Part shown: positions 1 through 64,000 of the stretch, piece by piece | Position numbering within the stretch: position 1 is the first letter of the stretch | How the letters are laid out: every line of letters starts with the position of its first letter | Assembly: GCA_036491125.1 (NCBI GenBank) | Contig: DASXCO010000064.1 | Location: 18,552 to 82,551 of the forward strand | DNA: 64,000 nucleotides | Source: Acidimicrobiales bacterium | Lineage (GTDB): Bacteria; Actinomycetota; Acidimicrobiia; Acidimicrobiales; AC-9 | Direction of reading: 5' to 3' | Position numbers and translations under genes: made by a program | Notes under the pieces: generated by a model | The model's input: the letters and a program-made list of their open reading frames with translations, nothing else | Databases searched by the model: none | What the model was told of the DNA's origin: nothing

Positions 1-936
1 AAGAAGTCCTCCCGAGGTCTGGGGGTCGTACGACAGGGCCTCGAGCGTCGCTGGAGCCGACGAGCGCACCCGTCCCTCGAGGTGGGATCGGTTGCGGGCG
101 TCACCGCCGGTGCGGGTCCCGGCCGAAGCCGCCGCCTCCGCTCCCGGATAGAGGGGCAGCGCCGCCGCCGACAATGACAGGCGGACCTGCGAGCGCTCGG
201 CCATCTCCCAGGCGTGGCCGAGCAGGCCGAAGCCGGTCACGTCGGTGACCGCGTGCGGTGGGCTCGCCAGGCCGGCAAGCGTCTCGGCGGCACCCCGGTT
301 GAGTGTTCGCATGCCGACGACCACCGCTCGGCAGTCAGCCGGTCGGCCTCCGGCCAGCACGATGCCGGTGCCGAGCGGCTTGGACAGCACCAGCGCGTCG
401 CCCGGGCGCGCCCCCGCCTTGGTCCACACCCGCCCGGGGTGGACGACGCCCTGCACGGCCAGGCCGAAGATCGGCTCCTCGGATCGAATTGTGTGACCAC
501 CCGCCACCTGCCCGCCCGCTTCGGCGACCACCGCCGCGGCCGCGGCCAGGATGTCGCCGATCGCCTTCGGCGGCATCCGCTCGGGGAACGCCGAGATGTT
601 GAGGGCGAGCACGACCCGTCCTCCCATGGCGAACACGTCGGAGCAGGCGTTGGCGGCGGCCACGGCACCAAAGTCAGCGGGGTCGTCCACAAGGGGCGGG
701 AAGAAATCCGTGGTCGAGACGAGCGCGACGTCGTCGCTGATCCGCCACACGGCGGCGTCGTCGAACGGCGCCAGCCCGACCAACAGGGACGGGTCCGACC
801 CGCCCGCCAGCTGTCGCACCAGAGCCGACAGCGGCGCTGCCCCCCACTTGGCGGCGCAGCCGCCGCAGGACGTCCACTCGGTCAGCTTGACGTCAGCGCC
901 ATCGCTGGTATCTGTGGTACCGATCGCCTCGGCCAC
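1..936 (-). CDS. selD: Selenide, water dikinase (selenophosphate synthetase); C-terminus cut by window edge
   Basis: Absent from ORF track (no in-window stop). Own translation of the minus strand from GTG at 936 (SD GAGGAGG 4 nt upstream) stays open to nt 1 (312 codons): VAEAIGTTDTSDGADVKLTEWTSCGGCAAKWG...STTDFFPPLVDDPADFGAVAAANACSDVFAMGG...GGHTIRSEEPIFGLAV...VTDVTGFGLLGHAWEM...YDPQTSGGLL. These are classic SelD motifs, including the N-terminal Cys-x2-Lys loop (Cys form, no in-frame TGA). Confidence 0.85.
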   Translation of the reverse strand, partial: MAEAIGTTDTSDGADVKLTEWTSCGGCAAKWGAAPLSALVRQLAGGSDPSLLVGLAPFDDAAVWRISDDVALVSTTDFFPPLVDDPADFGAVAAANACSDVFAMGGRVVLALNISAFPERMPPKAIGDILAAAAAVVAEAGGQVAGGHTIRSEEPIFGLAVQGVVHPGRVWTKAGARPGDALVLSKPLGTGIVLAGGRPADCRAVVVGMRTLNRGAAETLAGLASPPHAVTDVTGFGLLGHAWEMAERSQVRLSLSAAALPLYPGAEAAASAGTRTGGDARNRSHLEGRVRSSAPATLEALSYDPQTSGGLL

Positions 937-1017
937 GTAGCCTCCTCGTCATCAGCGGCGCTCGGCGGCGGTCGCGGTCCGTAGGGTGACCGCCGGGGTC
1001 ACCGGCACTCCAGAGAA

Positions 1018-1042
1018 GTTATCGCTGTATAGCGGCGATAAC
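1018..1042. promoter_or_regulatory. Palindromic operator candidate GTTATCGC-N9-GCGATAAC in the selD / 1188 ORF divergent region
   Basis: Perfect 8-bp arms around cgcTATACAgcg, in the AT-richest patch of a 251-bp divergent intergenic region. The central TATACA could be a -10 element. Confidence 0.25.
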
Positions 1043-1187
1043 CCCTTGTGCTTCCCGGGTCCATCAAGGAAGATGGCCGCCTGAGCGGGAGCGTTACCGG
1101 TTGGCCGACTTCGCCAGGAGCGGATCGGCGAGCACGGATTCTGCTGGGGGACAGCAACCGGCAAGTCACCGCAGGGAGGGCACCTAA

Positions 1188-1427
1188 ATGGGCGAGGCAG
1201 TCGCACAACAGACGCGGTCTGGCGACGAGCCGCTGGCTGCCGGCACGCCGGTTGACGTGCGCAGCCGGTACTTGGGCACGTGGAGTCGTGGTTTCGAGGT
1301 GGCAGAGACTGTGGGCGACGTCTACCGGGTTCGTCGGCTCTCCGATGGCACTGTCCTGCCCAGCGAGTTCTCCTCCGACGACGTCAGGATGCAACGTCCG
1401 AAGAAGTCGGGTTCGTGGTGGTACTGA
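1188..1427 (+). CDS. Hypothetical small protein (79 aa)
   Basis: ORF track 1188..1427. SD GGGAGGG 8 nt upstream of ATG; codons end mostly in G/C. No family recognised. Confidence 0.55.
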   Translation: MGEAVAQQTRSGDEPLAAGTPVDVRSRYLGTWSRGFEVAETVGDVYRVRRLSDGTVLPSEFSSDDVRMQRPKKSGSWWY

Positions 1428-1448
1428 CCCCTTAGAGGCGGCGACTGA

Positions 1449-1736
1449 TCAGGAGCGCAGGGAGCTCAGATAGTCGTCTATCGGTATCGCGTTCAGGGTC
1501 AGGGTCTTGATGGTCCCGCGGGCGCCGAGCCGGAGGGCCACCCGGGCGATCGTGGTCTCGTCGGGCGCTTCGAGGATGGTGGCGAAGTCGTACGGCCCCA
1601 ACAGGGCCCACTGCTGCAGTACCCGGGCCCCCATCGACTCGACGTCGGCGTTCACCTGCTTGAGGCGATCGGGGTTGTCGTGCAGCGTCGACGCCCCGTC
1701 GGGACCGATGGTCGAGAGCATCAAGAAGGTGCTCAT
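1449..1736 (-). CDS. GYD domain protein (95 aa)
   Basis: Internal ATG of track ORF 1449..1916: MSTFLMLSTIGPDGASTLHDNPDRLKQVNADVESMGARVLQQWALLGPYDFATILEAPDETTIARVAL. This is the typical GYD family pattern. The upstream part of the track ORF is Arg-rich junk overlapping rpiB. Confidence 0.8.
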   Translation of the reverse strand: MSTFLMLSTIGPDGASTLHDNPDRLKQVNADVESMGARVLQQWALLGPYDFATILEAPDETTIARVALRLGARGTIKTLTLNAIPIDDYLSSLRS

Positions 1737-1747
1737 GGGCGAGCACC

Positions 1748-2155
1748 CTAACTCAGGCGCCTGACGTTCTCGCGCTCGTCGGCGTCGACATCGGTCGCGA
1801 GGAAGGCGTCGAGCATCTCCCGGGCCACCTCCGGTGAGGTGAGCCGAAGCCCGAAGGCGAGCACGTTGGCGTCGTTCCACCGCCGCGCCCCCCGAGCGGT
1901 CTCGGCGTCGGTGCACAGCGCCGCCCGCACGCCCGACACCTTGTTGGCCGCCATCGACACGCCGGTGCCCGTCCAGCAGCAGACCACGCCGCGCTCGGCA
2001 CGACCGGAGACCACCGCCTCCCCCACCAGACGGCCGACGTCAGGCCAAGGCTCGGCCTGAGCCACGGCCGTCACCTGGTGGCCGAGGCGCTCGAGCTCGG
2101 CCACGACGGCAGCCGTGAGGGAGGTCGACTCGTCGGTGCCGAAGGCAATTCGCAT
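1748..2155 (-). CDS. rpiB: Ribose-5-phosphate isomerase B (RpiB/LacA/LacB family)
   Basis: MRIAFGTDES...GVVCCWTGTGVSMAANKVSGVRAALCTDAETARGARRWNDANVLAFG; characteristic RpiB motifs. Confidence 0.85.
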   Translation of the reverse strand: MRIAFGTDESTSLTAAVVAELERLGHQVTAVAQAEPWPDVGRLVGEAVVSGRAERGVVCCWTGTGVSMAANKVSGVRAALCTDAETARGARRWNDANVLAFGLRLTSPEVAREMLDAFLATDVDADERENVRRLS

Positions 2156-2170
2156 CGATCAGAGACGCTA

Positions 2171-2301
2171 CCGGCTCTGTTGCTGGCGGCTTCGCCGCGC
2201 CCGGGCGGGGCCCCATCCCCGCCCTCCTCCGAAGCGGCTGGGGCCCCCACCCCGCCGCCGGCTCTGTTGCTGGCGGCTTCGCCGCGCCCGGGCGGGGCCC
2301 C
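2171..2301. repeat. Direct repeat, 87-bp period: identical 44-bp cores at 2171-2214 and 2258-2301
   Basis: ccggctctgttgctggcggcttcgccgcgcccgggcggggcccc occurs twice. Copy 1 is followed by the hairpin GGGCGGGG-ccccat-CCCCGCCC (2203-2224). Lies in the rpiB/GH38 divergent promoter region. Confidence 0.8.
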
Positions 2302-2307
2302 CAGCCC

Positions 2308-2313
2308 TAGCCT
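2308..2313 (+). promoter_or_regulatory. -10-like TAGCCT placed 6 nt before the GH38 ATG (possible leaderless promoter)
   Basis: cccTAGCCTgaccccATG. The TANNNT hexamer ends 6 nt before the A of ATG at 2320, and there is no SD. The same ccc-TAG-N-CT-N6-start layout occurs at 9739. Confidence 0.3.
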
Positions 2314-2319
2314 GACCCC

Positions 2320-4962
2320 ATGGGCCGGCGTCGGGTGGCCATCGTTCCCCACACTCACTGGGACCGGGAGTGGACCCAGCCGTTCGAGGTCGTGCGCCTG
2401 GACCTGGTCGACCTGCTCGACGGGGTGATCGACCTGCTCGAGCGCGACGACGCCTTCACCGCCTTCCTGCTCGACGGCCAGACGGCGCCCATCGACGACT
2501 ATCTCGAGGTGCGACCCGAAGCCGAAGCGCGCATCCGCCACCTGGTCACGTCGGGGAGGCTGGAGATCGGGCCCTGGTACGTGCCAATGGACGAGTTCCT
2601 CGTCTCAGGTGAGACGATCGTGCGCAACCTGCAGCTCGGTCTCGCTCGCGCCGCACGGTTCGGCGGCGCCATGCCCGTCGGCTACCTCGCCGACAACTTC
2701 GGCCACATCGCCCAGATGCCCCAGCTCCTCAGGCAAGCCGGGTTCGGCCACGCGGTCGTCTGGCGCGGGGTGCCGTCGACGATCGATCGGACCGCGTTCT
2801 GGTGGTCCGCGCCCGACGGCTCGACGGTGCGGGCCGAGTATCTGTCCCGCGGCTACGGCAACGGCGCGGCCCTGCCCGACGACCCGGCGGCGTTGACCCG
2901 ACGGCTGGCCGCCCACGAAGCAGAGCTGGGAAAGCTCCTCGTCGACGGGATCCTGCTCATGAACGGCACCGACCGGGCCCGGCCCCAGCCCGGGCTGGGT
3001 GCGCTGGTGGCGGCGACCAACCGCGAGCAGGAGCACTTCGAGCTGTGTGTGACCTCACTCGGCCCCGAGCTGGCCCGTCGGCCGACCGAGGAGCTGCCGA
3101 GCTGGTCGGGCGAGCTTCGGTCGGGACAGCGGGCCCACGTGCTGAGGGGCGTGGCCTCCACACGGGTCGACGTGAAGCAGGCCGCAGCACGAGCCGAGCA
3201 GGCATTGGAGCGCGTGGCCGAGCCCCTCTGCGCACTGTTCCTTCCTGCCTCGCGCTGGCCCCGGTCACTGCTCGACGCCGCCTGGCTGCAGGTGGTACGC
3301 AACTCCGCCCACGACTCGATCTCGGCGTGCTCGGTCGACGACGTGTCGGCCACCGTGCTGCAGCGCTTCGCGGGCGCCACCGGAGCAGCCGAGGGCCTGA
3401 GCGCGCGGGCCCTGGCCGAGGCGGCCTCGTCGATGGCCGAGCCCGGCCCCGTGGTGGTCAACACCGCCGCCCGGAGCAGGGGCGGGGTGATCGAGCTGAT
3501 GCTGCGCGGCGACGAGCAGGTCGAGGGTACTCAGGTGCTGGAGGCGTGGCCCGCGCTCGATCGCAACGACACGATGGGCGTCGATGACCTGCGCGCCCTG
3601 CTCGGTCGGATACGGGGCCAGGACCTCGGCGACGGCACCTTCGTGAACGGGGCCGAGGCCGCACACGGCGCCGGCGCCATCGAGGTGTCGTTACACACCG
3701 ACGCGCACCTGTCACCGAACCCGTCGGTAGAGCAGGTGAAGCGGGAGCTGTACGCCAGCGTCGGCGCCCGACCCGACAGCGCCGTCCGGGTGCACGTCGA
3801 CCGGCGCCCGAGCCAGCGGGTGCTCGCCCGAGCCGATGCCGTGCCCGGCCTCGGGTGGGCGGCCTGGACCCCGGCGCCGCTGCAACACGCCGTGCAGGTG
3901 ACCAGTGAAGCGTCGATGGGCAACGGCCTGATCACGGTGGCGATCGATCGGGCAAAAGGAACCTTCGCGCTCGACGATTCCCGCGACCTGGACCGGTTGG
4001 TGGACGACGGCGACCAGGGCGACACCTACACCTGGTCGCCGCCCGCCCACGACGTGACCGTCGATCAGCCCGACGCCGTCTCCGTCGAGGTGGCCGAGCG
4101 GGGACCCGTCCGTGGCCGGCTGGTCGTCCGGCGGACCTTCGTGTGGCCAGCACGGGTCGACGACGACCGCAGCACCCGCGTGGGCGAGCGCGCAGTGGTC
4201 GTCACCACAACCATCGAGCTGCGAGCGGGCGAACGAGTGGTGCGGGTGACGACCACTTTCGACAACCCGTGTCGTGATCATCGGCTGCGGGCACTGTTTC
4301 GCCTTCCCGTCCCGGCGTCGGCTTCCCGGGCCGAGTGCGCCTACGGGATCGTCGAGCGGGGCCTCGACACCGAAGGCGGGTCCGACGAGCTGGCGGTGCC
4401 CACCTTCCCGTCTCGACGGTTCGTCACCGCCGGTGGCCTCACTGTCGTCCACGAGGGTCTGGTCGAGTACGAGCTGATCGACATCGATGACGGGCGGGCC
4501 CGGACGCTGGCCCTCACCCTCCTGCGGGCGACCGGCGTGCTGTCCCGGCCGACGATCAGCCACCGGCGGTCTCCGGCGGGGCCGCCCCTACCGGTCGAGG
4601 GCGCGCAGATGCTCGGCCCGATTGAGTGCCGCTACGCGGTGTGCGTCGAGCCGGTCGATCCCTACGCACTGGCCGACGACGTCCTGCTACCGCTGCTCAC
4701 CACGACGGCGCCAGGCGGCGGCGGCCGGTCGCCGAGCGGACAGTGCCTTGCCGTCGACGGTGCCGAGGTGTCAGCTGTCCGGCGGGACAACGGCGCCCTG
4801 GAGGTCCGCGTCTTCAATCCCACCGACGCCGCGACGTCGGTCTCCCTGGGCGGACGATCGGGCGACCTCGTCGATCTCGCCGGACGGCCGGTCGGCGCCT
4901 TCGAGGGCAGCTTCGAGCTCGGCCCGCGACAGCTGGCGACCGCACGTCTCTCGGAGAGCTGA
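2320..4962 (+). CDS. Glycoside hydrolase family 38 alpha-mannosidase (mannosylglycerate-hydrolase-like)
   Basis: MGRRRVAIVPHTHWDREWTQPFE...LLDGQT...GPWYVPMDEFLVSGETIVRNLQLG...GYLADNFGH. This is the GH38 N-terminal catalytic signature, in a full 880-aa ORF. Confidence 0.85.
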   Translation: MGRRRVAIVPHTHWDREWTQPFEVVRLDLVDLLDGVIDLLERDDAFTAFLLDGQTAPIDDYLEVRPEAEARIRHLVTSGRLEIGPWYVPMDEFLVSGETIVRNLQLGLARAARFGGAMPVGYLADNFGHIAQMPQLLRQAGFGHAVVWRGVPSTIDRTAFWWSAPDGSTVRAEYLSRGYGNGAALPDDPAALTRRLAAHEAELGKLLVDGILLMNGTDRARPQPGLGALVAATNREQEHFELCVTSLGPELARRPTEELPSWSGELRSGQRAHVLRGVASTRVDVKQAAARAEQALERVAEPLCALFLPASRWPRSLLDAAWLQVVRNSAHDSISACSVDDVSATVLQRFAGATGAAEGLSARALAEAASSMAEPGPVVVNTAARSRGGVIELMLRGDEQVEGTQVLEAWPALDRNDTMGVDDLRALLGRIRGQDLGDGTFVNGAEAAHGAGAIEVSLHTDAHLSPNPSVEQVKRELYASVGARPDSAVRVHVDRRPSQRVLARADAVPGLGWAAWTPAPLQHAVQVTSEASMGNGLITVAIDRAKGTFALDDSRDLDRLVDDGDQGDTYTWSPPAHDVTVDQPDAVSVEVAERGPVRGRLVVRRTFVWPARVDDDRSTRVGERAVVVTTTIELRAGERVVRVTTTFDNPCRDHRLRALFRLPVPASASRAECAYGIVERGLDTEGGSDELAVPTFPSRRFVTAGGLTVVHEGLVEYELIDIDDGRARTLALTLLRATGVLSRPTISHRRSPAGPPLPVEGAQMLGPIECRYAVCVEPVDPYALADDVLLPLLTTTAPGGGGRSPSGQCLAVDGAEVSAVRRDNGALEVRVFNPTDAATSVSLGGRSGDLVDLAGRPVGAFEGSFELGPRQLATARLSES

Positions 4963-4972
4963 CCGCCGCGGC

Positions 4973-6205
4973 CTACTCTTCCCGTCCGTCCCGCTCGCGT
5001 CGGACCTGGCGCTCCTCCCGTCGGTCGGTCGCCCGCTCCCGGAGCTCGCTCGCCCGGGCCCGAAGCTCGGCGGGGCCGGGCAGCACGCCAGGCAGGCCGC
5101 GCCGTCGACTCCAGGACCAGCGGCCGTCGGTCCGCGCCTCCGTTCCCGCCCAGTGGAGGGCCCAGAGCTGCACCCGACCCACATCCTTCAAGGTGCGGGG
5201 CCGGAGGGACTTCCAGGCCAGCTCCTCGTCGTCCGCCAGCCCGGCGTGCACCTCGTCGGACACCAGCACCGTCCCCGGGATGGCGATCTTCACGATGCGA
5301 CTGGCCAGGTTGACCACCGGCCCGTAGTAGTCACCCTCCATCGCCAGCACCGATCCGGAGGCCAAGCCGACCCGCACGTCCGACAACAACTCGTCGTCGG
5401 CGTAGGCGTCGGCCAGCTGCAAGGCGATCCGCGCCGCCTCGGCGGTGTCGCGCACCACGAACATGACCTCGTCCCCGATCACCTTGACCACCTGCCCCCC
5501 AAGGGCGCTGACTATGTCGAAGGCGAGGGCCTCGAACCGGCTCACCACCTCGGCCAGGGCCTCGTCGCTCAGCTCCTGGGCGAGCAGCGTGAAACCCACC
5601 AGGTCGGCGAAGCCGATCGTCGCCTCTATCGTCCCCCCGCTGAGCTCGCCCCTGCTGAACGCCAGCATCGCCCGCCGGAACGCGGCGTGGAGGTGCCGGC
5701 GCCAGGCGTACTCGAGCAGCTGCCCGATGCTGGGAAGGATGACATCGAGGCTGCGGAGGAACAGATCCGCCATCTCGTCGGAGTCGAGTTCGCTGCGTGT
5801 AAGCGGCGAGGCTGCGACCTCGGCCTCGGCCACGCGCGCCATCGATAGTCCGATGACCCGCGTCATCTGCAGCGCCACCTCGACGTCGGCCAGCCCCTCC
5901 TGGAGGAAGCGCTCGGCGATGGCGAGGGCCTCGACATCCGCGTCGGTGAAGTGACGCTCGTCGTCGGTCACGTCGGTGAAGCCGAGGGCCCGCCAGAAGC
6001 GCGCCGTCAGCTCCAACGGCATGCCCGAGCGCTCGGCCACCTCGGTCGCGGTGTAGCGCGGCCCCCCGGCAACGAGGAGCCGGTCGACAGTGAGGAGATA
6101 GAGATTGCCCGCGGCCGCGGCCTGGTGGATCTCCTCGGCGCTGACCCCGAGCGACTCGAGGAGCGAGCGCAGGTGGTCCTCCAAGCCCGTCTCCTGGTCG
6201 CTCAC
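4973..6205 (-). CDS. Class III adenylate cyclase with Rv1264/Rv2212-type N-terminal regulatory domain
   Basis: C-terminal CHD: TIGFADLVGFT...VKVIGDEVMFV...VRVGLASGSVLAMEGDYYGPVVNLASRI. The N-terminal part (YTATEVAERSGMPLELTARFWRALGF...) resembles the autoinhibitory domain of M. tuberculosis Rv1264. Start set at GTG 6205, which overlaps the upstream stop (GTGA). The 110-aa extension in the track overlaps the upstream gene and is Arg/Gly junk. Confidence 0.8.
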   Translation of the reverse strand: MSDQETGLEDHLRSLLESLGVSAEEIHQAAAAGNLYLLTVDRLLVAGGPRYTATEVAERSGMPLELTARFWRALGFTDVTDDERHFTDADVEALAIAERFLQEGLADVEVALQMTRVIGLSMARVAEAEVAASPLTRSELDSDEMADLFLRSLDVILPSIGQLLEYAWRRHLHAAFRRAMLAFSRGELSGGTIEATIGFADLVGFTLLAQELSDEALAEVVSRFEALAFDIVSALGGQVVKVIGDEVMFVVRDTAEAARIALQLADAYADDELLSDVRVGLASGSVLAMEGDYYGPVVNLASRIVKIAIPGTVLVSDEVHAGLADDEELAWKSLRPRTLKDVGRVQLWALHWAGTEARTDGRWSWSRRRGLPGVLPGPAELRARASELRERATDRREERQVRRERDGREE

Positions 6206-8556
6206 CGCGGCCCCCCACCCGTGCGCGCCAGCGCGCCTGCCGCGATCTCCGCCTCGCCTCGGAGCTCGCCCGACGACCAGCTGGGATCGAGGCCGGGGGC
6301 GGTGAGGCGAACGGCTCCCGCCCCGGGACGACCCTGGAGCTCCCACCGCAACAGGGCCCGGCCGCCCTCCCACCCCAGCTCGAAGGAGAGCAACCCTCGA
6401 TGCGTGGGCGCCCGGCGCACCGCAAGGGACCGGCCGCTCCATTCCGCTGGCAGCATCGTGCACAACGCCAGGCCGTCGTCGGTCTCTCGCACCAGGAGGC
6501 CGCGCACGAAGGAAAGGAACTCGGCGGTCGCCCACCCGTGGTGGCCGTCACCCATGCACCCGTCGCCGAGGAGCGGGTGAATGGCCTCGGGCCAGGTGAA
6601 CGTTTGACTGGCCGCGCCAACCAGCCATTCCAGGCGGTCGAGGGCCCGCCGGTCACCGGCAGCCAGCTCCACGAACGCCAGCTGGAGCGTCAGGTAGGTG
6701 CCGAGACCGGTGTGGCTGATGCCATGGAAGAAGGCGGAGCCGATCAGGAAACGCTCCCTCACGGCGTCCACCGTCGCGGCCATGGCCGGATCGAGCGGCG
6801 GGATCAGGCCCAGTGGCTGACACGCCACAAGGGATCCGATGATGCCGGGGTCGACCCGTCGGTGCGGCCCTGCCGGTATCACCGACGTGCCCAGGTGGCG
6901 CGAGGTCTGCTCCATCGAGGCCCAGAGTTGAGCACGCATGGAGGCGGCCCACTCGTCGGCGCGGGTCGCGGCCGTCTCGTCGCCTGCGACCCGCAACAAG
7001 GGCGCAGCGTCGAGCAGCCCCCGGAGCGACCAGAAGTCGTCCCAGTAGAAGTAGTCGAACGGTCCGAGGTGCTCGGCGGAGACACCCGCCGGCATCAAGC
7101 CCCGCAGCGCCGGGTCGGAGCGACGTGACCGCGGCTTGGTATGGCGCTTGTGCTCGATCCATGTCGCAGCACGGGCGATCATGGGAGCCAGACGGACGAC
7201 GAGCTCGTCGTCGCCGCTGAGCCGCCAGTGCTCTCCCAGCGTCCACAGCGCCGCGCCGTTGGCGTCCCACTCCTGGCGCTGGCTGAAGAAGAACCCATCG
7301 TGGCCCTGTCGGTCGGGGTACGAGGCCAGCACCTCGGCCGCCTCGGCGTGGAAGCCGTAGCGATTCAGGGCGGCGAGGAGGTAGGCCGCGTCACGGAACC
7401 AGAACCGGTGGTAGGTGAACGGTCCGGGCATCACATCACTGCCTTCGTGCGACAGCAACAGGAAGCGCCGGCAGGCGTCCACGGCGTCGGCCAGCCGCCC
7501 GGGCGGCAGCACGAGATCAGTGCCCCGATCGGTGCGGGCCTGCCACTCCCGTGCTGTAGCCGCGCTCGATGGCACAGCCGGGGGCAGCTGGGGCAGCCGC
7601 TCGGCTCGACGTCGAGCCAAGCGACGCCGGCGGGTGCGTCGCGCCGCCACGAGGGGGAGGGCCACCCGATGCGTGGCCCCCGGCGCCAGCGGCAGCACGA
7701 GGGCGAGCTGCGCCAGACCGACCTCGCAACGAAGCGACATGTCGCGCTGGGCCCCGGCCCCACCGCGCAACACGGTGGTCGCCGAGTCGCCGCCCGCGAA
7801 CGTCGAGCCCGCCACCGCGCTCGGTGCTCGGGGCAGCAGGACGGCGGGTCGGCCGTCCACCATCACCGTACGATCCTCGAGGGCGATCCTCTCCACGACC
7901 GCAAGGCCCTCGGGGTTGTAGGGGCGGACGGCCAGGGCGACGACGAGGTCATCTCGCGTCCGGTTCTCGAGCTCGACGATCAAGAGCTCGGTCCCGCTCC
8001 GGGGGTTCGAGACGCTCGTCGTCACCGCGTAGACCCGGTGCGCCGCGTGACCACCCGGCACCTCGAGCGTCGTCTCCACGACTGGGGTGCCGTCGACCAG
8101 GCGCTGATCGACCCCGCCGTCCCGCGACGGCAGGTGCCACCCGTCCTGCGACTCGACCCACCAGTCCAGCGACCATCCGTCGTACCAAGGCGTCACGAGA
8201 CCGCGAGGATCCACGATGCCCTTGCGCGACGAGCGAGGGTTGCCGACCATCGTCCACGCCCGACCGGTCACGTTGGTCAGCAGGGGAAGGTGCCCGCGGG
8301 GTACGAAGGCCGGTGATCTCGGATCCAGCTGCCGCTCGAGCCACCACGGCCAGACCCAGTCCATGGCCAGCTGGGCGGCGGCACGCGTGCGGACGGCCCG
8401 GAACACGGTCCGGGCGCCCACCGGCAAGAGCTCGCCCGGCACTTCCACCTCGACGGTCTCGCCTAGGCGCTGGAACGTCGACAGGTAGCGGACGATGTCG
8501 TCGGTGATGCGCAATCGGCCCATGGCTCGACGCAACATCCAGGTACGGATCCCCAT
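6202..8556 (-). CDS. (alpha/alpha)6-barrel glycoside-hydrolase-like protein (GH15 / GDE_C-type)
   Basis: 784-aa ORF. PGPFTYHRFWFRDAAYLLAALNRYG...EWDANGAALWTLGEHWRLSGD...YFYWDDFWSLRGL resembles six-hairpin glycosidases. Exact family not resolved by eye. Confidence 0.6.
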   Translation of the reverse strand: MGIRTWMLRRAMGRLRITDDIVRYLSTFQRLGETVEVEVPGELLPVGARTVFRAVRTRAAAQLAMDWVWPWWLERQLDPRSPAFVPRGHLPLLTNVTGRAWTMVGNPRSSRKGIVDPRGLVTPWYDGWSLDWWVESQDGWHLPSRDGGVDQRLVDGTPVVETTLEVPGGHAAHRVYAVTTSVSNPRSGTELLIVELENRTRDDLVVALAVRPYNPEGLAVVERIALEDRTVMVDGRPAVLLPRAPSAVAGSTFAGGDSATTVLRGGAGAQRDMSLRCEVGLAQLALVLPLAPGATHRVALPLVAARRTRRRRLARRRAERLPQLPPAVPSSAATAREWQARTDRGTDLVLPPGRLADAVDACRRFLLLSHEGSDVMPGPFTYHRFWFRDAAYLLAALNRYGFHAEAAEVLASYPDRQGHDGFFFSQRQEWDANGAALWTLGEHWRLSGDDELVVRLAPMIARAATWIEHKRHTKPRSRRSDPALRGLMPAGVSAEHLGPFDYFYWDDFWSLRGLLDAAPLLRVAGDETAATRADEWAASMRAQLWASMEQTSRHLGTSVIPAGPHRRVDPGIIGSLVACQPLGLIPPLDPAMAATVDAVRERFLIGSAFFHGISHTGLGTYLTLQLAFVELAAGDRRALDRLEWLVGAASQTFTWPEAIHPLLGDGCMGDGHHGWATAEFLSFVRGLLVRETDDGLALCTMLPAEWSGRSLAVRRAPTHRGLLSFELGWEGGRALLRWELQGRPGAGAVRLTAPGLDPSWSSGELRGEAEIAAGALARTGGGPR

Positions 8557-8565
8557 GGGTCAACC

Positions 8566-9579
8566 TCAGCCGCGGATGCCGTACAGCTCGGTCTTTGCCT
8601 CCCTCTGCATCAAGGCGGTGATCGCCTCGGGCACGGTCTTGCCGTCGCGGATGACGGCGGCCACCTGCTCGGCTATGGGCATCTCGACGCCGTGCCGGGT
8701 GGCCAACTCGACGACAGGTCCAGAGGTCTTCACTCCTTCGGCCACCATACGCATCTCGGCCACGATCTCCTCGATCTGACGGCCCTGGCCCAGCGCCTCA
8801 CCGACATAGCGATTGCGGCTCTGGCGGCTGATGCAGGTCGCGACCAGATCACCCATGCCGGCCAGCCCCGAGAACGTCAGGGGGTCGCCACCGATGGCGA
8901 TGCCGAGCCGGGTGAGCTCGGCGAGACCCCGGGTCACCAGCGCGGCGCGGGTGTTGTCGCCGAAGCCCATACCGTCGGTCATGCCCGCCGCGATGGCGAT
9001 GACGTTCTTCAACGCTCCGGCGATCTCGCAGCCGATCACGTCGGGATTGGTGTACACACGGAACATCCCGCTCGAGAACAGTTGTTGCAGCTCGGCGGCG
9101 ATGCCTTCGTCGGTCAGGGCCACGACGCTCGCCGCCGGATGGCCCGCGAGGATCTCACGCGCCAGATTGGGGCCGGTGAGCACACCCACGGGACGGGCAG
9201 AGCCGGGCGCCACCTCGACGACGACCTCGGTCATGCGCTTCAGCGAGTCCTGCTCGATTCCCTTGGCGAGGCTGACAACTGGGGTGGTGGCACCGAGGTA
9301 CGGCGCCAGGTCGGCGATCACGGCCCGGAAGCCGTGCGACGGGACGCCCATCACCACCACGTCCGCACCGGCCACGGCCTCCTCGAGCGACGCCGTGGCA
9401 CTCAGACGGTCCGGAAGCTGGATGCCGGGCAGGTACGAGCCGTTCACGTGGTCGACGGCGATCTCCTGCGCCAGCTCGGGTCGCCTGGCCCACAGGGTCG
9501 CGGGGGCATTGGTGGCGACAAGCGACGCCACCGCTGTCCCCCACGAGCCCGCACCGACGACTGCGACCCTGGTCACCAC
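8566..9579 (-). CDS. gpsA: NAD(P)H-dependent glycerol-3-phosphate dehydrogenase
   Basis: VAVVGAGSWGTAVA...NGSYLPGI...GPNLAREI...KNVIAIAAGM...GDLVATC.S..SRN; full-length GpsA pattern. Confidence 0.9.
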   Translation of the reverse strand: MVTRVAVVGAGSWGTAVASLVATNAPATLWARRPELAQEIAVDHVNGSYLPGIQLPDRLSATASLEEAVAGADVVVMGVPSHGFRAVIADLAPYLGATTPVVSLAKGIEQDSLKRMTEVVVEVAPGSARPVGVLTGPNLAREILAGHPAASVVALTDEGIAAELQQLFSSGMFRVYTNPDVIGCEIAGALKNVIAIAAGMTDGMGFGDNTRAALVTRGLAELTRLGIAIGGDPLTFSGLAGMGDLVATCISRQSRNRYVGEALGQGRQIEEIVAEMRMVAEGVKTSGPVVELATRHGVEMPIAEQVAAVIRDGKTVPEAITALMQREAKTELYGIRG

Positions 9580-9586
9580 CCAGCCA

Positions 9587-9750
9587 CCCTAGGCGCAGCA
9601 GCGCCTACGGGCTATCTCCCCGCCGGACCTCCCGGGCCGGCCCTAGGCGCAGCAGCGCCTGCGGGCTATCTCTCCGGCCGGCCTCCCGGACCGGCCCTAG
9701 GCGCAGCAGCGCCTGCGGGCTATCTCTCCGGCCGGCCCTAGACTGGCCGG
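9587..9750. repeat. Tandem repeat, 54-bp unit x about 3 (9587-9640, 9641-9694, 9695-9735 plus a 15-bp stub)
   Basis: Unit ccctaggcgcagcagcgcctgcgggctatctctccggccggcctcccggaccgg. Each unit holds two hairpins: AGGCGC-agca-GCGCCT and GGCCGG-cctcccgga-CCGGCC. The array fills the whole gpsA/cofC divergent intergenic region. Confidence 0.85.
9739..9744 (+). promoter_or_regulatory. -10-like TAGACT placed 6 nt before the cofC GTG (possible leaderless promoter)
   Basis: cccTAGACTggccggGTG. The hexamer matches TANNNT, whereas the repeat units upstream carry cccTAGGCG instead. Confidence 0.3.
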
Positions 9751-10383
9751 GTGGGACGCGAAGGCGTGAGCTCATCGCCGGGGCGTCAGGGCCGGCCGCC
9801 CTCGGCCGCCTTTCGTATCGGTCCTGAGGCGGTGCTCGTACCGGTCAAGGCGTTCGCCGACGCCAAGCGGCGCCTGGCACCCGCCCTCCCCCCCGAGGAG
9901 CGAGCGAGCCTCGCCCGATCAATGGCCGAGGGCGTCGTGGCTGCCGCCGGCACACTTCCTGTGGCAGTGGTCTGCGACGACAACGACGTCGCCGTGTGGG
10001 CCCGCCAACTCGGCGCCCTGGTGATATGGGAGCCGGAACGGGGCCTGAACGGCGCCGTGGAGGCTGGGGTAAGTCGGCTCGGGGCCGCCGGAGCGGTGCG
10101 GGTGACCGTTGCCCACGGCGACCTGCCGCTCGCCCTCGATCTCACCTGGGTTGGTCGCTTCCCGGGAGTCACGCTCGTCCCCGACCGCCATCGCGACGGC
10201 ACCAACGTGGCGTGTGTGCCCACCGCGGTCGGCTTCAGGTTCTCGTACGGGCCAGGCTCGTTCGCGCGCCACGAGCACGAGGCGCGCCGCCTGGGGCTGC
10301 CCCTCCGAGTCGTGGAGGAGCCCCTTCTGGCGTGGGACGTCGATCAACCCGCCGATCTGGATTACGGGCGCTGCCGGTCCTGA
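9751..10383 (+). CDS. cofC: 2-phospho-L-lactate / phosphoenolpyruvate guanylyltransferase (F420 biosynthesis)
   Basis: AVLVPVKAFADAKRRL...ERASLARSMAEGVV...DGTN...SFARHEHEARRLG...AWDVDQPADL; CofC/FbiD pattern. Alternative in-frame start is GTG 9832 (VLVPVK). Confidence 0.75.
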   Translation: MGREGVSSSPGRQGRPPSAAFRIGPEAVLVPVKAFADAKRRLAPALPPEERASLARSMAEGVVAAAGTLPVAVVCDDNDVAVWARQLGALVIWEPERGLNGAVEAGVSRLGAAGAVRVTVAHGDLPLALDLTWVGRFPGVTLVPDRHRDGTNVACVPTAVGFRFSYGPGSFARHEHEARRLGLPLRVVEEPLLAWDVDQPADLDYGRCRS

Positions 10384-10390
10384 GAACCCC

Positions 10391-11152
10391 GTGACATCGC
10401 CCGCGGCGGAGGCGTCGCACGCGTCGACCGGGTCGAACCTGGCCACCCCGGCCTGCGCGCTGGCCGTCGGGGCCCATCCCGACGACATCGAGTTCGGCTG
10501 CGGCGCCACCCTCGCCAAGTGGGCATCGGCAGGTTGTCGCATCCGACACCTGGTGTGCACCGACGGGGCCAAGGGATCCTGGGATCCGTCCGAGGACCTC
10601 ACCAGCCTCGTGCGCATCCGCCAGGAGGAGCAGCGGGCCGCGTCGAGAGCGCTCGGCGGCGAAGGAGACGTCATCTTTCTCGGCTGGTCAGACGGCGAGC
10701 TCGAGTCCGGCATTCGTCAACGCTGGCAGCTGTGCTCGTGGATCCGCATGGTCCGGCCCGACGTCGTGCTCGGCCATGACCCGTGGAAGCGGTATCGCCT
10801 CCATCCGGACCATCGCAACGCCGGGTTCCTCCTCACCGACGCCATCGTGGCGGCGCGCGATCCACACTTCTTCCCCGACCAAGAGGCGCCACCGCACCGT
10901 CCATCGGCGCTGCTGCTGTGGGAGGCCGACGAGGCGGACCATCTGGAGGACGTCTCCGGCTTCGTGGAGGCAAAGCTGGACGCCCTGCTCGCCCACCGAA
11001 GCCAGTTTCGCTCGACAATGCGCATCGAGCAGTCGACCTCCCACGAGGAGATGGCGCGATTTCGTGATCGGGTGATCCAACGGCTCGCCGATGACGGCCA
11101 GCGCGCAGGGTTCGCTGCCGCCGAGGCCTTCAAGCTGATGCGCGACCTCTGA
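10391..11152 (+). CDS. PIG-L (LmbE-like) family deacetylase
   Basis: ALAVGAHPDDIEFGCGATLAKW...LVCTDGAKG...HPDHRNAG. Start set at GTG 10391, just after the cofC stop. The track ORF 10109.. over-extends into cofC. Confidence 0.8.
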   Translation: MTSPAAEASHASTGSNLATPACALAVGAHPDDIEFGCGATLAKWASAGCRIRHLVCTDGAKGSWDPSEDLTSLVRIRQEEQRAASRALGGEGDVIFLGWSDGELESGIRQRWQLCSWIRMVRPDVVLGHDPWKRYRLHPDHRNAGFLLTDAIVAARDPHFFPDQEAPPHRPSALLLWEADEADHLEDVSGFVEAKLDALLAHRSQFRSTMRIEQSTSHEEMARFRDRVIQRLADDGQRAGFAAAEAFKLMRDL

Positions 11153-11161
11153 TCTCCGATT

Positions 11162-11207
11162 CCGGCTTCCCGGGCCGGCGTGTCCTGGGGCCGGCCTCCC
11201 AGCCGGG
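11162..11207. repeat. Two degenerate copies of the GC hairpin core between convergent genes
   Basis: CCGGCttcccggGCCGG (11162-11178) and ggggCCGGCctcccaGCCGGgc, variants of the GCCGGCC-TCCCG-GGCCGGC core found elsewhere in the window. Confidence 0.4.
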
Positions 11208-11717
11208 CTACCTGGAGGCCCTCTTCGTCGACTTGCGAGCTCGAGACGCGGCGGTCGACTTGGTGCCCTTTCGCGCCGGCGCTCTCGTGGTCTTGCGAGC
11301 CCGGCCCTTCACCGCTTTGCGAGCCGGAGCCTTGGTCGCCTTGCGAGCCGGAGCCCTCGTCGTCTTGCGAGTGGTCTTGCGGGTCGCCTTCCGGGCGGTC
11401 TTGCGGGCCGGAGCCTTCGTCGCCTTACGAGCCGTCTTGCGGGTCTTCGCCGTCTTGCGGGCCGGAGCCTTGGTCGTCTTGCGAGCGGCCTTCGTGGTCT
11501 TCCTGGCCGGGGTACGGCCCGCCGTCCGCGACTTCTTGGCCAGTGACTTCGACGTCTTCGACGCCGACTTGCTGGCCTTCTTGGCCAGGCTGCTGCCCTT
11601 GCGCGCCGCGGATGCCCGTGTGCTGCTCACCCGGCGCTTGGCTGACTTTTTGGCCCTGCCCGTCGAACCTGCGACGCGCTTCTCCGCTGCCGAAGCCGCT
11701 TTCCTGATCGCTGCCAT
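11208..11717 (-). CDS. Histone H1-like Lys/Arg/Ala/Thr-rich repeat protein (169 aa)
   Basis: MAAIRKAASAAEKR... followed by many ARKTTKAPARK-type repeats. ATG has SD AGGTGA. Starts 8 nt after the HU stop, so probably co-transcribed. Confidence 0.7.
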   Translation of the reverse strand: MAAIRKAASAAEKRVAGSTGRAKKSAKRRVSSTRASAARKGSSLAKKASKSASKTSKSLAKKSRTAGRTPARKTTKAARKTTKAPARKTAKTRKTARKATKAPARKTARKATRKTTRKTTRAPARKATKAPARKAVKGRARKTTRAPARKGTKSTAASRARKSTKRASR

Positions 11718-11725
11718 GGAATCAC

Positions 11726-12148
11726 CTACCGCTTCCTAACGGCTTTCGCCGTCTTGTTGGTCGTCTTCTTCTTCGCCGGAGCCTTCTTGGCCACCGGCCC
11801 CTTGTTGGCGGGAGCCCTCTTCGAGGTGGCCTTCCTGCCCGGCGCTGTCTTCTTGGCCTTCTTTATCGGTCGGTTCGTGTTGAGGGCTTCCTTGAACGCC
11901 GATCCAGCTGCGAACCGCACACCCTTCGATGCGTTGATTCGTACTGGCGCCCCAGTCTGCGGGTTGCGGCCCATACGGGCGTTGCGCCTCGTCGGGTTGA
12001 ACGTGCCGAAGCCGATCAGCGCAACCCTGTTACCCGTTCGCACCGCCTCCATAACCGTCGACATCACCGCGTCAACGGCGCGCTCGGCTTGACGCTTCTC
12101 GAGAGCAGTAGCTGCGCCGACCGCCTCGATCAGCTGGGACTTGTTCAC
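11726..12148 (-). CDS. hup: HU family nucleoid protein with basic C-terminal tail (HupB-like)
   Basis: (M)NKSQLIEAVG...ALIGFGTFNPTRRNARMGRNPQTGAPVRINASKGVRFAAGSAFK, then a PAKK-type tail. Start moved to the second GTG (12148) because GAGGAG lies 5 nt upstream and HU proteins begin MNK. Confidence 0.9.
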   Translation of the reverse strand: MNKSQLIEAVGAATALEKRQAERAVDAVMSTVMEAVRTGNRVALIGFGTFNPTRRNARMGRNPQTGAPVRINASKGVRFAAGSAFKEALNTNRPIKKAKKTAPGRKATSKRAPANKGPVAKKAPAKKKTTNKTAKAVRKR

Positions 12149-12209
12149 CGCCACCTCCTCATCCCTTGCTCGTTGTAGTGACGCAGTTTCCCTGTAATGA
12201 AAAAGGTTA

Positions 12210-12521
12210 TTGGCCGCGAGGTCAAGTTTTTCCTTGAACGCGAAGTGGTTTTGCTCTCGCGATGGACGTCAGCGCGGTACTTCGCGAGTCTGTCGAATCG
12301 TGGAAGCACTGCCGGACGGCACCTACGACGTCATGATCGTGGATGTCGAACGCGATGAACAGCAACACGTTCGGATCGATGTCGTCCTGACGGCGGGATC
12401 GCACCGCGGCGAAGTCGTGTCACTGCGCGCATCATCGATGCGACGGGATCCGCTCGGCCTGATGGGACTCCCGGCTCGCCTCGAGGTGAAGAACGGGACG
12501 CCCGATCTGAAGATCGATTGA
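12210..12521 (+). CDS. Hypothetical protein; start uncertain (TTG 12210 or GTG 12300)
   Basis: ORF track only. The C-terminal two-thirds (VEALPDGTYDVMIVDVERDEQQHVRIDVVLTAGSHRGEVVSL...) looks protein-like. No family recognised. Confidence 0.35.
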   Translation: MAARSSFSLNAKWFCSRDGRQRGTSRVCRIVEALPDGTYDVMIVDVERDEQQHVRIDVVLTAGSHRGEVVSLRASSMRRDPLGLMGLPARLEVKNGTPDLKID

Positions 12522-12640
12522 CGACAGGCTCGGCACCACAGGGTCCACGCGGCCCCGCGATCAGCGATATGACGCTCTAGACAGCGGATCGGGCGGTTCC
12601 GATGGGGCAAAGAACGCCGATGGCATTATCCTGACTGGCG

Positions 12641-15600
12641 ATGACCTGCCCATCCTGCGGGAACACGCTGCCGGAGGGCGCTCGATTCTGCCCCGGATGC
12701 GGGCATTCGATTGTGACGATCGGCACGCGGGGCGACGAGCGGCGGGTCGTCACAGTGGCGTTCGCCGACCTCGTCGGCTTCACCACGCTGAGCGAGACGA
12801 TGGACCCGGAGCAGGTCAAGAACCTGGTGGACAGCTGCTTCGAGCGGCTGGCGGCCGACATCACCGCTTTCGGCGGCAGGGTGGACAAGATCGTGGGTGA
12901 CGCCATCGTCGCCCTGTTCGGCGCTCCGGTCGCCCACGAGGACGACGCCGAACGGGCGGTGCGGGCGGCTCTCCAGATGCAGGCGAGCGTGGTGGCGCTC
13001 TCGGGCGAGCTGGAGTCGGTGCGCCTGCGTATCGGCGTCAACACCGGCGAGGTGCTGGTTGGTGCCCTGCGCGCCGGCGGCGACTACACGGCGATGGGCG
13101 ACGTGGTCAACGTGGCCAGCCGGCTGCAGACCATGGCCGATCCGGGTCAGGTGCTCGTGGGATCTCCCACGAGGGCCGGCACCGCAGCAGTGGTTCGCTA
13201 CGAGCCGGCGGGCACGCTGCAGACGCGCGGTCGCGACGGAGCCGTTGAAGCGTGGATCGCCGTCGAGTGTCTTGCTCCTCCGGGGCGGCGGCCGGCCCGG
13301 GTCGACGGCCCGCTGATCGGTCGTTGCGAGGAGCTGGGTCTGCTCCAGCACGCCGTCGGTGCCGCTGTCGCCCGTCATCGGGCACAGCTGATCGTGATGC
13401 TCGGCGACGCGGGAGTGGGCAAGAGCCGCCTCGCCCGCGAGCTCGCCGACTGGGCCGTCCAGGAGCACGGCGCCACCGTGCTCGAGGGCCGTTGCGTGCC
13501 CTATGGGGAAGCCAACGTCTGGTGGCCCATGGCGGAGATGATGCGCCAGGCCTGCGCCATCGAGCCTTCCGATTCGGCCGACCAGACGCTGGCCAAGTGC
13601 CGGCTCGCCGTTGCCGCGGCAACAGGCGTCGAGGTCGACGGCAACGAGGCGGAGCGGTTGGCGACCGCCCTGTCGTTCCTCATGGGCAATCAGGGCGCGC
13701 TGGCCAACGTCGACCCCGGGCGAACTCGCGAGGAGGTGCGCCTGTCGCTGCTGACCTTTCTCGACGGGCTCGCCCGCCATCGTCCCCTGGTGTTGGCGCT
13801 GTCGGAGCTCCACTGGGCGGACGAGCTGGTCTTTGACGCCATCGACGACCTCCTCGATCGCCTCCACCACCTCCCCCTCGTGCTCCTGGCGACTGCCCGT
13901 CCGGAGATCCAGCCCCGTTGGGCTCCCCGGCCGGGCCGCCACAGCGAGGTCGTGCTGCACGTCGACCCTCTCGCTCTCGTCGAGGGCCGCCAACTGCTCG
14001 CCGCGCTATCGGGCAACGAGCTGGAGCCAGGGATCGGCGACGCGCTCCTCGAGCGCAGTGGGGGCAATCCCTTGTTCCTGGAGGAGCTGTCGGCCTTCCT
14101 CGGCGACGCCAGCCGCGGCGAGCAGGGTGTGCTCGCCGAGGCCGGCCCGCCGGGCGCAGAGCTCCCTGCGACCCTCCGCGGCCTGGTGGCAGCCCGCCTC
14201 GACGTGCTCAGCCGCGAGGAGCGCGCCGTGGTGGAAGACGCGTCGGTGGTCGGGCTGCGAGGTGGGCTCGAGGCGCTCACCACCTTGGCGACGGCCCGCG
14301 GCGGCGCAGAGATCGGCCCCGTCGTCGAGGAGCTGGTGGCCAAGGACGTGATCTCCACGCAGGGCGATACGTGGGCCTTTCGATCCGGGCTGGCCCGCGA
14401 GGTCGCCTACGAGATCCTGACCAAGGCCGACCGGGCCCGGCGACACTACGCCCTCGCGTCGTGGCTGACCGAGAGCACTCAGCAGAGTGACCGGCAGCAG
14501 GAGATCGTCGAGCAGCTGGCCCACCACTTCAGCGAGGCGTCGGCGTTGAGATCCGAGGTGGGCACGGTCGGCGATGTCCCGTCCGACGTGTGGCGCTCGG
14601 CCCTCGAGTACACCACGATGTCGGCGGACCGGTCACGCCAGCGGGGGCTGCATCAAGTGGCGGTGGACCTCCTTTCCCGGGCCGTGGCGATCATCCCGCG
14701 GGGCGAAGACGCCACCCGTCGAGAGGTGCTGCTGGAGCGGGCCGATGCCAAGGCCTACCTGCGCGAGCCCAGCGCGGCCCGCGCCGACATCGACAGCGCG
14801 CTGGCTTCGGCGTCTGCGGAGGGGGACCAGCGCGCCGTGGCCCGGGCGCTCACCGTGCTGGGCCACGTCGAGCAGGCCGAAGGGTCCTTCGACGCGTCGA
14901 GCGCCACCCTCGAACGGGCGACGCGCATCTGGCGCGACGTGGGTGACGACCACGGTGAAGCCGAGGCGCTCAGCCAGCTGGGCACGACCCGCTCGCTCAT
15001 GGGTGACCCGGACGGGGCAGAGGCGGCCATGACGACCGCCCTCACGACGTTCCGCTCCCTCGGGTCGCGTCGCGAGGAGGCCTGGGCCCTGTGGAACCTG
15101 GCCGAGATCGCCTACGCCCTCGGTCGCCTTCCCGAGGCCGAGCAGCGCCTCGGCGAGGCGGCAAGCACGTTCATCGAGGCCGGCGACTGGGGCGGGCTGG
15201 GCTGGACGAAGGGGCTGCTCGGCTTCGTGCGCTTCTTCCAGGGTCGCCGAGAAGAAGCAGAGGAGCTGGCGACCCACATTCTCGGCGAGGTGCGCCAGAG
15301 CGGCGACCGCTGGGCGCTGGCAATGGTGCAGTTCCTGCTGAGCTCGGTGGCGCTCTGGCAGGGTCGGACGAGCGAGGCGATCGAGCGGAGCCAGGAGGCG
15401 GCCCGGCTGTTCCGCGAGCTTGGCAACGGCGACGCCCTGCGCGCCGAGGGCGTCCTGATCCGGGCCCGCGCCGCCGCCGGCGACATCGAGGCGGCGTTCG
15501 CCTTGGCCCGCGAGAACCTGATGAACGCTCTGGCGAACGAAGGGTCGAACGGCTGGAGGTCATCCAAGGCCGGCCTGGTGTACGGGCTGGTGCAAGGAGC

Positions 15601-16258
15601 GGGGCTGGGACTCGCGGGCACGGCCATCCACGTGGGCGACGGCGAACAGGCTCTCTCGGTGCTGAGCGAGCTGTCGCAGCTCTCGAACGGTGCGGTCAGC
15701 GAGATCGCCACGACCGAGGTCGATACGGCCCACGGGGCTGCCCTCGCTCAGGTCGGCCGGTTCGAGGAGGCGATCGATCACCTGGAGCAGGCGCGCGCCG
15801 GCGCCGCCGCCGCGGGCCCGCGTGCCAATGCCCTGTCCCTGCTCGCCCTTGCCTATGCCGGCGCCCGCCGGCCCGAGGAAGCGATCGACGCGGCCCGGGT
15901 GACGGCATCGCTCGAGGAGGCCACGTATCTCGATCGAGCCGTGGCCGATGTCGCCCGGGGCTTCGCCTCGGTACAGCTCGGACGTCCCGATGAGGGAGAG
16001 GAGGCGTTCTGCGCCGCTCGATCGATCGTCGACGCCACCGGTGACCGGACCCAGCAGGCAATCGTCCGCCTCGCTCGTGCTCGCGGCCTGGAATCGGCCG
16101 ATGCACCCGAGGCGGCGGTGGCTCTGGCCGAGGCGCAGGCGGCGCTCGACCACATCGGCATCAGGGCGGAGGGATGGGACATCGCGTTCCGCGCCGCTGC
16201 CGGTGGCGGGCCGCTCGTCGAGTCGGCTCGCGCTCAGGAGACCCGGGCTGGGTCCTGA
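12641..16258 (+). CDS. Zinc-ribbon / class III nucleotidyl cyclase / STAND AAA ATPase / TPR multidomain protein (1205 aa)
   Basis: CPSCGNTLPEGARFCPGCG; VTVAFADLVGFT...DKIVGDAIVALFGAP...RIGVNTGEVL...GDVVNVASRLQ; Walker A GDAGVGKSRLA; long TPR-like C-terminus. Confidence 0.85.
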   Translation: MTCPSCGNTLPEGARFCPGCGHSIVTIGTRGDERRVVTVAFADLVGFTTLSETMDPEQVKNLVDSCFERLAADITAFGGRVDKIVGDAIVALFGAPVAHEDDAERAVRAALQMQASVVALSGELESVRLRIGVNTGEVLVGALRAGGDYTAMGDVVNVASRLQTMADPGQVLVGSPTRAGTAAVVRYEPAGTLQTRGRDGAVEAWIAVECLAPPGRRPARVDGPLIGRCEELGLLQHAVGAAVARHRAQLIVMLGDAGVGKSRLARELADWAVQEHGATVLEGRCVPYGEANVWWPMAEMMRQACAIEPSDSADQTLAKCRLAVAAATGVEVDGNEAERLATALSFLMGNQGALANVDPGRTREEVRLSLLTFLDGLARHRPLVLALSELHWADELVFDAIDDLLDRLHHLPLVLLATARPEIQPRWAPRPGRHSEVVLHVDPLALVEGRQLLAALSGNELEPGIGDALLERSGGNPLFLEELSAFLGDASRGEQGVLAEAGPPGAELPATLRGLVAARLDVLSREERAVVEDASVVGLRGGLEALTTLATARGGAEIGPVVEELVAKDVISTQGDTWAFRSGLAREVAYEILTKADRARRHYALASWLTESTQQSDRQQEIVEQLAHHFSEASALRSEVGTVGDVPSDVWRSALEYTTMSADRSRQRGLHQVAVDLLSRAVAIIPRGEDATRREVLLERADAKAYLREPSAARADIDSALASASAEGDQRAVARALTVLGHVEQAEGSFDASSATLERATRIWRDVGDDHGEAEALSQLGTTRSLMGDPDGAEAAMTTALTTFRSLGSRREEAWALWNLAEIAYALGRLPEAEQRLGEAASTFIEAGDWGGLGWTKGLLGFVRFFQGRREEAEELATHILGEVRQSGDRWALAMVQFLLSSVALWQGRTSEAIERSQEAARLFRELGNGDALRAEGVLIRARAAAGDIEAAFALARENLMNALANEGSNGWRSSKAGLVYGLVQGAGLGLAGTAIHVGDGEQALSVLSELSQLSNGAVSEIATTEVDTAHGAALAQVGRFEEAIDHLEQARAGAAAAGPRANALSLLALAYAGARRPEEAIDAARVTASLEEATYLDRAVADVARGFASVQLGRPDEGEEAFCAARSIVDATGDRTQQAIVRLARARGLESADAPEAAVALAEAQAALDHIGIRAEGWDIAFRAAAGGGPLVESARAQETRAGS

Positions 16259-17145
16259 AGGCTGAGCACATGATGGGCGACCTCCTCGAGCTCGTCCGCC
16301 CACCGATCGGGCTCGACGGCAGGCACGACGACCAGCTTCGAGAAACCTCGGTCGATGAAGGCCTCGAGCCGCCGGCGCAGCGCCGGGAGTCCAGACAGTA
16401 CGAGCTCGCCAGGTTCGACATCCGGCCGGCGCGCGGCCAGCGCCTGGGTGAGACGGTCGGGCAACGGGCCGCGGGAGTAGACGACGAGAGCGCCGAAGTG
16501 CTCCGGGTCGATCCATCGCCCGGCGCGGTCGGCCGCCTCCTCCACGATCTTGCGGCCCGCGGCGGCCTCGTCAGGGGTGCAGAAGCTCGGCAGCCAGCCG
16601 TCGCCCAGCCGACCGGTGCGGCGCAGCTCGCTCGGGACCCGACCGCCCAGCCAGACATCGGGAGGGCGCTGCACGGGCTTGGGACGGACGGTGAGAGCCC
16701 TGTAGGCAAAACGGGAGCCGTCGTGATCGACGGCGTCCTCGGTCCACATCCGTCGGATGAGGGGCAGTGCCTCGTCGAACCACGCGGCCCGATCCTCCCG
16801 TCGCACACCGAAGGCCTGCTGCTCGTTGGGCTCCGCCACGCCGAGCCCGAACGCGGGAAGCACGCGGCCGCCGGACAGCACATCGAGACTCGCCAGCTCC
16901 TTGGCGAGCACGGCCGGGTTGCGCCCCGGCAGCACCAGCACGCTGGTGCCCAACTTGAGGCGTTCGGTCCGACCCGCCGCCACCGCCAGCCCCACGACGG
17001 GATCGGGAGCGACGCCGGTGAGCCGTTCCGACAGCCAGAGCGAGTCGAACCGCTGCCGCTCCAAGCCGTCGACCAGGTCGGCGAAGTGCTCACGCCCGCC
17101 GCCACCCGCCGCGGTGCCGAGTCCGTACCCGATGCGTACCTTCAT
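16234..17145 (-). CDS. LLM-class (luciferase-like) F420-dependent oxidoreductase
   Basis: Internal ATG of track ORF 16234..17805: MKVRIGYGLG...FDSLWLSERL...LGTSVLVLPGRNPAVLAKELASLDVLSGGRVLPAFGLG. The upstream 220 aa of the track ORF is junk antisense to the next gene. Confidence 0.8.
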   Translation of the reverse strand: MKVRIGYGLGTAAGGGGREHFADLVDGLERQRFDSLWLSERLTGVAPDPVVGLAVAAGRTERLKLGTSVLVLPGRNPAVLAKELASLDVLSGGRVLPAFGLGVAEPNEQQAFGVRREDRAAWFDEALPLIRRMWTEDAVDHDGSRFAYRALTVRPKPVQRPPDVWLGGRVPSELRRTGRLGDGWLPSFCTPDEAAAGRKIVEEAADRAGRWIDPEHFGALVVYSRGPLPDRLTQALAARRPDVEPGELVLSGLPALRRRLEAFIDRGFSKLVVVPAVEPDRWADELEEVAHHVLSLQDPARVS

Positions 17146-17208
17146 GAAGGATGAGCCTAGGGCGTGCCCTTGCAGCCATCGGCCCCGCCCGACCAGGATG
17201 ACCTGTCG

Positions 17209-18201
17209 ATGAGCCAGGGAGACGCGCCGGTCGGAGTGGCCGGCACCAAGGGGGCGCAGGAGACACTCGCCGCGCTCAACCGGGGTGGACACCTGGCGCG
17301 CCCTATCCGGCCGGTGTCGGTCGACAAGGAGGGCCGGGTCGACAAGGCCGAGGCAGCCGGGGTGACGGTGCTGTGGCGTCCGGGGCTCACATCTCGCCAA
17401 TGGCTGCTGGCCGCCGTCGACCACCTTCCGGATCTGGCGTGGGTCCACTCCGACGCGGTGGGGGTCGACACCCTGCCCGTGGCGGAGCTTGCCGAGCGGG
17501 GCATCGTCCTGACCAACGGGGCGGGCAGCTTCTCCCGCCCGATGGCCGAGTGGGTCATGCTGGCCATCCTCTCGGCGGCCAAGCGCTTCCCCCGGTTCGT
17601 GCGGCTCTCCGATCGCGGCGTCTGGGACCCCAGCCCCCTCCTGAACGAGCTCGACGGCGGCGTCCTCCTGCTCCTCGGCCTCGGCTCGGTCAACAGTCTG
17701 GTGGCGCGGATGGCCGCCGCCTTCGGCATGGAGGTAAGGGCGGTGTCGCGCCAGGCCCGGGCCAACCTTCCCGCCGGCGTGACCCGCATGGTGTCGCCGG
17801 ACCACTGGCGGGCCGAGCTCTCAGACACCGACTACGTCGCGCTCGGTCTCCCCCTCACCCCGGCCACGGCCAACAGCATCGACGCCGACGCCCTGGACGC
17901 CATGAAGCCCACGGCGTGGCTGGTCAACGTGGCCCGTGGGGCGTTGGTCGACGAGGCCGCCCTCGTGCGCGCCCTCGATGCGGGCCAGATCGGTGGCGCC
18001 GTGCTCGACACCTTCGTCGAGGAGCCCCTGCCGGAGGGCCATCCCCTATGGGGACGCGAGAACGTCATCGTCGTGCCCCACTTCACCTGGTCCTCACCGC
18101 GGTCCATCGCCCGCATCGAGGAGCTCTTCGCCGCCCAGCTCGCCCGCTGGCTCTCGGCCACACCCTTGGCCAACGTCGTCGACGCCGCCGCCGGCTACTG
18201 A
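17209..18201 (+). CDS. D-isomer-specific 2-hydroxyacid dehydrogenase family protein
   Basis: LLLLGLGSVNSLVARMAAAFGMEV...WLVNVARGALVDEAALVRALDAGQIGGAVLDTFVEEPLP...VIVVPHF. Start is ATG 17209 or GTG 17164. Confidence 0.8.
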   Translation: MSQGDAPVGVAGTKGAQETLAALNRGGHLARPIRPVSVDKEGRVDKAEAAGVTVLWRPGLTSRQWLLAAVDHLPDLAWVHSDAVGVDTLPVAELAERGIVLTNGAGSFSRPMAEWVMLAILSAAKRFPRFVRLSDRGVWDPSPLLNELDGGVLLLLGLGSVNSLVARMAAAFGMEVRAVSRQARANLPAGVTRMVSPDHWRAELSDTDYVALGLPLTPATANSIDADALDAMKPTAWLVNVARGALVDEAALVRALDAGQIGGAVLDTFVEEPLPEGHPLWGRENVIVVPHFTWSSPRSIARIEELFAAQLARWLSATPLANVVDAAAGY

Positions 18202-18299
18202 GCCTTCACCCGTTCGTACGTCGCACTGATCGTGACAAGTTGGGTGACGCGGGCCTCGCTCGGTGAACCTTGCATGTCGAGAAAGGCGCTCAGTGCGCG

Positions 18300-19883
18300 T
18301 CAGTTGATCCGGCGTTCCCGGCCCTCCCAGTAGGGCGAGCGGAGCTTGAACTTCTGCAGCTTGCCTGTGGCCGTGCGCGGCAGGCTGTCGCGAAGCTCGA
18401 CCGATGTCGGGCACTTGAAGTGCGCCAGCTCGTTGCGGCAGAACTCGATCAGCTCGGCCTCGTCGACCGCGGTACCGGGCCGGGCAACCACGAGGGCCTT
18501 CACGGTCTCGCCCCAGCGCTCGTCGGGCACCCCGATCACCGCCGCCTCGGCCACGGCCGGATGCTGGTACAGGTGGCCCTCGACCTCGATCGACGAGACG
18601 TTCTCGCCTCCGCTGATGATCACGTCCTTCTTGCGGTCCTCGATCGTGAGGTGAGGACCGTCCATGAAGCCGCCGTCGCCGGTGCGGAACCAGACGTTCT
18701 CGTCCTCGGGCCCGCCTTCCGGGCCGGCCGGGCCGAGCACAGCCGCCGACTCCTCCGGTTGGCGCCAGTAGCCGGCGAAGATGTGGTTGGAGCGCGCGAG
18801 CACCTCACCCTCCTCGTCGGTGCGGACCTTGACGCCCACGGCCGGGAGCCCGGCCCGGCTGAGCCGCCGGGCCCGCTCAGGAGGATCGAGCTCGTCCCAC
18901 TCCAGCGGGGCCCTGTTGACGGTGAGCAGCGGCGAGGTCTCGGTCAGGCCGTAGATCTGGATGAACTCCCAACCGAGCTCGTCGCCCACGCGCTCGATGA
19001 TCCTCGCGGGCGGCGGCGCGCCGGCGACCACGATTCGGACCGTGCCCGCGCCCGGGACCGTGCGGCCCTGCTCCCGACGGGCGGCTGCCGCGTCGAGCAC
19101 GGCTGCCACCACCGCCGGGGCACCACACATGAGCGTCACGCCCTCGGACTCCACCCGGGCGAGGATCTCCTCACCGTCGACCTTGCGCAGGACGACGTGA
19201 CGGGCGCCCATCCCCGTGGCGGCGTAGGGCATGCCCCAACCGTTGCAGTGGAACATCGGCAGCGTGTGGAGCAGCACGTCCCGGTCGGTGACAGTCGTGT
19301 GCCATCCGAAGACGACGGCGTTCAGCCAGCAGTTGCGGTGCGTGAGCTGCACGCCCTTGGGTCGGGCCGTGGTGCCTGAGGTGTAGTTGATGCTGCAGGT
19401 GGCGCGCTCGTCCGGGTCCCATCGGTTCGGGCCGACGGCGTCGTCGCCCAGCTCGGCGAAGAGCTCCCGGTCCCGCACGCCGTCGAGCACGATGCGCTCT
19501 TTCACCTTGACCTCGGCCTGCGCCTCGTCCAGCTCGGGGTCGATCAGCATGACCGTGGACCCCGAGTGGTCGACGATGTAGCCGATCTCCTGGGCGTTCA
19601 ACCTGAAGTTGACCGGCACGAGCACCCGCCCGAAGCCGCTGACGCCGAAGTAGGAGACCAGGAACCGTCCGGAGTTCGGGCTCACGATCGCCACCCGCTC
19701 TCCCTGGCCGACACCCATGCGGTCGAGGGCGGCGGCCATTCCCCGGGCCCGCCTGTGCAGCTGGGCGTAGGTCAGCCGGCCGAACGAGCCCGTCTCCCCC
19801 GGCTCGTCGACCAGGGCGACCCGGTCGGCGTGAGCGGAGCCCGCCCGCTCGAGGAAGTCGCCGACGGTAAGCGGTACCTCCAT
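18300..19883 (-). CDS. AMP-dependent acyl-CoA synthetase/ligase
   Basis: INYTSGTTARPKGVQLTHRN...FHCNGWG...IYGLTETS...FRTGDGG...ISGGENVSSIEVE...LPRTATGKLQKF. Confidence 0.85.
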   Translation of the reverse strand: MEVPLTVGDFLERAGSAHADRVALVDEPGETGSFGRLTYAQLHRRARGMAAALDRMGVGQGERVAIVSPNSGRFLVSYFGVSGFGRVLVPVNFRLNAQEIGYIVDHSGSTVMLIDPELDEAQAEVKVKERIVLDGVRDRELFAELGDDAVGPNRWDPDERATCSINYTSGTTARPKGVQLTHRNCWLNAVVFGWHTTVTDRDVLLHTLPMFHCNGWGMPYAATGMGARHVVLRKVDGEEILARVESEGVTLMCGAPAVVAAVLDAAAARREQGRTVPGAGTVRIVVAGAPPPARIIERVGDELGWEFIQIYGLTETSPLLTVNRAPLEWDELDPPERARRLSRAGLPAVGVKVRTDEEGEVLARSNHIFAGYWRQPEESAAVLGPAGPEGGPEDENVWFRTGDGGFMDGPHLTIEDRKKDVIISGGENVSSIEVEGHLYQHPAVAEAAVIGVPDERWGETVKALVVARPGTAVDEAELIEFCRNELAHFKCPTSVELRDSLPRTATGKLQKFKLRSPYWEGRERRIN

Positions 19884-19937
19884 GACCCCCCCTCTCGTCG
19901 TGGTCAGTAGTGCGCGTCAACTTATCCCAGGTGCCCG

Positions 19938-22900
19938 TCAGCTGGCGCGGCTGAGCTCGGGTGACTGCTCGGCCGACCGTTCGATCGCCAACTCCGGGCG
20001 CAGCTGACGCTGAGCTTCCTCGAGCTGGTGTACCGCCGAGGCCCGCTGGAGACGCTGCGTCGGCGACTCCGGGCGTTCGCCCTGGCCACCCAGGGCGAGG
20101 TGCCGGTCCTCCACACCCCACCGCTCCCGATAGCTCTCCACCGCCAGCACCGCCTGGCGCCAGGCGGCCCGCTCGACAGGCGCGGACGGACGCGGACCGA
20201 GCTCGGCCACCAGATAGCCGGGGGGAGAGACCTCCGCCGCTCGGGCCAGGGCCCGCTGCCTGCGGCTCGTCGCCTCGACGAGGATCTCGCGGCTCGCCAG
20301 GTCGGCCCGCCGCGACGTCAACCCCGCCGACCGGCTCCCGGCGTCGGTCTCCAGCTCGCGGCGGCGGTCGCCCAACAAGGCGTCCCGGTCCTCCCATCGC
20401 CGGACCTCCGCCTGGCGAAAGGAGACCTCGATGCGGACATCCTGGGTCTCCTCCATCGCTGCCCGACGACCGATCCAAGGTCTCCTGGCCTCGAGGCGCT
20501 CGAGTCGCGCCGCCGCGTCCGATCGGGCCGACCTGGCGGCGATCAGCCGATCGGTGGTCCGTGCCTGCTCCTGGTCGAGCCGGGACAAGCGGGCGGTGGG
20601 GTCGGGAGCCGGGGCGCGGGCCAGGCGACGCTCGACATCGTCGAGACGACGACCCAGCTGGCCGAGCGAGCCAGCCAACTCGTGCGGGGAGAGCAGTTCG
20701 GGGGGCAGCAGCTCGGGTCCGGTGCGGCGACCGCTCCGACCGACAGTGTCGACGACGTAGCGGTGGTCGTCGCCGGCCGCCGCGCTCACCGCGCGGCCCT
20801 CGCCGAGGACCAGGGCCCGATCCGGCCTCACCCTGCGGGCCTCACGGACCGTGGTGGCGTAGGCGTGCCGCAGCTCGACCTTCGTCGCCGCGGCCTCGCT
20901 CATCGACAACGTCGGTCCCTTGTCGGTGCGGAGCTCGAGCACCTGGCGCTCGACATCGACGCCGGTCACCGTCGCCCGGTCGCCAGTCACCACGCCTGCC
21001 TCTCGGCCCCCGCGACCGATCAGGACACGGTCGCCTACCGCCATCTCGCGGCGGCCGACGTGGATCGACTCGCCCAGCTCGCCGGCGGCGATCAGCTCCG
21101 CACGCGCAGCAGCATTGAGCGCATCGATCTCCCACCGGCTGGAGGCGACCATGACGGGCTCGCTTCCTGCTTGCCGGTCGGCCCACCAGTCGTCAACCAC
21201 CCGTTGGCGAACGGCCGGGGCCGACGAGCCCACGACAACCGGGGCGACGTCGTCGCGATCGACGACCTGAACCCAGCCACTCCCGACGATCCGTTCCGCG
21301 GTCGTCGTCGTTCGGGGCGGGTCGAGGGCGATCGACCCGAGGCTGTCACCCAGCCGACGAAAGGCTCCCGCGTCCACGCTTCGCAGCTGGCGGAGCTCGC
21401 CGAGCACGATCACCTTCGTGCCGGCTCGGTCGGCGCCGTCCAGCAGCTTCCCGAGGCTGGCCGCGCCCAGTCGGCCTGCGTCGTGGACGACGAGGACGTC
21501 AGCGGGTAACGCAGGCCCCGACCGCCCATCCAGCTCGGCCAGCACCTCCTGCTGCGGCGTGGTCTCGATGCCGGTGACCGCCTCGAGGTCTGCCGCCTGC
21601 TCAGCGGTCGGCGCGCTGGCTGCGACGCGCAGACCGGAGGACTGCCATCCATCGCGTGCAGCATCGAGGGCGTCGCTGGAGCCGGCCCACCTGGCACCCG
21701 TGGCGACGACCACGCCCGCTCCCGAGCACAGCAGCTCTCGCACCGCGGCCGACTGCGTCGACGGCAGCTGCGGCCGCAGCGCCAGGGCCGATTCGAGCGC
21801 CGCCGGCTCCACCACACCCACGCCGTCTCGAGTCCGCCGCTGCGCCGAGTCGACGAGCGCGCGCTCGGCAGCCAGCACCTCCGGAGTTGTCCAGCGCGCT
21901 TCCTGGACGTGTCGCGATGCCTCGGCCAGCGAGACCGGCCGGACCAGGTCCGACCTCAACACGGCATTGGTGAGTGCTTCGATCCTCGCCACCTCGGCGC
22001 CATCCGGAAGCGCCGAGCAGCAGGCCCGCACCACGTCCCGACGGGCGAAGGTCGACGCCGACGCTGTCAGGCCTTCGGGGCCGACGATGCTCCTGATCCA
22101 ATCCTCGGTCGGGAGGCCGCCATCCGTCGGCTCCGACCGTCGCGTACCTGTCATGGCCGCGGCCAGCTCGCGTCGACCGAGTCCGGACGATTCGGCGCGC
22201 GCCCGCCACTCACCGACCAGCGTCTCGAAGCTGATCTCCAGGTCCTTGCCGCTCCGCGTGGCGAGTTGGGCGACCCGGGCCGCTCTCGGCCCCGACAGAC
22301 CCTCGTCCGCGAGCCGCGCCTGGATCTCCTGGCGTCGCCTCGAGAACGCCAGCACCACCGGGCGCTCGATCCCCTTGATGTCGGCCATGCCAGCGCGCAG
22401 CTCGCCCCACTCCAGACCAAGACGCCGGCGCAGCTCGTGGCGAAGGTGGGCCTGGTACAGGAGACCTGCGGTGCGGGCGTGCGCATACAGCCCCCGGGCG
22501 TCGAAGGCCGACCACCGACCGTCGCGACCAGCGACCAGGTTCGCCAGCACCACGTGGGTGTGGAGATGGGGATCAGGGGCCCGGCTGGTGCGGTGGAGGA
22601 AGGCCGCCCCCACCACGCCGTCGACGGTGACGCTGTGGCGGCCGTCGCCGCTGCCGCGGCGAGCGGTGATCGCCTCCCGTTCGAGGTAGCCGACGGCGGC
22701 GGCGACGGCGGACTCGTGGGCGACCCGCACCTGATCGGCGGCCGCGGGGTCCCCGAGGGCGAAGCACAGCGACACCGACTTCGGAGCTGCGAAGGTCAGG
22801 TCGAAGCCGGCAACCCGCACCCGGTCCTGGGCCGGGTTGAGCAGCTCGCCTGAAGCGGGGTCGGCGCCGGCCAGCACCGCTTCGAGCTCGGAGGCGGCGA

Positions 22901-23051
22901 CGGATCCCCGCAGGCCGAGGGCCTCGGCGCCCCCGCCCAGCCAGACCCCGTCAGGCTCCTGGCCGGGACGGCGATGGTCCTCCCTGCCGGCGGCGACGCC
23001 TTCGAGGTAGTAGCGGGCACCGCCCCGTCTCACCTTGGCGATGCTGAGCAT
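19938..23051 (-). CDS. MobF-family (TrwC/TraA-type) relaxase with degenerate helicase module
   Basis: MLSIAKV...GARYYLEG...GFDLTFAAPKSVS...FLHRTSRAPDPHLHTHVVLAN (HUH His-triad). The AAA_30/RecD-like region is present but the P-loop reads GARWAGSS and Walker B reads VVHDAG. The C-terminal coiled-coil plus YRERWGV motif is typical of actinobacterial TraA. Start could also be 23063 or 23066. Confidence 0.85.
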   Translation of the reverse strand: MLSIAKVRRGGARYYLEGVAAGREDHRRPGQEPDGVWLGGGAEALGLRGSVAASELEAVLAGADPASGELLNPAQDRVRVAGFDLTFAAPKSVSLCFALGDPAAADQVRVAHESAVAAAVGYLEREAITARRGSGDGRHSVTVDGVVGAAFLHRTSRAPDPHLHTHVVLANLVAGRDGRWSAFDARGLYAHARTAGLLYQAHLRHELRRRLGLEWGELRAGMADIKGIERPVVLAFSRRRQEIQARLADEGLSGPRAARVAQLATRSGKDLEISFETLVGEWRARAESSGLGRRELAAAMTGTRRSEPTDGGLPTEDWIRSIVGPEGLTASASTFARRDVVRACCSALPDGAEVARIEALTNAVLRSDLVRPVSLAEASRHVQEARWTTPEVLAAERALVDSAQRRTRDGVGVVEPAALESALALRPQLPSTQSAAVRELLCSGAGVVVATGARWAGSSDALDAARDGWQSSGLRVAASAPTAEQAADLEAVTGIETTPQQEVLAELDGRSGPALPADVLVVHDAGRLGAASLGKLLDGADRAGTKVIVLGELRQLRSVDAGAFRRLGDSLGSIALDPPRTTTTAERIVGSGWVQVVDRDDVAPVVVGSSAPAVRQRVVDDWWADRQAGSEPVMVASSRWEIDALNAAARAELIAAGELGESIHVGRREMAVGDRVLIGRGGREAGVVTGDRATVTGVDVERQVLELRTDKGPTLSMSEAAATKVELRHAYATTVREARRVRPDRALVLGEGRAVSAAAGDDHRYVVDTVGRSGRRTGPELLPPELLSPHELAGSLGQLGRRLDDVERRLARAPAPDPTARLSRLDQEQARTTDRLIAARSARSDAAARLERLEARRPWIGRRAAMEETQDVRIEVSFRQAEVRRWEDRDALLGDRRRELETDAGSRSAGLTSRRADLASREILVEATSRRQRALARAAEVSPPGYLVAELGPRPSAPVERAAWRQAVLAVESYRERWGVEDRHLALGGQGERPESPTQRLQRASAVHQLEEAQRQLRPELAIERSAEQSPELSRAS

Positions 23052-23191
23052 GACAGCCAGCATCATAGCTTTTCACTGCTTTTCATACACTCTCGTGGAG
23101 GTGGGCGACGAGAGGGAGGGCCGCGGAGCCAATTTCGAGCAGAACCGGGGTCTCGCCGGGCTGGCCGGGGCCGCCGCCCCCGACCCGCGCC

Positions 23192-24121
23192 TCAGCGGTA
23201 GGTGACGAGGATGCGCTCGGCCGCCCGGCGCCCGGCGCCGACGAGGTCGGGAGGATCGATCACCTCGGCCTCGGGGCCGAGGCGCAGGAGCAGCCGCTCC
23301 AGCCACGCCGTGCCGGAGACGGCCAGGGTCACGACCAGGCCGCCATCGGCCCGCTCCTCGACGTCGAGGGTGGGGTACGCCTCGACCACCCAGCGGGCCG
23401 ACCGGTGGATCGACAGGCGCACGAGCCTGGCCTCGGGGCCGGGAGCGAAGACTCCCTCCGGTACCGTCCCCGGCGCGGCGTCGAATCCCTCGTCGGTCAG
23501 GCGGGCGGCCTGCATCCGGTCGATCCGGAAGAGCCGGACGTCGCCTGCCAGGTGGCAGAACCCGTCCAGGTACCAGTGGCCTTCGCTGGAGAACGCCGAG
23601 TAGGGATCGACCCGGCGTGTCGTGCGCTCGTCCCGGGAGGCGGCGTAGTAGTCGATCTCGAGCTGTCGACGGTCGGCGATGGCCCGCTGCACGACCTCGA
23701 GGTTGGCGGGCTCGTCGAGGTCGATGGCGATTCGGCGCCGATCACCGAGCACCGTCTCGAGCTTGGCCAGGGCGCGAGCGAGGGCGCCGTTGGGATCAGC
23801 GCCCGGCACGGCGAGGATGGCACGGGCCGAGGCGGCCACGGTGAAGCCTTCCGCCGCGCTCAGCCGGCGCGGGCGGGCGAGGTGGTCGCCCAGATTGGCC
23901 GACACCCACTCGTCGGACACGATGAGCTCGATGAGCTGATCCGGCGTGTAGGGAGGTAGGCCGCAGCAGGCGGCGAGCTCCAGTAGCGCCACCACCTCGC
24001 GCTCGGGCATCTCGAAGTGGGCAGCCACCTCGGAGATCGGCGCCCCGCCCCGGTCGGCCAACCAGGGCAGGATGGCGAGCAGCCGCCTGAGCCGGTCGCC
24101 GGCGTCGGCCTTCGAGGTCAA
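23192..24121 (-). CDS. pafC: PafC-like HTH-WYL transcriptional regulator
   Basis: DRLRRLLAILPWL...ISEVAAHFEMPEREVVALLELAACCGLPPYTPDQLIEL...LEIDYYAASRDERTTRRVDP...HWYLDGFCHLAGDVRLFRIDRM. Start is TTG 24121, overlapping the pafB stop (TTGA). The track ORF over-extends by 245 aa. Confidence 0.75.
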   Translation of the reverse strand: MTSKADAGDRLRRLLAILPWLADRGGAPISEVAAHFEMPEREVVALLELAACCGLPPYTPDQLIELIVSDEWVSANLGDHLARPRRLSAAEGFTVAASARAILAVPGADPNGALARALAKLETVLGDRRRIAIDLDEPANLEVVQRAIADRRQLEIDYYAASRDERTTRRVDPYSAFSSEGHWYLDGFCHLAGDVRLFRIDRMQAARLTDEGFDAAPGTVPEGVFAPGPEARLVRLSIHRSARWVVEAYPTLDVEERADGGLVVTLAVSGTAWLERLLLRLGPEAEVIDPPDLVGAGRRAAERILVTYR

Positions 24122-25068
24122 CGGCCGAGCTCCCCGACGGGCGGGGCGGATGCGGCCGCCGCCTCCAACCACGCCCGCATGCGCTGGCGAAGGGACGCTG
24201 GCCCCAGCACGACCGCGTGATCGAGGAGGCCGAGGACCCACGATCTGAAGGCGTCCTCGTTCGCCACATCCAGACGGACGAGGATCGAGCCGTCGCGTCG
24301 GCGCTCGAGCACGGCTCCCTCGCCCAGCTCGGCCTCGACCAGCGGGGCCTGCCACTGGTCGATCAGCACCTGGGCCGGTGTGACCTCGCCCTCCCCGAGT
24401 CGCCAGGGCTCCTCGGGAAATGCCGTGGCGGCATCGAAATCGGCCGGCGGCTCGAACGCGCCGCCTTCGCCGACCATCAGCCGGCCGTCCATGCGGTCGA
24501 CACGGAATGTGCGCGAGGCCTGCCGAGCCTGGTCTCTCCCCACCAGGTACCAGAAGCCGGACCGGAACAAGAGTCCGTAGGGCTCGACCCGTCGCTCCTC
24601 GCCCCGGTAGCCGAATCGCACCGCGGCGCGGGCCCGCAGGGCTTCGTGCAGCCGCGGCAGCTGTGGCAGCGACGGCAGCGACGCCACCGGGCTGGGGCTG
24701 TCGGCGTCGGCGACGCCGAGCTTGACGAGCGCCCCGCGCCCGCTGCCCTCGTCGAGGTGGACGCCGGCCACGGCCAGGTTGAGGGCCACCTGCTCGTCGT
24801 GGTCGAGTCCCAGAGGCGGTAGGTAGTAATCCTCGGGCCGGATGCGATAGCCCCACTGCTCCTCGGACTCCACCGGCTCCACGGCGATGGGGATCCCCTC
24901 CTCCCGGAGGGTGCGCTTGTCGCGCTCGAACGCCTGGCGGCGGGCCTCGGCGCCATCCGGGTAGCCCGTCACGGCATCCGCGATCTGGTGAATGGTGAGG
25001 GGCCGCTCGGTGTCGAGGAGCACCAACACCAGGTTGGTGAGCCGCTCCAGCCGGTCCCGCCTCTCCAC
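24118..25068 (-). CDS. pafB: PafB-like HTH-WYL transcriptional regulator
   Basis: RLERLTNLVLVLLDTERPLTIHQIADAV...FERDKRTLREEGIPI...WGYRI...VRFGYRGEERRVEPYGLLFRSGFWYLVGRD...RTFRVDRM. Confidence 0.75.
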   Translation of the reverse strand: MERRDRLERLTNLVLVLLDTERPLTIHQIADAVTGYPDGAEARRQAFERDKRTLREEGIPIAVEPVESEEQWGYRIRPEDYYLPPLGLDHDEQVALNLAVAGVHLDEGSGRGALVKLGVADADSPSPVASLPSLPQLPRLHEALRARAAVRFGYRGEERRVEPYGLLFRSGFWYLVGRDQARQASRTFRVDRMDGRLMVGEGGAFEPPADFDAATAFPEEPWRLGEGEVTPAQVLIDQWQAPLVEAELGEGAVLERRRDGSILVRLDVANEDAFRSWVLGLLDHAVVLGPASLRQRMRAWLEAAAASAPPVGELGR

Positions 25069-25088
25069 GGGCGTGAGCCTAGACAGAC

Positions 25089-25523
25089 TCAGCTCAGGTG
25101 GCGGAAGCGCAGCGGCAACGTGTCGGTGACGAACGCCCGCAGCGGCTGGCCACCGTGCTCGCCGACGACCACGATGGCGAAGTTGCCGCTGCGGGGCATG
25201 GTCTCGTTGGCGACGTCGCCGGGGGCGTACTTCCCTTGGAAGGCGACTACGCAGACCGAGCGGTTCGACTGGTTCGGTTGATTCGGTTGGTTCGCCTGGG
25301 TGGGAGGCGTCGGGGGCCGACGCAGCTGCGACAGCGCCACCCGGCGCACACCGAGCAGGCGGCCCTTGCTGTGGACGGCGTCCGTCGCCGATGGGAGGGC
25401 CTGGAAGCAGGTGCTGGAACCCGTGCCGAGGCTGTTGTGGGCCGAGGCGCAGCCACCGAGGGCGACGACACCGAGGGCCAGCCCGACACCGGCCGCGGCG
25501 GCCCTCCGGAAGGGGATCCTCAC
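25089..25523 (-). CDS. Lipoprotein, function unknown
   Basis: Signal peptide with lipobox: MRIPFRRAAAAGVGLALGVVALGGC. Has an internal QANQPNQPNQSN repeat. GTG start overlaps the upstream stop (GTGA). Confidence 0.7.
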   Translation of the reverse strand: MRIPFRRAAAAGVGLALGVVALGGCASAHNSLGTGSSTCFQALPSATDAVHSKGRLLGVRRVALSQLRRPPTPPTQANQPNQPNQSNRSVCVVAFQGKYAPGDVANETMPRSGNFAIVVVGEHGGQPLRAFVTDTLPLRFRHLS

Positions 25524-26632
25524 GCTTTCACCAGCTCAGATTGTCCCCCAGCGGGCCCGCCTCGGCCCGTGCGGCGCTGAATTTCCAGCACCACCGCGGT
25601 CCCCCACCCAATCGGCAACGACGCCCAGAAGCTGAGGACCCGGTACACGAGGACCGCAGCGACGGTGGTCGCCTCCGCCCCGCCGTAGGCCACGAGGGCG
25701 ATGGTGATGCTGCCCTCGACCACGCCGAGTCCACCCGGCGTGATGGGAAGATTGGCTGCCAGCTGGCCCGCTCCGTAGGCCAGGAGCACGCCGCGCCAGG
25801 GAACCCGCGCGCCCACGACGCCGAAGGAGGCGACCAGGCAGCCGCAGTCGAGCACCCAGTTGGCCATGGCCCACGTGAGAGCCACTCCCCACTGACGGCG
25901 GCTGGGGGTCACCGCCGTGAGCCGGGCGACGCCTCGATCCACCACCTCCCGGGGCGACGCCCGGGGCCGGCCCGTGAGCCGCTTGACCAACCGCAGGACG
26001 CCGGTCGCCGCGGTCGGGAGGAACCCCCGCCGCCACGCCACCACGACCACCACCACGATCCCGACGATCACGCCGAACGTCGGGGCGACCACGCCGAGAC
26101 CGGAGCTCTGCGAGGAGCCGGCCACGATCAGGCCCACGGTCGCCAGTGCGGCCAGTGTCACCGCCGCACAGGCGTTGTCCGCCACGATGGCCCACACCGA
26201 AAGGGTCTCGTCCGCTCCTCGGCGGCGGAACTGCTGGTAGCTGAACAGGCTGCCCCAGGCCACTCCGCCCGGCAGCGAGTTGGTCAGCGAGTTGTAGGCC
26301 AGGGTGATGGCCGTGGAGCTGGGTAGCCCCAGATCGAGGTCGCCGCTCAGGAGAATCTGGCGCTGGAGGGCGCCGTAGGCGACGATCGAGCCGATCTCGA
26401 GGACGATCGCCACCACCAGCCACACCCAGTCCATGTGCTCCAGGTAGGACGCAGCGCCCGCCAGCTCGCCCTTGCGCCCGATCACCGCCCAGGCGGCGAG
26501 GCCGGCCAGCGCCAGACCCCCGACGACCCGGATGAACGGCCAGGCCCGCTGCCACGCCGACCGATTGCCGCCCACCCGTCGGGGGCCGTCGTCGGATCGA
26601 CCGGACGCGGTGGGCCCTACCGGGGCGCCCAC
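25520..26632 (-). CDS. UPF0104 / lysylphosphatidylglycerol-synthase-TM-type integral membrane protein
   Basis: Multiple TM helices. LPGGVAWGSLFSYQQFRRRG...AYGAGQLAANLPITPGGLGVVEG is typical of the flippase-like domain family. Confidence 0.75.
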   Translation of the reverse strand: MGAPVGPTASGRSDDGPRRVGGNRSAWQRAWPFIRVVGGLALAGLAAWAVIGRKGELAGAASYLEHMDWVWLVVAIVLEIGSIVAYGALQRQILLSGDLDLGLPSSTAITLAYNSLTNSLPGGVAWGSLFSYQQFRRRGADETLSVWAIVADNACAAVTLAALATVGLIVAGSSQSSGLGVVAPTFGVIVGIVVVVVVAWRRGFLPTAATGVLRLVKRLTGRPRASPREVVDRGVARLTAVTPSRRQWGVALTWAMANWVLDCGCLVASFGVVGARVPWRGVLLAYGAGQLAANLPITPGGLGVVEGSITIALVAYGGAEATTVAAVLVYRVLSFWASLPIGWGTAVVLEIQRRTGRGGPAGGQSELVKA

Positions 26633-27042
26633 GATCGCCAGGACTGGAGGGTCAGCGAGATCACTGCGCCACCGGGCGGCCGACCGGCGTACTGGTCGTA
26701 CTTGCGGGCGAGGAGGTCGACGGCCCGGCCTCGCTCCTCACCGGCCCGAGCGTCCTCGGGCTCGAGCACCATCGCCACCCCATCGGCCCGTACCCACCAG
26801 AGACGATCCCAATCCTCTTCGTAGTGGTCGACCAGGACCGAAGCGGCGGGGTTGGCGCGCAGGTTGTCGAGGCGACGCAGGTCCGGGCCTCGTTTCGGCT
26901 TGTGGTCGACCGCCGAGTAGAGATGGTCACCGTCGACGGCGAAGCAGATGGGCACGACGTGCGGTCGGCCCCGCTCGTCGGCGGTGGCGAGCCTGGCCAC
27001 GCGGGCCTCGGCCAGCCGCCGCTGCGCGTCCCGCTCGTTCAA
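26617..27042 (-). CDS. PPOX-class probable F420-dependent enzyme (Rv0121 family)
   Basis: RLAEARVARLATADERGRPHVVPICFAVDGDHLYSAVDHKPKRGPDLRRLDNLRANPAASVLVDHYEEDWDRLWWVRADG. Confidence 0.75.
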   Translation of the reverse strand: MNERDAQRRLAEARVARLATADERGRPHVVPICFAVDGDHLYSAVDHKPKRGPDLRRLDNLRANPAASVLVDHYEEDWDRLWWVRADGVAMVLEPEDARAGEERGRAVDLLARKYDQYAGRPPGGAVISLTLQSWRSWAPR

Positions 27043-27099
27043 GCGGGAGGTCCCGGATGCGGGCTCACGACCGCTCAGTCGTCGCCGAGCCGGTCGCGG

Positions 27100-28005
27100 T
27101 CAAACCGCCTGGGCCGGACCCAGGACCTGGTCGATGCGGGCGAGCACCCAGTCATACGCACCGCTCATGACCGGCGCCTTGCAGAAATGGCACGCGCCGG
27201 CCAGGTCGAGGTCGAGGGGCGCGCCGCAGTTGGGGCAGTGCTGTTGCATGGTGCCGCCGTCGGTCTTGGTCGTGGCGGAGCTCGACCGCTGGAACACCCA
27301 GTCCTCGCTCCATTGGTCCACCGACTTGTTGCCCCGCAGCCGCTTGCCCGAGGAGGCGTCGACGTCGTAGTCGGCACAGGCGGCGATGAAGCGGAGGGTG
27401 ATCGTGTCCTTGGATTGATCGCTGCTGGCGCCGACGATGGTGGCGGCGCCGACCGACAGGTCCTCGAGCACGTTTCGCTTGCCCGCGCGCTCGTAGCCCT
27501 CGATCTGGACGCGATGCTGCTGCCAGATCCCGTCCGCCATGACCTGGCGGCTCATCTCGGGCTTCTGGTCGGTCCAGGCCGACTGGACGGTGAAGAATGC
27601 CCGCTCGCACGAAGCGATGAAGGCGTCCCGGTCGAAGGCGGGATCGTGGGTCTGGATCGCCGCCAGACCGTCGGACACGTCATCGTGGGCAGCTGGCATC
27701 TGCGCCTCCTCGGGAGGGCTCGGAAACGTCGGGCGCCCCAGGTTCTCGTTCGGGAACGGCGGCTGCACGGGCTGTGACCGCCGCCTGGCGGCGGCGAAGC
27801 CGACGAGCACGATGATGGCGACGATGATCAGGAAGAAGACCACGCCCCCGCCGGCGCCACCGATGGGGAGGAAGAAGAAGCCGCCGTGCCCGAGGCCTCC
27901 TCCCCCGCCGCTGAACCCACTGCCACCGCCGCTGCTGCCGCCTCCACCACCGAAGCTGTGTCCCCCGCCGGCGCGGGCGAGCAGCAAACCGAGAAGTCCA
28001 GCCAC
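27100..28005 (-). CDS. Tim44-like domain membrane protein with Gly-rich N-terminus and C-terminal zinc ribbon
   Basis: Start set at GTG 28005, 5 nt after the upstream stop. Order: VAGLLGLLLARAGGGHSFGGGGGSSGGGSGFSGGGGG, a TM helix, then DPAFDRDAFIASCERAFFTVQSAWTDQKPEMSRQVMADGIWQQH... (Tim44-like) and HCPNCGAPLDLDLAGACHFCKAPV. The rest of track ORF 27100..29094 is an alternate frame of the SPFH gene. Confidence 0.7.
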   Translation of the reverse strand: MAGLLGLLLARAGGGHSFGGGGGSSGGGSGFSGGGGGLGHGGFFFLPIGGAGGGVVFFLIIVAIIVLVGFAAARRRSQPVQPPFPNENLGRPTFPSPPEEAQMPAAHDDVSDGLAAIQTHDPAFDRDAFIASCERAFFTVQSAWTDQKPEMSRQVMADGIWQQHRVQIEGYERAGKRNVLEDLSVGAATIVGASSDQSKDTITLRFIAACADYDVDASSGKRLRGNKSVDQWSEDWVFQRSSSATTKTDGGTMQQHCPNCGAPLDLDLAGACHFCKAPVMSGAYDWVLARIDQVLGPAQAV

Positions 28006-28010
28006 GGGCG

Positions 28011-29159
28011 TCAGCCCTCTTGTGGAGTGTCCGGCCCGGCCGCCGGAGGGGGTGCTGCGGCGGTGCCGCACTCGGTGCAGAAACGGGCTCCCGCCGCCAG
28101 CTCGGTGCCGCACTGCGAGCAGTGGGTAACCGTGGGGGCGAGACGTGCGCCGCAGGACGAGCAGAACTTGGCGCCAGCCGGATTCTGGACCGAGCACGAC
28201 GGGCAGGCGATCGTGGCCTGCTCGGTCCCCTGCCCCGGCTGGGCTGACTGGCCGCCGGCACCGACCGCCGGCGGGGCCTGCGCGGGAGGCGGGGCCTGGG
28301 CCGGCGGCTGCTGGGTCGCACCGCCCACCGCCTGCTGGCCCACTCCCATGCCCGTGGCCAGGATGGCTCCCCCAGCGGCCGCTCCGCCCTTGGACATGCC
28401 CTCTCCGGCGCCGAGCAGGGCCTCGCCCGCTGCGTACTGCTGGAACCCGCCGGCCAGCTTGGAATAGGCGGTGTCCTTGGCCAGTGACTTGAGGGTCGCC
28501 TCGTCCTGGTCGGCGAGGTTCACGTCGAAGTTGCCCATACACACGATGGCCAGGCCGTAGGCCTTCAGTATCTCGTTCCCGCCATCGATCACTGTCTGCT
28601 CGATGTCGGGCGTGTACGCCGACAGGCTCAGGACCGGCCAGCCATTGCCGAGGATCTGGCGGGTCACCTCGGTGCGCATGACCTTCAGCAGCTGGGCACC
28701 GACCCAGTTCGTGATGGCCTCGTTGTTGGTCACGTCCACCGTGCCGGTGAGGTTGGTCACCAGGGGAACAGGGTTGGTGACCTTGAGGGAGTACTCGCCG
28801 AAGACCCGCAGCGTCACGATGGTGCCGGTCTGGGGGTCCTTCACGTCGTCGACCCGGCCCCCGAAGGGCTGGCCCGGATACTCGCGCGTGCCGACGAAGA
28901 ACAGCTCGGCGCGGTAGGCGTTCCCTCCCGTGGCATGGTCGATGAAGGCGCCGAGGAACGGAAGCTCGTCGGCGTCGACCTGGTGCTGACCGGGCGTGAT
29001 GGTCCCGATGACCTGGCCCTGGTTGAGGAAGAGGGCGGTCTCGTCGGCGTCCACGATGGCCCGGCTCATACGGCGGATGTTGTGGTCGGGCCACTTGTAG
29101 ACGAGCTGTCCCTTGGCGTTGTCAGGGACGGCTATGAACTCACGGCTGAACAGACCCAT
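28011..29159 (-). CDS. SPFH/band-7 domain protein (COG4260, YdjI-like) with C-terminal double zinc ribbon
   Basis: MGLFSREFIAVPDNAKGQLVYKWP...ALFLNQGQV...AELFFV...GEYSLKV. Gly/Ala/Gln/Pro linker, then CPSCSVQNPAGAKFCSSCG...HCSQCGTELAAGARFCTECG. Confidence 0.8.
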   Translation of the reverse strand: MGLFSREFIAVPDNAKGQLVYKWPDHNIRRMSRAIVDADETALFLNQGQVIGTITPGQHQVDADELPFLGAFIDHATGGNAYRAELFFVGTREYPGQPFGGRVDDVKDPQTGTIVTLRVFGEYSLKVTNPVPLVTNLTGTVDVTNNEAITNWVGAQLLKVMRTEVTRQILGNGWPVLSLSAYTPDIEQTVIDGGNEILKAYGLAIVCMGNFDVNLADQDEATLKSLAKDTAYSKLAGGFQQYAAGEALLGAGEGMSKGGAAAGGAILATGMGVGQQAVGGATQQPPAQAPPPAQAPPAVGAGGQSAQPGQGTEQATIACPSCSVQNPAGAKFCSSCGARLAPTVTHCSQCGTELAAGARFCTECGTAAAPPPAAGPDTPQEG

Positions 29160-29360
29160 TGCAGATTCCTTCCGGCGAGGTCGCTCGGACCCACCCGCCC
29201 AGGGTACTGTCCGGCCGGCGCGTTCGGGCGTCTCGGGCTCGGCCCGGTGCTGAACTGGAGGTCAGCCGTAAAGAACCCGGACGGCCAGGGCGGAGTCATA
29301 GCATGTAGACGCCTGGCAGAGGATGCGAGCGACGGGGGCCAACGATGACCACCTCCGACA

Positions 29361-29450
29361 TGGCCGGCCCGGGAGGCCGGCGCGATGGCGAGGCCGGCCC
29401 GGGAGGCCGGCGCGATGGCGAGGCCGGCCCCGAAGGCCCGCGCGATGGCA
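29361..29450. repeat. Tandem repeat, 30-bp unit x3 with hairpin core GCCGGCC-CGGGA-GGCCGGC
   Basis: ggccggcccgggaggccggcgcgatggcga at 29361-29390 and 29391-29420; degenerate third copy at 29421-29450. Lies immediately upstream of the cfa ATG. Confidence 0.85.
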
Positions 29451-29455
29451 AGCCC

Positions 29456-30766
29456 ATGGCGAACCTCCTCGAGCCGATGGTCACCGCCTTCGTGGGCCCG
29501 AACCCACCGGTCACCATCCGGTTCTGGGACGGCAGCACGCTCGGTCCCGATCGGGCGCAGGCGACGCTCACGATCCGCTCCCCCAGAGCATTGCGGAGGA
29601 TCCTCTACGCGCCGCGCGAGCTCGGCGCGGGCAGGGCCTACGTCGCGGGCGAGCTCGACCTCGAGGGCGATGTCTACGCCGCGCTTGCGTTGCGCGACAG
29701 CATGGCGAGCCGAGATCGGGAGGGCGAGGCCAAGGTGGGTCTGGGCCGACGGGGCTGGCTCGACCTGCTGCGGGCCGCCCGGAGGTCCGGAGTCTTCGGG
29801 CCACCGCCGGCGGCGCCGCCTGAGGAGGCTCGCCTTCGGGGCCGACTCCACTCCAAGGCCCGCGACGCAGCCGCCATCTCCCACCACTACGACGTCTCCA
29901 ACGATTTCTACCGGCTCGTCCTGGGCGAGACCATGACGTACTCCTGCGCCCACTTCGAGACGCCCGGCGCCAGCCTCGACGACGCTCAGCGCTCGAAGCA
30001 CGACCTGGTGTGCCAGAAGCTCGGGCTACGCCCCGGCGCGAGGGTCCTCGACGTCGGCTGCGGCTGGGGAACCCTGGCCATGCACGCCGCCCGGCACTAC
30101 GGCGCTCGGGCGGTGGCCATCACCATCTCCGAGCGGCAGGCTGCCCTTGCCGCTCAGCGGGTGACCGACGCCGGTCTGGCGTCCCAGGTCGAGGTCCGTC
30201 AGCAGGACTACCGCGACGTCGACGACGGACCGTACGACGCCATCGCCAGCATCGGCATGTTCGAACACGTCGGACTGTCGCGTCTCGCCGAGTACCTCGG
30301 CGACCTCTTCCACCTGCTCCGGCCCGAGGGTCGCCTGCTCAATCACGGCATCTCCCGACCGGGGCCGTCCGGCCTGGATCGCAAGTCGTTCATCAATCGC
30401 TACGTGTTTCCCGACGGCGAGCTCCACGAGGTGGGCGCCGTGGTCACTGCCGCACAGGCCCAGCACTTCGAGGTGCGCGACGTCGAGTCGCTGCGGGAGC
30501 ACTACGCCAAGACTCTGCGCAAGTGGGTGGCCAACCTGGAGTCGGGGTGGGATCGCGCCGTCGATCTGGTCGGGGTCAGCCGGGCCCGGATCTGGCGGCT
30601 CTACATGGCGGGCTCGGCGATGAACTTCGAGGCTGCCCGCACGAGCATCCACCAGGTGCTCGCGGTGAAGGACGGTCCCCAGGGCGAGAGTGGCATGCCG
30701 CTGACCCGGGCCGAGCTGCTGGGTCTCGCGCCGGCGCGCGCTGGCGCGCCGGCCGGCATGTCGTGA
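29456..30766 (+). CDS. cfa: Cyclopropane-fatty-acyl-phospholipid synthase family methyltransferase
   Basis: HYDVSNDFYRLVLGETMTYSCAHF...QRSKHDLVCQKLGLRPGARVLDVGCGWGTLAMHAA...SIGMFEHVG...YVFPDGEL. Start set at ATG 29456 (MANLLEP). The track start 29345 would translate the repeat array as GPGGRRDGEA x2. Confidence 0.8.
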   Translation: MANLLEPMVTAFVGPNPPVTIRFWDGSTLGPDRAQATLTIRSPRALRRILYAPRELGAGRAYVAGELDLEGDVYAALALRDSMASRDREGEAKVGLGRRGWLDLLRAARRSGVFGPPPAAPPEEARLRGRLHSKARDAAAISHHYDVSNDFYRLVLGETMTYSCAHFETPGASLDDAQRSKHDLVCQKLGLRPGARVLDVGCGWGTLAMHAARHYGARAVAITISERQAALAAQRVTDAGLASQVEVRQQDYRDVDDGPYDAIASIGMFEHVGLSRLAEYLGDLFHLLRPEGRLLNHGISRPGPSGLDRKSFINRYVFPDGELHEVGAVVTAAQAQHFEVRDVESLREHYAKTLRKWVANLESGWDRAVDLVGVSRARIWRLYMAGSAMNFEAARTSIHQVLAVKDGPQGESGMPLTRAELLGLAPARAGAPAGMS

Positions 30767-30786
30767 GCTGAGCGCAGACTCCGGGA

Positions 30787-32058
30787 TCAGGACACGGGGA
30801 GGGCGCTACCGGCCACCCAGTGGTCCCACGGGGTGTTCCAGTCGACGGTGCCGTTGTCGGTCAGCTCGGGTGGCCTCGGGGAGTTCACGATGTTGACGAT
30901 GTCGCCCCGCTGGCTGAAGTTGAAGAACCACGTGGCGTCGGTAGGAGCCAGGTTGACGCAACCGTGGGAGACATTGGAGTTCCCCTGGTCACCGACGGAC
31001 CAGGGCGCCGAGTGCACGAACTCGCCGCCGTCACTGATGTTGACGTCCTGGGCCACGTGCTCGTAGTAGCCGTCGGGAGAGTTGCGGGGGATGCCCACGG
31101 ACTGCGAGTCCATGATCAGGTCCGCCGTCTTGTACTGCACGAGGTGCACCCCGCCCATGGACGGGTACTTGTCCCGCCCGGCGCTGTCCTTGAAGGTCTG
31201 CACGACCTGGCCGTTGTTGGTCACGGTCATCACGTGGGCGTTGATGTCGACGGTGCTGACGTGGGCGTCGCCGACGGTGAAGCCGACCGAGCGGCTGGTC
31301 ACGCCCCAGATGCCGTTGCCGGCGCTCACACCGCCCAGGTTCGACGCCAGAGTGACGTGCTCACCGGTCGGCCAGTAGGCCTGGGGCCTGTAGTGGACCT
31401 CCTTGGAGCTCATCCAGTGCCACGCGCCGAGCACCGGCGTCGACATCTGGACCACCAGAGCCCGCTGCACCGCCGCCTTGTCGGCCACCGGCTGGTTGAA
31501 CTTGACCACGATGGGCATGCCCACGCCCACGGTCCCGCTGGTCGGCTCGATGTCGTCGGTCAGGGTGGCGACCGGCTGCAGCGTTGTGAACGACGCCTGC
31601 TGCTGGACCGCCTTGCCCGAGGAGGTCTTGCCGGTGACCTGGACCGTGTAGCTGGTGAGCGGGGCCAGGCCGCCGGGCACCGACGACCAGCTCCCGCCGC
31701 CCGGGTCGAGGGTGCCGGCCACCGGTTGGCCCAGCGGACCGGTCACCTGCACGGCGCTGAGGTGGCCACCGGCGGCGTTGACGGTGATCGGCGCGTTGAG
31801 CGGGACCGCCGTCGCCCCGTTTGTCGGGCTGAACGTCAGCTGCAGGCCCGAGCCCCGGGCGTTGTTCACCACGGGCTGCGCCTGGCTGGCGCCACCCTGC
31901 GGCTGCCCGTGGGCCGACACCTCCGACTGGAAGTTGTGCGTCCCCAGGTAGACACCGGCAGCGGCGGCCACCACGAGGACGGTGCCCACGAGTACCAGCG
32001 GTCCTCGCCGCGGCCACCTGGTCGGCCAGCGAATCATCGTCCGAGGGCCCCGGCGCAT
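30787..32058 (-). CDS. L,D-transpeptidase (YkuD domain) with N-terminal TM anchor and Ig-like domains
   Basis: Catalytic motif HSAPWSVGDQGNSNVSHGCVNL. N-terminal TM helix; LdtMt2-like architecture. Confidence 0.85.
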   Translation of the reverse strand: MRRGPRTMIRWPTRWPRRGPLVLVGTVLVVAAAAGVYLGTHNFQSEVSAHGQPQGGASQAQPVVNNARGSGLQLTFSPTNGATAVPLNAPITVNAAGGHLSAVQVTGPLGQPVAGTLDPGGGSWSSVPGGLAPLTSYTVQVTGKTSSGKAVQQQASFTTLQPVATLTDDIEPTSGTVGVGMPIVVKFNQPVADKAAVQRALVVQMSTPVLGAWHWMSSKEVHYRPQAYWPTGEHVTLASNLGGVSAGNGIWGVTSRSVGFTVGDAHVSTVDINAHVMTVTNNGQVVQTFKDSAGRDKYPSMGGVHLVQYKTADLIMDSQSVGIPRNSPDGYYEHVAQDVNISDGGEFVHSAPWSVGDQGNSNVSHGCVNLAPTDATWFFNFSQRGDIVNIVNSPRPPELTDNGTVDWNTPWDHWVAGSALPVS

Positions 32059-32225
32059 CGCGCATATCTGGACAAACAGGACAATTGGTCGACTGGCGGC
32101 ATCCCGCCCATGAGGCCCCGAACCCCCCTATCGACACACGACGCCACCATACTTATATACACGACTTCGGAACGGGTGCAAACGCCGAGTTGAAGGACCC
32201 GATCAGAGCGGGGTCCGGCGTCGGA

Positions 32226-32555
32226 TCAGCCCGAGGCCGGCGTACGCAGCTCCGAGAGGGGCAGCTCGGCGGTCACGTCCCCCGCACAGTGCGGGCAGCC
32301 GGCGACGTGCCGCCAGGCCCGGAGCGCCCTGGACCCGGCGGGCTCGACGATCACCATGAAGGAGTCCGAGCGAGAGTCCAGGTCGAGCCGGTAGTAGGGG
32401 CGCCACGCCGTCGACGCCTCCTCGATGTCGAGATCCAGTCCCTTGAGCACACGGCGGAACAGCCGGCGCTCGGTGTCGAACAGCCAGGTGCTGTGGCAGG
32501 ACTCGATCACCAGGACGTCGGGGACCGTCGAACCAGGGTTCGGGCCGAGAGACAT
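32226..32555 (-). CDS. Hypothetical protein (109 aa)
   Basis: ORF track. G/C-ending codons; no SD; no family recognised. Confidence 0.5.
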   Translation of the reverse strand: MSLGPNPGSTVPDVLVIESCHSTWLFDTERRLFRRVLKGLDLDIEEASTAWRPYYRLDLDSRSDSFMVIVEPAGSRALRAWRHVAGCPHCAGDVTAELPLSELRTPASG

Positions 32556-32703
32556 GGCGCAACATCATGGCCGGCCCACCGGAGAATGCAAGAGGCTGCA
32601 CGTTGCGGTTAGGTGACGATTGTCACATAACGGTAGTAATCGGACCTTTCGGGCCGATCGCTCGGGCCGAGTTTGGTCGGGCCGGGTTCGGCGCCACGCC
32701 TGG

Positions 32704-34080
32704 TCATGACGGCGGAATCTGGCCCGGTCCGGTGGCCAGGCAGGCCTCGGTGGCGGCATTGTCGTTCGGAGCGGGGAGGACGGGGGGCTCTCGAAACGCG
32801 GGCCGCGAGTGGAGGTCCACGAAGTCGAGCAGGTTGCTGGCGTTGGCGTCCCGGTAGGTCATCGCGGGCAGGTTCCACTTGGTCTCGACCAGCTTCAGGA
32901 TGGACGTGTGGTCGGCGACGACGTGGGAGACGTGGTTGCGTCGCGCGTAGGGCGAGGCCACCACGCAGGGCACCCGAAACCCGTACCGGTCGAAGCGGCC
33001 CTGCTGGTCGGTCGCCGAGATGGCGGGCGGGATCGAGTCGGGCAGCGGCGCCGGGGGCGGAGGCACGTGGTCGTAATAGCCCCCGTGCTCGTCATAGGTC
33101 CAGACCAGGAGTGTCCTTCCCCATGCCGGCCCGGACATCACCGCGTTGATCACCTTCGCCGAGAACGCCTCGCCGACGACGATGTCCTGGGGATCCTCCT
33201 CCGACGCGTGCTCGAAATCCGTATCGACGATCGAGTACCCCGGCAGCGTGCCGGCGGCCGCATCGGCGTAGAAGCCATCGATAGGGACGATGTTCTGCTT
33301 GTCACGGAGGGCGAGCGAGGGCACGAGGAACGCGGTGGGCAGGTTGGTGTAGTAGTTCTTCCACGTGATCCGGTGGGCGTCGAGGCGGTCGAAGATCGTC
33401 CCGTTCGGTGGCGGCGGGTCAGACGCAGCAGGCAACGGATTGGAGACCAGGCCCCAGGACGTCCCCGCCAGCAGGTACCGGCGGTTGGGGTACGTCTGGG
33501 CCAACACCGAGGCGAAGTACCGGTCTCCGAGGGGGAACGTGCGCGCCAGCCCGTGATAGAAGGGCAGGTCGGCGGCCGTCCAATACCCCATGGAGACCGG
33601 TCCGCTCCCGCTGCGGACGAACCCGTCGTTGCGTCCGCCGTCCCACTGGACATGGCTGTCGTTCCAGTTCTGGCTGGGACGGTTCTGCTGCTGGCACGTG
33701 GTGGGCATGCGGAACGCCTGCACCACCTTGCCCGCGGCGTCGGCGTTGGCCGCCGTCGGCCGCCCGTCCGGCCCGATGGTGAACCCGTCTCCCCGACCGA
33801 GGGTGCCGAGGTAGTTGTCGAAGGAGTGGTTCTCCATCATCAGGACGACGATGTGGTCGATCTGCGGGATCGTGTCCGTGCCCTCGGGCAGCCGCGGGAA
33901 CGGCCGCGACCCGGGCCCGGCGAGCTGCTTGGCCGCCTGAGGGGAGCTACCGGCCCCGCCACCCCCACCGCTGCACCCGCCGAGGGCCGCCACCGCCCCT
34001 GCCGCGGCGGCAGCGCCGAGGAACCGCCGGCGGGACAGGTGGCCGGAGGACGCGCTCGACACTCGACCACCATGGGTCAT
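32704..34080 (-). CDS. Phosphoesterase family protein (phospholipase C / AcpA-type), Tat signal plus lipobox
   Basis: Internal ATG 34080: MTHGGRVSSASSGHLSRRRFLGAAAAAGAVAALGGCSG (twin-Arg motif, LGGC lipobox). IDHIVVLMMENHSFDNYLG...YPNRRYL...EDPQDI...WTYDEHGGYYDHVPPP. Confidence 0.8.
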   Translation of the reverse strand: MTHGGRVSSASSGHLSRRRFLGAAAAAGAVAALGGCSGGGGGAGSSPQAAKQLAGPGSRPFPRLPEGTDTIPQIDHIVVLMMENHSFDNYLGTLGRGDGFTIGPDGRPTAANADAAGKVVQAFRMPTTCQQQNRPSQNWNDSHVQWDGGRNDGFVRSGSGPVSMGYWTAADLPFYHGLARTFPLGDRYFASVLAQTYPNRRYLLAGTSWGLVSNPLPAASDPPPPNGTIFDRLDAHRITWKNYYTNLPTAFLVPSLALRDKQNIVPIDGFYADAAAGTLPGYSIVDTDFEHASEEDPQDIVVGEAFSAKVINAVMSGPAWGRTLLVWTYDEHGGYYDHVPPPPAPLPDSIPPAISATDQQGRFDRYGFRVPCVVASPYARRNHVSHVVADHTSILKLVETKWNLPAMTYRDANASNLLDFVDLHSRPAFREPPVLPAPNDNAATEACLATGPGQIPPS

Positions 34081-34117
34081 CGACGGCTCCCCGACAAGAG
34101 CGGATGCGAGCCTGGGT

Positions 34118-35551
34118 TCAAGACCGGTGGCGCTCCCTGCGCACCAGCCAGCGGTAGCGCCTGGCGCCGTCGAAGGCAGCCTCGGCCGCCAGCTGCCCGA
34201 TCGCGGTGGACAAGGTCGGATACACGTGGATGAAGCCGGCCACCTCGTTGAGCTTGAGCCGCTGGTCGATCGCCAGCGCCAGCTCATGGATCATCTCGCC
34301 CGCCGCTGGCGCAAGGATGTGGGCCCCGACGACCCTCGTCTTCTTCCCGGTGACGATGACCACCGACCCGTCACCGGCGCTCTCGGCGCGGGCCCGGTCC
34401 GAGTGCTGGAGGTCGAGCCGCCAGACGTCGACGTCGTCTCCGTACCGTGACCGAGCCTGCTCGATCGTCAACCCGGCGTGCGCCAGCTCGGGATCGGTGA
34501 AGGTGCACCAGGGCACGAGATCGGTCACGGTGCCCTTCCCCGGAAAGAACATGTCGCGCACGGCGCGGACGCCCTCGTAGCCCGCCGAGTGGGAGAAGAA
34601 GAAGCGTCCGGCCACGTCACCGGCGGCGTAGATCGACGAGGTGCTGGTCCGCATCCGGCCATCGACCTCGACGCCACGGGGCCCGACATGGACGCCCGCC
34701 ACTTCGAGCCCGAGGCCCTCGATGTTCGGCCGACGGCCGGTCGCGACCAGCAGCTCCTCGGAGGTCCAGCTCGAGGCGTTGCCGTTCTCGGTGCCCGAGA
34801 CGACTTTGCCGTCACCGGTCACGGCGACGGCGTGGGTCTCGACGTTGAGCCGCTGGTCGACACCCTCGTCGACCAGGCGCCGGCTGAGCATCTCCACCAG
34901 CTCGGGCTCGTCGCGAGGAAGAATCCGGGGACCCTTCTGGAGCAAAGTGGTGCGCACTCCGAGACGGGCGAACGCCTGGGCCATCTCGACGGCGATCGGC
35001 CCTCCGCCGATCATGGTGATGCTGCGGGGCGACCGATCGAGCTCGAAGATGCTCTCGCTGGTGAGGAAGCCGGCCTGCTCGAGGCCCGGGATGGGCGGGA
35101 TCGAGGGTCTGCTGCCGGTGCACAGCAGGATGAAGCGGGCCTCGAGGTCCCGGTTGCCGTCCGGGCCGGTGACAGTGACGGTGCTCGGCCCCGCCAACCG
35201 GCACTCTCCGGAGACGACGTCGACGCCCATGGCCGCGTAGCGGGCGGGATCATCGTCGGAGGAGGCGATCTCGTCCTGCACCGCCCGGATCCGGTTCCAG
35301 ACCAGGCCCGAATCGATCTCGGGCTCGATCGGTTTCAACCCGTACCTGTCGGCGTGCCGCATGACGTGGGCGGCTCTGGCCGACGCCAGCAGCGCCTTGC
35401 TGGGCACACAGCCCGTCCACAGACAGTCCCCTCCGACCCGACCTCGCTCCACCACCGCCACGTGGAGCCCGAGCGTGCTCGCCGCGAACTCCGCCGCCAC
35501 CATGCCCCCCGAGCCCATCCCCACGATGACGAGGTCGTACCGGTGAGCCAC
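34118..35551 (-). CDS. Class I pyridine nucleotide-disulfide oxidoreductase (dihydrolipoamide / mycothione / mercuric reductase family)
   Basis: YDLVIVGMGSGGMVAA...GGDCLWTGCVPSKALL (redox CxxxxC)...IGGGPIAVEMAQ...AAGDVAG...HVYPTLS. Confidence 0.85.
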   Translation of the reverse strand: MAHRYDLVIVGMGSGGMVAAEFAASTLGLHVAVVERGRVGGDCLWTGCVPSKALLASARAAHVMRHADRYGLKPIEPEIDSGLVWNRIRAVQDEIASSDDDPARYAAMGVDVVSGECRLAGPSTVTVTGPDGNRDLEARFILLCTGSRPSIPPIPGLEQAGFLTSESIFELDRSPRSITMIGGGPIAVEMAQAFARLGVRTTLLQKGPRILPRDEPELVEMLSRRLVDEGVDQRLNVETHAVAVTGDGKVVSGTENGNASSWTSEELLVATGRRPNIEGLGLEVAGVHVGPRGVEVDGRMRTSTSSIYAAGDVAGRFFFSHSAGYEGVRAVRDMFFPGKGTVTDLVPWCTFTDPELAHAGLTIEQARSRYGDDVDVWRLDLQHSDRARAESAGDGSVVIVTGKKTRVVGAHILAPAAGEMIHELALAIDQRLKLNEVAGFIHVYPTLSTAIGQLAAEAAFDGARRYRWLVRRERHRS

Positions 35552-35593
35552 GAGCGGTCCCTCCCAGGGTGGCGACCCTAGTTGCCGGCCCGA

Positions 35594-36913
35594 TCAGCGC
35601 CCGTGATCCTGGCGGAACTCCCGGTCCAGCCGGCCCAGCTGCTCGGACAACCGCACCGGCACCGCCTCCGGGCGGTGGAGATCGAGCGCAGCGGCGGGGA
35701 GCCAGCCGAGGTCGGCCTCGAAGCGGACCTTCGCCGCCGACAGGGCATCGGGGCCGGCGAGACGGGAGCCGCCCTTCATCACCGGCTGGAGCAGGGCCTC
35801 GGCATCGGGTTCGGGCTCCTCCTGCCGCAGCGCCAGCACGTCCCCGTCGCCCGACGACCCGCGGAACACCTGCTTGGGGCCGGGAAGCGTGGCCTTGTCC
35901 GCCGACAGCTTGGCCACTGGGCGACCGTCGTAGGAAACGAGCTTGTAGACCGAGTCGAGCGTCGGGGCTTCGGCGGAGGCAACCATGCGGGTGCCGATCC
36001 CGACCGCGTCCACGGGAGTGCCCGTCTTGACGAAGTGCTCGATCGCGTACTCGTCCAGCCCCCCGCTGGCAACGATCCGCACGCTGCCGAGCCCGGCCTC
36101 GTCGAGACGCCGGCGCGACCACCTGGCAAGGGCTTCGATGTCCCCGCTGTCGAGGCGGATGGACGCCCGATCGGCCAGTGCGAGACGGCGGATCACCCTG
36201 ATGGCCGCCTCGACCCCGGCCTCGGTGTCGTAGGTGTCGACGAGCAAGGTCGCCTGCTCGGGGCGATCCTCGGCAAACGCGCGCAACGCCGCCTCCTCCG
36301 ATGGGAAGGCCTGCACGTAGGAATGGGCCATGGTGCCGCCGGGGGTCACGCCATAGCGACGGGCCGCTTCGACGTTGCTGGTCCCGGCGAACCCGACCAT
36401 GGCGCAGGCGCGCGCCATCGCCAGTGCCGCATCGGTCCCGGGGGCCCGTCGGAACGAGAAATCGAGCATGCCGACGCGGTCCTGCCCGGCAACCCGACAA
36501 CGGGCTGCGTTGGTGGCCAGCGTCGTCTGCATCGTCACCTGATTGAGAAGGTAGGTCTCGACGAGCTGGGCCTCGGCGATCGGGGCGGTCACCTCGAGCA
36601 TCGGCTCGTTGGCGACCACGACCCGCCCCTCGGGAACCCCCCACACGTCGCCGGTGAACCGGAGGTGGCGGAACGCCTCGAGGCTCTCGCCCTGAAAGCC
36701 GATGGTGGCGAGGTAGGCGAGGTCGGCCTCGGTGAACGCAAATCCCTCCAGAAAGGACAGCACGTCGTCCAGGCCGGCGGCGACCAGGAACCCCCGAGTG
36801 GGTGGCAGTTCGCGGACAAACAGGCTGAATACGGCCTCGCCAGCCATGTCCCGGCGGAAGTAGCTGGCCGCCATGTTGAGCTCGTACAGATCGGTGAGCA
36901 GCGCACCGGGCAT
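35594..36913 (-). CDS. pncB: Nicotinate phosphoribosyltransferase
   Basis: Internal ATG 36913: MPGALLTDLYELNMAASYF...FSFRR...GTSNVEAARRYG..PGGTMAHSYVQAF...LLVDTYDT...IRLDSGD. The track ORF is over-extended by 172 aa. Confidence 0.85.
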   Translation of the reverse strand: MPGALLTDLYELNMAASYFRRDMAGEAVFSLFVRELPPTRGFLVAAGLDDVLSFLEGFAFTEADLAYLATIGFQGESLEAFRHLRFTGDVWGVPEGRVVVANEPMLEVTAPIAEAQLVETYLLNQVTMQTTLATNAARCRVAGQDRVGMLDFSFRRAPGTDAALAMARACAMVGFAGTSNVEAARRYGVTPGGTMAHSYVQAFPSEEAALRAFAEDRPEQATLLVDTYDTEAGVEAAIRVIRRLALADRASIRLDSGDIEALARWSRRRLDEAGLGSVRIVASGGLDEYAIEHFVKTGTPVDAVGIGTRMVASAEAPTLDSVYKLVSYDGRPVAKLSADKATLPGPKQVFRGSSGDGDVLALRQEEPEPDAEALLQPVMKGGSRLAGPDALSAAKVRFEADLGWLPAAALDLHRPEAVPVRLSEQLGRLDREFRQDHGR

Positions 36914-37027
36914 GGAGGTGACCTCGCCTAGACGGCATCCAGACAATAGGCTGGCTCCACAATCGGCGGATCGTCGCTTTGGGGTAGAGGCGAACTGCAA
37001 CCTCCTCCCGGGAAGGAGCACCAGACC

Positions 37028-37102
37028 ATGAGCGTCCTCCAGCTGTGGATCGCCCCGGTGCGCAACGCCGTCTGGGTCACCGCGCACTTCGGACACCGGT
37101 AG
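37028..37102 (+). CDS. Candidate 24-codon upstream ORF / leader peptide of the egt operon
   Basis: Below the track size cutoff. ATG preceded by GGAAGGAG (9-nt spacer). Sequence MSVLQLWIAPVRNAVWVTAHFGHR*, with 22 of 23 codons ending in G/C. TAG stop lies 6 nt before the egtA GTG. Confidence 0.35.
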   Translation: MSVLQLWIAPVRNAVWVTAHFGHR

Positions 37103-37108
37103 CGTTTC

Positions 37109-38359
37109 GTGCCGACGCCCACACGGCACCTCGACCTCGATCGCGTGCAGGTCCTGGTGCGCGAGCGGTGCTTCCCCGCCTCGACCGCCGCCCTCGTGGG
37201 CGCCGAGATCGAGTGGCTGAGCCATTCCCTCCAATCCGACCATGATCTCGGCTGCGGCGAGGTCGAGGCGGCGCTCGACGGCGCGACGGCGTTGCCCGGG
37301 GGCAGCTCCCTGACCTTCGAGCCGGGCGGTCAGGTCGAGCTCAGCTCGGCTGCCTTCACTGGCGTGACCGACGCCTGCCGGGCCCTGGGGCGCGACGCCA
37401 GTGCGGTGCGCGCCGCCCTGGCCGAGCACGACATCGAGCTGGTCGGCATGGGGCTCGATCCCCTACGACCCCCCCGGCGCGTCGTCGACGGCCCTCGGTA
37501 CCAGGCCATGGAGGCCTTCTTCGACGCCGACAGCTCGGGCGGGCACGCGGGCCCGACCATGATGTGCAACACGGCGGCGGTCCAGGTGAACCTCGACATC
37601 GGCGCCCCCGACGCCATCGGCCGGCGGTGGCGGCTGGCCCACGCGCTGGGGCCGGTGCTGGTTTCCTCCTTCGCCAACTCTCCGCTCGCCGCCGGCCGAC
37701 CGACGGGGTGGTGCTCGACCCGGATGGCCACGTGGTTGGGCATCGATCCCTCCCGAACCTCCCCGGTGAGCCAGGACGAAGGATGGGCGGACGCTTGGGT
37801 CGACTACGCCATGGCCGCCAAGGTGATGCTGATCCGGCGCAGCCCCGACGACTTCGTGCCGGTTCGCAGCGGGCTGTCGTTCGGCGAGTGGATGGCGACC
37901 GGACACGAGCTCGGTTACCCCACCATGTCCGATTTCGAGTACCACCTGACCACGCTGTTCCCGCCCGTGCGGCCCAGGGGCTGGCTCGAGCTCCGCTACA
38001 TCGACGCCCTGCCCGATCCCTGGTGGCAGGTTCCCGTGGTCGTGGCCACGTGCCTGTTGGACGACGACGAGGCCTCGGCGGCGGCCGCCGAGGCGGTCGC
38101 CCGATGTGGGGCGTCGTGGCTGGACGCGGCGCGGTGCGGGCCGAGCCACCCCGAGCTGGCCCGGGCGGCCGAGACGTGCTTCGATGCCGCCCTGGGCGCC
38201 TGCAGCCGCCTCGGGGTCGACGAGCTCACGGTCGAGGTGGTCGCCCGCTACCGGGACCTCTATGTGGCGAGACACCGATGTCCCGCCGACGACCGTCTCG
38301 ATGAGTGGGCCGCCAGCGACGGACCGGTCGAACCCCCCTTGGCGGCGTCGTGGACCTGA
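37109..38359 (+). CDS. egtA: Glutamate-cysteine ligase EgtA (ergothioneine pathway)
   Basis: GCS2-type ligase pattern (GAEIEW...TFEPGGQVELSS...MMCNTAAVQVNLD...LFPPVRPRGWLELRYID), located first in an egtA-B-C-D gene order. Confidence 0.85.
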   Translation: MPTPTRHLDLDRVQVLVRERCFPASTAALVGAEIEWLSHSLQSDHDLGCGEVEAALDGATALPGGSSLTFEPGGQVELSSAAFTGVTDACRALGRDASAVRAALAEHDIELVGMGLDPLRPPRRVVDGPRYQAMEAFFDADSSGGHAGPTMMCNTAAVQVNLDIGAPDAIGRRWRLAHALGPVLVSSFANSPLAAGRPTGWCSTRMATWLGIDPSRTSPVSQDEGWADAWVDYAMAAKVMLIRRSPDDFVPVRSGLSFGEWMATGHELGYPTMSDFEYHLTTLFPPVRPRGWLELRYIDALPDPWWQVPVVVATCLLDDDEASAAAAEAVARCGASWLDAARCGPSHPELARAAETCFDAALGACSRLGVDELTVEVVARYRDLYVARHRCPADDRLDEWAASDGPVEPPLAASWT

Positions 38360-39699
38360 ACGCCATGATGGCCGGGCGCCTCGAGGCGGCGCGGCGTCGC
38401 ACCCTCGACCTCCTGGCTCCGGTTCCCGACGACGGCCTGATGCGCCAGCATTCGCCGCTCATGTCCCCGCTCGTCTGGGACCTGGCCCACGTCGGCAACT
38501 ACGAGGAGCAGTGGCTCCTACGGGCCTTGGGCGGGCCCGCCGTCGGCCCGCAGTGGGACTCGGTGTACGACGCCTTCCGCCACCCGCGGCGGGACCGCCC
38601 GTCGCTGCCGATGATGGGGCCCGCCGAGGCCCGCGAGTACGCGGCCGTGGTGCGGGGCCGGGTGCTCGACCTGCTGGAGCGTCTCCCGCTCGACGACGGC
38701 CCGACGAGGACGCTTCGCCGGCCTGCTCCGGGCCCATCACCGAGCCAGAGCGCGCCGCCTCCCGCCGGCGAGCTCACGCCGGGCGCCTTCGTGCACGGGA
38801 TGGTCGTCCAGCACGAGCACCAGCACATCGAGACCATGCTGGCCACGCTCGAGCTGGCCGAGGAGTCCGACTGGCTCCCCACGGCAGAGGAGCCCCCGGC
38901 GGGCGGCATCGTCTCCGGAGAGGTCCTGGTCGACGGCGGACCCTTCGTCATGGGAACCGACACCGAGCCGTGGGCCTACGACAACGAACGCCCCGCCCAC
39001 GTGGTCGACCTGGCGCCTTTCTGGATCGACGCGGCGCCGGTGACCAACGCCCAGTACCTGGCCTTCGTGGAATCAGGGGCCTATCAGGAGCCCCGCTGGT
39101 GGTCGCCGGCGGGGTGGGCCTGGCGCGAGGAGTCGGGGCTCGCCCACCCGGGCGGATGGTGCGCCGAGGGCGCGGCTTCCAGGTCCGAGATCCGCTTCGG
39201 CCGCCGTCACGACCTGGCCCTCGATCAGCCGGTCGAGCACGTGTGCTGGCACGAGGCCGACGCCTTCGCCCGGTGGGCGGGCAAGCGCCTGCCCACCGAG
39301 CCCGAGTGGGAAAAGGCCGCCTCATGGGGCCGCGACGGGCACAAGCGCGCCTACCCGTGGGGTGACGACGATCCCACGCCCGCCCTCGCCAACCTGGGGC
39401 AGGCCCATCTCGGTCCGGCTCCGGTCGGCGCCTACCCGGCCGGCGTGAGCCCGTGGGGCTGTCACCAGATGATCGGTGACGTGTGGGAGTGGACGGCGTC
39501 CGATTTCCTGGCGTACCCCGGGTTCGCCTCGTTCCCGTACCGGGAGTACTCGGAGGTCTTCTACGGGAGTGAGTACAAGGTGCTGCGGGGCGGCTCGTGG
39601 GCGACAGACCCCACCGCCATCCGGACCACGTTCCGCAATTGGGACTACCCGATCCGACGCCAGATCTTCGCCGGCTTTCGCTGCGCAAGGGATGCGTGA
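38350..39699 (+). CDS. egtB: Hercynine oxygenase / sulfoxide synthase EgtB (DinB-like plus FGE-sulfatase domains)
   Basis: SPLVWDLAHVGNYEEQW...HEHQHIETM...FVMGTD...YDNERPAH.V.L.PFWID..PVTN..Y..F...GGSWAT...FRNWDYPIRRQIFAGFRCA. Start is GTG 38350 (10-nt overlap with egtA) or ATG 38365. Confidence 0.85.
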   Translation: MDLNAMMAGRLEAARRRTLDLLAPVPDDGLMRQHSPLMSPLVWDLAHVGNYEEQWLLRALGGPAVGPQWDSVYDAFRHPRRDRPSLPMMGPAEAREYAAVVRGRVLDLLERLPLDDGPTRTLRRPAPGPSPSQSAPPPAGELTPGAFVHGMVVQHEHQHIETMLATLELAEESDWLPTAEEPPAGGIVSGEVLVDGGPFVMGTDTEPWAYDNERPAHVVDLAPFWIDAAPVTNAQYLAFVESGAYQEPRWWSPAGWAWREESGLAHPGGWCAEGAASRSEIRFGRRHDLALDQPVEHVCWHEADAFARWAGKRLPTEPEWEKAASWGRDGHKRAYPWGDDDPTPALANLGQAHLGPAPVGAYPAGVSPWGCHQMIGDVWEWTASDFLAYPGFASFPYREYSEVFYGSEYKVLRGGSWATDPTAIRTTFRNWDYPIRRQIFAGFRCARDA

Positions 39700-39708
39700 G
39701 AAGGGCCC

Positions 39709-40482
39709 GTGTGCCGACTGGTCGGCTATCTCGGCCCACCCGTGACGCTCGAAGAGCTCTTGCTGGAACCGGAGAACTCGCTGCTCCACCAGTCCTGGGC
39801 CCCGGAACGACAGACGCACGGCACGGTCAACGCCGACGGGTTCGGGGCCGGCTGGTACGACCTGTCGAGCAGGCCAGAGCCGGCGCGGTACCGGCGGGCG
39901 GGACCGATGTGGGCCGACCGCTCCTTCGCCAGCCTGGCCGGACTGGTTCGCAGCGGCACTGTCCTGGCCGCGGTGCGCAGCGCCACCCCGCCAGCGCCGG
40001 CCGAGGAGAGCGGTACGCCGCCGTTCACCTCGGGAGGGTGGCTGTTCGCCCACAACGGCGCCGTGGACGGCTTTCGCGACAGCCCGGGCGCCACCCTTCG
40101 CCGGGCGCTGTCGGACAACCGGCTGGCAGGTATCGAGGGGGCCGCCGACTCCGAGGTGCTCTTCGCCCTCACCCTCGAACGACTCGACGCCGGCGCCGCC
40201 CCCGAGGAAGCGCTCGCGTCGGTCGTGGTGCAGGTCACCTCCGTCACCACCGGCCGGCTGACGATGCTGCTCACCGACGGGCGACGGTTGGCCGCCGTGG
40301 TGTGCGGCGAGGCGCTGTACCGAATCGGGCGCGACGACGATGGGACCGACGACGACGGGACCGACGGGCTCGTCGTGGCGTCCGAGCCCTCCGACGCCCG
40401 GTCCGGTTGGCGACACCTCCCCGAGGGCACGCTGCTGTCGGCCTGGGACGGAGGTGCACGAGTCCGTGAATCGACCTTCTGA
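39709..40482 (+). CDS. egtC: Class II glutamine amidotransferase EgtC
   Basis: MCRLVGYLG (N-terminal nucleophile Cys2)...NADGFGAGWY...FAHNGAVDGF. Confidence 0.85.
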   Translation: MCRLVGYLGPPVTLEELLLEPENSLLHQSWAPERQTHGTVNADGFGAGWYDLSSRPEPARYRRAGPMWADRSFASLAGLVRSGTVLAAVRSATPPAPAEESGTPPFTSGGWLFAHNGAVDGFRDSPGATLRRALSDNRLAGIEGAADSEVLFALTLERLDAGAAPEEALASVVVQVTSVTTGRLTMLLTDGRRLAAVVCGEALYRIGRDDDGTDDDGTDGLVVASEPSDARSGWRHLPEGTLLSAWDGGARVRESTF

Positions 40483-40528
40483 GCCGCGCACCGGTGACCA
40501 CCGAGCCACGCACGAGGAGCCGTATCCC

Positions 40529-41539
40529 GTGACCAGTCCCCCGAGCATCCGCATCGACGTCCACCTCGACGCCGCGCAGCTCCGGGCCGCGCTGCGGACC
40601 GAGGCCCGGGCGGGGCTGACGGCGAGCCCCAAGGAGCTGTCACCCAAATGGTTCTACGACGAGCGGGGCTCGGAGCTGTTCGAGGCGATCACCCGGCTCC
40701 CGGAGTACTACCCGACTCGCAGGGAGCAGGAGATCCTCGACACGAACGCCGGGACCATCGCCGATCTGGCGGGCGCCGACACGGTCGTCGAGCTGGGCTC
40801 CGGCACCTCGGCGAAGACGAGGACTCTGCTGGACGCCTTCGCCGCCCGTGGCCGACTGGACCGCTTCGTGGCCTTCGACGTGAGTGAGCCGACCCTGCGT
40901 GCGGCGGCGGCTTCGATCGCCGGCGAGTACCCCGGCGTCGCCGTCCACGCCGTGGTTGGCGACTTCGACCACCATCTCGGCGACCTGCCCAGAGAAGGTC
41001 GACGCCTCGTCGCCTTCCTGGGGGGAACCATCGGCAACCTGGGGCCCGACCGACGGGCGTCGTTCCTGAAGGAGCTCTCGGCGTCGCTGGGCCCGGGGGA
41101 TACCTTCCTGCTGGGCACCGACCTGGTGAAGGACGTCGCCCGGCTCGAGGCCGCGTACAACGACAGCGCCGGGGTAACGGCCACCTTCAACCGCAACGTC
41201 CTGGCCGTGCTCAACCGGGACTTGGGAGCGGACTTCCACCTCGAGCGGTTCGAGCACGTCGCACGGTTCGACCGCGCCCGGGAGTGGATCGAGATGGCGC
41301 TGCGCTCCACGTCCGATCAGGTCGTCACTCTGGCCGACCTCGATCTCCAGGTCTCGTTCTTCACCGGCGAGGAGATGCGCACCGAGATCAGCGCCAAGTT
41401 CCATCGCTCGGCGCTGGAAACTCAGATGGACGACGCTGGGCTGGAGCTTGTGCACTGGTGGACCGACGCCGCCGGCGACTTCGCCCTGTCGCTCTGGGCT
41501 CCGGCAGGAACCGGCCTCGGCGAGGCGGCTTCGTCCTAG
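40529..41539 (+). CDS. egtD: L-histidine N-alpha-methyltransferase EgtD
   Basis: GTG 40529 (GAGGAG upstream): SPKWFYDERGSELFEAITRLPEYYPTRREQEIL...VELGSGTSAKTR.LL...FLGGTIGN...ND..GVTA.FN.N.L. The track ORF is over-extended into egtC. Confidence 0.85.
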   Translation: MTSPPSIRIDVHLDAAQLRAALRTEARAGLTASPKELSPKWFYDERGSELFEAITRLPEYYPTRREQEILDTNAGTIADLAGADTVVELGSGTSAKTRTLLDAFAARGRLDRFVAFDVSEPTLRAAAASIAGEYPGVAVHAVVGDFDHHLGDLPREGRRLVAFLGGTIGNLGPDRRASFLKELSASLGPGDTFLLGTDLVKDVARLEAAYNDSAGVTATFNRNVLAVLNRDLGADFHLERFEHVARFDRAREWIEMALRSTSDQVVTLADLDLQVSFFTGEEMRTEISAKFHRSALETQMDDAGLELVHWWTDAAGDFALSLWAPAGTGLGEAASS

Positions 41540-41550
41540 CCTCTGGTGGT

Positions 41551-42267
41551 ATGGACGACGTTGCTGCCGGAGCCGGCCCGGGAGGCCGACCCGAGGACCC
41601 GGAGACACCCGCCATCCCGGCGGCGACGGTGATCCTGCTGCGGGACCAGGCGTCGGGCCTCGAGACCCTCATGGTCCGGCGCAGTGCCGGGCTGCAGTTC
41701 GGCGGCATGTGGGTGTTCCCAGGCGGGCGGATCGATCCCGACGACCACCCGGTGAGCGGGCCTGACGACGTCATGGCCGCGGCCCGGCGGGCCGCGGCCA
41801 GAGAGGCGGCCGAGGAAGCCGGGCTGGTGATCGACGAGGGCGGGCTGGTCCCCTTCTCCCACTGGACGCCGCCTGCGGCGACGCCCAGGCGCTTCTCGAC
41901 GTGGTTCTTCGTCGCAGCTGCCCCCTCGGGCTCGGTCACCGTGGACGGAGGAGAGATCCACGACCACGCCTGGGTACTTCCGGCCGACGCCCTGCGGCGC
42001 CGCGACCGGGGAGAGTTCGAGCTGGCCCCGCCCACGTGGGTGTCCCTCCATCGGCTGGCCGGGTACGCCGACGTGGCCGCCGCCGTCGCGGATTCGGAGG
42101 TCCGGCGACCAGAGGTCTTCGCCACGAGGGTGGCCAAGGTGGAGGGCGGGGCGGTCGCCCTCTACACCGGTGACGCCGGCTACGAGGACAGCGTGGCCGA
42201 CCGGCCGGGCCCCCGGCACCGACTCTGGATGCTCGGGTCGGGCTGGCGCTACGAGCGGTCGGCGTGA
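41551..42267 (+). CDS. NUDIX hydrolase
   Basis: Internal ATG 41551. Nudix box GMWVFPGGRIDPDD...AAARRAAAREAAEEAGL. Confidence 0.8.
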   Translation: MDDVAAGAGPGGRPEDPETPAIPAATVILLRDQASGLETLMVRRSAGLQFGGMWVFPGGRIDPDDHPVSGPDDVMAAARRAAAREAAEEAGLVIDEGGLVPFSHWTPPAATPRRFSTWFFVAAAPSGSVTVDGGEIHDHAWVLPADALRRRDRGEFELAPPTWVSLHRLAGYADVAAAVADSEVRRPEVFATRVAKVEGGAVALYTGDAGYEDSVADRPGPRHRLWMLGSGWRYERSA

Positions 42268-42320
42268 ACGACTACGGTCCTGCTGTTCGTCACTGACAGC
42301 TCAACCAGAGGAGGAGTGAG

Positions 42321-42692
42321 ATGGAGAGTCCCCTCGAGTTGGTGCGCAGATTCTGTTCGGCCTGGTCCGACGGCGTGGGCGCCGAGGATCTGGCCGCCTT
42401 CTTCACCAAGGACGCCGTCTACCACAACATCCCGTTGGCACCGGTCACTGGCAGGGACGACATCGCCACCACCATCGCGTCGTTCACCACCGGGGTCGAG
42501 GGCGTCGAGTTCCGCGTGCTCAACATCGTCGGCGATGGCCCGGTCGTGCTCACCGAACGGGTGGACGTGTTCAAGCTCCCCGACAAGTCGATCGAGCTGC
42601 CGGTCATGGGGACCTTCGAGGTGCGAGACGGCGAGATCGCCGCATGGCGCGACTACTTCGACATGAACCAGTTCACGAGCCAGATGGGGTAG
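42321..42692 (+). CDS. Limonene-1,2-epoxide-hydrolase-like / SnoaL (NTF2-fold) protein
   Basis: LELVRRFCSAWSDG...FFTKDAVYHNIPL.PV.G.D.I...VRDGEIAAWRDYFDM. SD GGAGGAG. Confidence 0.75.
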   Translation: MESPLELVRRFCSAWSDGVGAEDLAAFFTKDAVYHNIPLAPVTGRDDIATTIASFTTGVEGVEFRVLNIVGDGPVVLTERVDVFKLPDKSIELPVMGTFEVRDGEIAAWRDYFDMNQFTSQMG

Positions 42693-42705
42693 TGCTCGGA
42701 CAATG

Positions 42706-42740
42706 CAGATGGCCGAGCCGCCAAGCGGCTCGGCCATCTG
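42706..42740. terminator. Bidirectional hairpin terminator (16-bp perfect stem, loop CAA)
   Basis: CAGATGGCCGAGCCGC-caa-GCGGCTCGGCCATCTG between convergent genes ending at 42692 (+) and 42767 (-). No U-tract, which is common in high-GC actinobacteria. Confidence 0.6.
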
Positions 42741-42766
42741 CGTGCTCCGACGCACGGTAGTTGGCG

Positions 42767-43930
42767 TCAGGCGCCCTGAAGCGCCACTGCGAGGTCCATG
42801 TACGCCCACTTGTGGACATACAAGTTGGTGAAGGGCAGAGCCCAGCCGTACCCCGGGAAGCCAACGGGTATCCACGAGTACTTGTCCGTAAATCCCCAGG
42901 TCACGAACGTGGTGCAGGTAGGATGAGCAAGGCACGTCGCCAGAGTGTCGTGATAGATCTTTGCCTGGGCGAGTTGGACACTGGCGCTGGGCGACAGAGC
43001 TCCGGAAGGCATGGACACCCGGACATCCATCTCGGTCACCGCCACCTTCAGACCCTCTGAGGCCAGACGGGCCATGTTCGTGGCGATATCGGATTGCCGA
43101 GGTGGGTTGAGGTCGAAGTGCGACTCGAGACCAACGCCGTCGATCGGCGCACCATTGGCCTTGTAGTAGGCAGCGACCCAGTTGATGGCGTCCGACTTCG
43201 GTCCGAGACCCTCCCCGCCGTAGTCGTTGAGGTAAAGCTGGGCCCTCGGATCAGCCTGACGTGCGAACTGAAACGCCATCGGGATGTAGTCCGGGCCGAT
43301 GACTCGCTCCCAGACGTTCGGCACCAGCTGACCGGGACCCGCCACCGCCTCGTTCACCACGTCCCATTGCGTCACGGTGCCGGGGAACTTGTCCTTGAAA
43401 TGAGTGACGACGTTGGAGATGTGGTCGTGCATGATCTGGATGAGCTGGTCACGGGTCCAGGTGCCCTCCTCCAACCAGGCCGGGTTGTTGTCGCCCCACA
43501 CCAGGTTGTGACCTCGGACGTGCATGTTGTGGGCGGCCGCGAAGGCGACGATGGGGTCGGCCACGCTGAAGTCGTACTGGTCCTTGGCCGGCTCGGTGGG
43601 CGCAAACTTCATGGCGTTCTCGGCGGTCACTCCGTTGTAATTGGCCGCGAGGGTCGAGGCATAGAGCGGATCGACCGAGGCCGGGAGATTCCAATAGTCG
43701 GCCGCGGATCCGAAGAAGATCCCCCGCTGGTTCGCGTACGGCAGCAACGTTGGAGGGTTGCTGACGACCGAGGAGGCGGAGGCGGCAGTGGTGCCCGCCA
43801 CGCCACCAAATGTGATCAGCATCACAACCAACAGGATCATCATCCCGCTGGCGCGGACCCGTCGCCACCAGGGCTTTCTGCCATGGTGGTGGCTTGCTGG
43901 GGTCTTGACCTGCCCGTGCTCGTTCGCCAT
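42767..43930 (-). CDS. GH10 endo-1,4-beta-xylanase, N-terminal TM/signal anchor
   Basis: VTAENAMKF...HNMHVRGHNLVWG...WDVVNEA...LYLNDYG...IDGVGLESHF...VAVTEMDV; the GH10 acid/base and nucleophile motifs. SD GGGGAGGA. Confidence 0.85.
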   Translation of the reverse strand: MANEHGQVKTPASHHHGRKPWWRRVRASGMMILLVVMLITFGGVAGTTAASASSVVSNPPTLLPYANQRGIFFGSAADYWNLPASVDPLYASTLAANYNGVTAENAMKFAPTEPAKDQYDFSVADPIVAFAAAHNMHVRGHNLVWGDNNPAWLEEGTWTRDQLIQIMHDHISNVVTHFKDKFPGTVTQWDVVNEAVAGPGQLVPNVWERVIGPDYIPMAFQFARQADPRAQLYLNDYGGEGLGPKSDAINWVAAYYKANGAPIDGVGLESHFDLNPPRQSDIATNMARLASEGLKVAVTEMDVRVSMPSGALSPSASVQLAQAKIYHDTLATCLAHPTCTTFVTWGFTDKYSWIPVGFPGYGWALPFTNLYVHKWAYMDLAVALQGA

Positions 43931-44118
43931 GGGGTCCTCCCCGCCAGCACCTTCGCCGTGGCGGCGCCGGTGTCTATCGAGACCATGACAACCGAGGCTT
44001 CAGAGAGGCTGACCGCCTCCTGAAGATCAGCTAAATATCGACCGCTTCGACTCAAAAGGTCGGTTCGCGGTAAACTCGCCATTGACGGGACGATCGAGGG
44101 CGGAGATCAAATCCACAG

Positions 44119-44811
44119 GTGATGTCTCGGGTCCGAGTGCTCGCTGTCGAGGACGACACCAGCGTCCAGTACCTCCTCCGCCATGCGGCCGAGGCGGAGG
44201 GCCTGGACCTGACGGTCGAGCCCGACGGTCCCAAAGGTCTTGCCACCGCACAATCCTTCAAGCCGGATCTGGCGATCCTCGACGTGATGTTGCCGGGCCC
44301 CTTCGATGGCTTCGACGTGGCCAGGCGGCTCCACGACCGCTGCGATGTCGGGGTCTTGTTCCTTACCGGGGCGACCACGCTGGAGGATCGCCTGGCCGGG
44401 TTCCGGGCCGGGGGCGATGACTACCTGACCAAGCCGTTCTATGTCGAGGAGCTCCAGGCTCGCATCACGGCCATACTCCGCCGCCGCGGGCTGTCGGCGG
44501 CGGCAATTTGGAGGGTCGGGGACCTGAGCGTCGACAACGGAGCGCGCGAGGTGTTCCGGGGCGAAGACCTGATCGAGCTGACCCGGACGGAGTTCGAGCT
44601 GATCAGCGTTCTGGTACGCAGGCCCGGCCGCGTCGTCCATCGAGCAGCGTTGGCCACCGAGGTCTGGGGCTACGAGCAGAGCGGCAACGTTATGGAAGCC
44701 CACATGAGCTCGTTGCGCCGCAAGCTTGAGGCGTACGGAGACCGGTGCATCCACACCGTGCGGGGCGTTGGGTATGTAGTTCGCAACCCCCGACCGGGGG
44801 CCGATCGCTAG
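44119..44811 (+). CDS. OmpR/PhoB-family response regulator (no cognate kinase adjacent)
   Basis: VLAVEDD...PDLAILDVMLPG.DGF...LFLTG......GADDYLTKPF...LTRTEFELISVL...MSSLRRKLE...IHTVRGVGY. ATG 44122 is an alternative start. Confidence 0.85.
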   Translation: MMSRVRVLAVEDDTSVQYLLRHAAEAEGLDLTVEPDGPKGLATAQSFKPDLAILDVMLPGPFDGFDVARRLHDRCDVGVLFLTGATTLEDRLAGFRAGGDDYLTKPFYVEELQARITAILRRRGLSAAAIWRVGDLSVDNGAREVFRGEDLIELTRTEFELISVLVRRPGRVVHRAALATEVWGYEQSGNVMEAHMSSLRRKLEAYGDRCIHTVRGVGYVVRNPRPGADR

Positions 44812-46511
44812 GAGTTGCGGGCCAGACCGGCAAGCACGGGCATGCCCGACGCCGCCGGCTCGAACACGTTCTGGTCAGCGAGGTACCCGAATGCCGAGGT
44901 CGTCCCCGCCGCTCCACCCTGGGCCCAGACGTACGGCGTCCAACCGATGCCCTTCGACTCCGCCCAGTTGATCACGTTCTGGTTGTAGGTCCCGCTGGCC
45001 GGATCGGGCCAGCCGAACTCGGTCAACATCACCGGTAGGCGCCCAGCCAGGGTGGTCCACTGGTTCAGCACAGGCGTCGGGTCATATGGGTTCGGCGTGG
45101 TGCAGCTGGGAGGAGGCGCCTGTGGGCACGTGTAGTAGTGGGCGGCGTACACGATGTTTGAGCCCGACAGGAGAGATGTGGCCGGAGGCGGCGTGTTGGC
45201 CCAGTTGTCGCCGCTCACGAAGATCAAGTTGTGAGCTCCCCTTCCCCGCACGGCGTTATAGAGCTGCTGCATGCCGGCGGCCTGCCAGGTCACCCCGTCG
45301 GAGTCGGTGAGCTGGCCGCCATTGCGCCACACGGCCCACGTGATGTCGTGGGGCTCGTTGTACAGGTCGAAGGCAACGAGAGGATTGTTCTTGTACCGGC
45401 TGGCAACCGACTTCCAGAAGTCGACCGAGCCCGGCGAGTCGGCCATGCGCTGTTGATTGGAGACGTGGTTGTCACAGGAGGTCCGGCCGTTGTTATGCAG
45501 ATCGAGCATCGCCACCATGCCCCGGGAGGTGATGGACTGCACGGCCTGGTCGACCGCCGCGGCGTAGCCCGGAGCGTAGAGGCAATCCTTGGAGTTCCAG
45601 AAGTTCTCGCTGAGAAGCACGCGCACGACGTTGGCACCCCACTGCTTCATGTGGGCGACGCTGTTGTCATCGAGTGGCGTCCCCGCCCAGATCGAGGAGT
45701 TCCAGTCCAGCCAGTCACTGTTCACGCCCCGCGGTGTCACGATCTGGTTGTTGGCGTCCTCGATCTTGTTCCCCGTCGTGTGCAACGGCCCGATGAGGTT
45801 CGTCGAGCCCGAGGCGTGCGTCGTGATCGAAGCGGTGTCCAGGTAGTGCGTCTCGCCTTGATCGGTGCCATAGGCGAGGACGCCGAGCTCCACGTAGGCA
45901 GTACCCGGAGGGGCGACACCGACCACGGGGTTGGTCTTGGACCAAGCTGCGGTCGTGTCCGGAGCGGCTTGCCCCCACACGACGTTGGTGACCGAGCCGC
46001 TAGAGGAGATGAAGCCGAGGATGGCGCCGACCGATCGGCCCCTCGTTGCCGCCTCGGACCAGGCCGAGCCGGTATAGACCTGTCCGGCCACCGCCGGCGT
46101 CCAGCTCCCAGGACCATTGCCCGACAGCGCGCCTTGGTTGGCTGGACCTGGTGCAGTCGTGGTTACGGCCAGCGCACCCGGTCCAGACTGAGTTGGACTC
46201 CCGACCTGCGTCACAGTGGCGTTCGAGCCAACCCATCCGCCCGTCGACTGGTCGAAGCTCGCATGGTCGCCGACAAGAAGATTGCCGGACTCCGTAGCTG
46301 CGCCCGCCGAGTTGGCCCCGCTCGTCGCAAGAGCTAGGAGCGAAGCCACGAGCAGACCAACGACCGCGACAACGGTGCCACGCGTGTGCAAGCTGTACGG
46401 CCGTCGACCTGGATTGCCCCGATCACGGGACCGTCCGGATGTGGATGCAGTCACAGGCCGGGCGTCACGTCGAAGGAGAATTTCACAAATACGTGCGAGA
46501 ACGCGAGACAC
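44808..46511 (-). CDS. GH5 endoglucanase (cellulase) with N-terminal CBM-like domain
   Basis: VRVLLSENFW...FDLYNEPH...AAHYY...VMLTEFGW (GH5 catalytic Glu motifs). Start set at GTG 46511 (GGAGG 5 nt upstream); TTG 46391 is the alternative. Stop shares a CTAG tetranucleotide with the regulator stop. Confidence 0.8.
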   Translation of the reverse strand: MSRVLARICEILLRRDARPVTASTSGRSRDRGNPGRRPYSLHTRGTVVAVVGLLVASLLALATSGANSAGAATESGNLLVGDHASFDQSTGGWVGSNATVTQVGSPTQSGPGALAVTTTAPGPANQGALSGNGPGSWTPAVAGQVYTGSAWSEAATRGRSVGAILGFISSSGSVTNVVWGQAAPDTTAAWSKTNPVVGVAPPGTAYVELGVLAYGTDQGETHYLDTASITTHASGSTNLIGPLHTTGNKIEDANNQIVTPRGVNSDWLDWNSSIWAGTPLDDNSVAHMKQWGANVVRVLLSENFWNSKDCLYAPGYAAAVDQAVQSITSRGMVAMLDLHNNGRTSCDNHVSNQQRMADSPGSVDFWKSVASRYKNNPLVAFDLYNEPHDITWAVWRNGGQLTDSDGVTWQAAGMQQLYNAVRGRGAHNLIFVSGDNWANTPPPATSLLSGSNIVYAAHYYTCPQAPPPSCTTPNPYDPTPVLNQWTTLAGRLPVMLTEFGWPDPASGTYNQNVINWAESKGIGWTPYVWAQGGAAGTTSAFGYLADQNVFEPAASGMPVLAGLARNS

Positions 46512-46691
46512 CGTTACCTCCCCCGTTCCCAGGACAGCGACGATAACGCGCGGGGCTGAAGAAGCTATGACATCGCAGCTGAACGTTCCGCCAGTCCAGC
46601 CGCCGCCGCGCTGGGCGGATAATCGCCTATGCGTAAGGGTATACCGTCCATGGTTCGGCGTGAACCCCAAACGGGCAATTCCCGCGACCCG

Positions 46692-47780
46692 TCAGCCCTC
46701 GCTGAAGACGATGATGCTGCGCGCCACCTCGCCCGCCTCCATGGCCCGGAAGGCGTCGTTCACGTCGTCGAGGGCGATGCGGCGGCTGATCAGGCGGTCC
46801 AGCTGGAGGCGTCCAGCCCGATCGAGCTCCAGCAGTCGGGGGAAGTCCCGATCCGGGTCGGCCGACCCGTACACGCACCCGAGAATGGATTTTGCGTCGA
46901 CGAACAGCTCCATGGCCGTGAAGGACACGTCCTCGTCCGGGCGCCCCGCACCAACGAGAACCGTCGTGCCACCCCGCCGCGTCATCCCGAACGCCTGCTT
47001 GATCGTCGGTGGCGAGCCCACCACCTCGAAGGCGAAGTCGACGCCTCGGCCTCCGGTCAGCTCCTGCACGGCGTCAACCGCATCGTTCTTGGACGCGTCC
47101 ACGACCTCGGTCGCACCCATGCTCCTTGCGAGCGAGAGCTTCTCGTACACCCGGTCCACCGCCACAACCGAGGTGGCTCCCGCCACCACGGCTCCCTGCA
47201 CCGCCGAGAGCCCGACGCCACCGCATCCCACCACGGCGACCGTCGACCCCGGAGGCACCCGGGCGGTGTTGATGACGGCACCGACGCCAGTGGTCACCGC
47301 GCAGCCCACCAGCGCGGCGACCTCGAGCGACAACGAGGAGTCGATCGGCACGACCGACCGCTCCAACACGAGCGTCCGCTCGGCGAACGTCGCCGTGCCC
47401 ATGCCGGCGAGCAGCGGTCTTCCCTCCCACGTCGCGTACGGCGCCGACAAGGCTTCGGTGAGGCCGCGCTCACAGAGGACGGGCTGGCCGCCGAGGCACC
47501 GAGCACAGGCCCGACAAGGTGGGATCCACGAGAGCACGACGTGATCACCGGGCTGCACACGGGTCACCGCCGACCCGACGGCTTCCACCACTCCGGACCC
47601 TTCGTGGCCGAGCACTGCTGGCAGCGGATAAGGGATCCCGCCGTTCTGCATCGAGAGGTCCGAGTGGCACACGCCGCTCGCCGCCACCCGCACCTGGACC
47701 TGGTGGGGTCCAGGCGACGCCAGGTCGATATCGGCGATCTGGAGCGGGGCTCCGACCTCGGGGAGCACCGCCGCCTTCAC
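46692..47780 (-). CDS. Zinc-dependent alcohol dehydrogenase (class III / mycothiol-formaldehyde-DH-like)
   Basis: GTG 47780 (SD GAGGTGG): KAAVL...GVCHSDLS...LGHEGSGVVEAVG..V......GDHVV...C..C..C......C...VVGCGGVGLS. Confidence 0.85.
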   Translation of the reverse strand: MKAAVLPEVGAPLQIADIDLASPGPHQVQVRVAASGVCHSDLSMQNGGIPYPLPAVLGHEGSGVVEAVGSAVTRVQPGDHVVLSWIPPCRACARCLGGQPVLCERGLTEALSAPYATWEGRPLLAGMGTATFAERTLVLERSVVPIDSSLSLEVAALVGCAVTTGVGAVINTARVPPGSTVAVVGCGGVGLSAVQGAVVAGATSVVAVDRVYEKLSLARSMGATEVVDASKNDAVDAVQELTGGRGVDFAFEVVGSPPTIKQAFGMTRRGGTTVLVGAGRPDEDVSFTAMELFVDAKSILGCVYGSADPDRDFPRLLELDRAGRLQLDRLISRRIALDDVNDAFRAMEAGEVARSIIVFSEG

Positions 47781-47979
47781 GCCGCCACCTCTACGAGATC
47801 GCCCGTCGGCAACGTCCACTGTGCCATCACTGCGCCGGATCGTAGGTGGGCGGTCCCCCGGCCACCAGCCGGGCCGGCGGCGGGGTTGGGGCCCGCCGCA
47901 GCAGGACGGCCGGTGAAGCCGCAGCAGATAGCCTAATTGGGATGAGCACCAGCTCGACAGCGGCCGACCGAAGGCTCCC

Positions 47980-48171
47980 ATGAGCTCCGCTGAGGATCCC
48001 AAGCTGGACGCCGAGGTACCCGAGGCGGACGCCCTCGATCAGCGACGCGAGGTCAGCGACGACGAGTTCGACGAGGCACCGCACCTCGGCAACGAGGTCC
48101 CCGAGGCCGACGCCCTCGAGCAGGCCAGGACGGTACCCCTCGACGAGGACGACGAGCACGAGGCCGGCTGA
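47980..48171 (+). CDS. Small acidic protein with duplicated EVPEADAL(D/E)Q motif (63 aa)
   Basis: ORF track. SD GAAGG; G/C-ending codons. Motif occurs twice: EVPEADALDQ and EVPEADALEQ. Confidence 0.55.
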   Translation: MSSAEDPKLDAEVPEADALDQRREVSDDEFDEAPHLGNEVPEADALEQARTVPLDEDDEHEAG

Positions 48172-48283
48172 CGCGCGCCGGCCTGTCGGGTTCGGGGCGA
48201 GGTTCGGCCGCTGGCGGGTAGCCTGGTTGTAGCCACTTCGGCGCTGGTCATGCGCAAGGAGCCGCGACCAGTTCCCGAATGGA

Positions 48284-48967
48284 GTGAGGGCGACGGCATT
48301 TCAGGATCGATTCGATGCCGGCACGACTCTGGCGACACACCTCGCCGCCTACGCCGGTCGCAACGACGTGGTCGTGCTCGCCCTACCGCGGGGTGGGGTC
48401 CCGGTCGGCTTCGAGGTGGCGAAGGCGCTGCAGGCTCCGCTCGACGTGTTCCTGGTCCGCAAGCTGGGCGTTCCGGGCCGCGAGGAGCTGGCCATGGGCG
48501 CCATCGCCAGCGGCGGCGTCCAGGTCGTGAACGACGACGTGGTGGAGGCGCTCGACGTCCCACCCGAGCGCCTCGCGGCGGTGGCCGCTGCCGAGGAGCA
48601 GGAGCTGGAACGCCGCCTGCGGGCGTACCGGTCGGACATGCCACCGCCCGACGTGAAGGGCAAGATCGCCATCCTCGTCGACGACGGGCTGGCCACGGGA
48701 TCGAGCATGCGGGCAGCGGTGCAGGCCCTCCGCCGTCTTGATCCGGCCCGTGTCGTGGTGGCCGTACCGACCGCCGCCGCCGAGACCTGCGAGCGGTTGG
48801 CGGTCGAGGCCGACGAGGTGGTCTGTGCATCGACGCCACGTCCCTTCCACGCCGTGGGTCTCTCGTACCGCGACTTCGCGCAGACCACCGACGCCGAGGT
48901 CAGCGACCTGCTTCGGCGCGCCGCCTCAGGGGCCGCAGGACCGGGGCCGCCCGCCACCAGGTCCTGA
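48284..48967 (+). CDS. Phosphoribosyltransferase family protein
   Basis: FQDRFDAGTTLATHL......VVLALPRGGVPVG.EVA.AL.APLDV...RKLG.P...ELA.GA...ILVDDGLATGSSM. Confidence 0.8.
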   Translation: MRATAFQDRFDAGTTLATHLAAYAGRNDVVVLALPRGGVPVGFEVAKALQAPLDVFLVRKLGVPGREELAMGAIASGGVQVVNDDVVEALDVPPERLAAVAAAEEQELERRLRAYRSDMPPPDVKGKIAILVDDGLATGSSMRAAVQALRRLDPARVVVAVPTAAAETCERLAVEADEVVCASTPRPFHAVGLSYRDFAQTTDAEVSDLLRRAASGAAGPGPPATRS

Positions 48968-49086
48968 CCCTCTGTCAGCGATGCACCGGGGTGGCGCCTA
49001 CACTTCGGCTCAGGGAAGCTGACTCGAACGTCAGATCCGGCCCCCACCAGCGACAGAGACCCATAGACCCCAAGACCGAAGGTCCG

Positions 49087-50505
49087 ATGCGAGGAATCCT
49101 CAGCTTCAGCAGTTACGTGCCGTATCGACGCCTGGCTCGCTCCGCCATCGCCGAGCTGCTCGGCGGAGCCCCCGCCAAGGGCACCAGGTCGGTGGCCTCC
49201 TACGACGAGGACACCACGACCATGGGGGTGGAGGCGGCTCGCCTGGCCCTCGACGGGACCTCCCCCGGACAGCAGCCGGACGAGCTGTGGTTCGCCACCG
49301 CAACGCCGGCCTACCTGGACAAGACGAACGCCACCGCCATCCACGCCGCCCTGCGGTTGGACTCCGATCGGCCCGCGATCGACATGGGCGGCGCCGTTCG
49401 CTCGGGCGTTGGTGCACTGCGGGCCGCCCTGGACAGCAGCCGCTCGGTCCTCGTGGTGTCCTCGGACATGCGGACGGGACTCCCCTCCGGCGCGGACGAG
49501 TCCTCGGGCGGCGACGGCGCCGCAGCCTTCCTGGTCGGAAGCGAGTCGGATGGACCGGTGCTGGCCACTCACCTGGGCGGGGCCTCTGCCACCGAGGAGT
49601 TCACCGATCGCTGGCGGGCACCTGGCGATGTTCGCTCGAAGGTGTGGGAGGAGCGCTTCGGCGAGACCGCCTACCTTCCGCTCGGCGAGCAGGCCTGGAA
49701 CAACGCCCTCAAGGCGTCGTCGATCACGGCCGAGCAGGTCGACCGGCTCGTCGTAACCGGCACCCACGGCCGGGCGGTGCGCCAGCTCGCCAACCGCCTG
49801 GGCACGCCCAAGGAGACGCTCGTCGACGACCTGTCAGCGACCGTGGGCAACACCGGCACCGCCCACCCTGGCCTGCTGCTCGCCTCGGCCCTCGAGGGGG
49901 CCCGACCGGGTCAGGTCATCGCCCTCGTCGTGCTCGCCGACGGCGCCGATGTGCTGCTGTTCCGCGCCGGCGACGCCCTGTCGTCGTTCACGCCGGCGCG
50001 GCCGGTAGCCGCCCAGGTCGAAGCGGGCGGGAGCGTCCCTTACGGCAAGTTCCTGAGCTGGCGGGGGCTGCTGCCCGTGGAGCCGCCCCGCCGGCCTGAG
50101 CCCGAGCGGGTCTCGTCATCGGCCGCCGCCCGCAGCGAGGAGTGGAAGTTCGCCTTCGTGGGCTCGCGCGACCGCTCGAGCGGCGCGATCCATCTACCAC
50201 CCGCCCGGATCTCTATGAAGGGCGACGCGGTCGACGACATGGACCCGATTCCGATGGCAGACATACCTGCCACGGTTGTCACCTTCACAGTCGACCGGCT
50301 CGTCTATTCGCAGAGTCCGCCAGTGGTGTTCGCGGTCGTCGACTTCGACGGTGGCGGACGATTCGCGTGCGAGCTCACCGACGTCGACGCTGAGGAACTG
50401 TCCATCGGGGACCGGGTCGAGATGACGTTCCGCCGGCTCAACACCGCCGATGGAATCCACAACTATTTTTGGAAGGCCCGACCCATTCGGATCCCAAGGA
50501 GCTGA
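49087..50505 (+). CDS. HMG-CoA-synthase/FabH-like thiolase-fold domain fused to OB-fold DUF35 domain
   Basis: Internal ATG 49087 (SD GAAGG): MRGILSFSSYVPYRRL...SYDEDTTTMGVEAARLAL...AIDMGGAVRSGVGALRAAL...GDGAAAFLV...VGNTGTAHPGLLLAS. C-terminal part: KFAFVGSRDRSSGAIHLPPARISM...VVFAVVDFDGGGRFACELTD...GDRVEMTFRR (DUF35-like). Confidence 0.75.
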   Translation: MRGILSFSSYVPYRRLARSAIAELLGGAPAKGTRSVASYDEDTTTMGVEAARLALDGTSPGQQPDELWFATATPAYLDKTNATAIHAALRLDSDRPAIDMGGAVRSGVGALRAALDSSRSVLVVSSDMRTGLPSGADESSGGDGAAAFLVGSESDGPVLATHLGGASATEEFTDRWRAPGDVRSKVWEERFGETAYLPLGEQAWNNALKASSITAEQVDRLVVTGTHGRAVRQLANRLGTPKETLVDDLSATVGNTGTAHPGLLLASALEGARPGQVIALVVLADGADVLLFRAGDALSSFTPARPVAAQVEAGGSVPYGKFLSWRGLLPVEPPRRPEPERVSSSAAARSEEWKFAFVGSRDRSSGAIHLPPARISMKGDAVDDMDPIPMADIPATVVTFTVDRLVYSQSPPVVFAVVDFDGGGRFACELTDVDAEELSIGDRVEMTFRRLNTADGIHNYFWKARPIRIPRS

Positions 50506-50508
50506 TCA

Positions 50509-51708
50509 GTGGCATCACACGGCATCAAGGACCAGGTGGCCATCGTCGGGATGGGGTGCACGCCCTTCCGCGAGCACTGGGGCAAGAGCACCGATGACAT
50601 GCTGGTGGACGCGGCGCAGGAGACCTTCGCCTCTGCGGGAGTCGAGAAGGCCGCCGTGGACGCCTACTGGCTCGGGACCGCCATGTCAGGGATGAGCGGG
50701 ATCGCCCTGGCTCGCCCGCTCAAGCTCCACGACAAGCCCGTCACCCACGTGGAGAATTTCTGCGCGACCGGCTCCGAGGCCCTCCGTGGCGCGGCGTACG
50801 CGGTGGCTTCTGGCGCGTACGACGTGGCGATGGCCATTGGGGTCGAGAAGGTGAAGGACGGCGGGTACCAGGGCCTGAGCGGAGCGGGCAAGGCTCCGAC
50901 GGACGGCACCGGCCGGTCGCTCACCGCGGCCGCGATGTTCAGCCTCGTCGCCCCTGCATACGCCAAGAAGTACGGCGTCGACGAGACCGAGCTCAAGGAC
51001 GTGCTCGCTCGCATCGCCTGGAAGAACCACTTCAACGGGGCCCGCAACCCGCGGGCCCAGTTCCGCCGGGAGGTCGCCCAGGACGTGATCTGCAACATGC
51101 CCCGGGTGGCGGGGCCTCTCGGGGTGTACGACTGTGCTGGAGTGGCCGACGGCGCCGCGGCCGCGATCGTGGTGCGGGCCGAGGACGCCCACCGGTACAC
51201 GGACCGGCCGATCTACGTGAAGGCGCTGTCGCTCGTGGCCGGCACCGGCTCGGGTGTCATCGACCCGGAGTACGACTTCACCTACTTCCCCGAGGTCGAG
51301 CGGTGCGCCGCCGACGCCTACCGGCAGGCGGGCGTCACCGATCCGCGCCGCCAGCTCGCCATGGCCGAGGTCCACGACTGCTTCACGCCGACCGAGCTCG
51401 TCCTCATGGAGGACCTGGGCTTCGCCGAGCGGGGGACGGCGTGGAAGGAGGAGCTGGCCGGCAGCTTCGACCTGGATGGCGACCTACCCGTCAACCCCGA
51501 TGGCGGGCTGAAGAGCTTCGGCCACCCGGTCGGAGCGTCGGGGCTGCGCATGATGTTCGAGTGCTGGCTCCAGCTCCGGGGCGAGGCCCCGGACGAGCGT
51601 CGCGTCGCCTCGGCCGCCGATCGCGGCCTGGCGCTCACCCACAACCTCGGCGGCTACCCGGGCGAGATGGTCTCGTTCGTGGGCGTCGTGGGCTCGCAGC
51701 CCGGCTGA
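50509..51708 (+). CDS. SCP-x / nonspecific lipid-transfer-type thiolase
   Basis: VAIVGMGCTPF...VENFCATGSEALRGAAYAVASGAYDVAMAIGVEKV...HDCFT..EL...GGLKSFGHPVGASG. GTG has SD AGGAG; starts 3 nt after the upstream stop. Confidence 0.85.
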   Translation: MASHGIKDQVAIVGMGCTPFREHWGKSTDDMLVDAAQETFASAGVEKAAVDAYWLGTAMSGMSGIALARPLKLHDKPVTHVENFCATGSEALRGAAYAVASGAYDVAMAIGVEKVKDGGYQGLSGAGKAPTDGTGRSLTAAAMFSLVAPAYAKKYGVDETELKDVLARIAWKNHFNGARNPRAQFRREVAQDVICNMPRVAGPLGVYDCAGVADGAAAAIVVRAEDAHRYTDRPIYVKALSLVAGTGSGVIDPEYDFTYFPEVERCAADAYRQAGVTDPRRQLAMAEVHDCFTPTELVLMEDLGFAERGTAWKEELAGSFDLDGDLPVNPDGGLKSFGHPVGASGLRMMFECWLQLRGEAPDERRVASAADRGLALTHNLGGYPGEMVSFVGVVGSQPG

Positions 51709-51756
51709 TCGGCACCAGCTCCACGACGGGTTCCTGGGGGCGGTGGGGACCCTCCC

Positions 51757-53376
51757 GTGCCTGACGCCGTCGTGATCGGGGCCGGCCCCAACGGTCTGGT
51801 GGCCGGCAACGTCCTGGCCGACGCCGGCTGGTCGGTCGTGGTCCTCGAAGCCCAGCCCGAGCCCGGCGGCGCGGTGCGAACCGAGGAGCTGACACGCCCG
51901 GGCTTCCGCCACGATCTGTTCAGCGCCTTCTACCCCCTGGCGGTGGCGTCACCAGTGCTGCGGTCGATGAATCTCGACCACCACGGCCTGCATTGGTGCC
52001 GGGCGCCGATCGCGCTGGCCCACCCGACGCCCGACGGGCGCTGTGCGTACGTGGCTGGCGGCGTGGACGAGACCGCCGCCTCCATCGACTCGTACCAGCC
52101 CGGAGACGGGGAGAGTTGGCGACGGCTGTACGCGCAGTGGGAGGTGGTTCACGAGCCGCTCCTGGGCGCCCTCCTCTCGACATTCCCACCCCTGCGCCAC
52201 GGCCTTCGTCTGGCGACGACGCTAGGTCCGGCCGGGCTGGTGCGCTTCGCCCGCTTCGCCACGCTCCCGGTGCGCCGGCTGGCCGAGGAGGAGTTCGCCG
52301 GAGCTGGGGGTGGTCTGTTGCTGGCCGGCAACGCTCTTCACGGCGACTTCAGTCCGGAGGCGACACTCGGCGGGTTCTTCGGCTGGTTGCTGGCTTGCCT
52401 CGCCCAGCAGGTGGGTTTCCCGGTCCCCGAGGGTGGTGCGTCCGAGCTGGCCCGCTCGCTGGTGCAACGACTGGACGCCCGTGGTGGGACGGTCGAATGC
52501 GATACCCGGGTCAGCGGCATCGTCGTGCGCAAGGGCCGAGCGCGGGGCGTCACGCTCGCTGGCGGCGGTGATATCGTCGCCACCCGGGCGGTCCTGGCCG
52601 ACGTCGACGCCCCGACCCTCTACCTCGACCTGTTGGAGCCCGAGCACGTCCCGTCGCGGGTGCTCGACGACATCGGGCGCTTTCACTGGGACCCATCGAC
52701 GATCAAGGTCGACTGGGCCCTCGACGGGCCCGTCCCGTGGGAGGCGGAGCCGGCCAGGCGCGCCGGCACCGTCCACGTGTCCGACAGCATGGACCAGCTC
52801 ACGCAATGGTCGGCCGACCTGGCCAAGGGGCTCGTACCGGCCGAGCCGTTTCTCATCTTCGGCCAGCAGAGCCTGGCCGACCCCACTCGCTGCCCGCCGG
52901 GAACGGCCACGGCCTGGTCGTACACCCGGGTGCCTCGCCGGACTCGCGGTGACGCCGGCGGCGACCTCACCGGCGCCTGGACGCCGGCGGACCTGGGGGC
53001 GTTCGCCGACCGCATGGAGGCGCGGGTGGAAGCGCTGGCTCCGGGCTTCCGGGGCCTGGTCCGGGGGCGACACGTCACCGGTCCGGCCCAGATGGAGGCG
53101 GCCGACAGCAGCCTTCGCGGCGGCGCCATCAACGGGGGCACCGCGCAACTGCACCAGCAGCTCGTGTTCCGACCCACGCCCGGTATGGCGCGGCCCGAGA
53201 CGCCGGTCACCGGCCTCTTCCTGGCTTCCTCCTCGGCCCACCCGGGCGGCGGAGTACACGGGGCCCCCGGCGCCAACGCAGCGCACGCCGCCCTTGCCGC
53301 CGAAGGATGGCGCGAGCTGCCGGCGCGGGCAGCGCGGCAAGCGCGGCACTTGCTCGATCGGCGGGGGGTTGGATAG
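51757..53376 (+). CDS. Phytoene-desaturase-family (CrtI-like) FAD/NAD(P)-dependent oxidoreductase
   Basis: DAVVIGAGPNGLVAGNVLADAGWSVVVLEAQPEPGGAVRT...GLFLASSSAHPGGGVHGAPG. Confidence 0.8.
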   Translation: MPDAVVIGAGPNGLVAGNVLADAGWSVVVLEAQPEPGGAVRTEELTRPGFRHDLFSAFYPLAVASPVLRSMNLDHHGLHWCRAPIALAHPTPDGRCAYVAGGVDETAASIDSYQPGDGESWRRLYAQWEVVHEPLLGALLSTFPPLRHGLRLATTLGPAGLVRFARFATLPVRRLAEEEFAGAGGGLLLAGNALHGDFSPEATLGGFFGWLLACLAQQVGFPVPEGGASELARSLVQRLDARGGTVECDTRVSGIVVRKGRARGVTLAGGGDIVATRAVLADVDAPTLYLDLLEPEHVPSRVLDDIGRFHWDPSTIKVDWALDGPVPWEAEPARRAGTVHVSDSMDQLTQWSADLAKGLVPAEPFLIFGQQSLADPTRCPPGTATAWSYTRVPRRTRGDAGGDLTGAWTPADLGAFADRMEARVEALAPGFRGLVRGRHVTGPAQMEAADSSLRGGAINGGTAQLHQQLVFRPTPGMARPETPVTGLFLASSSAHPGGGVHGAPGANAAHAALAAEGWRELPARAARQARHLLDRRGVG

Positions 53377-53394
53377 GAGCTACGGTTCGGCGCG

Positions 53395-53859
53395 GTGGAC
53401 CTGGCTGCTGCCACCGCACGCGATCACGACGAGCTCTTCGCCGCCTTCGCCCGCATCGTGGACGCCCGAGAGGGATTCCCGCAGGCACCTCCGCTCGATC
53501 GGGCAGGGTTCCACGACTACTGGTTGGCTCGCTCCGCCGCCGTGGTGGTGGCGCGAGAACGCGGTGAGCTGGTGGGCGCCTACTACGTGAAGGCGAACTT
53601 CGTGGGACGGGCCGCCCACATCGCCAACGCCGGGTACTTCGTCATCGCCGAGCACCGGGGAACCGGGATCGGCCGGGCGCTCGTCGAGCACTCCATGAGC
53701 GAGGCCCGTCGCCTCGGCTTCGACGCGGTGCTGTTCAATCTCGTGTTCGAGTCCAACCCGGCGCGCCGCCTCTACGAATCCATGGGGTTCACGGTCGTCG
53801 GCCGCGTACCGGCAGCGGTCGACGGTGAGGACGCACTCGTCTACTGGCGCCAGCTGTAG
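53395..53859 (+). CDS. GNAT family N-acetyltransferase
   Basis: FVIAEHRGTGIGRALVEHSMSEARRLGFDAVLFNLVFESNPARRLYESMGF. Confidence 0.8.
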   Translation: MDLAAATARDHDELFAAFARIVDAREGFPQAPPLDRAGFHDYWLARSAAVVVARERGELVGAYYVKANFVGRAAHIANAGYFVIAEHRGTGIGRALVEHSMSEARRLGFDAVLFNLVFESNPARRLYESMGFTVVGRVPAAVDGEDALVYWRQL

Positions 53860-53875
53860 CGGCGGAGCGCGACCG

Positions 53876-56716
<2,841 letters not shown>

Positions 56717-56820
56717 CTGTTCCTCCTGCCGTCCTCGGTGCGGCCTGTCGGGGCCCTGGAGGCAACCTACCCCCGGCCCCGGTGCACCGCCGCAGGCGGG
56801 ACCGGGCGCACCGGCGCCGT

Positions 56821-56851
56821 TTGACACCGGGGCCGTGTGACTCGTTAGCCT
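56821..56851 (+). promoter_or_regulatory. Promoter candidate for the NlpC/P60 gene (TTGACA, 18-19 nt spacer, TAGCCT)
   Basis: TTGACAccggggccgtgtgactcgtTAGCCT. The spacer is slightly long; about 75 nt upstream of the first possible start. Confidence 0.25.
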
Positions 56852-56926
56852 CTCCAATATCGATCGGTGACGGCTGGGGGTCTTGGGGTCCGCCACCACA
56901 ACGAGCTCGAAGTGGGGTACGAGCGC

Positions 56927-57628
56927 GTGAGATGGCCAATCCGCTCTCTCATCGGCACCATGGCGGCGATCGCCCTCGTACTCTCGGCCCTCCTGGCCGG
57001 GCTTCACTCCGGCGGACGAGGAGCCAGCCCCGCCCCGTCTCGACTGGTGGCCCAGGCCAGCTCGGCAACCTCCTCGCTGACTCCTGGCATCGCCTCCGAG
57101 CAGGCGGCGGTGGACGCGGTCAACCAGCGCCTGTCGGCCGCGACCGACCAGGCCGAGGCCCAGCAACTCCAATTGGCGGCGGCCTGGCTGAGGGCGGCCA
57201 ACGCCCGGCCTTCAGCCCCCAGACCGGCCACCGAACCAGCCCCCGCACGGCCCGTCGCCGCCCCCCCGACGGACGCGGGACCGGGTCAGCGGGCCCTGGC
57301 CGCCGCCGAAGCCGAGCTGGGCAAGCCCTACCGCTACGCCGGTGCCGGGCCCAACAGCTTCGACTGCTCAGGGCTGACCATGTGGGCATGGAGGACCGCA
57401 AGCGTGTCCCTACCTCACTCCGCCACTGATCAGTACCAGTCGACACCGCACGTGGCGCTGTCCAGCCTCCAACCCGGCGACCTGCTGTACTTCGGGTCGA
57501 GCACCAGCGACATCGCTCACGTGACCATGTACGTGAGCCCTGGTCGCATGATCGAGGCGGAGGACACGGGCACCGTCGTGAGCATCAACCCCATCCGCTC
57601 TGGCCTGGTGGGCGCCAGCCGGCCCTAG
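56927..57628 (+). CDS. NlpC/P60 family peptidoglycan endopeptidase (RipA-like), N-terminal TM/signal
   Basis: [24 protein letters not shown]......LPHSATDQY......GDLLYF......HVTMYV. Start uncertain (GTG 56867, GTG 56927 or ATG 56960). Confidence 0.8.
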
Positions 57629-57656
57629 GGGCGGCGCGCCGTCAGGCCATTCGCCT

Positions 57657-57677
57657 GGCCGGCCTCCCGGGCCGGCC
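57657..57677. terminator. GC hairpin GGCCGGCC-tcccg-GGCCGGCC (single copy of the dispersed repeat core) between convergent genes
   Basis: 8-bp all-GC stem that abuts the TAA stop of the minus-strand gene (57678) and lies 29 nt after the NlpC/P60 stop. Confidence 0.5.
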
Positions 57678-58538
57678 TTAGCCACCCGCCCCGGCGGCCC
57701 TGGTCAGCTGCACCTGAGGCTGCACGGGGGGGCTCGACGCCCATTTGCCGGACGAGGGCGTCCACCGCAGGCCGGCGAAGGTCACCCCCGTGATGCGATA
57801 GGCGTAGGCGTTGGCGACGAGCCAGCTCGCCACGGTCCAGCCCCGTGCCGGCGTCAAGGCGGCGCCCAGGGCGGGGGACCCGAGCTCAGTCGTCATGGCG
57901 TCGGTGAGGGTGCCGGTCCCGCTGGTCCGGCTCGGAGTGGAGAACTGACAGGTCAGGCCGCCGGGAACCTCGCCGGTCAGCACCTGGGCCAGGTCCCGGG
58001 CCTCGGGCTCCCAGAAGGCGTAGGCCTCGGGTGCGGCGCTGCGCTGCACCCGCTGGGCGGCCTCGGTGACGGGCAGCGAAGCCCATCCAGGGACCTGCAC
58101 CAGGGCCCGGTAGAAGGCCGACGCTGCGTAGCTGGGGACGATGAGCTGCGAGGCCGATCCCCAACCCTGGGACGGGCGCTGCTGGAAGAGCCCGACGGAG
58201 TCCAGATCGCCGTTGGGGATGTTGTGCAGTCGCGATTCCTGGAGGGCGGCGGCCAGGGCGACCGTCACACCGTGGTCCTCGACGCCGTCGCGCTTGCCGA
58301 CGGCGGCGATCGTGGCCGCACTCGCCGCCTGGGCGAGCTCGAGCGGGTAGCTGCGAGACGCCACCGTGGCCGTGCACCCCGGGGCGGCGCTCGGACGGCC
58401 AAAGCGGGTGACCACGATCGTCGCGCCACCGGCGATGATGGCGAGGACCAGGGCGGTGAGGGCCAGTCGCCGGCCCCAACGGGGCCGGCGAGCATTCAGC
58501 TCGGTACCGGAGGGCGGTGTGTCTTCCAGGGTGGGCAA
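57678..58538 (-). CDS. Secreted/anchored protein with lysozyme-like (SLT-type E-S...GLFQ) motif; putative cell-wall enzyme
   Basis: TM anchor RLALTALVLAIIAGGATIVV. ALQESRLHNIPNGDLDSVGLFQQRPSQGWG resembles the ES...GLxQ signature of lytic transglycosylases. Start uncertain (TTG 58538 chosen); the track ORF extension to 58997 looks non-coding. Confidence 0.55.
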   Translation of the reverse strand: MPTLEDTPPSGTELNARRPRWGRRLALTALVLAIIAGGATIVVTRFGRPSAAPGCTATVASRSYPLELAQAASAATIAAVGKRDGVEDHGVTVALAAALQESRLHNIPNGDLDSVGLFQQRPSQGWGSASQLIVPSYAASAFYRALVQVPGWASLPVTEAAQRVQRSAAPEAYAFWEPEARDLAQVLTGEVPGGLTCQFSTPSRTSGTGTLTDAMTTELGSPALGAALTPARGWTVASWLVANAYAYRITGVTFAGLRWTPSSGKWASSPPVQPQVQLTRAAGAGG

Positions 58539-59000
58539 AGTCCGTCCTGGGGCTCGGCCGCTGTCGACGCGGCTTGGGTGAGGGACTCCTGGAGGCTCCC
58601 AACCCCAGATCGCCCCGCTCAATAGTGCCGTGGCTCGGCGCCCTCTGCGAGTCACCCGAGGCCCGAGTGACAGGCGGAGATGCGACGACGAGGCTACCGA
58701 TCGCGGCCAGAAGCGACAAAGGAAACACGGGTCACACCGGGAATGTGGCGGTGTCCAACCGCGTCGAGTTCTCGACCCTGGCGATGCCGCTGTTTGTATC
58801 CCGTCATCGATCCACATCGCGGCAATCGAGGTTGGACAAACGGCTACAAGATCGGCCAACGAACGACGACGCGCCATCGCGCCTGACCCCGCTGACGTGG
58901 ACCGCGTCCGCGTGAATACGCGCGCGACACAGCACCATCCACCTCGACACACATAACTCCCGCTACCATTTATGTGCTCCGTCATATAGTCCAACACGAG

Positions 59001-59399
59001 ATGGGGGTGATGACGGTGGTAGTAGCAAGGAGACGGGTGGCAAGAGCTGCACCCAAGAAGTCAGCGAGCAAGAAAGCGGTAAGGCGGCGACCTGCCGCGA
59101 GGAAGACCACAGCCAAGAAGGCCGTCAAGCGCAGCCCCGCTGCGCGCAAGACGATCAAGCGCACCACTGCCCGCAAGGCAGTTCGGCGGCCCGCAGCCAA
59201 GAAGACGGCCAAGCGGCCCGCAGCCAAGAAGACGGCCCGGCGTCCGGTGGCGAAGAAGGCTGCCCGGCGTCCGGCGGCGAAGAAGGCCGTTCGGCGCACG
59301 ACAGCCAAGAAGGCCGTGCGGCGCCCGGCAGCCAAGAAGACAACCCGACGTCCCGTCGCCAAGCGGGCCCGGAAGACCACAAGCGCCAGAAAGCGCTGA
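59001..59399 (+). CDS. Histone H1-like basic repeat protein (second paralogue)
   Basis: Repeats of AARKTxKRxPAAKKTAKRPAAKK type. TATAGT at 58985-58990, about 10 nt before the ATG, suggests a near-leaderless mRNA. Start could be 58974, 59001 or 59010. Confidence 0.6.
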   Translation: MGVMTVVVARRRVARAAPKKSASKKAVRRRPAARKTTAKKAVKRSPAARKTIKRTTARKAVRRPAAKKTAKRPAAKKTARRPVAKKAARRPAAKKAVRRTTAKKAVRRPAAKKTTRRPVAKRARKTTSARKR

Positions 59400-59589
59400 G
59401 CAGGCAGTACCCGCAGTCTGCGGTCCGCTAGTGGGCCCGGGCTCATCGGGTCGGTGTGTGATCGGCCGCTCCACGGTGTGGTCACGTCGTCCTCGGTGTG
59501 ATGCCAGGGACGGCGTTCCATGCCCTCCGGAGCTTGGTGATCCTGGAGGCGCCGAACACCGGCTTCGTCGAGTCTTCGCTCGGTCGAGC

Positions 59590-60108
59590 TCAGCTCGTCC
59601 GAGGCACGTGTCGTAGCTCGTCGAGCCAGGCGATGACGGCGCGTTCGTAAGCGATGCCGAAGCGGATCACCGCGTCCTTGTACGGGTCGTCATCGTCGAG
59701 GTACCCATCGAGGGACGTGTAGAGGTCCAAGCGGCCGGCGTGCTCCTGACGGGCCTCCTCGACGAAGGCGGCGAGCCTCGACGGCTCGAGGTGACGACCG
59801 AACCACAAGGAGACGAGCAGGGGAAACCGGATCTGCTCGGCTGCGGGCGGGCGCCGGATCCATTCGCGGAACTCCCTGCGCCCCGCCTCCGTGATGGAAA
59901 ACGGGACGCGATCCCGTACACCAGGGCGACCGGCTTCGATCAGGCCTCGTTCTTCGAGCACTCGCAGCTCCCGGTACACGTGGCTGGAGGTGACGTTCCA
60001 GAAGCGCGAGAGCCCGCCCTCGACCCGTCGGATCAGGTCCCACCCGGTCAGCGGTCCCTCGTGGAGAAAGCCCAACAGCGAGCCCTGGGTCGCGTTCAGC
60101 TCAGCCAC
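59590..60108 (-). CDS. PadR family transcriptional regulator
   Basis: GSLLGFLHEGPLTGWDLIRRVEGGLSRFWNVTSSHVYRELRVLEERGLIE......PFSITEAGRREF. Confidence 0.85.
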   Translation of the reverse strand: MAELNATQGSLLGFLHEGPLTGWDLIRRVEGGLSRFWNVTSSHVYRELRVLEERGLIEAGRPGVRDRVPFSITEAGRREFREWIRRPPAAEQIRFPLLVSLWFGRHLEPSRLAAFVEEARQEHAGRLDLYTSLDGYLDDDDPYKDAVIRFGIAYERAVIAWLDELRHVPRTS

Positions 60109-60111
60109 GCT

Positions 60112-60163
60112 TTGACATTCCCTTCTGGACGGTTAGAGTGTTCAGACATTCCCTTGGGGAATG
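60112..60163 (+). promoter_or_regulatory. Promoter (TTGACA-16 nt-TAGAGT) plus palindromic operator CATTCCC-ttg-GGGAATG in the padR/phyH divergent region
   Basis: -35 at 60112-60117, -10 at 60134-60139. 17-bp palindrome at 60147-60163 over the predicted TSS. GACATTCCCTT also occurs twice (60114-60124, 60145-60155). Confidence 0.35.
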
Positions 60164-60191
60164 ATCGCACCGGCGCACGGAGGAGGGACAC

Positions 60192-60989
60192 ATGACCGAG
60201 GACGCTGCGGCGCTGCTGGCCGAGCGCGGGTACGCGATGATCCCTGACGCAATTAGCGCCGAGCAGGTCAGGTGGGCCCGGGCCGACCTCGAGACGATCC
60301 TGGCCAGCACGCCATCGGGTCGGGACGACTTCGAGGGCCGGCGCACGCGGCGCGTGTACGCGCTGTTCGCCAAGACCCGCTCGCTCGACGCCCTGGCCCT
60401 GCATCCCGAGGTGCTGGCCACCCTCGACCGGGTGCTCGGGGCCTGTCAGCTGAGCGCCCCGGCCGGCATCTCGATCGGCCCCGGCGAGCAGGCCCAGCCC
60501 CTCCATCCCGATGACGCCATCTACCCGCTGCCCCGACCGCACGACGAGGTTGTCATGAACGTGATGTGGCCGTTGCAGGAGTTCACCGAGGCGAACGGGG
60601 CCACCCGTATCGTGCCCGGGAGCAACCGCTGGACGACCGAGCGACCCGACCCGGACACCCCGACGGTCACCGTCGAGATGCCGCCAGGCGCGGCGCTGCT
60701 CTACAGCGGGAGCGTGTGGCACGGCGGGGGTGCCAACCGGACCGAGCACGACCGCCTGGGTGTGGTGCTGCACTACGCGGCGTCTTGGCTGCGGCCGGTC
60801 GAGAACCATGTCCTCGCCGTCCCCCCGAGCCTGGCGTCGACCCTCCCCGAGCGCCTCCAGGAGCTTCTCGGCTACAACATCCACCCGCCGTTCATCGGCT
60901 ACGTCGACGGCCGCCATCCTCGCAAGCTGCTCGAGGAACGCGAGCCGAACGAGCACGACCGCACGGCGTCGGCTACGGCGAGCTCCTGA
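60192..60989 (+). CDS. Phytanoyl-CoA dioxygenase (PhyH) family Fe(II)/2-oxoglutarate oxygenase
   Basis: QPLHPDD...NVMWPLQEFTEANGATRIVPGSN...ALLYSGSVWHGGGANRT. SD GGAGGAGGG. Confidence 0.8.
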   Translation: MTEDAAALLAERGYAMIPDAISAEQVRWARADLETILASTPSGRDDFEGRRTRRVYALFAKTRSLDALALHPEVLATLDRVLGACQLSAPAGISIGPGEQAQPLHPDDAIYPLPRPHDEVVMNVMWPLQEFTEANGATRIVPGSNRWTTERPDPDTPTVTVEMPPGAALLYSGSVWHGGGANRTEHDRLGVVLHYAASWLRPVENHVLAVPPSLASTLPERLQELLGYNIHPPFIGYVDGRHPRKLLEEREPNEHDRTASATASS

Positions 60990-62331
60990 GGCCTCGGCCG
61001 GCCCGGGAGGCCGGCCGAGGAGAGGAGCCGGCCCGGGAGGCCGGCCGAGGAGAGGAGCCGGCCGGGGAGGCCGGCCCAGAAGAGGAGCCGAGGCCGAACA
61101 GGTGCTGGCCCACCTTGCGCATCTGGATCTCCTCGGAGCCCTCGGTGATGCGGTAGCGCCGGTGGTGGCGGTAGATGTGCTCGAAGGGCATGTGCCGGCT
61201 GTAGCCCACGCCACCACAGGTCTGCATCGCCCGGTCGGCGGCGTCGCACGCCAGGCGATTGGCGCGGTAGTTGCACATGGCGACCTCGTGGGTGACCTCC
61301 ATGTGGTGGTGTCGGTCGAGCGCCCAGGCGGTGGACCGCACCAGCTGGCGCAGCATCGCCGCTTCGGTGTGCAGCTCCACCAGCGGGAACTGGATGGCCT
61401 GGTTCCGCGACAACGGCCGGCCCCACGTCTCGCGCCCGTTGGCATAGGCCACCGCCTCGTTGATGCAGAACTGCGCAGCGCCCAGCGAGGAGGCCGCCTG
61501 GCGGATGCGGTTCTCGTGGACGAAATGCTGGGCCAGCTCGAGACCGTGGTCGACGGCACCGAACACGGCTGACCTCGGCACCCGCACGTCGGCGAGGGTC
61601 ACCTCGGCATGATCGGTGGGCATGTTGAAGGTCCACCAGAAGAAGTCGACCGAGAAACCCGGCGAGTCAGTGGGCACGAGGAAGGCGCTGATCCCGAACG
61701 GTGACGCCGACTCTCCCGACGTCCGGGCGAAGATGATGTCGTGGGTGGCGTGATGCAGCCCCGAGTTGAAGCGCTTGCGCCCGTTGATGACCCACTCGTC
61801 ACCGTCGAGCACCGCCGTCGTGTCGAGATAGGTCGCGTCGGACCCATGGTCGGGCTCGGTGAGCCCGAAAGCGAGGCGGCGCGTCCCGCCGAAGAACCCG
61901 GGCATCCACTCGGCGCGCTGGGCCTCCGTGCCGAAGTCGCGCATCATGAGCACGGTCGGGAAGTTGCCGACGATCGAGCTCTCGTTCTGGAGGTCGTTGT
62001 GCAATCCGAGGCCCCGCGAGGCGAGGTGCTCCCGGATGATCGCCATCTCCAGATTGGTGGCCTCATGCCCGCCGTACTCCTTTGGCAGTGCCCACCGCAG
62101 CCAACCGGCGGCGTCGGCCCGGCGTCGCATCTCGGCCAGCAGCTCCTCCCATTCCTGGCGAGGGACGCCGCCAGCTTCGAAATCGGTGCGGGCGTACTCA
62201 CGTCGATGATCGAAGAAGCGAACGTTGTCGTCCTGGCGCTCGAGCGGCACGATCTCCCGCTCGATGAAGTCGTCGAGGGCGCCCAGCGTCGCTTGAATCT
62301 CCTGCGGGATCTCGAAGTCCACGGCTGACAC
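60973..62331 (-). CDS. Acyl-CoA dehydrogenase with repeat-derived C-terminal tail
   Basis: GTG 62331: ...LAFGLTEPDHGSDA...NGRKRF.S.....D....ART...FLVP...PG......MP......V.LADVRVP...FG.PL...Q.IQF.L.....E......RITEGSEEIQ. The last 35-40 aa (GSSSGPASPAGSSPRPASRAGSSPRPASRAG) are encoded by the 30-bp repeat array. The track ORF N-terminal 359 aa is junk. Confidence 0.85.
   Translation of the reverse strand: MSAVDFEIPQEIQATLGALDDFIEREIVPLERQDDNVRFFDHRREYARTDFEAGGVPRQEWEELLAEMRRRADAAGWLRWALPKEYGGHEATNLEMAIIREHLASRGLGLHNDLQNESSIVGNFPTVLMMRDFGTEAQRAEWMPGFFGGTRRLAFGLTEPDHGSDATYLDTTAVLDGDEWVINGRKRFNSGLHHATHDIIFARTSGESASPFGISAFLVPTDSPGFSVDFFWWTFNMPTDHAEVTLADVRVPRSAVFGAVDHGLELAQHFVHENRIRQAASSLGAAQFCINEAVAYANGRETWGRPLSRNQAIQFPLVELHTEAAMLRQLVRSTAWALDRHHHMEVTHEVAMCNYRANRLACDAADRAMQTCGGVGYSRHMPFEHIYRHHRRYRITEGSEEIQMRKVGQHLFGLGSSSGPASPAGSSPRPASRAGSSPRPASRAGRGLRSSP
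60998..61087. repeat. Tandem repeat, 30-bp unit x3 with hairpin core GCCGGCC-CGGGA-GGCCGGC
   Basis: ccggcccgggaggccggccgaggagaggag at 60998-61027 and 61028-61057; degenerate copy at 61058-61087. Sits between or overlapping the convergent PhyH and ACAD 3' ends. Confidence 0.85.
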
Positions 62332-62469
62332 CGTAGGACGGCGGCCGGCCGGAAGGCGACCCGCCTGTGCAACCAGATGGATCGGCCCGCACGGTTCGCT
62401 TCGAGACATGAAGGGGCCGCGACCCGCGTCCGGGAGGATCGCGGTGGCTCCCCCTCGAAACCATGGACG

Positions 62470-64000
62470 ATGAGGCGACGGGTGGCCATGCTCACCGCGT
62501 GCGCCCTCGTCGTCGGGCTGCTGGGCGCCGCGCCCGCCCAGGCCGGGCAGCCAGGAGCCTCGCGCGCATCGAGCGGGATGCCCGATGACGTACCCGCCGC
62601 CGCCCTCCGGCCGGCGCCGACGCTGCCCGTCCCCGCTGCATGGCCGGGACCAGAGCGCTTCCCCCGAACGGCCGGCACGGGTCGCCTGGCCGGGGGCGGC
62701 TACTACTGGACCGACTGGATCTACGACGACCACGGGGCCCGAGGCCTGCCGGGGGTGCCGGGCGCTCCCGGCGCCGATCCGGCCGAGCAGGGCGTCCCCT
62801 CCTTCGGCGACTACAGCTATCCGCCCGGCCCGGCGGACAACAACGGCGCCGACATCTTCCGGGCGGGCATCTTCCTCGAGCCGGCCGCCACGGTGTGGCG
62901 GGTGGACTGGAACACGCTCGCCGATCCGAGCGTGCCCATCGCCGAGTGGGCGTTCGCCACCGGTGGATCCACGTCGACCGGCAGCCTGTGGCCGGCCGGC
63001 GCCGGAGTTCGCTCGCCCGGGATCGACCGGGCGATGGTTGTCTCGAGCAGGGGCGCCAGTCTCCTGGACGTGCGCAGCGGCGCCGTGCTCGCCCGTCTGC
63101 CGGTCGACGTGGATCTCGGGGCCAGGTCCTTCGTCGTCCGGGTCCCCCGTCGCGTCCTCGCCCCGAGCGGTAGCTGGATCGTGCGCCTGGCCTCGGGCCT
63201 GGCCAATGCATCCGGCGACGGCTTCGCCCCCGCCCGCGGGGCGCTGCCGACTGAGCCGGCCGTCTACAACGTGGCCTTTCGCGGCGTCGCCCAGGAACCA
63301 CCGGGTGACAACTTCTGGAACGACGACGGCCAGGCCGCCGCCCTGGCAGGCGGGGACGTGAGCGCCTTCTCGGCGACGATCCGGTGGGCGGACCTGGCCG
63401 CCCGGCACACGACGCCCGAGCCCGCCCCGACGGGCTGGAGCGACCGATGGTACGTGTCGTCGATCGAGCCGGGACAGGGAGAGCGAACAGACGTCGGCGG
63501 TATCGCCGACGGCAAACCGGTGTATCTGGGCCGGATCCAGCCCTACGCCGTCTACGTCCCCAGTCGGTACGACCCCGCCCGCCCGGCGCCGCTCACCTTC
63601 CTACTCCACTCCCTCACCCAGAACCACAACCAGTACGCAGCGACCACTCCGAAGCTCTCCCAGGAAGCTTGCGAGGCCCGGCAGTCCATCTGCGTGGGCA
63701 CCTTGGGCCGCGGGCCCGCCGGCGGGTTCGTGAACGAGGCCCAGCTGGACTTCTGGGAGGTCTGGCGCGAGGCGGCGTCCGCCTACCGCCTCGACCCCGA
63801 TCGAACCGTCGTCGCGGGGTACTCGATGGGCGGTTTCGGGGCGGGGCTCCTCGCCGAGGGCCACCCCGACCTCTTCGCCAGGGCGATCCTGCTGGCCGGG
63901 GCGGCGGGGAACACGCCCAGCCTGGACAACGTGCGCTGGGTGCCCGTGTACCTCGCCGGTGGCGCGGCGGACGAGCTGGTGCCCGTCACCGACGAGATCG
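62470..64000 (+). CDS. Secreted protein with C-terminal alpha/beta-hydrolase (esterase/peptidase-like) domain; 3' end beyond window
   Basis: Absent from ORF track (no in-window stop). Own translation from ATG 62470: MRRRVAMLTACALVVGLLGAAPAQA (signal peptide)...YYWTDWIYDDHGARG...VYVPSRYDPARPAPLTFLLHSL...RTVVAGYSMGGFGAG (GxSxG nucleophile elbow)...VPVYLAGGAADELVP. Open to nt 64000. Confidence 0.7.
   Translation, partial: MRRRVAMLTACALVVGLLGAAPAQAGQPGASRASSGMPDDVPAAALRPAPTLPVPAAWPGPERFPRTAGTGRLAGGGYYWTDWIYDDHGARGLPGVPGAPGADPAEQGVPSFGDYSYPPGPADNNGADIFRAGIFLEPAATVWRVDWNTLADPSVPIAEWAFATGGSTSTGSLWPAGAGVRSPGIDRAMVVSSRGASLLDVRSGAVLARLPVDVDLGARSFVVRVPRRVLAPSGSWIVRLASGLANASGDGFAPARGALPTEPAVYNVAFRGVAQEPPGDNFWNDDGQAAALAGGDVSAFSATIRWADLAARHTTPEPAPTGWSDRWYVSSIEPGQGERTDVGGIADGKPVYLGRIQPYAVYVPSRYDPARPAPLTFLLHSLTQNHNQYAATTPKLSQEACEARQSICVGTLGRGPAGGFVNEAQLDFWEVWREAASAYRLDPDRTVVAGYSMGGFGAGLLAEGHPDLFARAILLAGAAGNTPSLDNVRWVPVYLAGGAADELVPVTDEI

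Follow-up and report, generated by a model that had tools for sequence, protein, structure and literature searches.

A REP-like family of hairpin repeats in soil Acidimicrobiales, with copy-number-variable arrays and copies inside genes

Hairpin repeats in the 64-kb window

We analysed a window of 64,000 nt (the whole stretch of DNA under study) from an Acidimicrobiales contig, in which one GC-rich hairpin recurs between and within genes. Its stem pattern, GCCGGCC-N5-GGCCGGC, matches 12 times with at most one mismatch against 0.46 matches expected (0 of 100 shuffles reached 12), and the full 19-mer matches 14 times with up to three mismatches (0.71 expected). Cores lie at 29363, 29393 and 29423 (three mismatches) and at 60997, 61027 and 61057 (one mismatch), with reverse copies at 57658 (exact), 9623 (three mismatches) and 9677 (one mismatch) and degenerate reverse copies at 11161 (two mismatches) and 11190 (three mismatches). 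Tandem Repeats Finder reported period 30 × 2.9 at 29362–29449, period 30 × 3.1 at 60997–61090 and period 54 × 2.8 at 9587–9737. The features are as follows.

2166–2301, no strand: a different two-hairpin repeat, GCGGC-ttc-GCCGC plus GGGCGGGG-n6-CCCCGCCC, in the divergent gap between rpiB (minus) and a GH38 mannosidase gene (plus)
2308–2313, plus strand: TAGCCT, a −10-like hexamer 6 nt upstream of the ATG at 2320
9586–9591, minus strand: TAGGGT, the mirror −10-like hexamer, 6 nt upstream of the gpsA GTG (9577–9579)
9587–9750, minus strand: long-form array, 2.8 × 54 nt, filling the divergent gap between gpsA (GTG 9577–9579, minus) and a CofC-like gene (GTG 9751)
9739–9744, plus strand: TAGACT, a −10-like hexamer (TANNNT) on the array's CTAG end, 6 nt upstream of the GTG at 9751
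11161–11208, minus strand: two degenerate cores (two and three mismatches) in the convergent gap between a PIG-L deacetylase gene (stop 11150–11152) and a Lys-rich ORF (stop 11208–11210, minus)
18710–18728, minus strand: possible decayed copy (two mismatches) within an AMP-binding enzyme gene, which could be a chance match
29363–29451, plus strand: short-form array, 3 × 30 nt (spacer gcgatggcgag), inside the CMAS ORF 29345–30766, encoding (AGPGGRRDGE)x3 in frame
41572–41590, plus strand: single core (one mismatch), in-frame AGPGGR at residues 8–13 of the NUDIX hydrolase ORF 41551–42267 (repeat family D6)
57625–57681, minus strand: single long-form unit of ~57 nt with two hairpins, exactly filling the gap between two convergent genes
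60997–61090, plus strand: short-form array, 3 × 30 nt (spacer cgaggagagga), between PhyH (plus, stop 60987–60989) and an acyl-CoA dehydrogenase gene (minus)

The preliminary description of this DNA had located the cores at 29363, 60997, 57658 and 9623/9677, which are exact or near-exact, and the degenerate pair at 11161/11190; its list omitted 41572–41590 and the possible decayed copy at 18710–18728. It was also right that the flanks differ between arrays and that a separate repeat with 87-nt spacing is present, in two 49-nt copies (2166–2214 and 2253–2301, 96% identical; repeat family D15), an element that recurs after a TGA stop in a related MAG (L010 7963–7999). At 9587–9750 each unit runs from CTAG through a second hairpin, AGGCGC-tgct-GCGCCT, and a spacer to the core hairpin; the core had been assigned to every 54-bp unit, which holds for the units with cores at 9623 and 9677, but the third (9695–9748) has only half a core. 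The copy reported as a single core at 57657–57677 is exact but belongs to a full two-hairpin unit that is 76% like the 54-bp unit over 46 nt (57636–57681; repeat family D3). The CTAG end of this unit is the TAG stop of an NlpC/P60 gene (57626–57628), and its CTAAG end is the TAA stop of the minus-strand gene (57678–57680).

Two claims about placement did not survive. Three of four arrays had been said to fill divergent promoter regions, yet only two do (2166–2301 and 9587–9750): the 29363 array lies inside an ORF, and the 185 nt upstream of it (29160–29344) are ordinary intergenic DNA. Nor are the repeats confined to gene boundaries: three of the seven core sites in the window (the 29363 and 60997 arrays and the 41572 copy) are within ORFs, and 52 of 101 sites in related genomes overlap predicted genes.

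Distribution and copy-number variation

A scan of 185,579 species genomes recovered at least 73 stretches from ~14 soil Acidimicrobiales-type MAGs carrying at least 118 exact core copies, many in arrays; at least 35 of the copies come from one MAG (14 stretches) and at least 26 from another (18 stretches). Other taxa among the matches listed gave 47 stretches with exactly one copy each. Among 80 loci of similar G+C that encode PhyH relatives, 79 had no core at up to two mismatches, and a viral collection gave three single matches only. Among the matches listed, the hairpin family is clade-restricted and multi-copy within soil Acidimicrobiales, and it is far commoner than base composition predicts. 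Rfam contained no match of any kind for the repeat, and the 19-mer, in either orientation, was absent from the searched literature. The arrays turn up in short-read and long-read assemblies made independently, which makes assembly artefacts an unlikely source.

The arrays, almost always head-to-tail, lose or gain whole units between near-identical strains, a positive outcome for the strain comparison of copy numbers that the preliminary description had suggested and in keeping with the local tandem amplification it proposed. The 57.6-kb site has one unit in the window and five 53-nt units in a 99.7%-identical contig (L001); the 9.6-kb site (site B) has three units in the window and one at the orthologous site in L067. 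Orthologous arrays in pairs of MAGs hold 14 versus 3, 3 versus 1 and 3 versus 2 units, CMAS orthologues carry 1, 2, 3 or 5 in-frame units at the N terminus, and RibD orthologues differ by an exact 30-nt (10-codon) indel. The L067 site orthologous to 11161–11208 retains better-preserved copies with 30-nt spacing. Since many sites are common to genomes of merely 84–94% identity, most copies are old, and no unambiguous recent insertion was caught among the related loci compared. 'Empty' orthologous sites were found, and these may be deletions rather than never-occupied targets, because all retain half a core.

Repeat units, tags and predicted RNA folds

What stays constant is a 21-nt hairpin, G-GCCGGCC-CGGGA-GGCCGGC-C, whose stem is 8 bp and whose loop is 5 nt long; the flanking G (64 of 99 sites) and C (74 of 99) each lengthen the stem. 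It occurs in two modules whose spacers are locus-specific: a short form of 30 nt, in which the hairpin is followed by an 11-nt spacer of loose consensus CCGAnGAcacn, and a long form of 51–54 nt, in which a second hairpin, AGGCGC-n3-4-GCGCCT, follows the first and the ends are often (C)TAG. Unit periodicities of 13, 30 and 51–54 nt were seen. A motif, CTAGNNTGGCNGGGTGG, recurs at array ends, and an 18-bp inverted repeat, CCACCCRGCCANNCTAGG, flanks the site B array on both sides and is also present at one end of another array.

Of 48 intergenic sites, 9 have TAG immediately 5′ of the core (background 0.28%; P = 2 × 10−14), and five more have AGG there (CTAGG where read, with TAG one base further). 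Most tags read CTAG, two (in L045 and L026) read GTAG, and the 30-nt coding form has none. At many intergenic sites this hairpin-adjacent tag is the stop codon of the upstream gene, and the core begins 0 nt past a stop codon in five. The −10-like hexamers at array ends could act in promoters.

These positions bear on whether the repeats are host-selected cis-acting RNA elements (terminators, protectors of mRNA 3′ ends or 5′ regulators) whose spread reflects function rather than mobility. Sixteen of ~30 long-form units start 0–43 nt past the stop codon of a co-oriented gene, and copies between co-directional genes are sense-biased (16 versus 6), as are those within genes. The second hairpin covaries: its 5-bp core (columns 44–48 with 53–57) pairs in no fewer than 92% of cells for each pair, both partners have changed in five of the nine pairs tested, and none of 500 shuffles reached its covariation score. 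Predicted minimum-free-energy folds contain the hairpins and, for the site D array and the plus strand of the site B array, beat shuffles (z = −3.1 to −3.9). In one orthologous convergent gap, a different GC hairpin takes the place of the elements in a relative (L072 versus L090). We nevertheless consider this reading unlikely. None of the window copies has a U-tract after it, and about half of the sites are in coding sequence, where termination would be harmful. The predicted fold of the site C array is no better than shuffles (z = +0.4), the repeat is without an Rfam match, and unit number swings from 1 to 5 or 14 with no visible constraint. Convergent selection for stem-loops would also not yield an identical 19-mer, loop included, at more than 100 unrelated sites.

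Degenerate copies point the same way, as they decay without compensation: 55 of their stem pairs are broken, 10 are G-U and 3 are compensated, whereas intact cores are perfectly conserved beside variable spacers. Identical intact copies together with mostly uncompensated stem mutations in degenerate ones constitute the birth-and-decay dynamics expected of selfish or neutral repeats, although the ratio of intact to decayed copies is biased by the retrieval of related loci through exact core matches. Single copies had been likened to terminators at convergent 3′ ends; they do lie between convergent stop codons, but the likeness is weak because no copy is followed by a U-tract. As a candidate class, the intrinsic (Rho-independent) terminator was rejected on the same ground, a hairpin and a post-stop position being present but no T run after any window copy.

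Copies inside genes

Intragenic copies are strongly oriented. In related genomes, where the hosts are genuine proteins that include UvrD, Mfd, PurH, RibD, an acyl-CoA synthetase and a metalloprotease, 41 intragenic sites are sense and 11 antisense (P = 4 × 10−5), site D of the window being among the antisense ones. Frame 0 accounts for 30 of the 41 sense sites (P = 3 × 10−7), and 13 of 26 internal sites are both sense and in frame 0, against one in six expected (P = 9 × 10−5). The 30-nt unit equals 10 codons and is stop-free in all six frames, yet one frame holds 30 of the 52 intragenic sites, encoding AGPGGRP[DE]x[TA] peptides that fall at protein termini or in linkers and loops. A simple selfish-DNA model leaves this strong frame bias unexplained.

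In the window, the CMAS ORF (cyclopropane-fatty-acyl-phospholipid synthase) carries its array as a translated N-terminal extension past the conserved start codon. The 60997–61090 array, read antisense, forms the last ~38 residues of the acyl-CoA dehydrogenase ORF (stop codon 60973–60975). Homologues of this enzyme (n = 119, 82–87% identity) are nearly all 410–428 aa long, and the 15 C termini read end 3–10 residues past a conserved LFG motif, compared with the 38-residue tail of the window protein. One of the 15, P0216, has a longer, unrelated tail.

One could instead suppose that the decapeptide AGPGGRP[DE]x[TA] is itself selected as a disordered linker or terminal tag, with the hairpin incidental and the intergenic copies debris. 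The sense and frame-0 bias and the 10-codon period favour this, as does the CMAS array, which in orthologues sits in frame behind a conserved upstream MTTS start and an SD-like GGGGG/GGAGG and has many of its core changes at third codon positions; the spacer consensus likewise translates as P-[DE]-[DE/G]-[TA]. Selection on protein cannot explain the core, however, because nucleotides are identical across unrelated genes at synonymous positions too. Roughly half of all sites lie between genes, 11 of those within genes are antisense, the TAG tags and second hairpin of the long form make no coding sense, the mismatches of degenerate copies inside genes are not concentrated at third codon positions (11, 7 and 9 at positions 1, 2 and 3), and spacer variability is only weakly 3-periodic. 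We regard a peptide-driven origin as quite unlikely.

Similarly doubtful, if more far-reaching, is the idea that the 30-nt module is a frame-locked mobile coding cassette, that is, a sense-preferring disordered tag or linker of variable copy number, with the CTAG long form supplying stop codons and the −10 boxes of leaderless genes. If true, this would imply that insertion responds to codon phase, perhaps through copying primed on GCC-GGC microhomology, or that selection favours strain-variable protein termini and promoter spacing, the latter amounting to a contingency-locus-like system in uncultured soil Actinomycetota.

Mobility

No RAYT or Y1 transposase was found with phmmer and E. coli RayT among the window ORFs, as the preliminary description had noted, or in ~0.6 Mb of related Acidimicrobiales loci (~8-kb stretches per MAG), and Pfam scans of 47 window ORFs gave no transposase. 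Inverted REP pairs are almost absent (one pair, in L111, among ~100 sites). No consistent target-site duplication was seen: flanking 11-mers match at 4.2 of 11 positions within sites and 3.4 of 11 between them. A CRISPR array was ruled out by the 11-nt spacers, which are identical or nearly so within an array, and by the lack of a cas gene among the 47 window ORFs scanned.

The window does encode a TrwC-type HUH relaxase (19938–23066), and the hairpin arrays could conceivably serve a sequence-specific protein that binds or processes DNA (for example this relaxase, a recombinase or a nucleoid protein), which would recognize, maintain and homogenize them. Perfectly conserved intact cores beside variable spacers would fit such a role, and E. 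coli BIMEs, by analogy, are known to bind IHF and gyrase (Nunvar 2010). However, none of the other fetched loci encodes a homologue of the relaxase, and the sampled loci share no gene that co-occurs with the elements. A required site would also hardly be expected to decay or to occur so often in frame inside genes, and we consider this account very improbable.

Discussion

We think it probable that these small palindromic repeats form a REP-type family specific to one lineage, a group of soil Acidimicrobiales, with VNTR behaviour and in-frame intragenic copies; how they spread is a proposal. New sites would arise through a trans-acting activity, which could be a RAYT-like single-strand DNA (HUH) enzyme or copying, driven by microhomology, into targets that contain GCCGGC. 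Arrays would then grow or shrink by slipped-strand mispairing or unequal recombination between self-complementary GCCGGC motifs. Selection would filter the insertions, so that survivors lie after stop codons, between divergent leaderless promoters or in frame, where they would encode harmless Gly/Pro-rich disordered peptides. Likely side effects would be stem-loops at mRNA 3′ ends, altered N and C termini and changed spacing in divergent promoters.

The repeats show REP-type elements operating in Acidimicrobiales and offer a clear natural example of repeat DNA that creates disordered protein termini and linkers and supplies stop codons and possibly −10 boxes. They mislead gene callers, which place the CMAS start before or after the array and give the acyl-CoA dehydrogenase its 38-residue tail, and they are likely break or collapse points in short-read MAG assemblies. 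They are also ready-made VNTR markers for strain tracking in an abundant uncultured soil lineage. A cognate enzyme, if one exists, would be a new hairpin-specific DNA-processing activity.

Comparison with known systems

The preliminary description likened the repeats to REP/BIME or MITE elements, and dispersed, clade-restricted hairpins that amplify locally are indeed present; membership of the REP/RAYT system is only tentative, given arrays that run head-to-tail rather than as inverted pairs and a search for a Y1 transposase that found none in the window or in ~0.6 Mb of related loci. MITEs (Correia/NEMIS, ERIC and RUP) are likewise small, non-autonomous repeats near genes that can supply promoters, terminators and coding extensions, but they are 100–300 bp long with distinct terminal inverted repeats and with target-site duplications, and our comparison of flanks showed no consistent duplication. 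Intrinsic terminators, and the U-tract-less 'I-shaped' hairpins proposed for Actinobacteria, are also GC-rich stem-loops just past stop codons and between convergent genes. The repeats differ from intrinsic terminators in having no U-tract, in being identical in sequence everywhere, and in their tandem, intragenic and gene-upstream copies.

Rickettsia palindromic elements are likewise palindromic repeats that reportedly (Ogata et al. 2000) lie in frame within many unrelated protein genes, N termini included, and lengthen the proteins by peptide segments without destroying the genes. They are single insertions of ~100–150 bp in a different phylum, whereas the units here are 30 or 51–54 nt, tandem and variable in number, with no sequence similarity to them. 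MIRU-VNTRs are dispersed head-to-tail tandem repeats of 40–100 bp, likewise actinobacterial, at gene boundaries, variable between strains and used as typing markers. They lie intergenically within operons and have no perfect hairpin at the centre; the 30-nt or 51–54-nt units here are hairpin-centred and often coding.

REPs come closest. The E. coli REP begins GTAG-GCCGGAT, against CTAG-GCCGGCC here, and REP tags are GTAG or CGTC, against mostly CTAG here and no tag on coding copies. RAYT-linked REPs typically form inverted pairs (REPIN/BIME), in contrast to the head-to-tail arrays described above. REPs are predominantly extragenic, whereas about half of the present sites are intragenic with a strong frame bias, and the sampled DNA of this Acidimicrobiales (Actinomycetota) lineage yielded no RAYT. 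The survey of Di Nocera et al. (2013, PMC3733652) describes REPs that form tandem clusters, head-to-tail and with flanking DNA included, REPs whose TAG termini provide stop codons, and REPs inside genes, in many cases repair genes such as UvrD; it mentions Rickettsia palindromic elements, and Actinobacteria go unmentioned in its text. The present repeats share with REPs a dispersed, species- or clade-specific GC-rich palindrome of 20–40 nt (21 nt here), at part of the intergenic sites an xTAG tag at one end that is often the TAG stop of the neighbouring gene, a preference for positions downstream of genes in the transcribed orientation, mosaic combinations of hairpin types, head-to-tail tandem clusters with flanking DNA, and some intragenic copies. 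We read them as a hitherto undescribed family within a familiar, ordinary kind of bacterial repeat, the REP-like kind.

A multi-copy hairpin family confined to one clade

The GC-rich hairpin family built on the 19-nt core is real, multi-copy and clade-restricted, as follows from the excess of the core, its arrays in ~14 metagenome-assembled genomes (MAGs) and its occurrence as singletons elsewhere. At a G+C content of ~70%, the window contains 12 matches to the stem pattern GCCGGCC-N5-GGCCGGC at ≤1 mismatch (0.46 expected) and 14 matches to the full 19-mer at ≤3 mismatches (0.71 expected). Tandem Repeats Finder recovered three arrays, with periods of 30, 30 and 54, placing all three where a preliminary description of the sequence had put its tandem arrays, and the 87-nt-spaced repeat of that description is also present. 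Its list of copies holds for these elements but overlooked a one-mismatch copy at 41572; likewise, its 'single copy' at 57658 does contain the core but is really a complete two-hairpin unit of ~57 nt, 46 nt of which (57636-81) are related to the 54-nt unit. The sites discussed here are as follows.

2166-2301: site A, the 87-nt-spaced repeat
9587-9750: site B, repeat array
29363-29451: site C, repeat array in the ORF of a cyclopropane-fatty-acyl-phospholipid synthase (CMAS), which starts at ATG 29345 and reads MTTSDM-(AGPGGRRDGE)x3-KPMANLLEP
41572: copy encoding residues 8-13 of a NUDIX protein
57625-57681: two-hairpin unit
60997-61090: site D, repeat array

Scanning one genome per species for exact matches returned at least 120 stretches with the core. 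Among the matches listed, 73 stretches from ~14 soil Acidimicrobiales-type MAGs held 118 copies, many of them arrayed, and the remaining 47 stretches (Streptomyces, Chloroflexi, Proteobacteria and other taxa) held a single copy apiece, the chance expectation for a GC-rich 19-mer. As a negative control, the core was absent from 79 of 80 metagenome loci of the same G+C that encode PhyH relatives; the closest relative (87% identity) marks the only such locus to keep a core. We sought empty versions of site D among these loci, and the downstream acyl-CoA dehydrogenase gene was gone in the 15 more distant loci read. A viral collection yielded only three single, chance-like matches, and thus the element is not phage-borne.

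Anatomy of the repeat units

The sequence contexts of all copies define two modules, a short form with a 30-nt period and a long form of 51-54 nt. The short form consists of the core and an 11-nt spacer, repeated every 30 nt (occasionally 29-33) in arrays of 2-6 units, with spacers that are the same within an array, differ between arrays and follow a loose consensus, CCGAnGAcacn. The long form comprises, in order, (C)TAG, the core, ~12-16 nt, a second hairpin (AGGCGC-n3-4-GCGCCT) and AG, and its arrays reach 14 units (MAG stretch L110). The core itself amounts to 1.5 copies of the 13-mer GCCGGCCCGGGAG, and since GCCGGC is self-complementary, that one motif gives rise to the spacings of 13, 30 and 51-54 nt alike. 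In the second hairpin, each pair of the 5-bp core is maintained in at least 92% of cells; of the 9 pairs tested, 5 show both-sided changes, and the covariation score was reached by none of 500 shuffles. Three-periodicity of spacer entropy was weak, a test for target-site duplications gave a weak and inconsistent signal, and scanning the window against Rfam with gathering thresholds matched no family. A CRISPR array was rejected because each array repeats one and the same spacer. The site A element (CTGGCGGCTTCGCCGC(G)CCCGGGCGGGGCCCC...) also lies directly 3' of a TGA stop codon in a related MAG (L010 7963-7999), a recurrence that identifies it as a second dispersed two-hairpin family with the architecture of the long form.

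Copies within genes

The preliminary description had regarded the repeats as intergenic, and here it requires its main correction, since the copies at site C, site D and 41572 lie within ORFs. The site C array, preceded by 185 nt of ordinary intergenic DNA, is a translated N-terminal extension of CMAS: the upstream start and the frame through 1-5 units are conserved in four orthologous DNAs and six orthologous proteins, as is an SD-like GGGGG/GGAGG ~7 nt 5' of that start in orthologues, whereas nothing SD-like precedes the internal ATG. A CMAS homologue with 68% identity (P0016) has another tandem repeat, PVRNNGG x4, in the corresponding place, and coding tandem repeats seem to have settled at the CMAS N-terminus more than once. 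At site D, the acyl-CoA dehydrogenase gains 38 residues by being read antisense across the array as far as a TAG within the PhyH gene; its homologues (82-87% identity) are nearly all 410-428 aa long, and those read end 3-10 residues past the conserved LFG motif, apart from one with an unrelated longer tail.

With codon-usage-based gene calls in related MAGs, 52 of 101 sites fall inside genes. The host proteins are real, with the peptide at linkers or loops, and include UvrD, Mfd, PurH, RibD, an acyl-CoA synthetase and a metalloprotease. Intragenic copies are oriented sense at 41 sites versus antisense at 11, and frames 0 (AGPGGR), 1 and 2 account for 30, 2 and 9 of the sense sites, respectively; sense orientation with frame 0 accounts for 13 of 26 internal sites. 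Stop codons do not explain this strong bias in orientation and frame, because all six frames of the unit are stop-free. A codon-position test on degenerate intragenic copies found no third-position excess among mismatches. A protein search with a consensus of five tandem peptides yielded no candidates, perhaps because words of such low complexity are missing from the index.

Copies between genes

TAG stands directly 5' of the core at 9 of 48 intergenic sites, against a background of 0.28%, and at five sites it is the upstream gene's stop codon; the two tags of the 57.6-kb unit in the window provide both convergent stop codons. The arrays at sites A and B fill divergent gaps, where three of the four start codons are preceded, at exactly 6 nt, by TAGNNT hexamers formed from the CTAG ends, a leaderless-promoter geometry that points to a putative promoter function. 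None of the copies has a T run after it, and a classical terminator was rejected for want of a U-tract. A motif of ~18 bp, CTAGNNTGGCNGGGTGG, forms an inverted repeat on either side of the site B array (9578-9593 and 9738-9760), also flanks an unrelated array (L096 ~1310-1326; L110 3476-3492), and includes both a TANNNT hexamer and the GTG at which the neighbouring gene starts.

Copy-number variation and decay

Copy-number variation between strains, which the preliminary description had proposed as a check, was evident at several sites. The 57625-57681 unit is single in the window versus five units of 53 nt in L001, a JGI soil-metagenome contig covering 54.8-63.5 kb at 99.7% identity, and site B has 2.8 units versus one in the orthologous L067 (88% identity). 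Unit numbers also differ between paired MAG stretches (14 in L110 versus 3 in L096; 3 in L083 versus 1 in L053; 3 in L056 versus 2 in L101) and among CMAS orthologues (1, 2, 3 or 5), and RibD differs by exactly 30 nt between two MAGs. Since most sites are common to genomes 84-94% identical while unit numbers vary, the arrays are old but labile. An assembly artefact was rejected, as the elements were found again in independent short-read and long-read assemblies.

In degenerate copies, 55 stem pairs are broken, 10 are G-U and 3 are compensated, and orthologous 'empty' sites still hold half cores. Such mostly uncompensated stem changes, together with the half cores, are consistent with birth-and-decay of the repeat and at odds with a conserved structure. 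In one instance, a ~3.6-kb segment of one MAG (L039 3351-6959) that is missing from the orthologous region of another (L109 5537-5732) starts directly beside a long-form element (L039 3372). Separately, a 27-nt tandem repeat at 58974-59399 (+) encodes a Lys/Ala-rich HC2/histone-H1-like protein, and L001 has one more unit at the position of window 59186, making this a second, purely coding VNTR.

Partner enzyme and other features of the window

Consistent with the preliminary description, no RAYT (REP-associated Y1 HUH transposase) was visible in the window. A phmmer search with E. coli RayT against every ORF ≥70 aa long from the window and all loci gave no Acidimicrobiales match, its sole match being an unrelated deltaproteobacterial locus, and a Pfam scan of 47 window ORFs revealed no transposase. 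One other HUH enzyme was considered.

19938-23066 (-): TrwC-type HUH relaxase with an AAA_30 helicase domain, 1042 aa

We rejected this relaxase as a partner because no other repeat-bearing fetched locus has a homologue. It adjoins two WYL/PafBC-like regulators (23192-25068, -) in otherwise housekeeping surroundings, and may be what is left of an integrative conjugative element. Elsewhere, an HU (Bac_DNA_binding) domain ORF at 11726-12154 (-) is followed by a Lys-rich repeat ORF at 11208-11717 (-) with 24/54-nt tandem repeats, and the pair resembles one HupB/MDP1-type gene that a stop codon or frameshift has divided. At ~42000-46700, G+C falls to ~0.65 across a block encoding a GH10 xylanase, a GH5 cellulase, a response regulator and a SnoaL/LEH-like protein, which may have been horizontally acquired.

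Comparison with known repeat families

In REPs, a GTAG tag provides TAG stop codons, units form head-to-tail tandem clusters, orientation is biased towards the transcribed strand, and intragenic copies occur, many in repair genes (Di Nocera et al. 2013, PMC3733652). A stop-supplying TAG tag, tandem clusters, orientation bias and intragenic copies, repair genes included, are all seen in the Acidimicrobiales family. In contrast to REPs, its tag is mostly CTAG, it is nearly without inverted dimers, its intragenic share is very high and frame-biased, and no RAYT was found for the lineage in the sampled DNA. A literature search with the 19-mer in either orientation returned no paper. We conclude that the copies of the core make up a genuine REP-like family of palindromic repeats, not described before, with VNTR dynamics and frequent in-frame coding copies, whose in-frame behaviour resembles that of Rickettsia RPEs and whose arrays behave like MIRU-VNTRs.

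Follow-up and report, generated by a model that had tools for sequence, protein, structure and literature searches.

A helicase-dead relaxase descendant fixed beside pafBC across the Acidimicrobiales

Introduction

Relaxases of the MOBF type, such as TrwC of R388 and actinobacterial TraA, carry an N-terminal HUH transesterase with a His triad, an Asp and two Tyr pairs, followed by a helicase with its full set of motifs. The second Tyr pair is used for terminating strand transfer. TraI of F/R1 additionally contains a vestigial helicase domain (5N8O) with a RecD2-like fold devoid of ATPase motifs, which Ilangovan et al. reportedly described in 2017 as an ssDNA-binding module, next to a second, active helicase domain. 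HUH single-strand nucleases of mobile elements can also turn into host genes, as exemplified by RAYT/TnpA-REP, domesticated HUH (Y1) transposases that are single-copy and vertically inherited and act on chromosomal ssDNA sites. In mycobacteria, pafB and pafC are adjacent, overlapping genes for HTH-WYL-WCX proteins within a pafA-pafB-pafC operon, followed in M. tuberculosis by tatA-tatC-helY. PafBC is a sigma-adaptation activator triggered by ssDNA (PMC11804915, PMC8635444).

Here we analysed a stretch of 64 kb of an Acidimicrobiales bacterium, hereafter the window, in which a pafBC pair is followed by a relaxase gene instead of tatA-tatC-helY. The encoded protein resembles TrwC and TraA in its HUH transesterase, His triad, Asp and first Tyr pair; unlike them, it lacks the second Tyr pair and the helicase motifs, and its gene lies off mobile elements, vertically inherited beside pafBC with no T4CP or T4SS gene nearby. 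Like the vestigial domain of TraI, it has a RecD2-like fold without ATPase motifs, but this dead domain is its sole helicase domain. It differs from RAYT in being a relaxase rather than an IS200/IS605-type HUH protein, in retaining a helicase relic and in its link to a damage regulator. No paper describing a pafBC-relaxase pairing was found in the literature.

Results

ORF calls confirmed the order and coordinates of pafB, pafC, spacer and 1037-aa relaxase gene given in the first-pass annotation (Table 1), as well as the overlap of a TTG start with a TGA stop at the pafB/pafC junction (ggccgTTGAcctcg). The relaxase gene starts at the ATG at 23049-23051, and its homologues likewise begin V/MLSIAKV. 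The spacer is indeed richer in AT (GC 0.68, and 0.52 in the 60 nt adjoining the relaxase gene, vs 0.72-0.73 in the genes), and the relaxase gene is, as had been proposed, chromosomal and host-like in composition (GC3 0.85 vs 0.89-0.92 in neighbours). A Pfam scan of the ~55 ORFs of the window also bore out the reported absence of transfer machinery, as no T4SS, T4CP, FtsK/TraB or integrase was detected. The 64 kb contain housekeeping genes only, with no tRNA gene, no mobile-element gene and, in agreement with the earlier reading, no pafA or Pup-proteasome gene. An ICE remnant was rejected because the window is purely housekeeping and the gene is part of a conserved Acidimicrobiales synteny.

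Table 1. Features of the pafBC-relaxase locus (window positions).
Feature	Position	Strand	Description
pafB orthologue	24118-25068	(-)	HTH, WYL, WCX
pafC orthologue	23192-24121	(-)	HTH_PafC, WYL, WCX
pafC-relaxase spacer, 140 bp	23052-23191	(-)	relaxase gene's own promoter-like region
Tandem element ATGAAAAGCAGTGAAA	23071-23086	(-)	two TGAAA half-sites spaced by one helical turn
-10-like hexamer TATGAT	23062-23067	(-)	10 nt ahead of start codon
Relaxase-derived gene, 1037 aa	19938-23051	(-)	TrwC-type HUH transesterase, vestigial SF1B helicase, helical C-terminal region
Relaxase (TrwC) domain, aa 1-295	22167-23051	(-)	alignment to TrwC 1omh
E24-D25-H26-R27, lost second Tyr pair	22971-22982	(-)	motif-intact relatives: E-[DE]-Y-Y
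Vestigial SF1B (RecD2/TraI-like) helicase fold, aa ~426-760	20772-21776	(-)	NTPase/translocation motifs all lost
C-terminal long-helix region, aa 796-1029	19965-20666	(-)	conserved motif

The N-terminus of the protein matches Pfam TrwC (aa 10-287, E 3e-78) and is a MobF relaxase according to NCBIfam. Alignment to 1omh revealed that the first Tyr pair (Y14/Y15, nt 23007-23012; TrwC Y18/Y19), the Asp (D84, nt 22800-22802; TrwC D85) and the His triad (H153/H164/H166, within nt 22554-22595; TrwC H150/H161/H163), whose motif HRTSRAPDPHLHTH starts at nt 22595, are all kept, and these catalytic residues are retained in 47/48 clade members. The description of the relaxase domain as intact therefore holds for these residues and fails for the second Tyr pair (TrwC Y26/Y27), where EDYY has become EDHR.

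Beyond the relaxase domain, Pfam AAA_30 matches only aa 429-564 (2e-21; positions 2-136 of 191) and TraI_hel_assoc_N matches weakly. In a 121-sequence alignment, motif-intact relatives carry GxAGxGKT and VVDEAGM in the Walker columns, whereas the query clade differs and the window protein reads GARWAGSS (aa 452-459, nt 21675-21698) and DVLVVHDAG (core VVHDAG; aa 518-526, nt 21474-21500). This verifies the suspected loss of the Walker A Lys and Walker B Asp-Glu. Motifs III, IV (NRRQ..WER), V (HKAQG) and VI (SRGR) are likewise absent, and all seven SF1B helicase motifs are lost. An AlphaFold2 model (pLDDT 88, pTM 0.80) retrieved TraI 5n8o as top Foldseek match, along with TrwC (TM 0.88) and RecD2, and the model and these matches confirm the predicted helicase fold. 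The protein shares the order relaxase, SF1B fold, helical C-terminus with its full-length relatives (35-45% identity), and the C-terminal motif PPxYLxxxLGxxPxxPxxRxxWRxAxxxxExYRxxWG is common to full-length motif-intact actinobacterial relatives.

The conserved gene order is LPG-synthase, small ORF, pafB, pafC, relaxase, (AMP-binding), 2-Hacid_dh, CofC, gpsA; it holds at 35-90% identity, with some loci on contigs of 0.5-4.7 Mb. Among loci encoding a relaxase without P-loop, pafC lies directly upstream in 32/42 and within 6 kb in 6 more (38/42), compared to 0/17 motif-intact relatives with pafC nearby. Sampling in the reverse direction, from PafC, gave a relaxase downstream at 51/54 independently sampled loci, and these relaxases also lack the P-loop and the second Tyr pair. 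The synteny survey called for by the first-pass annotation thus returned a strongly conserved adjacency. Four dead-clade loci have no pafBC nearby, including that of the nearest sister clade, in which the gene adjoins qcrB. The genes upstream of pafBC (LPG synthase, small ORF) are kept regardless of the form of the relaxase, and one MAG carries both a motif-intact and a pafBC-linked dead relaxase (L019 and L052, respectively). The family, with >1000 members, forms a reductive series of 1037 aa, ~790 aa and ~435 aa in which the relaxase domain is always kept; in some sister clades, the protein has shrunk to this domain alone.

A neighbour-joining tree, built without bootstrap support, grouped the P-loop-less, single-Tyr-pair relatives in one clade. 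Distances of the relaxase domain and of PafC co-vary (Mantel r = 0.815, reached by 0/999 permutations). dN/dS is 0.18-0.22 in the relaxase domain vs 0.16-0.22 in pafC, 0.26-0.39 in the vestigial helicase and 0.20-0.45 in the C-terminal region; at 0.25-0.31 overall, the relaxase gene exceeds its neighbours. Mean identity is 0.48 for the relaxase domain vs 0.54 for PafB and 0.52 for PafC, and the relaxase ORFs stay open across sequences just 35-50% identical. Purifying selection, the single clade and the divergence in step with PafC support domestication of the relaxase, and we take both domestication and the linkage to pafBC as demonstrated.

Pfam identified HTH_PafC, WYL and WCX in pafC, and WYL and WCX in pafB. 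In the PDB, PafC best matches its M. smegmatis counterpart (7p5x_AX, 2.5e-39), with the PafC half of 6SJ9 next, and PafB best matches M. smegmatis PafB (9fnd_X/7p5x_AY, 3e-25) as well as the PafB half of 6SJ9; these reciprocal best matches are full length and in the right order. Unlike in mycobacteria, the DNA-reading residue R46 of PafB is Gln in every Acidimicrobiia PafB examined. PADLOC WYL models match both proteins.

The tandem element lies directly 5' of the -10-like hexamer, and alignment of upstream regions of the window clade showed that CTATGAT is conserved. This position-fixed ATGAAA tandem appears to mark a candidate promoter belonging to the relaxase gene itself and, since TATGAT lies 10 nt before the start codon, we infer from the sequence a leaderless or nearly leaderless mRNA. 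A regex for the element (nTGA[AG]A-N4-6-nTGA[AG][AG]) run on both strands of 1.54 Mb returned 33 sites, ~26 of which directly precede relaxase genes belonging to several subclades, and a single match in the entire window. Neither an intrinsic terminator nor a sigma-70 consensus match was found in the spacer, and the region ahead of the window's relaxase gene has no canonical PafBC box (tGTCgg-N10-tAN3T). Upstream elements vary by clade (ATGAAA tandem, GGTAGGT-N4-GGTCGG, or none) and the PafB recognition helix (RQAFERDKR) is invariant; therefore, they do not co-vary with PafB. In short-form clades, GGAGG ribosome sites are present and the gap that follows pafC is short. The conserved, oriT-like upstream block of motif-intact relatives is absent from the pafBC-linked clade, the window gene included.

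At about half of the loci, the window not among them, the relaxase gene is accompanied by the gene of a T4CP-like ATPase, convergent on it in many sister clades. Like VirD4/TrwB coupling proteins, this ATPase has the Pfam domains T4SS-DNA_transf, TrwB_AAD_bind and TraG-D_C and Walker A and B motifs (GPPR[SA]GKT and hhhhDE, invariant in 25/25). Unlike them, it is chromosomal, convergent on a dead relaxase and soluble, without their N-terminal transmembrane anchor; its match to TrwB in a PDB sequence search is weak (1e-3). Neither the 64-kb window nor the syntenic flanks in its clade contain a T4CP or T4SS gene. Because many sister clades keep the ATPase, the ancestral unit was a relaxase plus a coupling-type ATPase.

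Discussion

The motor was lost and the gene has a permanent chromosomal place beside pafBC; it therefore probably has a host function. We give about an even chance to the view that this gene, which derives from a conjugative relaxase of the MOBF (TrwC/TraA) type and is now fixed in the chromosome and inherited vertically, was co-opted by Acidimicrobiales, probably for an ssDNA damage response with PafBC. Since PafBC is activated by ssDNA and the adjacency to pafBC is nearly without exception, processing of ssDNA ends or ssDNA sites is the likeliest role, although we infer this part. The protein would bind specific ssDNA, make one cut and form a covalent 5'-phosphotyrosyl link, while being incapable of unwinding or pumping DNA; its helicase fold, deleted in other clades, would remain only to provide a scaffold or an ssDNA-binding surface, like the vestigial domain of F TraI. 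Such an ssDNA processing factor could work with the LexA-independent damage response, serving as its effector or modulating the ssDNA signal. Expression in the window clade would be driven by the gene's own leaderless promoter, with the tandem ATGAAA operator guarding it; in short-form clades the gene is probably co-transcribed with pafBC. The earlier proposal of a domesticated relaxase tied to a PafBC response stands for domestication; the proposed functional tie is one of synteny, and the window's gene has its own promoter-like element and no PafBC box. The missing box, the clade-specific upstream elements that do not track PafB, the four dead-clade loci without pafBC and the raised dN/dS are observations that point away from a damage-response role.

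It is conceivable, though we consider it unlikely, that the protein is still a transfer relaxase, part of a chromosomal mobilisation module that nicks DNA at an oriT in the chromosome, for which the conserved upstream element is a candidate, and pilots chromosomal DNA through a T4SS acting in trans. The module would consist of the relaxase alone here and include the T4CP-like ATPase in relatives. Many functional relaxase families (MOBQ, MOBP, MOBV) make do with a single Tyr and lack a helicase. The catalytic core here is intact, the C-terminal region is common to motif-intact relaxases, and the position-fixed element just ahead of the gene occupies the place that oriT has in small plasmids. 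Furthermore, an ATPase with T4CP domains and intact Walker motifs at about half of the loci points to DNA translocation, not repair, and the protein may have residual DNA-transfer activity. However, the window and the syntenic flanks in its clade lack T4CP and T4SS genes, the ATPase has no membrane anchor, the upstream block of motif-intact relatives is missing, and an order-wide fixed position is atypical of mobile modules. Loss of the helicase and second Tyr pair, which all mobile relatives keep, also argues for a change of job.

The pafBC-like pair might not be the global damage regulator here but a WYL regulator private to an old relaxase/T4CP element, which would make the whole cluster one domesticated element. 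This seems quite unlikely: the absence of pafA and Pup-proteasome genes from the window, the R46 to Gln change and the cis elements dedicated to the relaxase gene are consistent with it, but the full-length reciprocal matches in the right order, the HTH_PafC domain, an upstream synteny independent of relaxase form and the higher conservation of PafB and PafC are not. This resemblance to orthologues of a global regulator likewise speaks against an exclusion or defence decoy that would bind or cut oriT/nic ssDNA of incoming related MOBF elements and block their establishment, with the WYL proteins sensing ssDNA entry as a cue. Related motif-intact MOBF relaxases do circulate alongside the dead form in these lineages, even within a single MAG, WYL regulators often adjoin defence genes, the PADLOC WYL models match PafB and PafC, and the relaxase gene evolves faster than its neighbours; yet PADLOC matched neither the relaxase nor its neighbours, and a fixed, near-universal chromosomal site is atypical of defence islands. 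We consider a decoy about as unlikely as a private regulator. We regard it as very improbable that the gene is functionless and decaying, left over from a mobilisable element that integrated next to pafBC long ago. The helicase motifs, later the whole helicase and in many cases the T4CP-like gene have gone step by step, and this loss and the somewhat relaxed dN/dS would fit decay, but dN/dS is well under 1 in every region, ORFs are intact at only 35-50% identity with catalytic residues in 47/48, divergence of the relaxase domain is about as slow as that of PafB and PafC, and the family exceeds 1000 members.

Co-option by the host is the reading that we prefer. A helicase-dead relaxase fixed beside pafBC across the order Acidimicrobiales (Actinobacteria) probably performs a host job that has not been described.

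The locus and its surroundings

The first-pass annotation had placed pafB, pafC and the relaxase gene consecutively on the minus strand, and our ORF analysis confirmed the three genes, their coordinates and the 4-nt TTGA overlap between pafB and pafC. pafB and pafC constitute an adjacent paralogous HTH-WYL-WCX B/C pair, and relatives are arranged alike. Comparison with PDB sequences gave 7p5x_AY/9fnd_X as the best matches of PafB (3e-25) and 7p5x_AX as that of PafC (2.5e-39), while the halves of 6SJ9 matched B and C in the right order. The 140-bp spacer between pafC and the relaxase gene is AT-richer, as had been noticed, with a GC content of 0.68 overall and 0.52 over the last 60 nt before the relaxase gene, compared to 0.72-0.73 in the three genes; the codon-position GC of the relaxase gene is host-like, again as first described. 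Its likely start is the ATG at 23049-23051 and not the one further upstream, at 23066, since V/MLSIAKV is also the start of its homologues. In one relative (L008), pafB and pafC are fused into a natural 723-aa PafB-PafC gene located ~2.6 kb upstream of a 906-aa relaxase that has also lost its helicase motifs, with a 218-aa ORF and a Rieske-domain gene in between.

Coordinates of features in the window and, where a locus number (L) is given, in contigs of relatives
Feature	Location	Strand	Basis or description
pafB	24118-25068	-	ORF; Pfam WYL + WCX
pafC	23192-24121	-	ORF; Pfam HTH_PafC + WYL + WCX
relaxase	19938-23051	-	1037-aa ORF; Pfam TrwC aa 10-287
tandem upstream element	23071-23086	-	single copy in window
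hexamer TATGAT	23062-23067		TAnnnT
144-aa ORF	25089-25523	-	coding-like GC3; no Pfam match
785-aa ORF	6202-8559	-	coding-like GC3; no Pfam match
439-aa ORF	57678-58997	-	coding-like GC3; no Pfam match
chromatin-type gene	11208-11717	-	basic protein
chromatin-type gene	11726-12154	-	basic protein
ergothioneine-type cluster	37103-41539	+	egtA-, egtB-, egtC- and egtD-like genes
lower-GC stretch	42000-47000		GC 0.64-0.66 vs ~0.71
PafB-PafC fusion	L008:5252-7423		723 aa
T4CP-like ATPase	L004:14166-15593	-	Pfam + motifs
equivalent ATPase genes	L031, L033, L035-L037, L040-L043, L045, L046, L049, L051, L054, L061, L068, L069, L075, L078, L083, L088-L090
tandem-element loci	L001, L007, L010, L015, L017, L030, L039, L044, L052, L062, L068, L079, L083, L090 and others		directly 5' of relaxase
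GGTAGGT-element loci	L031, L033, L036, L037, L040-L043, L045, L046, L049, L054, L088
ACGCACTTGCACCTG-N2-4-GTGCG loci	L018, L020, L029, L032, L053, L082

Pfam scans of ~55 ORFs covering the 64 kb matched housekeeping and metabolic genes only. In agreement with the first-pass annotation, no T4SS, T4CP, FtsK/TraB-like or integrase gene was detected among these ORFs, and pafA, together with dop, pup and prcAB, is missing from the 64 kb. The window also contains no tRNA gene and no Rfam family at gathering threshold. Within 19.7-25.4 kb, neither sigma-70 consensus nor intrinsic terminator matches were found, and the pafC-relaxase spacer holds no notable inverted repeat. On the minus strand, genes for a CMAS methyltransferase, a Band-7, a Tim44-like and a PNPOx protein, an LPG-synthase TM protein and the 144-aa ORF precede pafB, pafC, the relaxase and an AMP-binding enzyme. 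Genes for a 2-hydroxyacid dehydrogenase, an adenylate-cyclase/AAA16/TPR protein, PIG-L, CofC and gpsA come next on the opposite strand. In most relatives the 144-aa ORF is kept between the LPG-synthase gene and pafB.

Several other features of the window were recorded. The two adjoining basic chromatin-type genes, which explain why GC is lower and AT skew strongly negative at 11-12 kb, encode a 142-aa HU-like protein with a Lys/Ala-rich tail and a 169-aa protein with ARKTTK/APARK-like repeats. The ergothioneine-type cluster comprises GCS2 (egtA-like), FGE-sulfatase plus DinB_2 (egtB-like), class-II amidotransferase (egtC-like) and Methyltransf_33 (egtD-like) genes. In mycobacteria, the ergothioneine cluster is part of the PafBC regulon (PMC8223512). 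In one relative (L010), egtB and egtD homologues directly adjoin the dead relaxase gene. The lower-GC stretch at 42-47 kb, which may have been acquired horizontally, carries GH10 xylanase, GH5 cellulase, response regulator and limonene-epoxide-hydrolase-like genes.

A relaxase with one tyrosine pair and a vestigial helicase

Of the domains that the first-pass annotation had named for HMM searches, Pfam matched TrwC, WYL and, in part, AAA_30; in PafC it also matched HTH_PafC. The TrwC-type transesterase domain (PF08751) spans aa 10-287 (3.4e-78), and NCBIfam NF041492 identifies the N-terminus as a MobF relaxase, with 233 bits against a cut-off of 100. The AlphaFold2 model of the protein (pLDDT 88, pTM 0.80) superimposed on TrwC with a TM score of 0.88 and an rmsd of 2.5-2.9 A in Foldseek. 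Aligned to TrwC, Y14/Y15 correspond to Y18/Y19, D84 to D85, and H153/H164/H166 of the HUH metal site to H150/H161/H163; 47/48 members of the clade described below keep all of these residues. The relaxase domain had been taken as intact, which holds for these residues but not for the second Tyr pair, whose loss had been overlooked: H26/R27 occupy the positions of TrwC Y26/Y27, leaving Y14/Y15 as the remaining pair. All relatives with intact motifs read E[DE]YY here, whereas the P-loop-less group reads EDHR or other non-Tyr residues, and the second pair is absent throughout the pafBC-linked clade.

The suspected loss of the Walker A Lys and the Walker B Asp-Glu was borne out by an alignment with 120 database relatives, in which the window protein has neither a canonical P-loop nor a DExx box. 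It reads GARWAGSS where the majority reads GxAGxGKT, and VLVVHDAG where the majority reads hhVVDEAGM. Motifs III-VI are gone as well: unrelated residues stand in the columns of GDxxQLPEIxAGG, NRRQxxWER, TxHKAQGxT and YVAxSRGR, so all SF1B motifs have been lost. The pattern [AG]x4GK[ST] occurs in 0/47 clade members checked. Pfam AAA_30 covers only the first two thirds of its domain (aa 429-564). The middle part of the model matched F TraI (5n8o), RecD2, RecD and Pif1 in Foldseek and represents one SF1B fold, with no P-loop anywhere in the protein, and the model ends in long helices (aa 796-1029). Judging from the model, the helicase fold is retained while its chemistry is lost.

Conservation of the relaxase beside pafBC

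The closest proteins to the window relaxase come from Acidimicrobiales MAGs. In relatives of 65-80% identity, including one on a 519-kb contig, gene order is identical on both sides of the locus. Complete chromosomes that carry the locus include OY970234.1 and OY970155.1. P-loop-less relatives at 35-50% identity still adjoin the 2-hydroxyacid dehydrogenase/CofC/gpsA block, and therefore the locus is orthologous. T4SS, T4CP or integrase genes beyond the window had been named as the sign of an ordinary mobile element; the flanks in relatives consist of conserved housekeeping genes.

The adjacency of pafC and the relaxase was surveyed from both sides. Starting from the relaxase, with one genome per species, 80 loci were returned and duplicates removed. 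Of the 42 P-loop-less loci whose upstream sequence extends for 1.5 kb or more, 32 have a same-strand pafC no more than 700 bp upstream and 6 have pafBC 0.7-6 kb upstream, whereas no pafBC was found in 4. Conversely, pafC was near the relaxase in 0/17 relatives that keep the second Tyr pair. All full-length members of these 17 also keep a P-loop (GxxGxGKT or APAGxGKT), hence both features go together. For a reverse survey, a PafC alignment was used to scan metagenomes. Of the 54 loci recovered that extend 1 kb or more beyond pafC, 51 continue with a same-strand relaxase N-terminus, none with a P-loop or second Tyr pair.

In a neighbor-joining tree of relaxase domains, built without bootstrap, all pafBC-linked P-loop-less sequences form one clade beside the motif-intact relatives. 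Furthermore, across pairs of loci PafC identity correlates with relaxase-domain identity (Mantel r 0.815, 0/999 permutations), and mean identities are similar, at 0.54 for PafB, 0.52 for PafC and 0.48 for the relaxase domain. The MAG TC-S_metabat2.bin.60 contains both a motif-intact relaxase with P-loop and DE box (L019) and a pafBC-linked one devoid of helicase motifs (L052); the two are paralogues with different fates.

Selection and size reduction

Comparison of the window gene with four relatives gave dN/dS values of 0.18-0.22 for the relaxase domain, 0.26-0.39 for the dead helicase and 0.20-0.45 for the C-terminal region. The controls gave 0.10-0.13 (pafB), 0.16-0.22 (pafC) and, in a single comparison, 0.15 (AMP-binding gene). 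Three architectures occur in the clade: proteins of ~1030-1130 aa with dead helicase and C-terminal helices (the window protein and its sisters), proteins of ~790 aa, and proteins of ~435-490 aa in which the TrwC domain alone is detectable, the latter being the commonest. The nicking domain is the part kept by selection. A profile search at E <= 1e-20 recovered 1381 proteins; those with names all come from Acidimicrobiales MAGs, except one labelled Dormibacteraeota.

Most short-form genes follow pafC after a short gap and carry a GGAGG ribosome site, a layout expected for cotranscription. They are followed by housekeeping genes (bioB-like radical SAM, lumazine synthase, acyl-CoA dehydrogenase, P450), and no further conserved partner was found downstream.

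A T4CP-like ATPase in relatives

A ~475-aa gene converges on the relaxase in 23/44 loci with enough downstream sequence. Its product contains the Pfam domains T4SS-DNA_transf, TrwB_AAD_bind and TraG-D_C, and 25/25 copies carry the Walker A sequence GPPR[SA]GKT together with an hhhhDE box. No hydrophobic segment precedes the P-loop, so that the N-terminal membrane segment is missing, and among PDB sequences TrwB is matched weakly (1e-3). These features mark the protein as a soluble relative of coupling proteins. Neither the window nor its clade has the gene. The nearest sister clade does, with the relaxase beside qcrB and not pafBC. Probably, the ancestral unit consisted of pafBC, the relaxase and the T4CP-like ATPase.

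Upstream elements and the PafBC box

A tandem (A/C)ATGA(A/G)A-N4-nTGA(A/G)A precedes the window gene and many relatives from several subclades. A TAnnnT hexamer follows within 3-5 nt, and the start codon lies ~10 nt further. The pattern has 33 sites on both strands of 1.54 Mb, ~26 of them exactly upstream of relaxase genes. The position of the window hexamer suggests a nearly leaderless relaxase mRNA. In one subclade with the ATPase neighbor, GGTAGGT-N4-GGTCGG-N9-TA(A/G)CCAGGG takes the place of the tandem; the GGTAGGT element occurs 13 times in 2.1 Mb, every time at -39 to -22 of a relaxase start.

The published PafBC motif is tGTCgg-N10-tA-N3-T, whose GTC is read by R46 and R50 of PafB (PMC8635444). 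It was not found upstream of the window relaxase, and the tandem element is unlike it. The RecA-NDp/PafBC box TGTCRGTG-N8-TANNNT had no match in the window with up to one mismatch, while the looser GTC[GA]G-N9-11-TANNN[TA] had four, none near the relaxase, pafB or egtA. The GGTCGG-N9-TA(A/G)CCA of the GGTAGGT subclade contains GTC and loosely resembles a PafBC box, with a spacing one base short and a -10 lacking the final T. Compared to M. smegmatis PafB, the window protein keeps E42, A43, R50, K52 and R56; R46 aligns with Gln, with an Arg one residue earlier, and the target motif may differ in Acidimicrobiia.

We looked for covariation between the PafB helix and the elements and found none to support binding: the recognition helix RQAFERDK (aa ~40-55) is invariant in ~100 Acidimicrobiia PafB sequences while the elements vary, and therefore these cannot be assigned to PafB. 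Candidate binders are the relaxase itself, PafBC with altered specificity, or another factor. Plasmid relaxases offer an analogy for the first, as they bind their own oriT-promoters.

Perfect-stem lengths upstream of the relaxase did not discriminate between groups (mean of 5.4 in the dead and 5.2 in the motif-intact group), and an obvious oriT hairpin in motif-intact relatives is therefore not claimed. Motif-intact relatives not linked to pafBC share a block, ACGCACTTGCACCTG-N2-4-GTGCG, located 40-60 nt upstream of the relaxase and absent from the dead clade, which may be their oriT.

Discussion

Acidimicrobiales carry a monophyletic, vertically inherited and selectively maintained relaxase derivative, fixed beside pafBC, that has one Tyr pair and whose helicase is either dead or deleted. 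Public annotation calls the family "MobF family relaxase" or "conjugative relaxase". The window protein shares with MOBF relaxases (TrwC/TraA/TraI) the transesterase profile and fold, the HUH His triad and the activating Asp. However, these enzymes have two Tyr pairs (YY-x5-6-YY) where it has one, and an active C-terminal SF1B helicase where it has a fold without motifs; they reside on plasmids or ICE/IMEs with oriT, T4CP and usually T4SS, whereas its gene has conserved housekeeping flanks. Because these three defining features are lacking, we did not classify it as a conjugative relaxase. F TraI likewise contains a vestigial RecD2-like fold without ATPase motifs, but beside an active helicase domain, while the relic of the window protein stands alone. 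By architecture and orthology the regulator pair is PafBC, without the adjacent pafA/Pup-proteasome genes within 64 kb. Among earlier examples of domesticated HUH enzymes, RAYT/TnpA-REP comes closest in concept, although it is unrelated in sequence. Full-text literature searches turned up no paper that connects a relaxase with PafBC or WYL regulators in Actinobacteria, in line with the initial impression that the pairing had not been described, none on PafBC in Acidimicrobiia, and nothing relevant on a domesticated chromosomal MobF relaxase.

We are confident that the relaxase has been domesticated. From its residues, it would still perform single-turnover, site-specific ssDNA cleavage and attachment, and by itself would be unable to unwind or export DNA. 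Since PafBC is activated by ssDNA (PMC11804915, PMC8635444) and gene order is nearly invariant, a role in an ssDNA damage response is the most likely function, one that we put forward tentatively. Of the first-pass proposal of a domesticated relaxase tied to a PafBC-type response, domestication and gene-order linkage stand, and the damage-response role is what we infer; for the statement as a whole, the chances appear about even. More specifically, pafB-pafC-relaxase may be an order-wide, vertically inherited functional unit in which a MOBF relaxase was exapted into a LexA-independent, ssDNA-triggered damage response, a reading that is possible though somewhat doubtful. The relaxase would then act as a single-turnover ssDNA nicking/capping enzyme that either carries out one part of the response or modulates the ssDNA signal sensed by PafBC. 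If this reading is true, it would be, to our knowledge, the first relaxase known to serve the host cell in a function other than transfer.

Residual mobilization of the chromosome would require a helper T4SS; the nicking residues persist and a T4CP-like ATPase accompanies about half of the loci surveyed downstream, the window encodes neither system, and we consider this explanation unlikely. As to an exclusion decoy against related MOBF elements, PADLOC matched no defence system to the relaxase or to the small ORF, T4CP-like or 182-aa neighbors, and such a role seems quite improbable. The pafBC pair could instead be the private regulator of an old element, a question orthogonal to the other alternatives; the pair matches PafBC in both architecture and orthology, and we see this reading as improbable. 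Helicase decay and truncation are what a functionless remnant might display, and the dN/dS of the relaxase domain is close to that of pafC; that the gene has no function is very hard to credit.

A relaxase gene is taken to indicate mobile DNA, and a lone chromosomal one is scored as a mobilizable element in genome surveys. This family of more than 1000 proteins contradicts that rule: it behaves like a core host gene with a fixed position, which no longer has what processive transfer needs but has kept the nicking site. Gene order links the family to the master regulator of DNA-damage responses in actinobacteria, the activating ligand of which is ssDNA. If the link is functional, an unexpected enzyme joins the PafBC pathway, and the family also offers a natural domestication series, from full-length proteins with dead helicase through truncated to relaxase-only forms, some accompanied by a soluble T4CP-like ATPase and some not. 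Should the link not be functional, mobilome and ICE/IME predictions for Acidimicrobiia ought still to mask the family.
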